Positions 1 through 64,000 of a DNA stretch of 64,000 nt are shown here, piece after piece. Numbering within the stretch: position 1 is the first letter of the stretch; each line of letters starts with the position of its first letter. Source of the stretch: Phoronis australis (taxonomy: Eukaryota; Animalia; Phoronida); NCBI GenBank assembly GCA_002633005.1, contig NMRA01000432.1, positions 1 to 64,000 of the forward strand, read 5' to 3'. Made by a program: the position numbers and the translations under genes. The notes under the pieces are model-generated. The model ran no database searches and had not been told where the DNA came from. It worked only from the letters and a program-made list of their open reading frames with translations.

Positions 1-3000
1 CAGGGCCCTCAAATGGTAAACCATACACTGATACCGAGTTTTCAAAGTTCTCTTGAGTTTTCTCTCTGATCAGTATTCGAAGTCTTTCCTTTTTGTCTTT
101 GCCCATTCCCACACCTTTGTCGGTTGCCATGGTTTAGCCCTGAGGCATGCAATTTTTTTTGGGTGGCACTCGCTTACTAAGGTCCTGATGCAAGGAGTCC
201 ATCGTTGGTCCAAGGTCATTGTTGTGTTTCAACACGCACTCGTTGTATAGCTTGAGCATTAAATTAAAGGTTTAAGAAATACAGGAGCTGTTTTGCGCAT
301 TTAATTGTGCGTGTAAAAGGTTTTATGGATTCGTACCGAATTTGTTGCTGCAACTTGTCTGATGGGCCTGTACCCGGCGCGTGATCACAAATGTGGACAC
401 TAATTCGGCTATTGCGCAAGTCGACTGTAGCAAGGTGGCCAGTGAAAATGTAAGGCAGCACGCTAGTGTGCGTGTGTGTTTCTTATTATGAAAACCATTG
501 AAGGCAATTATCAGCACCTGCAAACAAGAATTTTGAAGTATGGAGAATTTCAACAGGAGTTTGCTGTAGACTTACACCCCGCGAAGCTGCAGACATTCCA
601 GCCACGTTTACTGCCGGTCCTTCGAAGCAATTATAGCACATATATACGATTTTTTAAGAATGGCAAGGGTGCGTTTTGTGTTGACAGAAATGTCCATTGC
701 GTCGAGGAATCTGAGGCATTTAATGATGAACAACTGTTGTGGCTTAATTTGGAAAAACACTTAGCAAAACTAACTTCCAAGTATGCATACTGTGGCGGAA
801 TTAAGAAATGCGATTATGGCAGTGCTAACTGTAGCAGAGCCACTAAGTGTGCTAAAATGGTAGGAAATTAGGCAAAACATTTCTGTAGCAGATAAAAGGT
901 TGATTGGCGCAGGAAAAGGCCGAGGTCTTCAATGCTCAGAAAGATTTCGGCAGGCAAGAGACTTGCCAAGAAAATGACACAGTTGTGTCCGGGCATTCTA
1001 AAGGAAAGAACTGCAGCCAATTCCAGTTACTCGGTGCAACTTCTCTCACCCGACGGCGTTGTTTCACGATACCGCAACCTCAAACAACGTCAAAGAAACG
1101 AAACGCGGAGGGTGAGATATTTCAGAGTATTAATATTTATTCTTGGATACAGGTGTCCAACTCAAAATGAATAACCCACGGTCATTCTTTATGCCGATAG
1201 CAATGTTTTCGCCAACTGAAGAAGAACAGGAATCATAGACATCCCGCGCGCTCCGTCTATGGTTCTGACACTTCAAACTTTCAACACGATAGGTAGCCGC
1301 AGAAAGTTCGATGTTGACCTCATTCTAATCTTCTCTGCAATCCACAGTCTGGGGACGAAAACAATTCAAATGCGCTCCTCGAAATAGGGCTTGCTTAGCT
1401 GGAATTCAGAACTGCGGTGATGAGAGTGTTTTCACCTCCTGATTGCGAAGCGATCGAGTTAGCTGTGGTGTCTTCATCAGCGCGTGCTCTCAGCAGGAGG
1501 TCACCACTTTATGCACTCAAGCGGTCGACAACAACTAAACTGACGAGAGTCTCAGAACTCCCACATGCAAATGTGATATGCAAATGAGGTAGTACTTGAC
1601 TACTGCGCCATCTATACATCCACGAAAAAGCTTAAATACCCGTGACTGCGTGTGGGAAATTGCGATTGCGTGCGCTGAAGTCGATATTTTCAAAGTACAA
1701 TTACACCACTGTTTAAGGTTGAAAAGTGATTTTTTGATATCCTTCTATAGAAAAAGCTTTAATCTCTGTGATAAAATCATCTGTTTTCTTTTAAACGAAA
1801 CTTAAGTATTGAAATTAGTCCGGGGAAGGAGGCCAAAAACGGCGGTTTAGCTAGTTGTCCCTTCCTGGTTATCTCTTCCTGGTATTACTATGTTTGGCTA
1901 TCTTATCGTTTTGCTACATAAGTACAGTATAACCTGCTCTAATGCATCTCTATGTCTAACATAATAAACAATAATTTAAATCAGGACAGTTTTTAAATTT
2001 TGCCCAACTTTTTTCCAAAATCTCTTTGCAGGATTACCCAAGTTCACCTTAATGCAGTCGGAATGTTAACTTTGTGTATTTTATTTTCGTTTTGCTGCAC
2101 ATGCATTGTCTTATGATTTTTCAATGAAGTAGCTGACACTACACTCTCGAGACTTCTGAATTTTTGGAGTCTGACTGATGGTAAGCATCAAACACCATTG
2201 CATACCCATACTAAACTCGGGCGGATCCAGGATTTGGAGTTGGAAGGGGCAGGGCACAGAATTTTGCCACATCCGCGCTCCCACCCTAAAATGTAGGGAT
2301 TCAGGGGTCTCGAATTTTTGGGTTTGTGGACCTTATTACTAAAAAAATCCAGTAAACGGGGTTTGTTCAAGGCCAATGCATTGTGCGTTCGCCCCCGGAG
2401 CCCCCTGGGTGCGCGCATATGCTAGTCAGCAATTCACACCCCGAACTGACAAATGGTATCTGGTAGAATTTTAGGGGGCATGGCCCCCTTGGCCCCCTCC
2501 TGTAATCCGCCATTGAAACTGTGATAGATGCAAAAAAACATCTGATAACTGATTTTTCTGCTATCTTGCGTGTAAAATACTCGGTTTCCTGTGTTTTTTT
2601 TACGAAAATGTCTACGAACCTTCTGCAAATACATCATTCTATGCGTTGTCGGTGAAAACTAAAAAACATTGGTATCCATAGTGCGAGAATATTCAGACAT
2701 CCATATGCACATCTGGGCGTGAGCTGTTCGGGGACTTTCCTGAATGAAACGCGTAAGAAAAGTTATTCAAAAACGCCAATTTCACCGGTAGTCGACTATC
2801 CTTATAAGATCGGATTTTCTGACCTCATTTCACAGCATCTATCTCATTACATTTCAATATATCTCTTTTTTATGACTAACTACTTTGCTGTCTGATTTGT
2901 TCGGGTTTAGTGATATACACTGTATGGAGATGCAGTCTCCTTCCGGCCCAATACACCTATTATTGTTTTTTATAAAATTCGTTGAATTGAGATGCGTCGG

Positions 3001-3964
3001 GACAAGATCAACCGACTTCGAGAACATTAGAAAACTAATTTTCAATCAGACCCACACATTAAAATTTCAGATTCAAGTTCGCAGTTATATATAACTGGAC
3101 TTACTTTATAGATTTTTTACTCAACCGTAATGCATTTTGAAACGGTGACTATATGCATTTGTGACTACATGCTATTGGCAGCGTTATCATCAGGGTCAAA
3201 GGAAACCAACGTGCCTTGTTGTGCTTCTCATTCTTTTCTGTAAAGTAACAAAATTAAAGCTCTCTTGATATGTTCGATCGCCTATTTTAAGATTTCAAAA
3301 CTGTATTTTGAATCCTCGCATACATTTGTTACTATGCAGACATTGGCCAGTTGCACAATTTTGGTGAGGTGCCCTACTTCTAGAGCCCGATGCGGTATGA
3401 AGAAGGGTGATTGCCTAGACTTTTATGGTTTTATTTTGAAGAGCGAAGATCAATCTAAACACTCGTTGTAGTTTTGCTGTTTTAAATTTGGCTTCAGCTG
3501 AAATATTGAGGCAGGAAGTAGGGCAATTTTCAACAGTTTGGAATCACCGCAAACTAGCTAAACTGGTAGCCTTCAAAAACGGCTAAGATGTAACTAGTGA
3601 AACCGTGACATTTTCTATGATTGGCAAGTTGAAAGACACCCCAATTCAGTGATAAACTTGAAGTGTTTTATTTTGCACTATTATTCTCAAGGTAAGTTCG
3701 CAAAAAGTGCCAAAATGTAGCTGTAACGAGGCTTGGAATTGGCAGAAAAACAACACGTTCCCATAGCAACCACAAGGTGGCGCACGCAAAAAAATTATTG
3801 TTGGTATGAAGGTTGGGGCATCAACCCCTACCATAATGCAAACAATCGAGGAAATCCGTGACATAGCCTTTATCACTTTTTGCCTGGTCCATTCGTGGAC
3901 GTGCTCTTACGTAATTTACACTGGAAATCAACCACAGTATTATAGCATTTCTATTATGATATAT

Positions 3965-4818
3965 ATAGATTATTACATGGCGAAGTCGTTATCCCCCGTT
4001 ATCTAGAGCCCGAGTGGATTTTGGAAAATTATCGCCCGAGGGGCGTTAGCCCCCAGGGTGATAATTCTCCAAAATCCACGAGGGCTCTGGATAAGGGGGA
4101 TAACGGCTGAGAACATGTAATAATCTATTAATACCACATACTAAACGAGAAACATTGCAATGAATCGATTTACCTTTTTTGACTCTCCACGGCTTAGTAA
4201 CTACTTTCTATGTCAGAGGCCCGAGGTCGGAGGTGGTGACCTTTTAAGAAAAGCCCGGCTATTTTTGTCAAATAATGCTTTTACGCAAAACCAATTGAAA
4301 ACTTAAATATTATAGAATTAAATTGAATTTATAAATTAAGGTTTACCAACTATTATAGCTTAAAACACGTTTTTTTCACGCTAAGCTTCGACCGGGAAAT
4401 TATCGTCTGCTAAAGTAGGTTACCACTAGTAACTGAATATAATTCTCAAGTCAAAGATCCTGACGACACGCTACCCGCTTTCAAACTAGAGATCGGTGAT
4501 TCACAAGTAAGAGGAAAATTTTCACCGAATTAAGATATCGTTTTTATGGAAATTACGTGTCGTAGCGTATAAGTACAGTAATATGTGGTTTATTGAACGT
4601 GCGATTATTGCGCGTGCTCATTTAAGTATTCTATTTTCACACTTGATGACGTCAGTCGCTGTGTGGTGTAGTGGTAAAGTCGGCGACTACCAATATTAAG
4701 GTCCCGGGTTCGCCCCCGTCCTCGGTTTCCCGCCATATCGATATCTCACTAGTGAGATAACTTTATGGGTTATTACACGGTTGTATTTGCCATTTGACGC
4801 TAATATTGTGGTATAAAA
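3965..4818 (+). mobile_element. Dispersed repeat of about 850 bp with a long terminal hairpin and an internal tRNA-like module (copy 1)
   Basis: Hairpin of about 165 bp at 3965-4128, tRNA-like segment, and palindrome TATCTCACTAGTGAGATA. An inverted homolog lies at 38120-39021. Confidence 0.75.
4658..4726 (+). pseudogene. tRNA-derived sequence (Pol III A and B boxes)
   Basis: A box TGGTGTAGTGG and B-box-like GGTTCGCCCCC. The anticodon arm is irregular, so this is not a functional tRNA. Confidence 0.6.
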
Positions 4819-5724
4819 GTATTTTATCACATATACCTAAAGATTGGTCATAAGACATACAAAATATATAAAATATTGCTTTAGAGAAATCACCTTTACA
4901 AATCCATTGAACATTTCCTACGAATTACTTTTGAAATTTATTAGACTAAATCATCACTGAATCATAGACAATGTACTTAAGACTGATTGATAGTATAATA
5001 GTCTCTCACACGAAATCAACAATAATGTGAAAGCAATTTCTACAATAATCATAGACGAACATTTTCATTCAAAATACTAATTGGTCAGAACAACTGTATG
5101 TAAGTATTGCCGTATGACACTTAGTGTGGCCTTTTAAATCTACCTACATGTAAACACTACAAAAATGCACTGGTTCTGTTGATCCTTTTGAAATAACACA
5201 ATTAAGAAAGGAACTTCAGGAAAAAAGGTTCAAAACAAAACGTCAAAATACTATCGCATCCCGGCCGACAACTACCAACCATAAACTCTGTAAAATCATC
5301 TGTATAAACTGTAGTGACTTAACAACGTTCACCACTGGACTTAATTATTTCATTCATTCTGCTTGCTATGCCTGTAGAAGGAGGCATACTGTTTGCATGA
5401 CATGGCACATTCACCACTAAAATGAATGTTCTCGTGCTGTGGCGCAATGTCGCGTCAGGCTCACTCTTTCCTTGGAACATTGATCGGAGATAAGACACTG
5501 AATCGACTTGGCACCTGAGCACGATGCTTCATGTGTTTTCCTATATCGGTAAAAAACTCATGACGCATGCAACGCGCCAGTCACAGGACTGGTATGAAAG
5601 TCTTGCTTTATTGTAGTATCATTGAGTTTTGTTGTCATGTGGACATACTAAGTCGATTTCTTAGTTGCTGACTGAAGCTCCACAACAGTTCCCACACACT
5701 CTGTTGTGACATGCAGCAGTTGTA

Positions 5725-5786
5725 CTACTCTTTTGCAGGCGTGGACGTTAACACCCTGAAGGACTCGTCGTGTGAATACAGTTCAA
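5725..5786 (-). CDS. Candidate short terminal coding exon of the multi-Ig gene
   Basis: Strong acceptor ttttttcag|TTGAAC. In phase 1 it reads (F)ELYSHDESFRVLTSTPAKE-stop, and there is a minus-strand AATAAA at 5607-5612. No homology support. Confidence 0.3.
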
Positions 5787-6779
5787 CTGAAAAAATCAAA
5801 CACATTCAGTTAGCCTTTTTTACGTTTCTTAGGCTAAATCTCATTTAGAAATCATGAAAAAAACGATGAAATGTAATTAATAATCAACCCATCAACTAAT
5901 TCAGGGTCCGTATTATTCTAAAATTAATGACATAATACCGTAACTTGAACGACTATTCAGACCAATACAAAGAAAAAAAATGTGCGCTCACGATCGCTTT
6001 TTTTGCGTTCACGATCTCCATAGAGAATTATCGACTTCGTTCCCGATCGCCGTCTCATACAAGGATCTGCGTGTATTGGTAAATATCTCAAATTGCTTCA
6101 CAAATCATAAGTTAGTAACAAAGGTGACACCAGGGACGGTGACTATAAACGTCACACGTCTCTTCTTAAGAACCCTGGAATTGCTAATAACAAGTGAACA
6201 AGTAGGCGCAAGGCATTTTAGAATGAAAGCCATTGATTTCTGAGCTCTTTATTTTGAAAAATAAGCAGAAGCTAAGTATTATTTCGAATCCACAACAAAG
6301 GTTACACTCTGACGCTTTTCTGTGGGTAGCATTCGTACCAAATTAGCCACTATTTAAGCAGAAAATGACACTTAAACTCACCGGGTACGTAACTGTCGTC
6401 TGCCATTTTTGGTGCAAGGTCTCGTTTTCTATCGCCTTCGGGAGTTTTCGATCGCGGGATGGCCAGGGTGCACTACTCCAGTCGCAATGACGGCGTTTTC
6501 TTAGCCCTGGTTCCTGAATGAATTGTATTTTCGGGTTCGCGGTAAGTTCAAACTGGCGGTGGTTCTTCGGGTGCGAATCGTGAGTGGCGCGGTCATTTAA
6601 ACTTTTTTCGAGTACGGATCGTGTATTAGTTATGTACGGATCGGGTATTAGTTATGGGGTAGGTACTTCTTGGGTCCTTATAACATCCTCTAACAATGTA
6701 ATAAGGGTTAACAACGTGTGAGACCAGGACTTTAAGATGAAACAGTATTCGGGTTGTCAAAACCTTTTTCATTTCGGGT

Positions 6780-7977
6780 AGGGAGCAGGCTTGCAGAGAT
6801 ATTTTTTAACTTTGTCTTTGTCATTAAAGTTGGGATCAAAACTTGTGTTTCCTGGTCAACTCATGGAAGACATTGAACCGTTTGTAGGCAAGTTGTACGG
6901 CGACTTATCGACAGTTAACAAAGCACGCTACCACATATTCAGGTTGAAATCTGTGATGGAATCATCTCTGTCTCCTAATCATGATTGTTTGCTGCTACAT
7001 GCCAAAAGAGTAAACTACCAGTGTGCCATTCACAAACGAGCCTTGCAAAAGCATGTCAGTGCACCATCTCCACTTGGTAATTGGTGGCTTTTGGAACGGG
7101 GTAGTGTGCCAGTGAAGCTCCACTGGATGACTTGCCTTTAGCCACAGAAAATGCCATGTAAATGTTAAAGAGGTGGTTGTAGTAAACAAATGTGCTCTTG
7201 TTTGAAGTCAGGCAAGTCATGTTCTAAGTTGTGTGACTGTCCCGACTGTGTGAACACGGTGTCTCAGTCAAAAAACAATTTTTGATGAGAATAATGATCA
7301 TATAAGTGTTGATGGAGTGGATGAAGAAACATAATAAGTGTATGATATGTTGTTAAAGAACTTTACATTTTTAACCCACTGGAAAATATTGACAACATTT
7401 TATCATGCTGGTGACTGTCGCGGCTGCAGGGTGTATCAATTCCTGTGCCAGGTGACAATGAACTGCAATGTGGATAATGATGAGAGTGAATTCCTTGCAG
7501 AAGTGTTGAAAATGTATGTTAGTCATATGTGGGTTGTGATATCAAATCTTTAATAGGTTCCAAATAGTTAACAGTATTGTTTTTGGTAGGAGTTCAGAAT
7601 ATAGTAGTATGTGTTCTGGCCAACAGGAGGCGTTACTAATTTTTTTTCTTTTTCTCTCTTTGAACACATTTTCACCTAATCTCATAATTTTTATCACTTT
7701 CCATGTCCAGTAGCTTCAAATGAATAAAACCCAATCAAATTATCATTCAGTTTCTGTCTAGTGTTGTTGGTTTTTGAAGATTGGTTTTCTGTGCCAAATT
7801 CTGCAAAAAGTCAGAATTTTTAGGTCAAATTTCTCGAAAACGTTTAAGTAAAACCTTCGAAACTTTTTAAATTCTTAAAGTATAGTACTTAATGACCTTA
7901 TGAACACCAAATTTTTCTTGCCCCCAAAAAGTAGCTACGGAAGTAATTTTCTAGGCTTCCTAGAGTCGAATGGACTA
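6780..7977 (+). mobile_element. Academ (XPG plus Cys-rich finger type) DNA transposon, 3' remnant
   Basis: FVGKLYG..VNKARY.IF...LLLHAKRVNYQ...PSP...W followed by a Cys-rich C.CK..C...C.C..C.N tail. Candidate terminus ...GAATGGACTA ending at 7977. Confidence 0.6.
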
Positions 7978-7999
7978 TGGCCTAAAACATGCAATAACA

Positions 8000-8290
8000 G
8001 TCGGAAACACGTTTCTCCTGGGAAAGCGTACGCAACACCACTGACAGTCTTCGAGAAACTGGAAGAAGTGGGATATGTTGTTCCCGAAAGCAATCGGCAC
8101 TACCCCTGTAGAGAGGCGTTTGATGTAGAGACGTTCATGAAAACAACGGAAAAGGTCGTAGGCCCTAAACTAACCTAGGACAGAGAAGACGAGATCATGG
8201 GCTTTTCTGTGTCCAGTAACGTCGACTAGTTTGAAGATCCGCATATGCTTTGTGTCTAATGGTGATCCCAAAAAAGTAGTGGACGGTGCC
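8000..8290 (+). pseudogene. Polinton/Maverick-like protein-primed DNA polymerase B fragment
   Basis: TVFEKLEEVGYVVPESNRHYPCREAFDVET...SVSSNVD*FEDP resembles the pPolB exonuclease I region (YP..A.FDFE ... SVS..SNV). Confidence 0.5.
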
Positions 8291-9121
8291 ACGCCCTTCA
8301 ACGATGATGACCTCAGCAATCACTGACTTCCAATTCGACTATGGCCTCACTTTCACTTCCTTCCGGTTTATTTTATCAAGCGACTTTGGCATTCCTTCAT
8401 GTTTTTTGCCATGGCGTCTCTTTCCGAATTACCAATGACATCACTTCCACACACAAATTATCCGTGTTACAAAATGGGTGCCACAGTTCTTGGTGTGTGG
8501 TCTTTCCCTAGAGGTCGTGTAAGATGTTTCAAAAATTTCCTCCAAACCTTTGAGGATTTACGACTTTAAATAGCATTATTTTGCTTAGGACATTGAAAGA
8601 GAAAATCATTTTTAATATCTGTTAATAGGTCAAAACCGGGCAAGGTACGTGAAAAGTGCACTGCCCTTCACCACTGCTAGGGCGGCGCACGACCCAGCCG
8701 CCTTGGATCCTATGTTATTCAAGTCTTTATTAGCCTGAGTAGCGTAACACTTGTCTTACAAATCTGCATAAAATTAGGTTTCAAATGAGTACTTTAGTAA
8801 GCAGACCAAGACCTTACTCCGAAACCGGTTTGATGTACTTCAAGTATGCAGTGAATGTCGATTACAAGTCATTTTTGCTAAATCATTTGATTTAGAGTTT
8901 AAAAGACAGTGAAACAAAACCAGAATATAAGATGAATGGTAAGCTTTTGGGAGAAATGAATCTGTTAGCAGCAGAAAGTGCCGTCGTTCCTTTAATCAAA
9001 CGAGGCCGGCATCATTGAATTTGTAATCGTTGATTTGAAAATGTACTTGAAGTAATACAAACTCAAACATAGTATTATGCCCGTTATTAAGCTATTGGCA
9101 GCCTTCTCTGGACATACTTAC

Positions 9122-9430
9122 AAACAATACCGAGGGAGAAGCTTTTCGTGACGGTGATTGAAGATTGTATGGTATTAGTCGCCGAGCACTGCCATTCCTG
9201 GCCGTGAAGCAGCTTGTCTGCCAAAAACGTAAACATTCTTTGAAACTTCGAGCCAATCTGCTTTTGACTGGAGATGGAGCCACTGGGAGGCGTTCTACTC
9301 CAATGCATCGTTGCTGCTGGAAATACTTCGTCTGTCACGCACAGAACACTATAAGTGCGACCGTGAATTAAGAAGCTGCTGTTGAAAGGAACTCCGTCTT
9401 TCGTAGTAAAATTCAACTCCGTCGGTCCAA
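9122..9430 (-). CDS. Multi-Ig gene, Ig exon 12 (D' type)
   Basis: acag|TTGGACCG to |GTAAGT; 309 nt. GPTELNFTTKDG...YSVLCVTDEVFPAATMHW...HGQEWQCSATN. Confidence 0.9.
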
Positions 9431-10668
9431 CTGTCGTCGTTTGAAAGAGTGAAAAATTTAACTATCCAACGTCACATTGTATATACAGTTTAGTACATCC
9501 TCAACGGAACAATTCATTGCTCCAGAACGAGAAAGTACTCAGCGTTTTCAATGATTACAATATAAGCCTTATGTAAAACCAAGGTGCTTAGTAAAGAGCC
9601 ACTTCCTCTTTTAGATCATGCTCAGCGGGTTACTAGTGGCATGCACTGTATTGTACCTCGTTTTTATGAATTATCTTTTGTAATCTCTAATTACACCTTC
9701 AACCAGTGTTGTTACACTTTTTCAAAACACATGTGCCTTGCCTGTTCACTTAAGGTAGATCTAATGACCTAGTTGATATTAACACATTACAACACATTCG
9801 CAGGTTCCGCATTGCCGCGTATTAGCGCCCGGGAGCTTAACATTTAAAAAAAATTTTTGCCCCTGCGCTAAATCCAAAAATGCGTTTTTGAAAAAGGCGG
9901 GGCTTGTCCAACAAGGCCATTTTTCTAGACCCGTTGCTCTCTGACCGTCGTTAACAACTGCATGTTAATGTTCGTTTCACTTGACAACCTGGAAAATATG
10001 GGACTGGCTTCTGTATGCTATATAAGTTGTTAAAACAACCAATACGTCATTTGTAATTTTCAATGCTTGCAACGCATCTAATCATTAATTTACACGCCTT
10101 GTTTTGTTTTACAGTTCGGTAACAGTGGGAACTGGAGTACCCTAGGAAAGAAAATTGAGATCAGGATTATTTGAAATAGTCTTGAATAAGCCCCGGCGGT
10201 TATTTGACCTGGCAGTAACTTCACTACGGTGATTTTAAAGGCCCTTTCATACTAATGTCGACGCGTCGATGTTTAACTTCACAGAAATTGCTGCAGGGTT
10301 TAACAGTGTCGACGGTGCAGTGTGTTATGAACTGTCAACCTCGGTCTTTATCGAAGTTATCGCCAGGTGCCATTACTATCGCCAGCAATTAAAGGTTAGT
10401 GCTGTCGCTAATAGTTGCTTATATTTCGCTCGCATCATCACCAATCGAAGTAGAAATAAGCTTGTTGTCAATTAGCACACGCAAATATCCTCAAATTGTC
10501 ACAGTACAAGACAGTGAGCGCGGGATACACCAGCGTTACTTTGCGATTAATGCGATGACGACAGCATCACCCACCGTTTACTTCGATGCCGTTTCCTACC
10601 GAAAGCTGATATAATCTATATCAGTTAGCCTCTTTGCATGAATTTGGTTCAGATTATGATATGCTTAC

Positions 10669-10995
10669 ATGTGTGGCGTTCGACTTTGATCACCAGTGTC
10701 GTAGAAACGTTAAATCCACTGTGTTTAGTATTTTGTGCACTGCAAGTGACCACGTTATTGGTTGATTTTGAAGCAGTGAATTCCAATTTTAAACTGTGAA
10801 TTTCCCCATTATTCACAGAATTTCTACTCTCTCGGCGCTCAGTCCCTTCGATTCCCGCCCACTTGATATCAACACCAGGATAAACAGGATCCGTTGCGCA
10901 AACTAAAGTGTAAGTTTTTCCAATGGAAGCTGTTAAGTGGCTGCCGTTTTGGTAGATAATTGTGCCTTCGGAAACCGAGAGCAGTGCTGGGCCAA
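10669..10995 (-). CDS. Multi-Ig gene, Ig exon 11 (C' type)
   Basis: ttttttttttcag|TTGGCCCA to |GTAAGC; 327 nt. GPALLSVSEG...YTLVCATDPVYPGVDIKW...VTCSAQN. Confidence 0.9.
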
Positions 10996-12065
10996 CTGAA
11001 AAAAAAAACATTTTAAGCGTTTAGTTAAATTAAGCATTCAAAAGAATTTTGGCGGCTCAATCATGACATGAAACATTTACAAAGTTGCCACAAGGTCTCA
11101 TGAGGTTAAGAAACACCGTTGACAGCAAAAAAGGTAGGTCTTGACTTGTTGACCGGAGCGGAAGAAGGTAGCTCAGTTTTAGATATTTTGGGCTTGATTC
11201 CTGTAGGATCGTACTTTATTATGTAAAAAAATGAGGTTACGAAGCTCCCTATTAACAAAGCTTAGTTTTCCATAATTATGTGCGAGTGTGTACACACTGT
11301 CCAACGTATCTGAATGGATGACCTGGCTGAGTTCTGCAGGTGCAAGGATTAAGCAAAGGAAGTTAGAGTGATTACGTTGTTCGCATGTAATACATGGCAA
11401 TATCTCGTGAAGCCTTGCGTAATCTTGCGTTTTTACGAGATTCTCGCGTCTACGTAACGCACGGACAGGTCACGGAAATGGAGTCAACTGAATTTGCTCC
11501 GAGAACAGGGTTAGAAGAAAGTTTACGACACAAGCGATTGTATGTCTACTGTTACCGAGTAATTAGTGAAGCAGTGGCCAGATGCTAGATGCTATAAGTA
11601 AATGCATTTGGCATAAAACTAGTAAACATCATGAAACGTCAAAAAACAAGGACATTTGTGGCCATAAACGAACAGCGTTTTGAAGATTGGGCTGAAATTA
11701 TGAATGAAGACAAATGACATTTCACTGGACAGCTCTCGATTTGGCGACCTGGGAAAATTCCAAGTCCCCACCATGTCGCCAGTGCGAGTATCAAAGTCAG
11801 ATAAGAATTTCGTCTAAATTGGTTTCAAAGCTCATGTTGACTTCCAAACTTTGAATCACAAATAAGTTTCCTAGATTCATTACCTATGATTCACAATTGC
11901 TCTTTGCGTCAAATCAGCGCATTTGGCACCAAGCTAAAATTACAACCAGATGTAAACAAACAAAAGTCGGAATTGTTCGACAAAAATTGGGAAAGATCGG
12001 TGAAAAGAGCACCAGCCTATGCAGTCGTCTGCGTTCTACGATTGTTCATTTTTTTAATCGACGAA

Positions 12066-12942
12066 AGGCGAAGGCAACCTATTTTCATGTCATTTTTAGC
12101 AAAAATAAGGTTCGTTGATTATCCCAGACATATTTTCCACTTAATTACAGCTTTTCGTAATTTGATTAATTATTCGTTCTCTACTCCAGAAGTGACGTTT
12201 TAGGATGCAAGGATTTCGCACCAATTTCTTTTCCCGTAGTCTGACTACATGAGCGTTGACGAGTCAGTCATAGATCTACCTCAGTTGTCATAAGTTACTC
12301 GTCGTTTGCTTTTGTTTACGAGTCAGTCAACATGCCACACTGTTGCCGCCTACCGGGATGTTCTCATTACGGCCCAAAGCCTGTAAGCAGCCCTGCTGCG
12401 ATGTTGAGTAGTGGGAGTGAATACAGGCCCCATTCGAGTACACCCAGTGAAGACAACAGGTCGTCGTTCAATGAACAGATGAGTTTATTGTGGACTTGTC
12501 TAAAGTATTGGAGCTATTTAGAAGGTGCCAGGTGTGTGGCGAGGGTGTCACACAGCAGGGTGTAAGCAGTTTGTGTGCTCAGGTCATTATCAGTGGGAGT
12601 GTGTCGCGGGCACTCGGGCAAGTGGGACAGTTGTTCCTCTGTCCGTGAGACGATAATGAGTACATCCCGGTACGCAGCGACAGTGTGGCATGTTGACTGA
12701 CTGGTAAACAAAAGTACACGATAACTGAATTATCAAAACTGACTGACTCGGCAGCTCTCACAGTCGGACTATACGAAAAGAAATAAGCGGCTAAATCTTG
12801 TCTCCCAAAACGTCACTTCCGGAGTAGATAACGAATAGTTAATTAAATTACGAAAAGCTGTAATTAAGGGGAAAATATGTCTGGGATAACCAACGAACCT
12901 TATTTTTGCTAAAAAGACATGAAAAAAAGGTTGCCTTCGCCT
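12066..12942 (-). mobile_element. Shorter copy of the same Kolobok family (TIRs about 300 bp)
   Basis: AGGCGAAGGCAACC...GGTTGCCTTCGCCT|TTAA. The interior is the reverse complement of part of 30670-30855. The left TSD is degenerate. Confidence 0.8.
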
Positions 12943-13351
12943 TTAACTTTTACGCGACGGATCGGAAACCTAAGAATTCATTTCGGGGCCTGAGATTTTC
13001 AGTTTTGGCGACCTCAGATTTGTTTTGGTGATCTGGGATTTTCCCCAGGTAGCCAAATACGACTTCACGTTCAGCTAACAGTCGAGTACTGCTAATACAA
13101 GTAGGTCTATTTGTAAATAGAATATAATTCTCAGCTAATAAAATGGTTTGGCACAAATTTTAAAAGCGCCATTAGCTTGAAGACTGGGAAGACCTCTGAA
13201 GGAAAACTAAATAAATCCAAAAAGACAGACCATATAATTCCTAAGTTTTGTTTAAATATTTTTCCATGCTAGATCAAAGGAAAACATTTCGACAAATTTA
13301 TATTCAAGTCAGTTAAAAAATATAGAATTCACGCTCTGTCAATCAACTCAC

Positions 13352-13660
13352 AGCACACCGGCAATAAGAGACTGGCGGTTACAGATTGTGCGATCTTGGT
13401 GTTGGAGGCTGTGCATATCAGCGATTGACCACTCAGAGACCTTTGAGCAACCAGAGAAAGAATTGTGAATCTCTGTTTTTCTTCTTCATAATCACTTATG
13501 ACTTTAACGTATTTTGGGTCTACGTTTGAACAGTTAATGGTAGCGCTGGGGAAATACTCGTCGGTTTTACACATGATTGAGTAAGTGCGTGACGGAAGTA
13601 AAGTAACTTCCTCAAAAGGTGCTCCATCCTCCGTCAAAAACGCCAGCTTTGTAGGTCCAT
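13352..13660 (-). CDS. Multi-Ig gene, Ig exon 10 (B' type)
   Basis: gcag|ATGGACCT to |GTGAGT; 309 nt. GPTKLAFLTEDG...YSIMCKTDEYFPSATINCSN...SGQSLICTASN. Confidence 0.9.
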
Positions 13661-14639
13661 CTGCAACACAGTTACTGCAATTATTTAATTCTTTGAAAAG
13701 CACTTAAAAAATCAGAGGTTCATGGGAGAGCTATTCATCAAAAAGGTCAAGGTAAACTTTAAATAAGATTCCTTTAGGTGGGAGAAATGCAGCGTAAGAC
13801 CAGTCGGTGTACATTAGTCCTGTGATTTAGTTGCCCAAATCATTTGATGACTAGTCGATTAACGACTTCTAAACGGACAAGAGAAAAATAAACAACGAAC
13901 AGGTAAGTGCTTTTAAGGCATCCTTAGCCAGATTTTAGGTGGTTATATGCATTTGGATGGCTTTACGTAACATCGACAGTGATCAGTGAAGTGGCCTTTT
14001 CTCGCCATATGGTGTCACCGCCAAAAACAAAGAACAAGTAACGGAATTAGCTACAGCAGTAGATCGTGAATAACTATTAAACGCAACACACTTCCAGCAA
14101 CACACGAAATATCCGAACGCAAGAGTATTTGAGACGTAGACCGGAAGAAAGGAAACATAAAGAGCACCGTTAATCCGCACTGCATTGAATAAAATTCAGA
14201 ATGGAGTATCAAGGATTCCTGGGTGTACGTAGAAAAATGAAAATGAAGTCAATAACCCAAAACGTTCATCACATTTCGCAGTTCATGGTTGTAGTGTGCT
14301 TAGAATGGTGTTCCCAACTTCGCAGCAATGATATGCACGTGTGTTACCGTTTAAGTCGGGCATTAAACCAAAAGTGTTTCCTTGACCATGCGCAGGATTT
14401 AGAAGACTTTTAACTACAAAAAACTGAGTGCCTTATAAGATCTGTGTTTGCCCTCGAACGCGATAGATATCATGTAATAACCAGTAACCACGACCTTTGC
14501 CAGAGACGGGACTGAGTGCTACATTCACGTTCTGTAACTGAACCGAAATGCCGGGATGGAAAACGTTATTGTTCTGATCCTGCCACTGTACATTTTAACA
14601 AGAAGACAACGTTTCAGGAATATTATGCGGATTACTTAC

Positions 14640-14951
14640 GCAAGCAAATTAATGTCAACGTTAGTTCCACCTTGTAGGCAGTGTTTACGCTATTCTCCCC
14701 AATGCAGCGGACGTTTCTATTTACTTTTTGTGGAGGCGATATTGTCACTGTTACGAAGTATATTGCCCCAGACGTCCCCTCAGACGTCTTCCCAGTGCTT
14801 CCAGTGAAAGACTCCCATTTCAAATTTACGCTTGGTTGCGCTAGATCTGTCCAACAAGTCAGATTGATATCCTTTGTCCCATCGACTTCCACGATACTGC
14901 CATCTTTGAATTCCCAGTTTCCGTAGGTGACAGTCAATTTGGTTGGGCCAA
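14640..14951 (-). CDS. Multi-Ig gene, Ig exon 9 (A' type)
   Basis: gcag|TTGGCCCA to |GTAAGT; 312 nt. GPTKLTVTYG...INLTCWTDLAQPSVNLKW...VRCIGEN. Confidence 0.9.
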
Positions 14952-15026
14952 CTGCAACAAATCGTGACAGACCTTTTCACTTGGTTTGTAAAGTATGCAA
15001 CATATCAAGTTTTAGAAGGCAGTGAA

Positions 15027-16160
15027 TGTTGTATAGTAGGCTTGTGTTTTCGAGTTGTATGCAGTGTCTCTCCTTCTCACATACCCAAGAAGGATTTTTT
15101 CTGTCGGTTCAGTTCCTTGCCAAGTTGTATCCAATAAAGTCTCCCAACTATATTAGAAATCTACAGGTCATGGGATCAAGATACTCCATCTGGTTATTCT
15201 GCACAATGAGTGACAGGTTGGACCCATGCAAAATAGGTCTATACGGGGTAGTAGAAGTTTTGTCAGCTTTATCGAAGATTAAAGCAGATTCGCTCATGTG
15301 TACTTGATTAACAAGAAAATTGATTATTTTCTGTTTTTCAAGAGTACAAAGCTATGGTAGAGAATCAAACTGGGTGTAGCAAAGGTACATTACTCAGTGA
15401 TGGCGGGGGCCAATATATGTCGAATGAGCTTCATGACTATCTGAAGTCTAATGGTATATTGCATCACACTATCTGAAGTCTAATGGTATATTGCATCACA
15501 CTATCTGAAGTCTAATGGTATACTGCATCACACTATCTGAAGTCTAATGGTATATTGCATCAAGTAACAGTTCACTTTTCATCACAAAAGAATGGCAAAT
15601 CTGAACGCTACAATAGAACTATATTTGAGTCAGCTAGGGCCATGATCATAGATGAACTACGACGTTCTGATCGTACACGCCAACAGCCTGTTAGGTATGG
15701 TTTTGATGAATGCTGTAACAGGTTTTACATGCCACTGATGTAGTCGAACCCTTGACCTACTCTGAAGCCCTGTCAAACCCTCTGTCTACACAGTGGTTCC
15801 GTGCTGCCCAAGAAGTGTATCAACCTCTTATTCAAAACGAAACATGGGAATTGGTTCAATTACCAGCTGGCCGAAAACCAGTGAGTTGTAAGTGGGAATG
15901 AGTAGGGACATAGTACAGTGCTTGTTAGTATGATAGGCTTTACGTTTTGTATTTAAAACACTGCATCTAAGTTGGAGTGTGGTATTGTAGTTTTGTGCTT
16001 TTGAGTTGTATCCCCAGCTGTATGCAGTTGTCTCCTCTGCTCACATGTTACTGGTTTATTACCCAAGATGCATTTGTTGTTTCCGTCAGTTCTATTCATT
16101 GCCACGTTATATTCAATAACGTCTCTGAACTCGAGCTCTAAATTACATCAGAAATCTACA
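15027..16160 (+). mobile_element. Internally deleted Ty1/Copia LTR retrotransposon
   Basis: Diverged LTRs at 15027-15165 and 15923-16160 (TG...CA, both ending agaaatctaca), 5-bp TSD GTGAA, and PBS-like GGTCATGGG. Integrase core SDGGGQY...QKNGKSERYNRTIFESARAM, and RT start EPLTYSEAL...NETWELVQLPAGRKPVSCKW. Confidence 0.88.
15436..15562 (+). repeat. 32-bp tandem repeat, about 4 copies, inside the Copia integrase
   Basis: Unit ACTATCTGAAGTCTAATGGTATATTGCATCAC; the copies are nearly identical. Confidence 0.95.
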
Positions 16161-16479
16161 GTGAAGACAATAATGAAGAATATGAACAGGACACTGGTGA
16201 ATCATTTGGGAATGGATGGCGAGAAAATGCAGTTAATAATTGTAATTAAGATACATGTTGTGGGCTTCTGTTGTACTTAAAGTAAAGCTTTGGATTGGAT
16301 AGTTTTAAGAGTCACTGCATGAGAACGTCAGGCAATTTGCAATATTATGGGAACATGACATGTCACGAATTTTAAATTTGATATTGTATATATATCACTT
16401 GGGCTAAATTAGTCACAAAAATATTAAAATTATTTTTTTCTTTCGCTACTTTGTAAATATATAACGAATAACTAAATCG

Positions 16480-19400
16480 GGTGAAAAATGGCCTAACCCC
16501 TTTTGCGCGACTGTTGAAAATGCCCTATGTTTAAACCACTTTGCGGGAGTTTAAAAAATAAAAATTTGATTGAGTTATACAAAACTATCCTTTTTGTAAT
16601 TGAGAATGGCAAAAATATTTCAGAATGACGTATTTTGATATTTTTAAGGAACCTTTGAATGCCTTGCCTCCACGGGCCAAAAACAGCTACCAATTTAGAC
16701 CTATATAGAGGCCTATGTAATTCAAGCGCGCAAGAACGCACACTACCCACACATGGGTTCTGTGATAGCTACAGCTCTCGTCTTTGACAAGATATCGTTA
16801 TTTCCGTGGACAGCACCTTCTTTAATTCTTGAATTTACACTTTAGCGAAGGCACTTTCACCACTTTCACTTGTTTCATACTGCCACCAATAGAGGGCGGC
16901 AAAGCAGAAAATGTGAAAAATATGATCTAAATTGGAAGTAAATCGTAATAAAAAATCATATTTAATTTTATTCAAGATAACCAGAATTGCTTCGAACGTT
17001 TTTTAGCTAAATATTGCGTTATTGACATTTACATGTAGCTAAGAAAAGGAATGAGGTTCACGAAAATAGGTCACGCTCTGAAGGAAAATGGCAAAGCCAG
17101 CGAGCCGCTGTGTTAATTACAACAAATATTTTGTCAAATACCTGAAAAGTGTCAAAGCACTAGATCACTTGGAAGAATGGGAGTTGATTGGCAATCTGGC
17201 ACGAATGGGAGTGTGAGAGGCAAAGGAACTGGCCAGCCTGTTAGAACAAAAGATTATATGTCCAAAGCACCTTAAGCAGTATCCAGGTTGTAAGCCAAGT
17301 TGTACATGTACGTTTGCAGCCTCGGGAATGCAAAGGGTGTTCACCACTCAATCCCAGGACTACGTCAACTTAATAACTACTCATTTGAAGGTGAGCTACG
17401 TAACAATTCATAGCATGGGCTGTATTCAATTACATAGACTATTTTTTCTCAGAAATCTCGCCGTGATTAGTCATACCATCTGAGAACTAGTTTCAGGTGT
17501 GTACGCAGTCTGAAAGACAAGTTAAATATTCGATGGAATGGAATACTCCTTCATAGCTTGATTTTTAAAAAGGACTTGTGTTCCAATGCTTGCAACTAAG
17601 TTACCTATTTCAACAAGAAAAATGGCTGCTTGGAAAGCATATGGGATCGGAGATGGGGCGGTTTTGGAGAATCCTGCTTCTGGTTGCAAACCAGTGGAAC
17701 TGGTGGTTGAGGAATGTCATGTTGCATCCTCATTGAGACCTTTCACTAGTTTCAGCAATCGGAAGACGAAGATATTGCTGTGTCCAAAAGATCGATGGCT
17801 GTAACAACACTTTTGCCTTTCGAAACGAACTCAAGCAGCAAGTTAGCATGGACTGGCATGATAAACAGCCAACAGTACTTGAAGATCATCGCTGATGTGG
17901 GGAGAAAGTGGGCTGCCAAAGTCACTGGTATAGAAGGTGAAGTTCATGATCTAAACGCATGCTCGTTGAACTCAATTTGGCATCACAAATCCATAAGTTT
18001 AACGTATAACCTTTGCTGTGCATTTTAGTCACTGACTGTTCCTAGTTGACATAATAGTCAACATGGAAATACGCTGTGTGATGTTCTATATTACAACCCA
18101 ACAGAAAGTGAAGCTGTTGTGGAGCATGCTACTCAACAGCCTATGCAGCCATGGCTTGGATGTTCCCACAAATTTAGGATGGATTTTTTTGACGTGGATT
18201 ATTGTATCAATCAGACCACTCAAACAGCACAATTCTCTCACTTATGACCACAACATTTGGATTTTGTAAGCTCATTTTGTGAATTCACAAAACATGGCTA
18301 CTAATCAAAAAGCATGGCTCCTGGTGTTGCATCCAGCTTTGTTACCTTTAAACAGTCCTCCCACACTCTTCCCTGAGTCATGCACATGACTCTTAGTCAC
18401 GTGAGTTTTTGAACTGATTATTGGCTGCAAAAGCTGTGTTTGATTTGTGTGAACTTACAGCAATCAGCTTACGATTAGGTGTGTGAGTGGTGTTTACGAG
18501 TGTTTGACAATTGTTGTTCTGGTAACTTGCCAATGGACTAGATAACATATACTATCTTATTGAGTTTTACATTTGCAGGTGTAAAAATGCTGGCAGCTAG
18601 TAGCCAAACATCAGGAGAGTCATACAGGACAATGGTGTGGGCTCTGAAGTCAGCATAAAGGTCTGAAATAATGACTGAAAGCGTAAAGATGTTTTTGACG
18701 GATGCTTTCAACGAAGGCATGAAAACTGGTGAAAAAAGCGATCCAGTGAGGTGTTCTCAACAAACGAGAACTGCAGGACACAATCATAGAACAGCTGTTT
18801 GAATATCTTGAGCAGTATCCATGTAGATCGTAATCATCAGTGTTACTGTATTCTTGTTGTGCACCTTATGGTGTGTCTATTACTATGAAGTAGTGTTACT
18901 AGTTAGTTTGGTTCCATGATATTTTCTGTGAATTTTTTCGCACAACAAGAGTGTTCCTTTAACTGTCATTTCCGGGTTATTTGTATGCATCAATATGCAG
19001 TACAAGCCAAACGTATCCTGACAAAATGACCCGGAATTCCTTGCCATGAAAGTTGGGGCAAAAGTAGAATTCGTGGTCTAAGTGGTCTTCCTTTGTGACT
19101 GAAAATGAACGGAAACAGGAAAGTTAGTATGGTGGCTAAGACATTCTGTAATTAGCTTTGGTAATAGCTACTACCAGTCATTTTTGCATTAACAGGCCTA
19201 GCCATCAAGTGGGGCAAAGATTTATATTGTCTGATTACTTTTGCCTTGTTTTGTATGACAGTTTGCAAGCATGTGTATGTAGACCCATTATGCTGTCATC
19301 CCCGTCTTTTTGTCTGGCATCTGTTGCTTCATCTCCAAATCCTTAGTGAATATGAAACTTTACAAATGGGATGACACAAGACAGTTTTGGGATGTATTTG

Positions 19401-19600
19401 ACTACCACTGGGCCCCTAGTGGCAACTTTACTTCTTTATCAAGCAAGCTCCTTGACTGATCTTCATCAAATTTCGCAAATAAGTTTCATTTATGGAGACA
19501 GCCACATTTTCCTACTTCCTGGCGTACCTATGTATTCTGTACAGAAATAATTATTGCCATTGAGATGAGCACGACTGACACTGATTGTTGATTGGACGAT
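16480..19600 (+). mobile_element. Degraded DNA transposon remnant (Sola-like, tentative)
   Basis: Scattered coding remnants WKAYGIGDG, LCP and FLTDAFNEGMKTGEKSDP..SQQ.RTA. The superfamily and boundaries are uncertain. Confidence 0.4.
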
Positions 19601-19622
19601 CTCCAATGGTGCCCTTTAATGG

Positions 19623-19778
19623 CAGTGCTATAGGGGTAAAATTAAAGGTAAGTAGGCGCCCAAAGCCCACCGTATCACCTTGAGCACTGAACGTAACATG
19701 TGGTGCCCAGGCGCTACGTTCAAATGCCAAAAGGTGGTTGATTGCGCCTACCTGTGCCTACGCGCCACTACAGCACTG
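19623..19778. mobile_element. hAT-type MITE
   Basis: TIR CAGTGCT(A/G)TAG with an 8-bp TSD, tttaatgg/cttaatgg. Confidence 0.75.
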
Positions 19779-21003
19779 CTTAATGGCAATTTAGGTTTTC
19801 TTTATGTGTGCCTCTATATCTACCAAGTTTCTTGATGTATTTTCGTGCAATATGGTATATTTGCTTCGGTTGAGGAAACGAGAACAAACTACTATTTTGG
19901 CTGGATTTAAAATATTCTGTTCCACTAAATAATATTATTTCTGGTAGCAGCCTCTCTGTCCTTGAAATTGCTTGGAGGATAGTTCTGAAATTTTGATCAT
20001 GTGTTCCTATTGAGAAGATCACGACTGACAGGTTTTCTGATGGGTCCAATCACTGAGGCGCCCGGAGTAGCAATTTGTTTGTTTATCTGTTCCGCAATAT
20101 TTACAAAGTTGTGTTGATGAATTTAGGTGCAATATTATGTATGTGCCCGGCATAAATTTTATGACGTCTGAGTGCTGTGGTGTCCTCTAGCGGTTCTGTA
20201 TTAACCAAGTATTTTGATGTATGGAATTTGGCATGGATGTGACAGCGATTGTCTTGTTTCAGATGAATATAATGTATGCTGCACCACCTAGAGGTTTTTT
20301 ATTTTATATATTACATATTATCAACATCCCTGGAAGCATACTGCCAGAGATGCAATCTTCAGCACTTTCCTGTTTTTGTATGATGCTGACAAAAATTGCA
20401 GTGTGATGTAGACTATGATTTCATTTTTACTTCTTTTGATCAAAGATCTCGATACCCAAAACTTAACGTTCACAACCAGCTTTAACACCCACACTTGTAT
20501 AATACACATATGCACTATAATCAATTTACAGGTGGGAAACTAAAGTGTCCTACCCATAATTCGATGTAAACCATGACCAAAGGCTGCGTTGTGTAAATTT
20601 ACTGGGTAATAAATACTGCACTGATGTGTTTTTCCATGTGTTGCAAGTCAGAGTTTCCATGAGTATTAGATAATCGAGATAACAACACGCACGTGTTCTC
20701 AGCTCTGACTCTTTTCTTGAAAAAAAAACTTTTCTTGAAGGTGTGTGAAGATTTCTTGATACCTGAATGTGGAACAAGTTGTGGAGAAAAGGCTGGAGTG
20801 CATATCATCTGAATTGATTCAGTAGATAAGGTAGGACTTGGTGGTGAAGAACAAACTCTTTTTCAGTCTTGATTTGACCAAGAAGTGTCACATTCAAATC
20901 CCCTGACAGGTGATTATATAACACCAATGAAAGTCTAAAGAGAAACCCTCAGGAAAGCTACTGGTGGACAAATAATAGTCTAACAATAAGTCATCACTCA
21001 GCC

Positions 21004-21612
21004 ATGGCAACGGGCACGGTTACCAACTTTGATGAACGCATGGAACAACTAGAGAGAAAACTCAACACTTCAATACGACAGGCAATTAAAGAGGAGCTCC
21101 AATATTTTAAACAAGACATTGTTGCTTTACAACAAGAAAATACGATGTTGAGAGAAAAGATCAATTCACTGGAGCAGTATTCGCGTTCGACTTCAGTTCG
21201 GGTATATGGGATAGAGGAGAATGATGACGAAAACTGTGAACAGCTGGTGTTGGAATTTTGCAAGAATATCTTGGAAATTGATGTTATTGACAAAGATATA
21301 GACAAAGTGCACCGAGTCGGAAAGAAGGATAGTAGAAGAACAACCAGACATTCATCGGCCTTGATTAAACCGCGCCCAATCATCGTCAAATTTATGTCGT
21401 ATAAAACCAAGTCGAATGTGCTACACAAGAAGAGGAAAACCAAAGACACCGGAACATTCATTTTGGAAGATCTTACTGCGACAAACTATTCCTTGTTGAA
21501 ACAATCCTTCAAGCATGAACAAGTGGACAGTTCGTGGAGCACCAATGGCAAAATATTTGTGAAGCTAAAGAGCGGCGCCATCAAGAGAATTAATTCCTTA
21601 GACGACATATAA
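21004..21612 (+). CDS. LINE ORF1 (coiled coil, RRM, CTD)
   Basis: Intact 202-aa ORF with LEQYSR..VRVYGIEE, HRVG, PRPIIVKF, FILEDLT and WSTNGKIFVK motifs typical of L1-type ORF1p. Confidence 0.85.
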   Translation: MATGTVTNFDERMEQLERKLNTSIRQAIKEELQYFKQDIVALQQENTMLREKINSLEQYSRSTSVRVYGIEENDDENCEQLVLEFCKNILEIDVIDKDIDKVHRVGKKDSRRTTRHSSALIKPRPIIVKFMSYKTKSNVLHKKRKTKDTGTFILEDLTATNYSLLKQSFKHEQVDSSWSTNGKIFVKLKSGAIKRINSLDDI

Positions 21613-21868
21613 GCAGTATTACGCCCCGCGACATTGTTGTGTGACAAATGAATCGAACCCAGGAAAGCTTTCCGGAGATTGATTGACGATCATATGGAAC
21701 TGAACTTTTTTGTTTCTTTGTTGTTTGTTTCCCCCCTTCCCCCGGTTGTGAATGGTAAGTGTGTGAATGAGATAGGTAATCGTTATTATTTGGGAGTGAT
21801 ATCACTTGATGCATATTTTGTATTAGTTCTCTTGAGGGTAGGCATTGAGGTTCTCTATTGTTTTGAAG

Positions 21869-24520
21869 ATGAATAATTTAAAACTGGTATCCTTAAATGT
21901 CCGGGGATTAAATTCAGATATTAAGTGGAAACATTTATTGAATTTCATATCACATAGCAAATTCAACATTGTTTATTTACAGGAAACGTATTTTAGTCCA
22001 AAAGTTGAACATATTCTGCAAAAAGAATGGAATGGTCTTAATTTTTCAAGCTTTGGAACAAAACATAGTAGAGGAACCACAATATTATTTGATTCTAATA
22101 TTTCGCAAAACATTAGGAATATTGTGGTAAAAAAAGATGAAAATGGTCGCTTCAATATTGTTTCATGTAAACTCTATGAGGAAGATTTCGTTTTTGTTAA
22201 TGTGTATTTCCCAAACGATTTAAGAAATCAACTGATCTTCCTGTCTAGACTTGAAAGTGAATTGAGTGACCTCCAATTATGTAATGTCCTCTGTGCTGGA
22301 GATTTTAACTGCCCACTCACTGACTTGGACAAACTTGGGGTAACTGACGTCCTCCATAAGAAAAAGCTTATTGACAATATTCATAATTTCTGTAGAAATT
22401 TTAGTTTAATAGATGTATGGAGGATGAGAAACCCTGGGATAAGGAAGTACTCGTGGAGAGATAAACAATTAAAAGCTCAAAGTAGACTAGACTATTGGCT
22501 AGTTGACACTGTTATGTCTTCAAGGTGTCAGTCTAATATAATTAATGATTTCACATATTCCGATCACTCAGCTGTCACGCTCAGTGTTAATATTGGTAAC
22601 TCTCATCGAGGACCGGGTTTGTGGAAATTGAATAATAACTTGCTTCGTATAAAGGAATACGTGGATGAGATCGGAACAAATATTTCTGATCATCACATGA
22701 CGGAGAACCAAGAAGATAAAAACTTGTCTTGGGATATTTTGAAAATAAAAATTAGACAGAAGTCCATACACATTTCAAAACGCGTACGTGCTAGAAATAG
22801 ACAACAGGAACAGTTATTAATAGATCAAATAAATAAATTTACTACACAACTCGAAAAAGAATCAAGAAATCACCCGTTGCAGTGTGAATTAAAGAAATGT
22901 AAATTAAACCTAGAAATTTTACAAACTCAAGTAATAAAAGGTAGTATTGTTAGAAGTAAAGCTCAGTGGGTGGAAGAAGGTGAAACAAACTCTAAATATT
23001 TTTTAAATCTTGAAAAACGTAACCATGGTAAAAACATATTATAGAACTGGAGTCAAATGGCAGGGTTTGCCAAGATCCAAACGAGATACAAAACATTCAA
23101 CGAGCTTTTTATGAGGCTCTTTATTCTGAAAAAGACTATGAAGATATTAATTTCCCTGACATATTCACTCTTCCTAGTAGTAAAGTACTGACAGATGACC
23201 AGTCCTTATTATTAGAACAAGAGATCACAGAAGATGAACTCTATGAAGCCTTAAAACAATCCCAAAATAATAAAACACCAGGGAATGACGGTTTAGGATA
23301 GGAATTTTATAAAACATTTTGGGATACTATTAAACTGTACCTTTTGGAATGTATAAATTATAGTTTTAAAACAGGAAAATTTTCAACCTCCCAAAGGCAA
23401 AGTGTCATTACACTTATCCCCAAAAGTACAAATACAGAGGAATTAAAAAATCTGGAAAATTGGCGACCAATTTCGTTATTAAATTGCGATTACAAATTAT
23501 TTACAAAGGTTATTGCCAATCGACTAAATAAGTACATTCATAAGCTTATTCATCCAGACCAAACGGCTGTTTCAAAACGATTTATTGGTCAAAATATTAG
23601 ATTAATACAGGACATAATATCGTATTATACAAATAAAAATCTCAATGGACAAATTATATTCTTAGATTTTAAGAAAGCGTATGACAGTTTAAATTGGTCC
23701 TTTCTTCAGAAAACCCTTCGGGCCTTTCAATTTGGTCCCAAATTTATTCACCGTATAAAAACAATATATAACGATATTGTGTCTTGTGTTCAAAACAACG
23801 GATTTACATGTGGTTATTTTAATGTTAAGAGAGGTCTTCGTCAAGGGGATCCCTTAAGTAGTCAATTGTTTATACTGTGTGTGGAGCTCATGAGCCATTA
23901 CATTAGAAATAACCCCTTAATCAAAGGATTGTGTATTGATGGGCATGAAGTAAAAATAGCCCAGTATGCTGATGATACAATTTTNAAAATTGTTGCAGCA
24001 TTACTCCAAACAAGATATCCGAAAAATTTATTCCTTGCCTTTTACACTTCCCCTCGAACCATGCATTAAATCTTTTAAGTATATGTTGTTACATAACAGA
24101 GTGTATACTAACTCTTTGTTATATAAGATGAAGATTGTTAATTCAGATAAATGTCCCTATTGTAATCTAGTACAGAATACTGAACACATGTTTTTCCTTT
24201 GTGATGTAGTACAAAGATTGTCGATTAATGTTCAGGATATTTTGACATCTTCCTTTAAGGAAGAAGTCAGAATAACCAAAAATGAAATCATGTTTTGCCA
24301 TTTAGGTTCTGAATTCTCCCTGTTGATTAATTATGTTATCACTATCGCCCAATATTTTATTTATTTACGTAGCCAACAGCACTTGCATCCAGATTGGTCT
24401 GCCCTTAAAATATTCATGTCAAAATGTATTAAAATTTCAATAGTTAATTTTCAAAAACAAAAAGAACCGGACAATATTAATATTAAAATGTGGGAGAGCC
24501 TCAGTGCTGCCATGCAATGA
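21869..24520 (+). pseudogene. LINE ORF2 (APE endonuclease, reverse transcriptase, C-terminal Zn finger), disrupted
   Basis: Motifs SLNVRGL, LQET, GDFN, SRLDY, SDHS, KTPGNDG, WRPISLLNCDYK, LDFKKAYD, RGLRQGDPLS, YADD and CPYC..EHMFFLC. Frameshift near 23035, in-frame TAG at 23299-23301, and sequence missing after YADD at the single N (23985). Confidence 0.92.
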
Positions 24521-25573
24521 ATCTGTAATATCTGTAATATACTTAACTCATATATTGTTTAGTAGTATTATCATTAAATGATGAAGTGTGTGAATGAGTG
24601 TGCGAGTGTGTGAGTGAAAGTCCTTGCCCTTTTCCTTGTTCACCCTTTCACCCTTTGAAAATTATCAATGTATATTATTGAAGAATAAAATTATGAAAAA
24701 AATTAGATAATAAAACACTTAAGTTCCCTGATACCTAAAGTAAAATAATTTGACATTTTCGTAGTATGTCTGTATTTCAAATTCATAGCACCACTGCAAT
24801 TGTCCCTTTTAAAATTCTGTATCTGCTAGTGGTTTACATCTGATGCCCAGATTAACGAATGACATTGCTAGCCCTTTGTAGTATGTACATCTCGAATTCA
24901 TATTGTGTTAGGGATGTTATATAATCGCGGTTGGAATCTTCTGGTATATTCTCATCTGAACCTGCAATGCTTCGTCGAATCTACGTTGCAATCGTCATCA
25001 CTAAAATGGAAGTCCCGGTGATAATTGTAAATACAACTGGCTGAAACGTTGCTTCAAGAACAGTTGAGTGGAGGTTGGCGAAAACACTCCAATAGAAATA
25101 GCAATAGGATTTCTCTCAGGCCCACTATGTTTCACCCTTACATCAGAGCACCATCAGGCAAACGATGAAACGAGTGTTAAAGAATTGACAGCAAAACGTC
25201 AGGCAACGCGGTTGTAAGAACACTGAACTGATGTTTTGGTTCAGTTCCACTTGAGCGTTGAGTTCCTTAAAAGCAGTGACTCATTGACGTACAGCTTTTA
25301 CTTGTCGGATTATGTTGAAACTATAGTGCCTTGGTGACTGTGTTGAGAATAGTGCCTTTTCACATGACTGCTATCAGAGGCCAAGTGTTCGTTGGCGCGA
25401 TCAGCAAGCCTACAGTACTTCTAGTTGAGAAGGTTTACTTATTTCATTCATCAATATAATGTCTTACATGTATAGGACATTATTTTGATGAAAAGTGATT
25501 TATTGAGACTAATATTTGAGGCTAAGCTAAGATTTAGTATCAATCCAAACCAATAAACTAGTGGCGTACTTAC

Positions 25574-25900
25574 ATACTCGGCGTTCAATCTGAATCGTCA
25601 GTGTCACCGATTCTTTGAAATCCTTATGCTTAACATTGTAAGCGGTACATAAAATGACACTTAGAGATGTCGAAGCGGTGAAAACCAGCTCCAAACTGCA
25701 AATTTTCCCGCCGTTCAATGCTTGCTTTTCGCTTCGGTGCTGCGTCCCTTCAATGCCAATCCGCCACTTAATATCAACGTCCGGATATACGGGATCAGTG
25801 GTACAGGTCAAAGTGTAAGTTTTTCCCTCCACAAGTGTTAACGTATCTCCTGTTTTGTGCTTCGACGAGCCTGCAACAACGTTGAGCTTCGTTGGGCCAA
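25574..25900 (-). CDS. Multi-Ig gene, Ig exon 8 (C type)
   Basis: tttcag|TTGGCCCA to |GTAAGT; 327 nt. GPTKLNVVAG...YTLTCTTDPVYPDVDIKW...ILCTAYN. Paralog of 10669-10995. Confidence 0.9.
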
Positions 25901-27126
25901 CTGAAAAAATACTTATAAGATTAATAAATCTGGACGAGTAAAATTCTTCACGAGTATAAAAGCCGACATATGTCTAGCCTAGGCCTTGAAAGAATACTTT
26001 ATTATTTTAACTGTCTTTTTTACGTTTGCGGACAGTAAACTAGTCTTCCGAAGTGGCTTTCGCACAACGCCATAATACCAGGGGCTTGCGGCCCAAACGG
26101 TGAATTCATTCGGTGAATTAAAAATTGTTAGTGACCTTATTGTGGTATTGAATTTTGAGTGCCGAATGATTTTTCTGCAGCCGCCGTGTTTTCGTGTTGC
26201 TTTCCTGGTTGTAAGCTTTATAAATAAACCTATCGCTGGGACAGTGTTTCACACTTTCCCGATGTGCTCCAGAGATTCCTGACAAGTACACGTATTCGCC
26301 GAGGAAATTTGCGTGTAAACTCAACTTTCGACAAAGTAAAAAATCTTTTGTTTTAACCCTTGTGTTGAAATGGATGATACTCCAGAAATTGCTCCGCTAG
26401 GATTTAGAATTACCACAATTATTATCCTCATTCTCGAACAAAGCATATCCATAGATATCACAGCGTTTTTGTTCAAATTATATTTCACTCATGTTTAGGT
26501 GTCAATGTTAAATTCTTAACCAAAAAGCGCTTTTGGATTTAAAAACACCAGCAGTTATCTTCGCTATCTTCTCTTACCATTTCCTAACGACTGTTATTTT
26601 TTTCGTATAATATACGCGGGAGCATTACACAGTGGATCAAGAAGACGTCATTTTTCGCCAGATCACCTAAGTGGATACTCCGAATAAGCCATTTACAAAC
26701 ACCTGCAAATATTGTGCAGCCTCCAATGCGATTTCAAAACGTCGTCAAACCTAATTTCGCAATAGAGGCACCTGAGAATCGCTCAGCGAGGGCGTTTGCT
26801 GTACCGCGGCAGTGCATGTGATCACTATCGCTGGTCACAAACGAATTAGGATAAGGTAAGGTTTTTGTTATGAACGGCATATATTCCTTGAAGTACATGT
26901 ATTGTTGGGAACACCGAAAATATGAACCAATGCAAATGTGTGCATTAAAATCAAGTCGTTGCTCTTTAACTGTTTTGAACATGACGTAGAGGTGCAGTCT
27001 ACACATAAAGACCTATGAAAACGTCGTCTTTTTAATGAAACCATAGTTAAATCAATTAAATTTGCACATTTGGGAATATTAAGTAAATCTGAAATCCAAA
27101 ACTGACTGTTCTGTCAACTAACTCAC

Positions 27127-27435
27127 AGTTAACAGCCAATGGGAGACTGGCGGTTACAGAATGTGCGATCCTACTGTTAGAGGCTGTACATTTCAGTGAT
27201 TGACCATTCAGAGACTGGTGTGCAAGCAGAGACAGGTCTGTGTGCCTTCGCTTCTCCTTCAAGTAATTGCGAGTGACACTGAAGAATTTTGAGTCAGTGT
27301 TGGAGCATTTTATTACCGCGCCTGGGAAAGCCTCGTCCGTTTCACACCTGATTGTGTACGTGCGTGATGGGAGCAGTATAACGTTCTCAAAAGGAGAGCC
27401 ATCTGCAGCCAAAAACGTCAATTTCGTGGGTCCAT
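27127..27435 (-). CDS. Multi-Ig gene, Ig exon 7 (B type)
   Basis: gcag|ATGGACCC to |GTGAGT; 309 nt. GPTKLTFLAADG...YTIRCETDEAFPGAVIKCSN...NGQSLKCTASN. Paralog of 13352-13660. Confidence 0.9.
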
Positions 27436-28250
27436 CTGCAACATAGTTGTAGAAGCCCTTGTGTAAAACATGTGTAAACACCAAAATACACTGCCAATGT
27501 TAGTGAAAACCTCAATTAAAATAATCGCATTTTATTAAACGAGTGAGAACTTTATCATCAGCACAATTTCACACGATTGATAGCTTGATTCAATGAAAGA
27601 AGGGGCCATTATATTTAAAAATAATTTTATGTCTTGGCCGATAACACTATCACTCTAAACCCTGTCATGAAATTCCCCTTTTCACTTGTTCTTTTTGTGA
27701 CGTTTTAAGAATACGGTATCATTCTTGAAACCAGAATTCACACGTAACCTCGCTTAGTTTTGATAAAACCTGTTAGAGCGAAATTTTATGTGCCTGAGCA
27801 ACCCCAAATTCCGAATTCGAGAATGGTGTGTATGTACATGTACGCTTTGCCTGTGACTGGCGTTGGTATGGAAAATAGAACTGTATCACGTTAAGGAATA
27901 TTAAGATATTGATTTTGTGAGAGTAGGACAAATTCGACATGGGTGGACGTTGAGTGAACGCAGGCTTTTGATAGGCTTCTTACGCCACTTTCTATTGTTA
28001 CGTAATAGTGAATTCACGATAGAGCAGCTGTAATCAATACAGAAAAAATTCCAAGGTAACCAAGAGCCAATATTGTCATTATAGCTAACAGTAAATAAGA
28101 GTGTTTTCAACTTTTTAAGACGACCACCTGAAAGATCCAATCGTTGTCATCGTATTAGCGGATATGTACTTGTTGTGGACCCGATGTTCAAGCTAATCTC
28201 TCTACCTTACTGAAGGAACTACATGACGGGGTTGACGAATATTTACTTAC

Positions 28251-28562
28251 ACATGCCAATTAATGTCAATGCTGTCTGCACTTTGAACGCACTGTGCGCA
28301 CTGTTCTCCGCACTGCAGCGAAAGGTTTTATTCTCTCTATGTGGAGGTTTTATTATGACTTCTGAGTAAAATATCGATCCAAAATTCACGTCGGGTGTGT
28401 TGCCCAGTAATCCTGTCATGGACTTCCATGTCAGCTTGACGTCTGGATATGCTGGATCTGTCGTGCACGTCAGAATGATATCCTTTCCGTCTTCAACCTC
28501 CACTCTGGCGCCATCTGCGTATCGCTTGTTTCCACTCGTTATAGTGACTTCAGTTGGACCGA
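28251..28562 (-). CDS. Multi-Ig gene, Ig exon 6 (A type)
   Basis: gcag|TCGGTCCA to |GTAAGT; 312 nt. GPTEVTITSG...IILTCTTDPAYPDVKLTW...FRCSAEN. Paralog of 14640-14951. Confidence 0.9.
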
Positions 28563-29434
28563 CTGCAAAGCGTTCTAACATAATTTTTACATCAGGTACT
28601 CCACAAACTTGTGAGATGCGTAAATTACATATCAGAACTTTTGGAAACTCACAGAACTATTTCTCTCGACGCCGCGGTTGGCTTTTTCAAATGGTGGTTG
28701 ACGACATAATGACTTCCGCAAAAATTGCATTGACATCTGTAGGTGCTCAAAGACAGCAACCCGTTTCACTAAAATGCATAAAGTGAAGATGTTTTTAACA
28801 AAATCCTCACGGAGATTTACCCCCAGTTGTAAGATTTGATGTAACTGTCTTCGTTTTGACTTCATAAAGTACATCATAAAATTACGATATTTCTGTGAAA
28901 CAGACCCATGGACCAGAGCGCAAAACTTCAAAACGGTCTCTATTCAAGATAATCTTGGCTTTCATCCACAAACCCTCAATGACCCTCTACGTCCCGCTGA
29001 CTAAAATAAATGCGGCGCGTCAACGTGAAACTAAGGTATTCAAACACTGGAATATAAGCAAATGACATTCGTTTTTCGGTAACAAGACATTCGTTATTTG
29101 GGCCTCTGTTTCATCTTTTTTATACAAGATTCATCTTCATCGCAGAAAACGTGATACAACACTCCGTTGGCAGAGATTTATTCAGTCATCAATTGCAAGG
29201 AGCCAGGGATTCTGCAACGTAGAGAAATGTTCCAGTCTGTTTTCAGAAGATTTTCCATTCAGATTATTTACAATAAGTGTAACTAATTACTTCTACAAGA
29301 GGGAAGGATAACGTCGGTCCTCATTATTTTGTACAGTCCGCTAGATAACGCGTTAACTATTAAGAACGACCACAATGCGAGTAGAGGCATGAGCAAGCTG
29401 AAAAGTACTAGAAAACAAAAATATTCTCACTTAC

Positions 29435-29746
29435 AAAAGACTTTCAGGTGAAGAGGCTTCATCAGTGATATCTTTTTAGATTGTGTGTTAAACGCAATAC
29501 AGGTTATAGTGTGCCCGTTTTGTTTCTGTGTCGCCGTGAAGGTAAACGACCGGGAATACTTCTTGCCCTTTTGAATAACTTCCTGTAGAACGCCAGTTGA
29601 TACATCCTCACCAGACCATTCAACAACTGCCCCTGGGTAAGCATCGTCCGTGAGACACGCTACCGTGTAGCTGTTGCCTGCTGCAAGTTTTGAACTTAAA
29701 AAATTCTCTCCAGTCACGGTTGTGAATTTCAGTGAAGACGGTCCAA
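29435..29746 (-). CDS. Multi-Ig gene, Ig exon 5 (D type)
   Basis: gcag|TTGGACCG to |GTAAGT; 312 nt, phase 1/1. GPSSLKFTTVTG...YTVACLTDDAYPGAVVEW...NGHTITCIAFN. Confidence 0.9.
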
Positions 29747-30023
29747 CTGCAATTGGTAAATTAACACAGTATTATACTGTTTTAACAGTAATTTAAAATT
29801 GCTTTCACATAAGAAAGCGCGTGTCCAGTTTAGGTCCGTTGCGTAAACGGAAGTTTAGTGGGAAACTTGCTAGTTGAATGTGCTACACTGTTTCGCTGTG
29901 CTTTTTGTGCAGCGACGGTGTTGAAAACCGAGCAAATCTGGTTTACCCGGTGTGAGTATACACCTTTTGACCAAGCTAGACTCACGTGCATGCACACCTA
30001 GACTATATACGCGTCAACGTTAA

Positions 30024-31717
30024 AGGCGAAGGCAACCTTTTTCCGTGTCATTTTGAGCTAAAATAAGGTTGGTTGGTTATCCTAGACATATTTTCCACTT
30101 AATTACAGCTTTTTGTAATTTTATTAATTACTCGTCCGCTCCTCCGGGAGTGACGTTTTAGGAGGCAAGCGTTTCCCGCCACTTGGTTTTTGCGTTGACT
30201 TTACCGTGCGAATCTGTTCTATTCTACTATTGTTTTGTGCGGTTTTTTAACAATTGTCGCCACCACTTTCCATCGGCGAGTATTCTGCGGCAAGATAGGT
30301 TAGTAGAGAACTCAACTACGTTGGATTTAGGGATTGTTTAGTGTTTTGTAAGCTGAAAATGGCTGGAGTCGGTGACCCGTATCACAGTGACAGTAGTGTG
30401 AGTGACGGAGACCTTGTTCACAGCAGTGGTGACGAGGAATTTTTTCACGGATATTCAGTGGGTGGGTACATGTTTGAGCCCGAGTATAACGAAGCAGAAA
30501 CGAGAGAAACGAGGCGGCTACTGAGGACAGACGTGGTGACACATCTTGGTGCAAATACACTGTGTGCGTTGTCATGCCTACCTCAATCGAATGCTTGTGC
30601 TGTTCAGAGTTCGAAGAGGCCAAGCCACTACTGGACATGGCTAAGTGGACCTCCGGCATACCAAGGATAGAGGAACAAGTGTCCCACTTGCCAGAGTGTC
30701 CCGTGACACACTCCCACTGGATGGTGACCTGAGCACCCAAACTGCTTACATCGTGTCGTGTGACTCCCTCACAACACACCTGGCACCTTCTAAATAGACA
30801 AGTCCACAATAAACTTATCAAAGTTTGGCTCACCGATCTGTTCACTGAACGACGANNNNNNNNNNNNNNNNNNNNNNNNNNNNNNNNNNNNNNNNNNNNN
30901 NNNNNNNNNNNNNNNNNNNNNNNNNNNNNNNNNNNNNNNNNNNNNNNNNNNNNNNNNNNNNNNNNNNNNNNNNNNNNNNNNNNNNNNNNNNNNNNNNNNN
31001 NNNNNNNNNNNNNNNNNNNNNNNNNNNNNNNNNNNNNNNNNNNNNNNNNNNNNNNNNNNNNNNNNNNNNNNNNNNNNNNNNNNNNNNNNNNNNNNNNNNN
31101 NNNNNNNNNNNNNNNNNNNNNNNNNNNNNNNNNNNNNNNNNNNNNNNNNNNNNNNNNNNNNNNNNNNNNNNNNNNNNNNNNNNNNNNNNNNNNNNNNNNN
31201 NNNNNNNNNNNNNNNNNNNNNNNNNNNNNNNNNNNNNNNNNNNNNNNNNNNNNNNNNNNNNNNNNNNNNNNNNNNNNNNNNNNNNNNNNNNNNNNNNNNN
31301 NNNNNNNNNNNNNNNNNNNNNNNNNNNNNNNNNNNNNNNNNNNNNNNNNNNNNNNNNNNNNNNNNNNNNNNNNNNNNNNNNNNNNNNNNNNNNNNNNNNN
31401 NNNNNNNNNNNNNNNNNNNNNNNNNNNNNNNNNNNNNNNNGTGTGGCATGTTGACTGACTAGTAAATGAAAGCAAACGACGACGGAACTTAACACAACCG
31501 AGGTAGAACAATGACTGACTCGGCAGCTCTCACAGTCAGACTATATGAAAAGAAATTGGCGCGAAATGCTTGCCTCCTAAAACGTCACTTCCGCAGTAGC
31601 GGACGAGTAGTTAATAAAATTACGAAAAGCTACAGTAATTAAGTGGAAAATATGTCTAGGATAACCAACCAACCTTATTTTAGCTCAAAATGACATGGAA
31701 AAAGGTTGTCTTCGCCT
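30024..31717 (+). mobile_element. Kolobok-type element with long TIRs and a KolX/P2X7-ballast-like remnant
   Basis: TTAA|AGGCGAAGGCAACC...GGTTGTCTTCGCCT|TTAA with TIRs of more than 150 bp. The interior has GYMFEPEY and, after a frameshift, SWCKYTVCVVMPTSIECLCCSE. Spans the N gap at 30856-31440. Confidence 0.8.
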
Positions 31718-32439
31718 TTAAACATCATACAATCCATGAGATACGCTTGATGCACTTGCACTCATTTTGTCACGCACTCTAAATTTGGGTCGAACTATTT
31801 ATTATCAAACAGCTGCAAATCGTGTAGGGGACTCGTTATTCTATTCTATTATTTTTCTTTCAAACAAGATATTTGTACAACAACGGGACAACTTTCAACA
31901 AGCTGATCGATAAGTGATATTTTGCAAAATTTAATAAATGTTTTGTCGCCTTGTGTGGCATTTTATCATCACAGGCAGGGCTCTTGCTGAAAATTCACAT
32001 TGAGCCCTCAAAACAGCTAACACTTGAAGTTGATAGAATTCACAAACTTGCGTTGGAGTTTTTTATTAAAGCTCGTGGTCCATTGGGTGGTGACGGAAAA
32101 TCTTATTTCACTTGAAGACATTGGCTATGATTTACGTGCCGATTCATGTTCTGTCACGTGATTGGAGGGGCCCAGCCCGAAGGCGACTGAAGAACCAAGA
32201 TGTTTGTATTATGATAGCGAGCCTCACCTAAAGCCAGTCAAAAAGCGGGCCAATTATGCAACTTTACGGAACCCCACGAGAAGATAGATGAACAATGGGA
32301 CCTCTTGTAATAGTCAGGGGCCGTGATCAAAGGTAGAAAACAGTGGCGCCCCCTATACTAATGTTGGGTATCCTAATAATGTAACACAGTTCGCTCTTCA
32401 GCAGCCTATAGACTCTGTGGCCTCCTTCCAGTGGGCTGC

Positions 32440-32860
32440 CTATACTAAAGTTGACGACCTCTCTCTTCGGGCGGGGACACTCATATTAATATAAGAGGCC
32501 TCGCCGGAAGACGGCCGGAGAGCGGGGCCCATAGGGGTCCCGTTCTTCGGCTGCCTTTGGCGAGGCCTTCTATATTAATATAAGGGCCCCACTTTTCGAC
32601 CGCCTTTCGGCGAGACCGCCTATAATAATATAGGTGGCCTGGACTAAAGGCAGCTGGAGAGCGGCGCCTTCCACATTAATATAGGTAGCCCCGCTCTCCG
32701 GCCGCCTTTCGGCGAGGCCCTCTATATTAATATAGGCGGCCTTGCCGAAAGGCGGTCGAAAAACGAGGCCCTGTATATTAATTAAGAGGGCCCCGCTCTC
32801 CGGCCGCCTTTCGGTGGGGCCCACTATATTAATATAGAGGCCTCGCTTTTGAGGCCCGAA
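32440..32860. repeat. GC-rich degenerate repeat array punctuated by the palindrome TATATTAATATA
   Basis: Recurrent (ta)tattaatata(g) motifs alternate with ccgctctccggccgcctttcgg units in both orientations. Confidence 0.75.
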
Positions 32861-35807
32861 AGTCAATTTTTGCCTATGCCATGTTAATACGAATAAGTCA
32901 TTTTAAATAATAGGGTCTTCTAAGTGCTTCTCTGCAGCTTAACGGGAGTCAAACTGTTCACCATGTATTTTGCGATTTGTTCGTAAAGACATATTTCAAT
33001 TTCTGTTGATGTAGAGACATTTTCACGAAAGCCCAATTATAGTACTATTTTGATGTGGAGAAAAATATTTTATTGTGGGGCGGCCACCACATAATAAAAT
33101 ACTTTTCGTCACTTTAAAATGACACTATTGGTCTTCCGTAGTCAACAGGTCGCCACTCTGTCGAATTCTCTTCCACACGGCAACGCATCTCTCCTTATTT
33201 GGTGTAGCAAGACGTAGGCGCATTTCCCTTCCACGAAAAATGTGACATTTGGCGACTTAAAGCAGCAGCCAGTCCGACTCCTTTGAGCGCATAGACGCAT
33301 ACTTATTAGTAAGGGCAGAGAATCTGAGATTTGTATTTGGATGATTTTTTTTATTTTGTCTGTAAGTCAAAAGTATTGTATCTGACGTTTTTTCCATAAG
33401 TCATTGCATCATTCAAATTAAATTGATGACACGTTAGTATACACAAGAAGTAGATTCTCTTTGATTTGCCTAAATGGTATTTTTTCGAGTTTCACGTTCC
33501 GTGCCTCACTAACTATGTCGCTATATGAGGAATGGCGTTGAATCTGTAAAGATAACATCTTTCAAACACGTTTTGATGTCTAAAGTCGCTCTCTGTACGT
33601 TTCACTTGCCTCAACCCTGAATAAGTTTTCGTAGTATGGATAAGTTAAGAATGCATCCTAACGAATGAGCACTGCACAGAACACACTTGGCATCTGTGTA
33701 TTAAGGATAGCCTCCAGCGACCAAAACACCCTTTTGACACCAGAAATACATACATGTATCTGTTAATAAAATATTGTTTTTCTTTCTTGCATACCACAGA
33801 AAGTAAATGGGGCTATTCGGAAAATCTACAATAACTAGAGGGCGTGCGTGTACTAGTGGTGATAGATTAACAGCCTCGATTTCGCGAGCATGGTGAAATG
33901 GCTTGCAGCCGTGCCAACTGAATCTGAGATTGCGTAAAAAGAGTGCTTCTATGAGAGGAAGTAAGCACGACCTCATACAAAGATAAGGTTTGTGATTATT
34001 TTAACGATTATTCCACGATTATTCTACCGATGCCTGTTAACTGAGGCACTCGCCGATGTCGACTTCGCGGCAGTCAGTCGCCAGCCAGAGTCTGGTTAAT
34101 CTTTGTATGTTGTGATATGTGATACGATACTTGACGTAGTAATCGGGATCTTTTCGTACACCAAAACATTATTATTGTTTGGAATGATTTCTAAAAGTTT
34201 ATCAGTGACAGTTACATCAATCAATGCTGAATGTTTACGCTGTCAACTCGATACAGGTTAATGAGTTAAGATTACAATCCAATCCCAATGGCAAAGGGTA
34301 CGTGTGTGATAAATATTCATTGCATTAGACTATTTGTTTACTCCCTATCATATGTCTTCTGGAAATCTATTACACGTTAAAATGGAAATCTATCACGTCA
34401 GTTTTCACGTAACCTTTGGATTTTAGGTTTGAAGGCCTGTACCTTGCAGAGGAGATATGCATCGCTTCTGCACCGTCCCTGAATGGACAAAAATTGGTTT
34501 TTAGCATTTGACTGCAGCTAACCAACAAGATCTTCCCGTCCAGTGCAGATCTGTTGTCAAAGCCTACTTTCAATATTGGAGACAACTAACAAAGCCTTTG
34601 AAAAGGAACAGCTATTTTAAAGTCATTTTGTTAAGTTACTTATTCAGGTCCCGAGGGGGATTGGCATGGGGGGTTGTAATATTTGGTACAACTAAATGTG
34701 TGGAAATAACAGGTAATACATGTTTGGGGAAAAGAGCATTGTGAGGTAATTCTTAACCTTCACGAAGTCCCTTCAAGTTGATTTCATGAAACTGTTTTGC
34801 TACTTGTATCAATTGTAAAACCACAAAAATATATTACATTTTCCGAATTCACAGTGACTGAATAGTCTTAACTCATGCCTTGAAATGCTGCAAGTGGTTT
34901 TAAATTCAAATGACTGCCATTTTTGTGAAAATTGCATTTTTGATGGTGCCTTACGATTTGTAATTACTCTTAAACAACAGAAAGATTATCCATCATTTTT
35001 GAATTACCCAAGTCTTCATATCTTCTATTAGAAGAAAAACGGTTCCCTCAACCTTAGGCTAGAAGTATGCTTGACAGACCCATGAACCTGTAATCTGAGT
35101 TTAAAATTGCTGAAAGTATCAAAATTAAAAAGGCTTGAAAATGGGTAACAAAGGTTTGAAGTTGTCTCAAAAAACTTGTATATTTTACAGACAAGTGATG
35201 CGTTTAAAGAATTGTTATGNNNNNNNNNNNNNNNNNNNNNNNNNNNNNNNNNNNNNNNNNNATTTAACAATGTGTATTTTTCATGACACTTAAAATGTGC
35301 TTCTGATCTCAACAAGTAAAATTCATTCTAGGTGTCAATTTTTTTCCAATGCAATGTTACGACATTTACTGAATTAAGGCTTATTCATGTTAATTCGATA
35401 ACTGGGCTGGTGGTCTCGGGCGTGGGGTTAACGATAAAATAAGGAAACTCACTCATCTAGAGAATTTTATTGGAAACAGCATAGCTTTGAAGAGAAACTG
35501 CTGTGAAAAAGACATTCTTGACTTCTGTGCATCACGTACCATACACCTCTTATTTTGGGAGCACTTCCACCCAGGACAATATGAATATGTGCTGCTAGCT
35601 TACCCGGTATCGGGTGAGTTTCCAAAAAAAACACTTGGTTCCATTCAATAAAACTGTTATTCAGTGGGGTAACTGGTGGGGATAACATCACCGAACGATG
35701 TTGATAGAAACTGATTGCTAAAAATACGATGAATGTTTTCAGTCATCCAGTTGGGTCAGTATAAGAAACAATAAATAAATCTATTTCTGGACTTACGGTA
35801 TGTAGAG

Positions 35808-35850
35808 ATGGCTACGTTGCGTCCTCCTCTCGAGGACTTCATCAGGCCAC
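35808..35850 (-). ncRNA. Second copy of the minimal hammerhead ribozyme
   Basis: Exact reverse complement of 37029-37071. Confidence 0.75.
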
Positions 35851-37028
35851 TGAGTTGTCACGTGACTTGTCATGTGATCCGTCGCACAGTTTCCTCGGGA
35901 TTCTCTTCAGCGCCCTATCCCATGTCCTAGGTAAGTGAAACCGCAGCCCCCCTGTCTATTGAGGCTAGGATTCTCGATTCTCTCGTAGATAGCTTCTTTG
36001 ACCACTCCGAAACCAATTTTCTTCTCTATCCAGGATCTTCACATCTTCCATGGCGAAAGAATGGTCTGTGGAAGCCATGTGAGTAAAAACTGTAGAATCA
36101 TAGCAGTCCCCATTACTGGACCTCCGATTCTGGTTGAAACGACTTTTCAGGGCTTGTTTGGTTTCCCCAATATATGCTGCTCCACACCCCAGTTCCGAGC
36201 ATGAAATGACATACACCACATTTGATGTTTTCTCTTTGCTGGTTTTGTCTTTCACATTTAAAAATTGACTCCGTATGGTGTTAACAGGTTTGAATACAAC
36301 AGCAATGTCATGTCCCCTCATATGTGATTTGATCTGATCAGCGATCCCTGGCACAAAAGGCAATGTTACCCTGATGTTTCCTCTATTGTCCGGCTGCGTG
36401 TTCTGAGGCCTGACTCTGTAATGGTTTGCCATGTAATGGAATGACCACTTCGGGTAGCCACATCTTTTCAGCACTGTTCTGTTCTGTTCTAATTCAAAAT
36501 CAATGTCCTCCTCTGTGTTGGGGATGGTTCTCGCTCGATAATCCAAAGTTCTAATCACGCCTAGTTTGTGAATCAACGGGTGATTGGAGTCAAACGGAAG
36601 ATAGTAGTCCGTGTGAGTGGGCTTCCTATAAACCAGCAAAGAGAAAACATCAAATGTGGTGTATGGCATTTCATGCTCGGAACTGGGGTGTGGAGCAGCA
36701 TATATTGGGGAAACCAAACAAGCCCCGAAAAGTCGTTTCAACCAGCATCGGAGGTCCAGTTATGGGGACTGCTATGATTCTGCAGTTTTTACTCACATGG
36801 CTTCCACAGATCACTCTTTCGCCATGGAAGATGTGAAGATCCTGGATAGAGAAGAGAATTTTGGTTTCGGAGAGGGGTCAAAGAAGCTACCTACGAGAGA
36901 ATCGAGAATCCTAGCCTCAATAGACAGGGGGGCTGCGGTTTCACTTACCTAGGACATGGGATAGGGCGCTGAAATGAATCCCGCGGAAACTGTACGGCGG
37001 ATCACATGACAAGTCACGTGACAACTCA

Positions 37029-37071
37029 GTGGCCTGATGAAGTCCTCGAGAGGAGGACGCAACGTAGCCAT
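37029..37071 (+). ncRNA. Minimal type I hammerhead ribozyme of the Penelope-like element (variant GCAA core)
   Basis: GTGGC-CTGATGA-A-GTCCT(loop)AGGAC-GCAA-CG-TA-GCCAT. Stem I GTGGC/GCCAT, CUGAUGA box, stem II, palindromic ACGT stem III and GUA cleavage triplet. Confidence 0.75.
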
Positions 37072-37673
37072 CTCTACATACCGTAAGTCCAGTAGTAGAT
37101 TTATTTAGTGTTTCTTATGATTGCTAAAAACTTACCAAGTAATGTTGTGCTATTGTGTAGTCTCCGAATGGAACTACATGGTCATAGAGCACACACGGGG
37201 CTTCAGCATCCACAGACTTTTTGTTAGTTAGTTGACCCTTTTGACTGCAATTGTCCACGAATATAGTAACCTTAGGTCTTTAGGGAATTTGTGACCACCT
37301 GTCGAAGACTTGCACCAGGGAAATTAGCAGTAATAAGGCTTACCGCGACGACGTATTTTGATAAAAATTCCATCTTTTACCAGTTGTTTACATGCAGACA
37401 GCCACGCATGTGCAATTCAATCACCACTAGTACAGCAGCGACACCGCGAGGAGAATTCTCCGAATAGCCCCATTAACTGCGACTCAAATTATACCGTCCA
37501 TAATACGTAGCCCCTGCGAGCGCCGCAGAGAAATTCTCAACCAACCAGCGTAGAGTGGTACATACATGGATGACTTCATCGTGCTGACGACATTTTCCCT
37601 AAAAATTTAGCCTCAATGCGTAACAGCTGAGTGTCTTTTATTGGACTTAGGCTAGTTATCGGTCTCCGGAGTA

Positions 37674-37838
37674 AAATGTCGCGTTGCATACGGGTGCAGC
37701 AATGCAAGTGGCCTTGACGTACATTTGTGCAACTTCCAAGCCGATCCCGTCATGTGCCGTGCATGGAATGGATTCTTATCCACGACAATGACTGGCGACT
37801 AAATTCCCGATCAGCAAATTGTCATCATCTCCCAAGAG
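37674..37838 (+). pseudogene. THAP domain fragment (transposon derived)
   Basis: CRVAYGCSNASGLDVHLCNFQADPVMCRAW followed by a stop. Part of it is repeated at 37923-38047 across a single N. Confidence 0.55.
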
Positions 37839-38119
37839 NTGGACCTCCGATTCTGGTTGAAACGACTTTTCAGGGCTTGTTTGGTTTCCCCAATATATGC
37901 TGCTCCACACCCCAGTTCCGAGTTGACGTACATTTGTGCAACTTCCAAGCCGATCCCGTCATGTGCCGTGCATGGAATAGATTCTTATCCACGACAATGA
38001 CTGGCGACTAAATTCCCGATCAGCAAATTGTCATCATCTCCCAAGAGAAGTCTAAAATGTTTAGGGGAATGGCGCGTGCGCGTCACCAGCGTGTTGCTTT
38101 CAAAACAACGAGAAACTTT

Positions 38120-39021
38120 TCTTTATACCACAATTTTAGCCTCGAATGGCAGATACAACCGTGTAATAAGCCATAAAGTTATCTCACTAGTGAGATAACA
38201 TTTGGCTGGAAACCGAGGCCGGATACGAACCCGGGTCTCAAGAGTTTCGAGTCGCCGAATTTACCACTACACCACTCAGCGGCTCACGTCATAGAACGTG
38301 AAAATAGAATACTTAAATGAGCACGCGCAACAATCGCATGTCCAGCATAGGGCATTGTACCGACATTTATATGCTATGAAACATAAGACGCATGATTTCC
38401 ATAAAAACGATATTTTAATTCAGTGAAATTTTTCTCTCGTGTTCTCTCACTTGTAAATCACCGATCTCTTATTTGAAACGGGTATAGTGTCGTCGGGATC
38501 CTTTGACTTGAGCATTATAGTCAGTTACTAGTGGTAACCTACTTTAGCAGACGATATTTTCCCTGTCGAAGTTTAGCGTGATAAAATGTGTAGTGAGCTA
38601 TAATAGTTGCTAAACCTTAATTTATAGATTCACTTTATTTCTATTTTATTTAAATTTTCAATTGGTTTTGAGTATAAGCATTATTTCACAAAAATAGCTC
38701 GGCTTTTCTAAAAGGTCACGATCTCCGACCCCGGGCCTCTGACATAGAAAGTAGTTACAAAGTCGAAGCGAGTCGATGAAGGTACATCGATTCATCGCAA
38801 TGTTTCTCGTTCAGTATGTGGTGTAAATAGATTATTACATGTTCTCAGTCGTTGTCCTCGTTATCTAGAGCCCTCGTGGATTTTGGAGAATTATCACCCG
38901 AGGGGCTCTCGATAACGGGGGGTAACGACTTTGCCATGTGATAAATATAGATTATTACATGTCGAAGTCGTTATCCCCCCTTATCTAGAGCCCGAGTGGA
39001 TTTTGGAGAATTATCGCCCGA
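38120..39021 (-). mobile_element. Copy 2 of the hairpin/tRNA-like repeat
   Basis: Reverse-complement similarity to 3965-4818 along its length. The hairpin end is partly deleted and partly duplicated. Confidence 0.75.
38212..38280 (-). pseudogene. tRNA-derived sequence (Pol III A and B boxes), copy 2
   Basis: GCTGAGTGGTGTAGTGGTAAATTCGGCGACTCGAAACTCTTGAGACCCGGGTTCGTATCCGGCCTCGGT, with B box GGTTCGTATCC. Confidence 0.6.
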
Positions 39022-39042
39022 GCACCGGCAAACTGGCCCTGA

Positions 39043-39169
39043 GTTCAGTAACGCTAGGACTTCGCTAAATAGTATGATTTCGCGAGATTACGTGAGATGT
39101 TGCCATGTACGTTAAACGAGAACGCGTGATTTTGGCTAATTTTTAGCAAGGTCCTAACGTTACTGAACT
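39043..39169. mobile_element. Small MITE
   Basis: TIR AGTTCAGTAACG(C/T)TAGGAC and GTCCTAACGTTACTGAACT. Confidence 0.6.
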
Positions 39170-40189
39170 ATGTGACAGGTTAAAAGTGATGGGGGAGAAC
39201 AATGGTATACCCTTGGCTACCAGTTGTACTTGATGGATGATTTTCTTTTCTCGTTTAAAGGTACCGGTTACTACAAAAAACAGCTCAAAATTGGAAATAC
39301 CGCTTTGTAAATATATATATATTTTAATCTGGATTACTGGTTCATAACATGTTCATAATAGGAAAAGAGGGGGCAAGAAATTCATTGGGCGTATTTACTT
39401 TGCCAGTCCGTAGGCGTTGATTTTTTCTGCTTACGAGCATCACCCCTACAGTACATGTACCGGGTCGAACATCATTTGAAGATCTGCGAACAATACATGG
39501 TCAGATACCGGATACGCTAAAAGAGGTGTGTATTAGACTCCATTTGTTGGAAGACAACAGAGTATGACGCCATGGCCACTGCGCTCTTTATTTGCCACAA
39601 TCTGTTGGCACAGCAATCGAATCCACGCTCTCTTATGATGGGAATAGTACCTAGATAACTTGATTGAGGAATTTGTTCACTACAACTGAACACGTGAATC
39701 GTACGAGCATGAATATATATGGACACGTGAATTTGAGGTTTGGTAATAAAGATGCATTGCGTGTATGTACTGCGTGGCATTACCACCACCACCACATTAA
39801 TTTTGTGAACGGCAAATGGACGTTCAACAAAAATGAAAAGCGATATTTAAGAACTACAAAATTGGACGACAAAAACAAATAATATTTCAAAACCACAGCT
39901 TTTATGTAATATTTTTGTTTCCAGACTTAAGCATGTATCGCCCGGACAACTTTCGTTTCCATTGTTAATACAGCGAAAGCTGATTACCGTACACTGACTG
40001 GCACCCGTGACCAGGTTCGAGTTAATACATTTACACTGCAAGTTGTAAAACTATTTGCCATGCATCTCAAATTAGCAAAGGTAACGTTTCTTTTAGTCAC
40101 GTGATTGTAGACCATTAAGTACCACCTGTTAGTTCACTGAATGGCCTCTGACATGTTTAGCTGCTAAAAACCTAGTTAACGGGCTTTCC

Positions 40190-40680
40190 TTAATTTTATT
40201 AATTACTCATGCCCTACTCCGGAAATGACGTTTAGGGGTTAAAAATTTCCTGCCGTTTTGTATCTGCGTTTGATTTTACTATGAGGATCTGCTCTACTAT
40301 TGTTTCGTCCTGGTATCCTATCTTTGTCGTCACCACTTCCCATCGACAAGTACCGTACAACAAGTTAAGTAGTTAGAGAACTCAATTACGTTGCGTTTAG
40401 GGATCATTTAGTTTCTAGTAGCCTGAAAATGTCTGAAGTTGGCGACCCATAACATACACAGTGATGTGGTGACGAGGAATTTTTTCATGAAGGCTATGTT
40501 TATTGGGACAGAATACGCACAGAAAGCTGCGGAGAAGTATGAGGCAGAGATTGAGGACAGTCGTGGTGGGATGTCTTGGTCCAAATTCATGTGTTCCCAC
40601 CGGATGGTGACTTGAGCACCCAAACCGCTTACATCCAGCCACGTTAGTCCTTCGCCTCACACCTGGCACCATTTGGTAAA
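40190..40680 (+). mobile_element. Degraded third copy of the same Kolobok family
   Basis: Collinear similarity to 30115-30790, for example tagagaactcaa, gtggtgacgaggaatttttt, ggatggtgac and cacacctggcacc. Confidence 0.7.
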
Positions 40681-41267
40681 ATGATTAGATTTTCGCATTT
40701 TGGTAATAATATTTACACGAGTGAAGCCCAAAGCTGTTATAAAACTGGGTTTAACTAAACAATAAAACCCTCTGCGAAGGAGAGGCGTTAAAGGTAAACG
40801 GAGGGAAGACGTGAAAAGAGCGTCGAAGTGACCAAGGATGCGTCCCGTTGATGAAAGTTTCGCGGACAAAGCTACTGTGATCATGTGCTTCGCTTATAAT
40901 CACGTCTGATATTTCGCATTTTTGCGGGTTCTTGCTGCTACGGAACGCAGACAAAGACTTACTTCAGTCCAAGACAAGTAATCATTGAGTATGTACTGCG
41001 AGGAGGATTCGTTGGGCACAACCGGGACTTACTTGTGTTAGTTTCGGCGTGCCACTCTCGAACAACTCATGCTAGATGGATTAGGTCATGATGTTGAGAG
41101 TATAAAGGTGCCTGAACACCTCACTCAGCTGGGGCCAATTGTTTCAGAATAGTTGCTGCTACCTCACCGAAACTCAAAATGTGAACCTAATTTCTAGAAG
41201 GTGCACAAGGAACATCAATTGCAATGCGACTGAGCATATTTTTTAAACTTAAAATTCTGGTACGTAC

Positions 41268-41567
41268 AGATTGAGTAGATTCTTGTGGTTAGCATCAAAG
41301 TGACCCCAGTGCGTGTGTTACGAGCTATGCAAAAAAGATTTGTTCCAGCCATTGCGGTAGTCGGGATGAAAGAGAGATGAGCCTCTGTGCCGCCTTTGGC
41401 ATACCTCGATTGAGCCTTCGCCACACCCTTCCATTCTATCGTAGCACTTGGTGAAGCCGAATCAGCCTCACAGGTCAACGTGCGACTTTTCATTTCCGTA
41501 AGGAACTGACTTCCATTTAATATCTTCGCTCCAGTGTCATCAGTAACACTAATTTTAGTTGGTCCAT
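41268..41567 (-). CDS. Multi-Ig gene, Ig exon 4
   Basis: tcag|ATGGACCA to |GTACGT; 300 nt, phase 1/1. GPTKISVTDDTG...RTLTCEADSASPSATIEW...NLFCIARN. Confidence 0.88.
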
Positions 41568-41649
41568 CTGATCGATAGAAAAACAGGTCACTTTTTACTT
41601 ATACAACATTGTAATTGTTTGCAATAATTTGTACATTCCTCACCAATAC

Positions 41650-44600
41650 ACATTAATCGTAGACATCGAACATAACGTATGCTGCTATAAGCATGTTGTA
41701 ATGCTGTTATTACGCCAAATTTGATTTTAAAAGATATCGATGCAAGTCGAAATTCGAAACGATAGGTTAACGATATCTAGCAGGCTTGAAAATCTCCCTG
41801 CCTGATCTGGTCAAGTACGGTGGTGTAGAGTTGTGACTTGTTCCAAGTGTAGGACTGCTGGCTGGACAGGTAAGTGTCACTCCAAGATCACGGCCTGGAA
41901 TTAGGAAGTTTGAATTATCGTGGAACAGTTATTTTGTTTTAAAATGACCCTGGATTCCAGTATCTGTTAAATGAACGTCCAACTCAGATACTCTAAGTTG
42001 TCCCCCGTCGAGAGAGTACACAGCACCTGCACAAATGGTCGAAGTAATTGACTTGCAATGGCATGGCTCTTCTGTAACATGGTCGTCTGTCGCTGGGCAT
42101 CGTTGCCCTGTAGGAGTTGATATCGTCGCACACAATGCAGTCGAGTGCCAGAAACGTAAAGAGCAGTGAGGATTTGTCATTGATAGCTTTGTCTTTTTAA
42201 CAGGTTCTTTACTGCTTTGACTTAGCATTCAATGAAACCGTTGCCGTTAGATCTTCTTGGCAAGTCGCGATGTGTTCGAACTTCCATTCCTCAGCAAACG
42301 TATTATATGGTTAGCCTTCCAAATGTGGACCGTTGCCATTGGCAACGTTGGTTGTTATTCTACACTACAGCGCTATTTGTAGATGGTTGAGAAGCTTTTT
42401 GCCACATGACACTTGCTGTAATTATCCGCAGTGGTTAAATACTACTTGCCACGGAGTTAAAAAGTAACAGTGGCCAGTGTCGACCATGGTTGGCTGGATA
42501 TGACGTGCTGCATCAGTGGCTCAGGAGGTTATGGTGTTCTCCCGTTGAGCCGACTTTGTTCGGTTGTATAGCACAACAACAAGCTGGGAGGGCGACCGCT
42601 CTAGCAAGTATCTTAAACGAATGATCAAGTCCATTCTGGCCTTTTATAGCGGGAGGATCATCTCTCTTTTGTTCTATAATTGCTCTGATCCCCGGTAACA
42701 TCGTATCTAGCCCGGCTAGTGAGACTGAACTGTTAAAAACAAAAGTTAAGTTGTAAATTGTTTGAACAAGGAACTATAACATTTGTAAATTCCACGTCAA
42801 ATGCTGGTCTTGTTTAGTTTCTGAATCACCAGAATCATCCAACCGAAGTTAAGACAATGTATTCTGTCCGAGCGTACCAACTCACTGGGTTTGGCTGTGT
42901 TCACCTGTGGTCGGTAATAAGCCTGGTAGATAATTGGCCTGCGTATTGTCATACTAGGCTGTTCTCACGCTCACAACACGCTATCACTGGTAAAGCCACT
43001 GAACACGGGCGAACGCCCCTAATGTGTTACATCGAGCAATTTCGTCTGAGGGTGTCTTTTATAATTACACACAGTACTTCTGGCTAACATTGTTGTTTTC
43101 TCCGCACCGAAGTGCGTAGTATAGCGTTGAGACACGAATCGTGTCTGCTGCATTGCTGAGAAGACTATTTACTCTCCTGTCAGCATAAGGAGATTGTGTA
43201 CTGACAACTGGTCTCGAAAATGTCAGAATTGACGGGTTTTTACGGGAACCTCTCAGAATTTATATGACCATGCCTTGACTATAGCTTCTCAGGCCTGTGT
43301 CTTGTCTAGAAGTGTGCTTTTCTAACTCAGACACTCGTGCCTCAAACAAATGGAAAAATTCAACTCCGACGTAAAGATCTACTGTACATTGGAGTTGTTA
43401 GGCTTTTCAAAAACAGACCCCTGCGATGATCTTGAAGTGTGCTCCATACAGGTACAAGTATATGTAAAATCATTGCGTGGCTGAAACAATAAGGAGCTCA
43501 CGTCTGATCCAAGCATGTCGTTGTTCTGTAACCATAAGGCTTTTGCTTGAAAACACCACACTTGAAGTACATGTAATGCTGGTCCGCCGCCTCACAAGCT
43601 GGCACTGAATTGTACGTGTTTTTTCCAGTTTCTTGGTATCTAATGGTTTCCTGGTACCGTAATACTGTAGGAAAGAAGTTTGGGATAACTTGTTTTTACT
43701 TGTTTTTGTTGGTTGATTGGTATTGGCAAAGATTCCAGATTTTGTAGGGTCTGGTTTCAAACCACTATCAGTGTTGGTATTGCCAAAAATTAGATGGCGG
43801 TTGTCTCTATTTCCAACTTTTGTGAGTTTAGAACAAGGCTTTTTTTGCAACTTCCATGAAATGGATGAAAATGTTGACCCGCTTTTCTTGCGCTTCCACG
43901 AATATGATTATACTCTTTTAAAATATGTCCTGAATTAACGAGTCAGACAGTTTTCAGAGGCAATGGCGTTCAAAGACGGTCCTTAATGTTACTAGTCTAG
44001 TTCTTGCCCTTCTAGGTTTAGCTGTACTGACCAATAGCCCGCCTTTTCGTCTAATTTTGAGAAAGACCAAAACTACAAATGCGTGGTTAATCTCTGGTTT
44101 CGTAATTCGTAACTAAATCTACCCAGTCTGTTGGGTCCTCGATTTTCCTTATAATTCCTCTTTTGAATCACTTTGTTGAGCTCTTCTTTGACTTTCCTTT
44201 CTAACTATTGAGCTTTTCCTTGGTGGATAGATGTGAAAGGTACCTCGAGATCTATGACGAGCACGTGTTCTATTTTGAAGCCACCGACTCGGTCAAATTG
44301 CAAAAGGTTTAGTAGTTTTGTGATCATTCATTGATTGCACAATGGTGCTTTGCTGTTATGATTGGAAAAGAAATGTATAGTTACCACGTTCAGTGCATCG
44401 TGAATCGGAAGTCCGGAGCTACAGGAATGTTTAGCATGGCGTCATTTTGACATCATTACGACGTTTTGGACCCAGTGTGACGGCATTTCTATTCTTATTT
44501 CCGGTTCAAGTTGCGCCTTTTACTTCCATGACACGTCATCACTAAGCATCCGAATATTCCGATAGGTATTGCACAAAAATATTGATGCCTTGCCATTCCC

Positions 44601-45830
44601 TGTTATTTGTACTAGCTGAAGTGTTGTCATTTTGAGACAAGCAGCATTGGTTCTTTTGCATGCGGTTAATTTAGCGTGAGTCTCCGGATGTAGACATGCC
44701 TTGTTGTCGATTTGGTGCGGGTACATGTCTCCGTATCTCCTGAACGGCAAGGAATTTAAGTTGTGTTCTCCTTCTTTTACAAGAAGCTTTATTTCGATGA
44801 GGCGAATGCCTTCATGGTGTCTTGGCTCAAAGCTCTTCTATGTGAGGACTATTTCCGAATCCTGCGTCTCACGGATTGACTGCTTTCTCAACTGCGTGGA
44901 TTGTCCGTTTTGGGTCACAAGGCCCAGGGTTCTTTTGAGGCCTGCTAGGGGGTGTTGCTTGTTTACTTATTTGAGGTGAGACACACCATGGGCAAGTGAG
45001 CAACTTTTCCGCAGCGACTATCTTTCAGATTTCATCTTAAGCTGAGCAGTCATTGTTGTCGACCAAAAGTGTGATGTAGTATCGGCACTTGGGTATAGCT
45101 TTGATCCTGTAAACGATTTAGACTTTTATAACCATGAACTGCGGGTGTGTCTTGACGGCGTCGGAGCTGCAATCTGTTTCTACGCAATTCTTAAGGGAGA
45201 AGCTTTTTTCTTTGGTTACTATTTTGTGGAATTCAGCTTGATACGTTTAGTTCAGCTAAGTGCTCGATGGAGAAGGGCACTTGTAGGCGTGTAACTTACA
45301 CCTGCTTAAGAAGTCTCCGGCGTTTCATCTGCTACTTGTCGGTGTGTGCTTGGTTTTACTTTAACTTTATATTGGTTCAATTTGATCTGCAAACTTGACG
45401 AAGGGTTACTCCGTCGGGTAGGGTCTACATTAGCGTCCCAACTGTTGTTATCTTTGTCCATCATCACTCACACTTAAATTGATGTGCACGACTTCGTGTT
45501 CTTGTTTGATTTCCTTTATTGTGAGGCATACCTCAAGTTTGGCGGAAATACCTCTGGTAGATTGGGCGGCGCCCAGTCTAACATTGAACTTTTGTCTACC
45601 ATTGCAAGTGTTGCGTAGTACAGAAGCACTGTGGTCTTGGTTCAATAAGATGGGTGGACTGGGTAAATAAAAGGATTGCCATGTATTCACAGCTGTTGTA
45701 ATTCCGTTATTACTAATTAAATCTTAGATTTCATAAACGCACCACTGCCATCATGTAATGAGTTGTAGAATACCCATTACTAAACATTAATCGTAGACAC
45801 AAAACATTTAAACGGGACATAACGCACTAC
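41650..45830 (-). mobile_element. Heavily degraded Ty3/Gypsy retrotransposon
   Basis: Integrase remnants at about 41930-42720 (PWSTLAT..F.LRGK.YLTTADNYSK, NGP, FAEEW, NPH..LRF). Shared short repeats at both ends (cattaatcgtagaca at about 41651 and 45785). Boundaries are approximate. Confidence 0.6.
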
Positions 45831-48071
45831 CAAGATACGATACATGGCTGCCTGTACACGAGAGTGGTAACTACTATAGAACTCTTGCCCTGGAATGCCT
45901 AATCCGGCGCGTGACCTATATAATTTTACTTATCGTTAGGGCTTGCGACTCCGAGATTAGGTGCAAGCATAGATACTCTATCGCTTATGGTGCAAGAATT
46001 TCCAGCTGCCTGCTCAACTAAGTTTTGATCCGAGAGTTGTACATATAGTAGTCAAATCAAGCCTAATTTCATTCATTTGCTTCATTTTCATTTTGTTATT
46101 ATTGTTCATCAAGCGATACTCTTGGGGTACAGTTCAATACAATCAGCGATTTCTTGCAAAATTAGTCAACAAACCCAACAATTACACTGGTAATTTTTTA
46201 AGCATCGACCTGTAGCCGTGGATGGATGCCGGAAGAATCTTAGCCTCTGATATATTTTTTAGCTCCAGTCCTCTAATTACTTTCGACAACCTATCATATT
46301 ACATGCCAGGAGTTCTTCAGCAAGACATCTTTGGGTGTTTAAATTGTGTTACAGTATTTTACGAAAGAAGTTACATTTGGCCTAAATGAAAAGTTTAGGA
46401 CCCAGAAACTGGGTGTTTACGCAACTTTCGAAAACTTACTTATAATTGCCTAGGTAAGTGTGTGTGTGTGTTTGTGTGTGTGTGTGTTTTCCATTGTTTA
46501 TATAATAATCCATTTGTGCAATGTTCACCTGTTGCCCACATGTCGTTTTTCCTTAATTCGATTTCCGAGAGAAGTAGGCCTACCTTCATCGGTGTTATTT
46601 ACCGGGAAATAATTTTTTTAAGAATGAAAAGTTTACCATGTAAAAGAGCCCTATCCAGTACTACGTGTTGCTTCCAGCGTTCAGTGTATTTGCCAATTGC
46701 CCCGCTCATGACAGACTGTCCTACTTTTTGGATTATTCCGCTTTCCCGCCACAGCATCTGTATGTCCCGCTTCTTGACACATGGCCAAATTGAAATATCA
46801 TCATGTACTCATATACATGTATTATTGTAATTTCACACGCGACATAGTCATATTTTCCCGCTCGATTAAACCAAAAAACAAAATCAGGACGTTTGATTGG
46901 ATTTTGTGGCACCTTCACTCTCCCATTCAACTATAAAAACCAACCACAAAAACGCTTACGAGTATTTTTGGGTGTAAGTCTTGGTGTGTTGCAGAGAACA
47001 TCCCATACTTACGTTTTGGCTTAGACCCAGAAGCCCCGCTTTTTATCGTGAAGTCCAATTCCCACGTTTTTCGTTCTTAAATATTGACAACTAGGCAGCA
47101 GGTGTTCAAAAAAGAATTCTCTCATTTCGTGAATAATCTTTATTTCCAGAGTCCACTTTCTTTAGTTAAATAAGAATCATAAAAATGTATCAGGATCACT
47201 AACTTTTAATTCTAAACTTTTAAAGACCTACATTGCTGCCAATGGGAAGAGCTATCCCCAGTACATTTCAAAGATACGTAAAAATGTTTGCCCATTTTTA
47301 TCGATCAGAAAACCTTTATTTGCAAATTTATGATAGATACTTGGAGTAGTTTATTGCATTTTCGTAAGATTCACTGCATTTAATTTTTTTACTGAAGAAT
47401 GTAAATGTATCAAACGGTGCCAAAGTTCCAGTTATATATCTTATATAAAAATTATACTTTTGGGCGAATGCCCGACTAAGTTTCCAAAGCAAATGTGAGA
47501 GACCCATATTCTAATTTTTGGATCATTTAAATCATTTCCCTATATAATGCCGTAACAAGTCGTTTTTAACCTCTCATTCCTTCTTCGTGTTACTATTTAA
47601 ACGCCGTTATTTTTCGCATTTTGGTAGCACACTTGCTTTTTTAGAATTAAAAAATACGCGAAATGAGAATTACTGATGTATTTAAATTATTTATTACCTT
47701 CTTCTTCTGGTATAATCATCAAGAACTGATCAAGTTTTATAACTACATGGTTCTTGCTCAATTCTGTTGAAAAACGGAAAATCCCATAGCAAGTACACAC
47801 ACCGGACACAAACGAATGCAAACAACTCGCACACATGCGAGGCACAACCTCAGCGGCTGCGAGGTCGGAGTTGGCATTCCAGGGTTATAGAGCTCTGTAA
47901 CCATTCTAAGATTCGACGACTTACAGTACTTGTCATGACTGCCATTTGAATTTATCACTTTGCGATGGACTCTTAAACTAAATCATCCATTTGCCTCTTT
48001 ACCTGACATTCAGGTCACTAATTATAATATTACTTCATTTGGTCAAAATCTATGATCATAAGTTTTCTTAC

Positions 48072-48386
48072 ATGGTACCTCCAACGTGACGTACGAAAAT
48101 AACTGCAAGTTGCGTTGCTTATCGCGTGCAGTGCACAAAGGCTCAAGGCCGTTCATTGATTGTTGTGCTGTGAACAGAAGCTCCTTGCTGTGCGTGGACG
48201 AATCCTTGTCGAAAACAACAGCTTTCACTTTGCTGGGGAATGACGCTCTCCATGATAGCTTCGGTATCCCCACCTTGTCTTCAATTGTGCAAAGTAAAGA
48301 GTAAGAATTTCCCTCTCTCATTAGGAACGCATCGCCTGTTTGGTATGTCTGAGTCCCACTCTTTATTATCACGTGAGTTGGGTTAG
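48072..48386 (-). CDS. Multi-Ig gene, Ig exon 3
   Basis: acag|CTAACCCA to |GTAAGA; 315 nt, phase 1/1. NPTHVIIKSG...YSLLCTIEDKVGIPKLSW...NGLEPLCTARD. Confidence 0.85.
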
Positions 48387-50362
48387 CTGTCGGTGAATAC
48401 ACAACATAAATATTCGTATTACGTCTACATTTAACGTCTGCATAATCAAAAATATTGTCTACAACGCATTCATATTCTAGCACACAACAACGCGTACTTT
48501 CTGAAAATATGTAATTCCTAACAAAGTTATAACTGCGGGTTATCAATCTAAGGGCGTGCATAAAATTCGTTTGCACCAGCGTGTGGCTCTACTCCTGGCT
48601 GTATGCATCATGAGAGGCATGGCTGTCTGAGGGAGGACATGGTAAAGTTGCTCCGATCGCTACCAAATTGGCCCCCCTCCCCATCGGTCACCACCATTTC
48701 CCAACGTTGTCATCTCATCGCCATTTTCAACCCCCCAGAAACGTTTCACTCACCCCCACCTCCCCACCCCCCTGGTCGCCGCCAACTTGAACCCATCCTT
48801 CAAGAATGGTCAAAATAGTTGATATCTTTTTGTGTGTCATTAATGCAGCGTATGTCCTCCAGGGAGGTTTGTCATTTGGTGCTGCGCTGCAAGCAATGGG
48901 GCTATTCGGAAAATTTACAGTAACTAGAGGGCGCGCGTGTACTAGTGGTGATAGATTAACAGTCTCGATTTCGCGAGCCCTTTAAATACATGTAACTATA
49001 ATGTCGAAGCCTGCTTTCTATGTTGGAAACAAATAACAAAGCCTTTGAAAAGGGACAGCTAATTGTATGTAAGTTGTTTTGTTAATTTACTTATTTAGGC
49101 TCTTAGCGGGAGGTTGGCATAGGAGGTTGGGGTTGTAAAAGTTGGTGCATCTGAAAGTGTGGAAATAACAGGTAATATTGTCAGGGGGAAAGAGCATGGT
49201 GAGATAATTCTTAATCTTCATGAAGTTCTTTCACGTTTCATGAAACGGTTTTGCTATCCATTGAAAACCCATAAAATATATTGCATTTTCTGAATTTTCA
49301 ATGACTGAACAGTCTTAATTCATGCCTTGAAATGTTGCAAATCGTTCATAAAATCATGACTGCCATTTCTTGTGAAAATAGCATTTTTGCTTTGAACATA
49401 CGAGTGAGGTGGTATTTGAACATATTATTTTTGCTGCCAATACGCACCGAATGGTGCCTCAGGATTTTTAATTACTTTTAAACAACACACAGATGAGCTA
49501 TCATTTTTTACCCAAGTCTTCATATGTTCCGTTAGAAGAAAAATAAAAAAATCTGAGAAACAGTTCGCTCAGCCTTAGACCAGCAGTGTGGTAATTTGGC
49601 AAATTGACAGACTCGTGAAAGAGTAATCAGTGTTCCAATCTGCTGAAAGTATCAAAAATCAAAAGTCCTGAAAATGGGTGCCCCTTTCTTGAAATTGTCT
49701 CAAGAAATAACTTGCAGATTTTGCAGACAATTGATACGTATAAAGACTTGTTATGGCTAGGAATGAAAATAAAAGATGCAGTTTTATCCCACACGCGTTG
49801 AATCTGACGAGGGAAATACGGCCATGTAATAATTTTTTCCGTATTCACCTGCCGCACTACTTCGACAGTGGAAATTTCAAAAGGTAGGTCAATGTCGACT
49901 GGACGTCTTCAGCCGGTTCGATCATCAAACTTTCCGAATATAGTTTAAAGTAATACAGTTGCAGCAGTGTAAGTAACACTCGACATGCAACCAGGACCAA
50001 AACGTAAAATCTGGAACAAATTGTTAATTATATGACACTTCTGTCTCAGTTTTCAATTGCTGAATACTATATCGTCTGCAACTCAGGCACCGATTCCTGG
50101 GAAATTACAATTTCAAACATTGTGTTATTTAACTATTTCCAGGAGGTGTTCACCGCACAGTTGCCGTTGTTTTCATCTTTGTTGCCTCTTTTCAAGAAAT
50201 AAATCGTTACTTTTAAAACTGTTTCTTTTACAAGAGAAAACTTGCAACCTAACGCGTAAGTACACACATATAGAATGTGATCAGCCATGTGAACAGTCTG
50301 AGTGAAGTATTTAAGAAATCTGCAGAAAGATGGAAGAAACTTAGGAATTCGAAGCGCATGGG

Positions 50363-50513
50363 ATAAATACAAAACGTACCTCGATTGGCGTACATGAAGT
50401 AATATCCCACTCGACCTTATTCCGCGTATCGACCACGACCTTCGGTGTCGGTCATATGAGGAAAAACGTCTCGTGGGATATTACTTCACTCTCGGTACGT
50501 TTTGTGTATTTAT
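50363..50513. repeat. Palindromic element of about 150 bp
   Basis: Arms ATAAATAC..AAAACGTACC..TGAAGTAATATCCCAC and GTGGGATATTACTTCA..GGTACGTTTTG..GTATTTAT. Confidence 0.75.
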
Positions 50514-50799
50514 ACAATAGTTATTATATCCACCCTTGTTTTCTGGGAATAGTAATCATTTAATTTTGAGTTAAATTGTAGAGCATGCAGTTACTATATC
50601 ATATTTTTGAAAAGCAGATGCAACATTTATGACCCAACCTAAAGTACTTCTTGTTTCACTATTTGTTCGAGCCGCAACATAGACAAGCTGTGTTACTCGT
50701 TTCTCTTTCCTAAGCATGTCCACCCACCAGCAGTGCTGCATGACACAATGTATAAGCCAGTGGGCCTGTAGAGATGTGAATCACAGTACTAAATTACCA

Positions 50800-51170
50800 T
50801 AAGGAAATGTGCTAGTGGATTGTTTCTGCGTGAGGAAGCACTATATCTGGCTGCTACATAAGCCAGCCTCGTTGGTGAGGATACCACAATTGCCACTGTT
50901 GAGATAAAATGCCCTTTCATAGGCAGTGAGTCATGCGTGCACAACAATGACTTATTTGCTTTACTGGAAGAGGCATGATGGACTGAAGTTAAAGACGAAC
51001 TATTAACACTCAGGTCTAGTTCAAGGTCAGATTTTGGGCAAAAACGAGTCAAGTTTTATGTTGTTGTGTTTACCTTCAAGGATCAAATAGTGGATGTTAT
51101 TGAGGCTGGAAGTTACAATAAGGAAAGCCAAGTGCGGAAACTGGACTTATTTTACAAGCGTCTCTACCGT
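50800..51170 (+). pseudogene. YqaJ/lambda-exonuclease remnant
   Basis: SGLFLREEALYLAAT*ASLVGEDTTIATVEIKCP followed later by VQGQI, matching the YqaJ motifs (A-S-P-D-G, E-x-K-C-P, Q-x-Q-G-Q). Contains stops and frameshifts. Confidence 0.7.
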
Positions 51171-51819
51171 TTGTAGCCAAGGTCATTGAAACTAGATCCC
51201 AGTGAAACGAAAACCAAAAGCATCTGGTATAAATGTCCTTTCTCACTGAGTGACATTAACTTTTCCTCTTAGAAGAATGGCTTTATACTAATGGTAAAAG
51301 CTTTTCCATTCCGTACACGTTATACAAAAATGCCATTCAGTGAATGCAATGATTTTCTTATTGTCAGTGGAAAACCAGTTATCAAGGGTTGACTTTATGA
51401 ATTGAGGTGTACAATTCTCTCAGGTTATTGCTGAAGGACTGCTTTTCACATGCCGCTGGTTTCAGTCGTTTTCTATCACCTGTAAAAGAATAGTGAGAAA
51501 AAGAGTAGCAAACTATAAACGAAAACTAAAAGACAAAACTAGTTTTGTAAGTCAGAAGGCACTTGACACTTCACCTTCATGTTTATATGTAGAAACTAAT
51601 AAACCCCTCTCTCCCCTCCCCAAATAATATTTTTCGATAGCCTTTACAATCTTTGTACTCAAGCCTAACGTCTGAATTGAAATATGTGAAACAGGCTAAA
51701 TAAGACTGTGCATGACGCCTATAATGTGTTTCTGATCTCAACAAATAAAATTCATTCCAGTTGCCGATGTTCATTCCAATACAATATTACTAATTTATTG
51801 AATAGTCCACACATGTTAA

Positions 51820-53333
51820 AGGAGAATGCCACCAAAAAATAACCTATTTTGTATCAATTTAGATCGAGTAGTTCTACTCGATAACGGCACGTTCGGTTGC
51901 ATTATCTGACACCTGACGGCAGACGGAGGTGTTGAAATTATCCAATGACGTCATTGGTTTCACGCGCATTCTGTTCAGCAGTTCAGAACACGGGTTACTG
52001 GTGTCAGCTTATCGCTTGAATTCATCGTTTAACACCAACGAAACATCAAACTTCGATGTAAAACCCTTAAAAACACACCGAGTTCTCATAAAAACGTGAT
52101 GTTTTACTTCGCTGTTACGGACTTATTAGTATTTGTACACACCATAGCCTACAAAGTTCGGCAATTTACCAAGGTCCGTAGCAGGAGCTTGGGGTCTGTT
52201 CAGAGAAAATTTCGAAGTATTCTTCCATGAAATGCAGACAGGAGAACCTACGTCTCTGTTGTTTAGGTTTGTGATTTTTGAGTTCTTAACACACAAAACG
52301 CTTATCCCGGCCAGTGGTTCGGAACCCGATCAGGCCCGTCGGACTGACTCGTTATCCCGGGCAGTGGCTCGGAACCCGATCAGGCCCGTCGCGGCCGCAG
52401 GGACTGGCACGAACATAAACCAACTTGAGTTGAAAACTAAACCTCCAGTCATGAAAAGATTATAATAGTGAGCCAAAGAAATAATGTGCACGTATTTATT
52501 TATGTGAATTAGCCTCGAAACTGAAATCTATTTACTTGTCGGAGGCCGCGAAGTCGGTTCCTCTTCCACAGACCGTCAGGGCAAAGGTTGTACAGTAACT
52601 ATGAATTGAATAATGTATTTGTATTTATAAATAAAGATTCCCTTAACATGCGACCATAGCATATAAAACAGAGTAATTGTTTCACAATACCTTTCTGTCT
52701 GTTTTGGTTAGGATGAGAATAATTCATTTTGAAACAGAAATAATAAACGCCTACATGGCAACTCGCCCGGCGCCAATCCCTACTTAGTCAAGAACTCATC
52801 CGACGAAGACTTCATGGGTCGGATCGTTAGGTTTCACAGGCTATCAGTTCGAACAGGAATACACTTATCAAGAAATACTAGAGAGGCGCCGTGAACATTC
52901 ACAAGCAACGGAACGTATGCATAGTTCTTTGGTAAGGCAGAATTTGTCAGAGAAATCACTGTCGATGAAATGCCAGACACAGACACGAAGATGTTTCATG
53001 GCCTCATACTTGCTATTAATAGCGTACATGTACCTTTCATTCTTCACTACCGCGAGCCACTTCCTAAGCATTTCGGGCTCTCGAGGAAGTCGAAAAAACG
53101 ATATACCCGCTTTCTTCGCAGCTTCATAGTTCGGACAAGAGGTAACGATGCACCTCAATATAGCGGCATTCACTCTGCAGACGAACCACTGACGTCGCTG
53201 CGTCGTTTCTCACCTTCCTCACAGGTTAAAGCGACACCTCTCGGCAAGGCGAGGTCCACCGTATAAGAGGCGATGTGGGAATAGACCGATTAAGACGGTA
53301 AAAAAGACTAATTAAATGGGGTGGCATTCTCCT
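51820..53333 (-). mobile_element. Kolobok non-autonomous DNA transposon with THAP domain
   Basis: TIR AGGAGAATGCCACC/GGTGGCATTCTCCT and TTAA TSD (51816-51819, 53334-53337). The empty site catgTTAAttcg is present in the paralogous host copy at about 35386-35397. Confidence 0.85.
52868..53173 (-). pseudogene. THAP zinc-finger domain (truncated transposase N-terminus)
   Basis: CIVTSCPN...ISFFRLP...RKWL...LRVCVWHFIDSDF is a complete C2CH THAP signature. No catalytic domain follows. Confidence 0.8.
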
Positions 53334-54453
53334 TTAATTCGGTAATCAATCTGCCAGTCCAGGGGATGGGGACCACTATAAAATTAGGAAACGCGTTCAC
53401 CTATAGAGTTTTATTGGATATAGCATGGTTTTGAATAGTAACCGTTGACTTCTGAGCGGCGCGTCCCGTACATGTACTCCTGTTATAGTGGGAGCACTCC
53501 CACACAGAACAATATGTGCTGTAAGCCTACTACCTGGGTACCGGTTGAGTTTCTGAAAACAAACACTTAGTTCAACTGAATAAACCTGTTAATCAGTAGG
53601 GTAACTTGTGGAGATAACATCACTGAACAATGCCGACAGAAACGAATTGCTAAAAACTTACCAAGTAACGTGATTATGCAGTTTCTCAATGGAAATGCAT
53701 AATACATACGCGGAGCGTGAGGCTTCGACAAAACACACTTTTTGTCACTTGGTTGACCCTTTTGACCGCAATTCTCCACGCTTGTAGTAACCTTGGATCT
53801 TTTGAGAATTTGTGACCACTTGTCGAGAATTTGCACTCAGGTAAACAGCAATAATACGGCTTAGCGTAAGGACGTACTTTGATAACAATTCCGTCTTTTT
53901 AACACTTGTTTACAGGCAGTGACGCATGTACAATTCAGTCACCACTAGACAGCCGCAACACCGCGAGGGGAATTCGTCGAATGGCCCCATTGGATCACTT
54001 TACCATATCTTCAGTAAAAGTTGGCAACAATATGCATTGTTATCAAAACGGTTTCATCAATAACGGGAAATTTCGCTCGCTATGCAGTTTGTAAATGTTG
54101 AAGATGAAATCGAAAATAAGCTGTTGCAGTTTTCCAAGTTATCATTTTACATGTACGTTTTATGGAATTTCCGATTTTTTCTCGTAAATCATAGAAATCG
54201 TATGCATAAGTCAAATGTAAAAACATCACCTTGACAGCGTGTTGGAGAACATGGCATAAATCATAGTATTTGATAGTTTCACATGAATAGGCCTAGGATT
54301 AGCCTTTTCTGAAATACGAAGTTACAAATTAAGTTAAATTTGGGCAATTTTTCCAGGGTCCTACATAACCTTAATGGACTAAGCAGCTGTCATTATTAAA
54401 TTTTGTTCCAAGAATTCAAGGACATGTTATAGGAAAACCGACTGGTCTATGTT

Positions 54454-54615
54454 AACAGCAGGGCAGACGCCAGCACACCGGCAACCATTGTCCCTTGAAC
54501 AGCAGGGCAGACGCCAGCACACCGGCAACCATTGTCCCTTGAACAGCAGGACAGACGCCAGCACACCGGCAACCATTGTCCCTCGAACAGCAGGGCAGAC
54601 GCCAGCACACCGGCA
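54454..54615 (+). repeat. 44-bp minisatellite, about 3.7 copies
   Basis: Unit AACAGCAGGGCAGACGCCAGCACACCGGCAACCATTGTCCCTTG. Confidence 0.95.
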
Positions 54616-54899
54616 AGCATTTTCCCTTACTATGACCATGCTCAATATGAAATGAATCGAGCAAAATATAGTCACAGAGTGGCAGGAGAAACCGTGCGTT
54701 CTTGAATCCCCTTGTCAACAGGCATCGGGCTTTTATTCATCACGAGTAACAAGACTAATAGGCTGGATTATTTACAAATTCAGCCGAAATATGAAGTTCA
54801 GGAAATTGTTTTGATTTAGTGTTTTATATGTTATATCAAATTATACGAGATAGCCTCAACTTGTCCACAGCTTGATCCTGGAAGACGTTATGATTTATA

Positions 54900-55195
54900 A
54901 TGACACGGTAATTACAGTTTACGTTAAGCCTCTGGAACAATTACTTTACGTCGTAAAATTATGTGGAAAGTTAACTCTTGTCAGAGGCCTTAAGTTATTA
55001 GTTAGAGGCACAGAATAATTATTTGCGGCGTAAGGTAACTTTTAAGGGCGTAACGTATTAAATTGCGGCGTAAAATAACGTCGCAAGCAATTACTTTACG
55101 CCCCAAATAATTACTTTACGCAGCCAATAAATAATTTAAGCCTCTAAATAATTACTTACGCCTCAACGAAATTATTCTACGACAATTAACTTGCA
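54900..55195. repeat. Short degenerate AATTACTTTACG repeat cluster in both orientations
   Basis: Several aattactttacg and cgtaa(a/g)(g/a)taa motifs; probably subterminal repeats of a MITE. Confidence 0.55.
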
Positions 55196-56222
55196 CCCGT
55201 AGTTTAACGGCGTAGCGTTCACCCATTTGTCCAACGGTAGTATTTCACCTATTGCGCTGTTGTCGTTTTTCAAAGGCGTTAAGGAAGGTTGTCAGTATCC
55301 GGTGATATCAAGTCTTCACAACTTATAGAGATGCCCCAATTGTATATCTAGCTTTCAAACGTATGCTAAATAATTTTTATCCAACCAATACAAAACTAAA
55401 TAAATTAGAAAATAACAAATTTCCCTATGAAAACTTTTAATTGCCATGTCGGGGAAATCACGACTAAATGTTCTTTCAAATAAATTGCTCTCATATCTCT
55501 TGCCACTGTCCTGTATTTGTTGTTGTCAATGATATTTTACCGGCTGTGACAGGGCCGGGGTTTCTTTTTAAAGAGAATTGCCCCGAAAGTGATGTAGTGT
55601 TATCTTACCAACAATGAGGGAAGCAAACGACAAGACAGAAAGCAATTTCATCATTTCACCATTGTCTACCTCGACATCTTAGTCAGTCATCACATTCTGC
55701 ATCAGAAAATGACTATGAGGCATCGCGTATCAAAGAGGCCGGTGACCGTGACAGTGTCGATGACATCTTAATCATAAATGAAGGAGCGATACCCCGCATG
55801 ATGCCCCGCATGATGCCCCGCATGATGCCCGGTCGTCCTCTCCTCCCTACCTCATGCTTCCTATCCTCCCTGCCCGGGGGGTCAATCATATTGACAAGGT
55901 GCCCACAGCCGCGTGCTGAGGCCCTCTATTTCGGATCCCATGTCTGCTAATTCCCATCCCCTTGTGCAGGATAGATTTTCTTGTAGGAGGACGGTCAGTG
56001 TGCCTTTTGTGGGGCTGAAGCCAATGCATTGGTCTTTTGCAGAAATTTATGGGCGTATTGAGCTCTGCACGGATCCCGCAAAACTTAATGAGAAATTACC
56101 GCCTACTCACAAGTTTTGGTACACGACTGCAGGCACCTTGTCAGTATGAGTAACTCCCTACTATCCACTTCTCTCCTACCTCCCTCACTCTCTCTGTCTA
56201 GAGAATACTGACCATTACTCAC

Positions 56223-56537
56223 ATATCATATTGAAACGCAAAAGAACCAGCAATGGGCTTCTCTTTAAAGCTGAGTTGTACGCCGAGCAGGTGGCACCCG
56301 GGACCTCTTTTGAAGCAGTGAACGTTACTTCAATGCTAAAATATTTCAGGCCGTCTTCGATCTCTTCTACTACAGTCCCTGAGCTCAGTGGAACCATACT
56401 TTCCCACTTCATTATGGCGTTGGGGAATACGCTGTCTGTTGAGCATTTCAGCGTGTACGACTTGCCTTCAACAGTCTTAAACTCACTTGTAGCGATTCTA
56501 ACGCCTTTGTGAGTAACCGTTAACGCTGCTGGGCCAT
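56223..56537 (-). CDS. Multi-Ig gene, Ig exon 2
   Basis: tttag|ATGGCCCA to |GTGAGT; 315 nt, phase 1/1. GPAALTVTHKG...YTLKCSTDSVFPNAIMKW...ATCSAYN. Confidence 0.9.
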
Positions 56538-56724
56538 CTAAAACGACATTTATAAGATCTGAGATGATAACGCTGATTAGAACAATGCTGACGATTGACG
56601 TGAATGTCGAAGTTAAAAACATGATAAAACGCCGCAAAATTGACAACTGACGAGATTAACAGGCATGATAAACAATACACGGTGGCACAAACACGAAATG
56701 GAAGACGGCCATTGTCGACACCTG

Positions 56725-57895
56725 CAGCCGATTTCATAAAGGTGGTTTAACAAAACCAGGTTTAAGACTTAAACCTGGTCTTCCTAAACCTGGTCAAATT
56801 TTAGACCTGACTTGCATTTCACCAACATGGTTTAAGAGTCTGAAAGCCTGGTTTTGCTAGACCAGGGAGCTGGTTCAGTAAAACCAGGTTCAAAGTATCA
56901 AAGGCACCCCACTGTGTCGAGCTCGGTAAACCCAACAAAGAAACTATTGAAGTGCTTCAATGAAACCTTGATCACGTGGGTATACAATGGCATACACTAG
57001 TAGAATCAGTGCAGACATTTACGAAAAACATCTAAAAGCTTTTCTCATAAGGAAAACTGTAATTTCTGTGCCCAACACACACACATTAAAGAACATGCTC
57101 CCGATTAGATGTAACATGTTAAATGCCCAAATTATTTCCTTGTCATTTTAAAGTTTCTTTTCCGCGGCCAAAGGGGGGGCAAGACTCCTTCCTGGCAATA
57201 TTATATCGGAGAACAGTGGAGGTGGAACTCAGTCAGAAGAATCAAAATATGCTGTCTTTAGTCAAATCCGTAGCGCTTACGACGATGACGCCCTGCTCGA
57301 CCAGTCGTATTCTGAGAAATCCGCAGGACACACTCCAGCAAGTACTGGTCTACGCATAGGCGGATCCACGGGGTCAAGGGGTCCGGAGTCCCCTTTTTTC
57401 CATTGATTTTAGTGATATCAAATATATAATTTTCAAATTGTTGACTTGGCCCCCTTTCAAAAAGTCCTTGACCATCCCCTCCCCCTTTAAAAAATCCTGA
57501 ATCCGCCCCTGCTACGCTTGATCTTGTGTCATAGTAAAACTGAATATTGAAAATAGTCCATTTTCGCTCTAAAACTGCGTCGCAAATGCACTCCGCGGCA
57601 TCATTCAGTTGTACCTATACCATGCAAGTCTGACATATTTAACAGTTAAACCTGGGTCTGACCAAGTCTAAAGTTAAACATGGTTTAAGATCTTAATACA
57701 GGTCTAAAGAATATAGACCTCGTTGGTGAAATGAAAACTGACTTAGACCAGGTCTAAACTGGAGTTAAACCAGGTTTTACTAGACCACTGGTCTAAAAGT
57801 TAAACCACCTTTATGAAATGCAGATTATCTTTAAACCTGGTCTAAGTCCAGTTTAAACCAGGTTTAACTTTAAACCACCTTTATGAAATCGGCTG
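56725..57895. mobile_element. PIF/Harbinger-type non-autonomous element with a nested small MITE at about 57355-57511
   Basis: TIR CAGCCGATTTCATAAAGGTGGTTTAA, 3-bp TSD CTG, and many subterminal AAACC(A/T)GGT motifs. Confidence 0.8.
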
Positions 57896-58395
57896 CTGTT
57901 GTACCGTACGCTAACGTAAACCTACCATGTACGCCGCCTGAACGACAGAAGAGTAATTTTTAATATCCAGTAGTGTACTCTTTAAACCGCCAACAAACAG
58001 GTGCTAGCTGTCAAAAAGGGCTTGTCCAAAAGTCAAAATATTGTGACATTTGACAGAAATCACGATTGATGTTGTTTTGAAGAGGCCTGGCTTACATTAT
58101 CTAACTTACATTATTCAAAGGAGTTTTTTGCTGCTGAAACTGAATTCAACCTGCTCACAAGGTATTTTAGCTTTAAAACTGAAGGAGTAACATTTTGAAA
58201 ATTATATGACCTTTGCACCAAACGACCTCTTCCGGTGCAGTATGGAATATGATTATATAACAAATCAAAATTTATATACAGTCAAAAGTCATATGCTGAA
58301 TTTAAAGACCGTACCTGCAACCAATTTGGAGTTATTAAGCCTCAAAGTTGGTCGGAAGAAGAATAAGAATAAGAATAAGAAGAATAAGAATAAGA

Positions 58396-59636
58396 ACTAG
58401 AAAGATTATTGTCACGGCGTGACAATAACAGACTCTGCGCGTGTGTATTACTGGAATTATTATGGGAAGTTACCCGTTTACCAATATGAAAAGGAATTCT
58501 TTAAAATTGTAGGAGAAATTACATATTAATTTTTTGATGACCTTTCCACTAATTGACCTCTTCCGGTGCATTATGAGCCCCGATGAGGGAGTAATTGTTA
58601 ACTCGATTAAAAGTGTGGTTAATGCTAATAATCACAGATGTTTTACTTTATGCACTTCAGAATACACGATGAATGAAATGGTCAAACTTTCAGAAGAAAA
58701 ATGCACCTAATGACCCCATGGGTGCACCAAATGACCTGAAAATTTAGAATTCAAACTCAATCGCACTTAGTAAACAGATACGTAATTTTGAAGTCTCTAG
58801 CTCAAAATTTTAGTTTGCACTCAATGACCTTTCACCTATTTTTTCTGATTGGTTAGACCTATTGCAAAGTAAAGTAGGGTATTCAATTGGCATGCTGACT
58901 TACACCAGTGTGCTGAAATTGAAAAGAATTCTTTGAAAAACGTAAGAGATATAACATGTTGAACGTTACATGACCTTTGCACTAATTGACCTTATCCGGT
59001 GCATTTTAAGCATCTTTAGAATTATTGCAAAGCCCATGGAAAATGTGTTTAAGGCTGAGAATCACAGTTGTCAAACGGTTGACACATCAGAATACTTGCT
59101 GATTGAAAAGGTCAAATTTTCAGAAGAAAAATGCACCTAATGACCCCATGTTTGCACTAAATGACCTGAAACTTTGTATTCCGATTTGATTTACCTGTGG
59201 CAATCAGACCTGTCAATTTGAAGTGTCTAGCTCAAAATTTTAGTTTGCACCTAATGACCTTTGACCTATTTCATCTGATTGGATGACACGATTACCTAGA
59301 AAAGTAATTTTTTAAATTTTTATGTTGACTTATACCCGTGCACCAAATTTGAAAAAGATAGCTTTAAAACTGAAGGAGGAGTAGCATTTTGAAAATTATA
59401 TGACCTTTGCACCAAACGACCTCTTCCGGTTCAATATGGAATATGATTATATAACCAATCAAACTTTATATACTGTCAAAAGTCATATGCTGAATTTAAA
59501 GACCGTTCCTGCAACCAATTTGGAGTTATTAAGCCTCAAAGTTGGTCGGAAGAAGAATAAGAATAAGAAGAATAAGAATAAAATTGAAGAAAACCCAGGA
59601 ACAACAGTACTGTGCGCTTACACGCGCAGAGTAACT
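58396..59636. mobile_element. Helentron-associated non-autonomous element (HINE/DINE-1-like)
   Basis: Terminal hairpin TTATTGTCACG-G-CGTGACAATAA, subterminal inverted repeats ACTCTGCGCGTGT (58432-58444) and ACACGCGCAGAGT (59620-59632), internal TGACCT-rich tandem units and an (AAGAAT)n microsatellite. 58170-58395 is a partial neighbouring copy. Confidence 0.7.
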
Positions 59637-60976
59637 AGGAACCGGTAATTTGCCGTATTAAAAACTCAAACATGAACCAAAAACATGAATTTTGAAGAGA
59701 GCTTCAACAGAATGAAAGCAAAAACATTGCTTTCTATTACACTTTAATATTGAGTAAACACACGTTTTCATTCTTATATTAATTTTAAGTGAATCAAACT
59801 ATTTTTCCAAATTTTAATCACACGGAAATTTTATTACGCATCGAGTGTCATTAAAATACGAATGTACTAGTGTTTATGTGGTTCAGACTCGGTAAGTTTT
59901 CCTAATTCTCCGCTTGGGGCGTTAGTTTTTCGACCGATAACCATTGAGGCGAATGGCAAAATGGCGGAGTAGGACCTCCTATTGTAATACACTCCTTGAT
60001 AATATTGTTGTCCTCAAATCGATATCAGTATAGGCAGGGAGATTAACAACTATAATAACAATGAATATGAAAAGGATGACTACTGACACATATATAAAAA
60101 TTAAAAGACACAATTCCTATACCATAACAAGCACACATAAAAACAAAAACACGGAAAGGCATTGAGTAATTAAAATTTGAGTTTGTTGTTATAAATGAAT
60201 AATAAATTAAAGTGGAAATTAAATTTATTAGAAAAATATTCAAATTTAAGATAAGTAGATGCGAACCATGAAGCAAAAATGAAGCACGCTGATTGTTAGG
60301 TAAGCTGTGGTAAATGGAGGTGACATCAATATTTGAATCATGGAAGAGATGGACTCGATCTGTTTGATTGACAGGACATTTAAGGAAAAATAATTAACAG
60401 TATTCAAGGAGCCACTTTTGCAAATATTGATACGTCTACAAAATTATGCTGAAATCTTTGCGAATCAAGGAACAGACTGGCTCGTAATTGTCTAAGAACT
60501 GTTCCTTTGCTTCTGGTGATAGCTGTTGTTTAAGTAGTTCGTGCTGATGTATAAAACTCCGACGACACCCATCTTTTGGCAGAAAGTTTATGCGATTGTA
60601 AACTGTGCAAGGAACAACGTTTTGGAAAGATGCTTACTTCTTTGGCTTGACTCGTGCGTTGAACTGCGCTGCCGACCTCAAATTCGGAGTGCGGACAAAC
60701 ATGATAGTCTGCCGTAATACCCATTAGATCTTGTCATCTGCTTATCGAATGAGTGACTGAGCGCATGCATAAGTGGGGGAAACCCTGCAGTGACTAGTTT
60801 TTCCTTCGCGCCTATTTAAAAAATCGTGAATTTTGTTATTTTTCTGGAATTTTCCTCTAATAAAAAATTCTCTGCTGTAAACGTTGCGAAAAGACACTTT
60901 CGTCCGGAATTAACTACGACATTAATTTCCAACAAATCCGTCATTTTCAATTTAAACTTTTAGTATCAGTACTCAC

Positions 60977-61294
60977 ATATAAGCTCCAACGTAACAAAAG
61001 CTTGGGCTTTAAATTCAGGGTGTTCCTTGTTTTCGCCAAGGCACGTAAATTCCCGGTCTTCTTTTCTTCCTGCCTTGAAATTCAGTTCCCTGCTGTATAT
61101 CTTGCCCATATTTGGACCGTCGACGGAGGTGGTTGTCTCCTGGTCTGACCGCCCTTTCCAAGTTAAAACTATCCCAGGATAAACATTATCAGCGGAACAT
61201 ATTAGTCTGACAGACTGGTGCTCAGCGACTTTTATTTTAGTTCCGCTGCTTAGATCCCCTTTACCATCGGATATACTTACTTTTGTCGGGCCAA
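60977..61294 (-). CDS. Multi-Ig gene, Ig exon 1 in window (C2-type Ig domain); not in ORF track
   Basis: Acceptor tttag|TTGGCCCG and donor ATAT|GTGAGT; 318 nt, phase 1/1, no stop. Translation: GPTKVSISDGKGDLSSGTKIKVAEHQSVRLICSADNVYPGIVLTWKG...EFTCLGENKEHPEFKAQAFVTLELI, with the Ig pattern Cys-B, Trp-C, Cys-F. Confidence 0.9.
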
Positions 61295-62949
61295 CTAAAC
61301 GAAAAAGAAGAGTAGATTTCTACTATTCCGTAAACAAGTCATGTGAAAATAAAACATTCCTCCAAAATAGCGCATTGTGGTTTAATCATCATCTACATTA
61401 TGCCTTCGCCTCTGGTGGGAAGTACTTGCAAATGACAAAATAAGTTTTGTGTGAAAGCGCTAACACTGAAGATTTAGAGCACTTTCAAAATGTGTTGTTT
61501 AAATACATTAAGATACTATTCGGTTTAAGGATCCTTATGAATCCTTGAAACCCAATCTTAGCCACCTCATAATGGTATATTATGTAATGAAAATGTACCG
61601 ATACACACGACAGTCAATTTCAGAAAATCTGGTGGCTGAAGGCTAAACATCGAATGAGCGTTTTCGTTTTCCCATTGTTCAAAGTCTGAACATGAATTTA
61701 AAAGGAAACTAAACTTCTTATTTCAAAATCGCTGAAATTACCCGTGTTTTCATAGATGTATTTGAAATGTCGGACCCGAGTTTACGAACAAAACGGATAA
61801 AATTCAAATTAAACCTAATTTTTCGTATTTGTTATTATTATGATTGCTATGATCCTTGATCTGAAACCTGTTTTATAAAAGCTGATTTAGAAAAATTCTC
61901 TAAGTTTGATGACCGGAACTAGGGCTAAGTTAAGACCGGAAAACAAAATTCAGAAAAGCATGTTTCCTGAACCCAAAGTTGCACTTTGGTCTTCGGTCTT
62001 AACTTAGACAAAAATTATTCGTGAGCGTACAAATTACGCTTGCAAATTCACAAAAGTAAGGGAGGCGGTGTATGAAATACGGCTTCAAGAATAGTCTAAG
62101 TCTTGGAGTTCTAGAGGGGGGTAGCATTCAGGATACAACTAGGGCCTCGTTTGCTTGAAAAGACCTTGGTATGGGGGAAAATATCATTTCACACGTGCAG
62201 ATAAGTTGCACTGCATCTTCTCTTTGACCTTTTGTCAGTTCTCGAAACGTGAACAGGATAACTTTAATTTGACATTGTTTAGGGACATAAGTTTGTATAA
62301 AATATATTAACGAAATGTGTTCCTTAAGAGGTCATAGTCTTAACTTTGGTCTCACATGTAGCTTAGACAGATTTTGATCTTAATTGTGGTCTTCAGAAAT
62401 TTCATAAAACGGGGGCTACCTTTGCCCGATTCCGGTCTAGGTTAAAACAAGAAAGGTTCACGAAACGTGCCTCAGGAAACAAAAAATCCCAAAGCTGCGT
62501 GTATTTTTTTTTTGTAAATCGCGGAAAATTCAATCGGTCATTAATGTAAAAGACAGTAATTTCATGGCCATGTATAAGTGACAAAAACCGAAAAGATTTG
62601 AAGTTTAGTTTTATCGGTATTTGCCAAACTGGGGACCAGCAACTTTAAGGTGATTTTTTAGAAAATTTTGATGCACGTATTCGCAAAGCTGCCAATCCGA
62701 CGCTGCTGAAACAGTTTCTCAACAAACCATAACACCGGAATCCAGCGCTGGTAATATACAAAATTCCGACACGATATTTTCAAAACAAGTTTGGTACTTA
62801 AAAACTAGATGTGTGGCTGATTTTAAATTTTCATTCTTGAAATTCGTTTTTCAATTCAATCAACTACAAGTGACATGAAAGCTTACAAGGTGCCTCTATC
62901 GTGAAGTCGGTGTCCAGCCATGATTTCGACCTCCAAAACACTATTAAGT

Positions 62950-63490
62950 ACAGTGCTTGATTTGGCGACCTGTAGCATGCCAGAGCGACTTTAGACGGTG
63001 TCCGACGACCTGGCAAAAATCCCAAGTAACCACGAAGTCGCCACAGCGAGAATCAAAGTTAAGACACTAATTCACCCGAAATTCGTTTCAAAATTTGTGG
63101 TGACTTCCAAAGTTTGAATTAAATAACATTTTTCCGGATTCGCTATCTTTGGCTCACAATTGTTCTGTTTATTTTGTGAAATCTCAGCATTTGGCACCCT
63201 CACCACTCAGCACATATCAAATGCGCTTAAATTACAACAGGATGTAAGAAGACAGAAGTCGGAATTGTTCGGGAACAAGTCGGCCAATGTCGGAACATGA
63301 AATGCGCGCCTCCAGCATATATCCGCCCGTCTGCGTTCTCTGTTGGTAATAGGAGTTGACTTAGAGAGTAAATGGTGCTAATTTACGGGAAAATAGAAGA
63401 GGCATGCGTAATAATCCTGAGAACGGCCGGACGTTTTTTTTATTTTGTGACCTGGGATTTTTTGCCAAGCCGCATTGGACGAGCTGGCCT
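62950..63490 (+). mobile_element. Dispersed repeat homologous to about 11725-12050 and 12950-13070 (host of the Kolobok at 12066)
   Basis: Shared blocks gatttggcgacctg, gtcgcca..gcgag.atcaaagt, gacttccaaa.tttgaat, aagtcggaattgttcg, cgtctgcgttct and ctgggattt. Confidence 0.6.
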
Positions 63491-64000
63491 AAGCTAAACG
63501 TAGAGCACTGAAGTAATTTGACAAACCGTTTTGGATCGGCGACTTTTGTAACATGTCCGAAAACTAATCGGAATACGACCTTTCAAAAACCTCAAATGAA
63601 ACCGAATATACATCTGAACGTATTTTCGGAAAGGGAAGCGTATTTTCGGAAACTGTGGCAAGCAATTTATGGTGCAGTTTAAAGCAAATTTTACGTCTTT
63701 TTTATGCAGTTGTTGAATTTCACTAGTAAGAATTTTGCTCATCCACTCTAATTTCGCATTCAACGAATACGGTGCTTTCAACTGTCCTCCACACTGTTCT
63801 AACACGGCTTGTTACAAATAAAGTCACCCGGTATATCATTAAATGATAGTCGTTTGAGTGAAATCGTGGTTCCAAACTATTATGTCTTTCCAAAATAAAC
63901 AAAATTGTACAACAAACAATATTTCCATAAAACGTCCATGGCCTTCTTTACGGTAACAGTATGTTTTGAAAACCTGATGGATTATTCTGAAATGCGTACA

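What the first reader, a model, noticed from the sequence alone, without database searches (positions are those of the whole stretch)
9122..61294. Hidden 12-exon, one-domain-per-exon Ig array in which any exon can be skipped in frame
Seen: twelve minus-strand exons, each a multiple of 3, phase 1/1 and stop-free, although nearly all transposon coding sequence in the introns is decayed. Eleven donors end in T and one in C, and acceptors begin TT, AT, TC or CT, so every junction, including any skip, gives a sense codon, mostly the F/Y of an F/Y-G-P linker. Established: the C-x-T-D-x-x-(Y/F)-P-x-x-x-I-x-W ... N-G-x-x-L-x-C-x-A-x-N pattern is C2-type Ig as in nephrin, CADM and CD80, and phase-1 symmetry is normal for Ig exons. 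Inference: purifying selection on a lineage-specific polymeric Ig protein of at least 1255 aa. It is a candidate invertebrate adhesion, allorecognition or immune receptor that could be diversified by exon skipping or mutually exclusive splicing in a Dscam-like way. I do not recognise it as a known ortholog.
Basis: partly seen in the sequence, partly recalled or inferred. Interest (0 to 1): 0.8.

Follow-up and report, generated by a model that had tools for sequence, protein, structure and literature searches.

The report
Twelve-bead immunoglobulin chain, spliced in order
Twelve exons of an invertebrate gene each encode one immunoglobulin-type domain, and the few RNA reads that cross splice sites join neighbours in order, so this is likely an ordinary long cell-surface adhesion stalk grown by exon duplication rather than a Dscam-style diversity generator.

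Summary
Twelve minus-strand AG..GT exons (300-327 nt, phase 1/1, 1255 codons, no stop) each encode one C2-set-like Ig domain; a model of exon 1 matches SYG-2 domain 2 best (Z 12.3). The array grew by duplication: exons 6-7-8 recur in order as 9-10-11 (48/64/52% identity, dN/dS 0.22-0.49). It is weakly expressed in 2 of 3 raw-read RNA runs. The only two junctions readable, E4->E5 and E8->E9 (3 reads each), join neighbours. That argues against one Dscam-type exclusive cassette and against the two blocks being alternatives. No skip was seen, but six reads cannot exclude skipping below about 40-50%. That every skip stays in frame follows from class 1-1 Ig exon structure and is no sign of diversification. 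No ortholog was found (whole-chain hits 21-25%); it is not nephrin. Other invertebrates carry their own poly-Ig expansions, and scallop annotations differ by whole Ig units. Both gene ends lie outside what I could find; reads reveal a third E6/E9-type exon outside the window. The scan holds no look-alike of exon 6 elsewhere; a similar LDLa array was noted in another genome. Verdict: real, lineage-specific, a new member of a known kind; low interest.

The parts
60977..61294 (-). E1, Ig exon, type A (groups with E6/E9)
   Evidence: Pfam C2-set_2 21.1 bits vs cut-off 21; model pLDDT 81, best fold match SYG-2 D2 Z 12.3; no reads laid here
56223..56537 (-). E2, Ig exon
   Evidence: no reads laid here
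48072..48386 (-). E3, most divergent Ig exon (N-P start, no Pfam Ig hit at E<=1)
   Evidence: (E 4.6e-10); no reads laid here
41268..41567 (-). E4, Ig exon; its 3' end is spliced to E5
   Evidence: loose end of 3 X1 reads at 29746 equals 41268-41297 with 0 mismatches
29435..29746 (-). E5, Ig exon, type B (groups with E7/E10/E12)
   Evidence: RNA depth in X1 and X2; Atlas C2-set 0.96
28251..28562 (-). E6, type A, first exon of block 1
   Evidence: RNA depth
27127..27435 (-). E7, type B, Cys at the core Trp position
   Evidence: RNA depth; Atlas C2-set 0.96
25574..25900 (-). E8, type C, last exon of block 1; spliced to E9
   Evidence: loose end of 3 X1 reads at 25574 equals 14922-14951 with 0 mismatches
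14640..14951 (-). E9, type A, copy of E6 (48% aa, dN/dS 0.49)
13352..13660 (-). E10, type B, copy of E7 (64% aa, dN/dS 0.22)
10669..10995 (-). E11, type C, copy of E8 (52% aa, dN/dS 0.31)
9122..9430 (-). E12, type B Ig exon with an open GT donor; the next exon was not found in 1-9121
   Evidence: depth 0.38 (X1) and 1.63 (X2) in the 9000-9663 bin, first mate on + only

Best explanation
The twelve exons encode twelve C2-set-like Ig domains of one lineage-specific gene that grew by exon and three-exon-block duplication, and they are likely spliced mostly in series into a beads-on-a-string extracellular chain that likely serves as the stalk of a membrane-anchored adhesion protein. Shown: the exons, their phase, the ABC-ABC duplication, purifying selection, weak minus-strand expression and two consecutive splices. 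Predicted: the Ig fold (one domain modelled). Inferred: a signal exon upstream and a membrane anchor downstream, both outside what was found; a spacer or adhesion role in the manner of nephrin/SYG-2, where the first domains bind the partner. Any skipping would change the length of the chain by about one domain rather than swap a binding face.
For: Exons and phases. Ordered block copy E6-8 to E9-11 with starred sister pairs E6/E9 and E7/E10 and E8/E11; dN/dS 0.49, 0.22, 0.31 with bootstrap upper limits 0.84, 0.37, 0.56. RNA in 25451-29900: 1307 (X1) and 1399 (X2) read bases in 13 exon-holding bins against 194 and 0 in 15 non-repeat intron bins, all non-repeat reads with first mate on +. E4->E5 3 reads and E8->E9 3 reads; bin arithmetic fits one E7->E8 read. 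Fold and family: SYG-2 D2 is the best structural match (Z 12.3, rmsd 2.3, 99 aligned) and SYG-2 the best sequence match in the PDB (E 1.3e-14); C2-set_2 in 8 of 12 at E<=1. Invariant Cys pair and 8 N-glycosylation sequons point outside the cell. 21 of the 30 best BLAST relatives have a hydrophobic helix late in the chain. The 12 domains group together apart from nephrin domains (92/96, one abalone domain inside; one clade not rejected, p-AU 0.37). Class 1-1 Ig modules are the ordinary build of animal extracellular proteins (PMC8001218, passages).
Against: Only six junction reads at two of eleven junctions, all from one run; they bound skipping only below 39% (53% if four fragments). E5-E6, E6-E7 and E7-E8 joints were not listed and no exon-exon joint was among the 15 of 34 joints shown. 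Three read-lengths reach the E5 donor in X1 with no listed destination. E1-E2-E3-E4 links were not tested. No signal or transmembrane exon was found in the window, so membrane anchoring rests on distant relatives (21-25% identity). Reads of a related exon run through its donor, and one stretch of the E5-E6 intron is covered, so unspliced or early-ending RNAs exist.
Confidence: 0.6

Rival explanations
1. The same in-series chain, but secreted into the matrix or body fluid (hemicentin-like) rather than membrane-anchored.
For: No transmembrane exon found in 1-9121; many long poly-Ig hits are annotated hemicentin-like; 9 of the 30 best relatives show no membrane helix (some are partial records); spare Cys in E8, E9, E10 could cross-link chains.
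Against: 21 of 30 best relatives have a membrane helix; introns reach 11.5 kb, so the anchor exon can lie past the window edge; best folds are receptor ectodomains.
Confidence: 0.17
2. An immune or allorecognition receptor diversified by frequent, regulated skipping of whole domains or by read-through of donors that ends the protein early.
For: All 66 pairings are in frame; six reads leave room for skipping up to 39-53%; reads of a third E6/E9-type exon cross its donor unspliced; a scallop poly-Ig gene is annotated with isoforms lacking 101, 101, 101, 103 or 202 residues; no ortholog; X3 has no exon reads in E5-E8, so expression or presence varies.
Against: 0 of 6 junction reads skip; 12 of 18 X1 reads and 8 of 19 X2 reads laid are 99+% identical and most of the rest are a short repeat or the related exon, unlike Hydractinia Alr alleles (about 30% extracellular identity for Alr1, 69% between two Alr1C alleles; 10.1101/2022.03.25.485889, passages); dN/dS is well below 1; in-frame skippability is generic.
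Confidence: 0.12
3. The twelve exons belong to two or more neighbouring paralogous genes, not one.
For: E1-E4 links untested; a third E6/E9-type exon exists outside the window, so paralogs are possible.
Against: The two longest introns (11.5 and 10.6 kb) are spliced across; no start, signal or membrane exon was recognised between the Ig exons.
Confidence: 0.08
4. A Dscam-like cassette in which one exon, or one three-exon block, is chosen to the exclusion of the others.
For: Homologous exons of near-equal length and phase; earlier notes report exclusive cassettes elsewhere in this genome (unchecked).
Against: E4->E5 and E8->E9 are joined directly; the latter joins block 1 to block 2. Like exons are not adjacent. 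No shared or complementary element among the 400-nt flanks beyond local hairpins, repeats and one 13-nt match.
Confidence: 0.03

Closest known systems
Nephrin / SYG-2 / Sns-Hibris and Kirrel/SYG-1/Rst C2-type Ig domains (PDB 4ofy, 4of8; Pfam PF08205)
   Same: Domain fold and sequence type: best structural hits are SYG-2 D2 (Z 12.3) and Rst D2 (Z 11.1); the ten relatives looked up among the best per-domain scorers are mostly named nephrin-like or SYG-2-like.
   Different: Nephrins have nine Ig domains then one FNIII, an invariant architecture (PMC10084454, passages). Here at least 12 consecutive-type domains arose by internal duplication and group with each other, not with nephrin domains; identity 21-25%.
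Invertebrate lineage-specific poly-Ig proteins annotated 'hemicentin-like' or 'nephrin-like' (Patiria XP_038064817, Mytilus VDI34182, Mercenaria XP_053391409, Argopecten XP_069133859-66)
   Same: Long runs of Ig domains from private intragenic duplications (each protein's domains cluster on their own); Patiria's is a C2-set_2 chain with FNIII; Argopecten isoforms differ by whole ~101-residue units.
   Different: No orthology: single exons match the fetched set at 23-37% only. The Argopecten chain is I-set/Ig_3, not C2-set_2. These are automatic annotations with no function that I found described.
Arthropod Dscam1 variable exon clusters
   Same: Duplicated Ig-coding exons in one gene.
   Different: Dscam includes one and only one exon of a cluster through docking-site/selector pairing (PMC6071210, passages). 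Here neighbours are joined, copies are in ABC-ABC order and no pairing element was found. Dscam exons 4 and 6 coding half-domains is recalled, not looked up.
Sponge aggregation factors (Amphimedon AqAF) and Hydractinia Alr
   Same: AqAF genes have 154 of 155 introns in phase 1, and splicing diversity aided by symmetric exons was suggested there (PMC5400394, passages).
   Different: Different domains (Calx-beta, VWA, VWD, Wreath); Alr genes are highly polymorphic, which the few reads here do not show.

Membership tests
Immunoglobulin superfamily, C2-set_2-like | Beta-sandwich with B- and F-strand Cys pair | tested here: met
   Both Cys invariant in 12 of 12; all-beta model of E1, pLDDT 81; Z 12.3 to SYG-2 D2
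Immunoglobulin superfamily, C2-set_2-like | Pfam PF08205 match | tested here: met
   8 of 12 at E<=1, best 1.2e-05; E1 21.1 bits vs cut-off 21; E3 and E7 had no Ig-family hit; E7 scored 0.96 to C2-set clusters in the Atlas
Class 1-1 exon-shuffled modules | Domain flanked by phase-1 introns | tested here: met
   12 of 12; two boundaries confirmed by reads
Nephrin/SYG-2 | Nine Ig domains followed by one FNIII | tested here: not met
   At least 12 Ig domains with an internal block duplication; definition from PMC10084454
Nephrin/SYG-2 | Domain-by-domain orthology to nephrin | tested here: not met
   The 12 domains group together, apart from 50 of 51 comparator domains; few columns, comparators chosen by the same profile
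Nephrin/SYG-2 | Transmembrane helix and PDZ-binding tail | tested here: inconclusive
   Not found in the window; gene end lies outside or in short exons not recognised
Hemicentin | N-terminal VWA, I-set Ig run, C-terminal EGF/fibulin modules (recalled) | tested here: inconclusive
   Ends not in the window; only 2 of 12 domains hit I-set, weakly (best E 0.022), which argues against
Dscam-type mutually exclusive cluster | One and only one exon of the array per mRNA | tested here: not met
   E4->E5 and E8->E9 joined, 3 reads each; smaller sub-clusters among E1-E4 untested
Dscam-type mutually exclusive cluster | Docking-site/selector complementarity | tested here: inconclusive
   None seen by short-word BLAST of 400-nt flanks; no comparative genomes, and a docking site could lie outside the window
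Allorecognition receptor (Alr-type) | Extreme allelic polymorphism tied to fusion outcome | tested here: inconclusive

The most novel reading that the evidence does not exclude
A lineage-specific Ig receptor whose reach is set combinatorially: any subset of at least 13 one-exon domains, plus donor read-through that ends the chain in a free Cys and releases a secreted form, gives an isoform ladder used in immune or self/non-self recognition, by skipping rather than by Dscam-type exclusion.
Probability: 0.1. Interest if true: 0.65.

Novelty: new member of a known kind. Interest (0 to 1): 0.22.

Why it matters
As it stands it adds one more uncharacterised, independently expanded poly-Ig gene from an invertebrate, with a clean record of three-exon block duplication. 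It is a tidy case of how class 1-1 modules lengthen a protein, and a reminder that in-frame skippability alone is no evidence of diversification. It would matter more only if deep or long reads showed frequent, regulated skipping or secreted truncations in immune tissue.

Tried and rejected
No whole genome is held, so the gene ends, the third E6/E9-type exon and paralogs could not be located. Run search: no RNA holder listed; four runs were offered by species label. First lay (9000-28900) was swamped by intronic repeats: 15 of 34 joints shown, none exon-exon. X4 contigs laid nothing on 25451-29900 (can be false). Homolog searches: alignment vs longer proteins, 6 distant hits among 7988 scored; E8 alone, 0 of 197; alignment vs exon-sized proteins, 0 of 645; metagenome contigs with E7, 0 of 277 pattern hits confirmed; 1.84 billion representatives gave 2137 hits at E<=0.001, but the best single domain among the 166 fetched scored only 38 bits. 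Degenerate extra Ig exons in introns: none by tblastn (best E 0.19) or nhmmer. Other coding exons: 112 open frames scanned against Pfam gave only transposon domains and three weak unrelated hits; hydrophobic stretches in introns looked like low-complexity sequence and were not pursued. Foldseek gave generic Ig hits. Earlier findings: none near this place, no look-alike of exon 6, none by words. Literature searches listed no paper on this gene; the library lacks most subscription papers, and no supplements were opened. Rejected: nephrin ortholog, Dscam-type cassette, chance open frames, pseudogene. An intracellular titin-like protein was judged unlikely because of the invariant Cys pair and sequons. 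No complex prediction was run, as no binding is claimed.
Full report
Observation. A motif scan and a profile built from nine of its hits found twelve Ig-like segments in the six frames of the window, all on the minus strand, with a wide gap to the next hit (E 4.6e-10 against 0.3). Splice sites place them at 61294-60977, 56537-56223, 48386-48072, 41567-41268, 29746-29435, 28562-28251, 27435-27127, 25900-25574, 14951-14640, 13660-13352, 10995-10669 and 9430-9122. All are AG..GT, phase 1/1 and multiples of three; they sum to 1255 codons with introns of 0.8-11.5 kb. All 66 forward pairings give a sense codon. That last point carries little weight: 11 of 12 donors end in T, so every acceptor but those of E1 and E10 is already tested by the consecutive junction. 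Phase-1 flanks are the rule for shuffled Ig modules (PMC8001218, passages), and sponge aggregation factor genes have 154 of 155 introns in phase 1 (PMC5400394, passages).

What the domains are. Pro2 and two Cys are invariant. Pfam C2-set_2 hits 8 of 12 at E<=1; E3 and E7 have no Ig-family hit, but E5 and E7 both score 0.96 to C2-set clusters in the Atlas. An AlphaFold2 model of E1 is all-beta with pLDDT 81. Against 48,161 solved chains the best match is SYG-2 domain 2 (Z 12.3, rmsd 2.3 over 99), then Rst domain 2 (Z 11.1); SYG-2 is also the best PDB sequence match. E7 and E10 have Cys where the others have the core Trp; the chain has 8 N-glycosylation sequons.

History. Most exon pairs share 16-39% of residues, but E6/E9, E7/E10 and E8/E11 share 48, 64 and 52%: a three-exon block was copied in order. 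dN/dS for these pairs is 0.49, 0.22 and 0.31 (Nei-Gojobori, bootstrap upper limits 0.84, 0.37, 0.56). In a tree with 51 domains cut from 15 related proteins, the twelve group together with one abalone domain inside (92/96), apart from nephrin domains; one clade is not rejected (p-AU 0.37) but not shown (few columns, comparators chosen by the same profile, domains under 14 bits left out). Sea star, mussel, clam and amphioxus proteins in that tree show their own private expansions.

Relatives. No close one exists in the collections searched. Single exons match the 166 fetched proteins at 23-37%, the joined chain at 21-25% for the 20 best of 121 hits among 168. Names are nephrin-like, SYG-2-like or hemicentin-like. 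Nephrins have nine Ig domains and one FNIII (PMC10084454, passages), so this is not nephrin. 21 of the 30 best relatives have a late hydrophobic helix. A bay scallop poly-Ig gene has annotated isoforms of which 5 of 7 differ from the longest by clean losses of 101, 101, 101, 103 or 202 residues, one by 15, and one was not resolved; I did not check their read support. Whole-domain skipping is thus already annotated in such genes.

RNA. Three raw-read runs and one contig set of the same species label were laid, about 18-19% of each raw run. On 9000-28900 repeats dominated; exon-holding bins had depth up to about 1.6 in X1 and X2, largely first mate on +, and no exon-exon joint was among the 15 of 34 shown. 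On 25451-29900 reads fell on E5-E8: 1307 and 1399 read bases in 13 exon-holding bins against 194 and 0 in 15 non-repeat intron bins, all first mate on +, which fits minus-strand RNA in a usual stranded library. X3 showed only a short repeat; X4 nothing. No joint reached the listing threshold. Two loose ends in X1 were decisive: three reads leave the E8 donor into sequence identical to the start of E9, and three enter the E5 acceptor from sequence identical to the end of E4 (0 mismatches of 30 each). Bin arithmetic shows these are all X1 reads at those two boundaries and fits one more E7->E8 read. So 6 of 6 readable junction reads join neighbours, across the two longest introns.

An extra copy. 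Three X2 reads (and, by arithmetic, one X1 read) match E6 only over 28277-28309. Their flanks resemble the ends of E9 and E6 with 6 and 8 mismatches of 30 and include a GT donor. They come from a third E6/E9-type exon that is not in the window, read unspliced at its donor. It may be a further block beyond the window edge (E12 resembles E5, which precedes E6) or a paralog; this is inference. One amino-acid-changing variant in E6 (28362, 3 of 3 X2 reads) is the only other listed exon difference.

Mechanism. Most likely (0.6) the exons are strung in series into a chain of at least 12 disulfide-held domains outside the cell, anchored by a membrane exon not in view, acting as a stalk or adhesion arm; in nephrin/Kirrel complexes the first domains make the contact. 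Rivals: secreted matrix chain (0.17), skipping-diversified immune receptor (0.12), several genes (0.08), Dscam-type exclusion (0.03). Dscam-type clusters include one and only one exon through docking-site/selector pairing (PMC6071210, passages); here neighbours and the two blocks are joined, like exons are not adjacent, and flank comparisons found no such element. A 2026 review lists Dscam, FREPs and VCBPs among invertebrate diversification systems (PMC13428168, passages); the passages I saw name no gene like this.

Verdict. A real, expressed, selected, lineage-specific poly-Ig gene: a new member of a known kind. Interest 0.22.

Noticed in passing
reads laid at window 28277-28309: Sense-strand RNA from a third E6/E9-type Ig exon that is not in the window, read through its GT donor; a further block of this gene or a paralog.
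   Followed up: partly
window 20914-24520 (+): Lightly broken LINE inside the E8-E9 intron, antisense to the host gene: open 232-codon first frame, then endonuclease, RT and zinc-binding parts in four pieces; related copies are transcribed.
   Followed up: partly
window 35761-37118: Inverted pair at 95.5% over 489 nt holding a GIY-YIG endonuclease remnant, Penelope-like by recalled layout.
   Followed up: no
window 52871-53209 (-): THAP domain open frame (E 3.6e-10), probably a DNA transposon remnant in the E2-E3 intron.
   Followed up: no
window 11656-12983, with copies near 30010-31721 and 40183-40670: Abundantly transcribed interspersed repeat family (depth up to about 87 per strand class in RNA runs); the 585-N gap at 30856-31440 lies between copies of it.
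   Followed up: no
window 27127-27435 and 13352-13660 (-): E7 and E10 replace the core Trp by Cys; E8, E9 and E10 carry further unpaired Cys.
   Followed up: no
donors of E1-E12: Because 11 donors end in T, read-through of the GT gives Cys and then a stop within 1-16 codons; any early-ending transcript would give a chain ending near a free Cys. Probably a by-product of the split F/Y codon.
   Followed up: no
window 58168-59591: Local tandem duplication (233 nt at 93.6%, 520 nt at 74%) with AAG/AAT-rich repeats in the E1-E2 intron.
   Followed up: no
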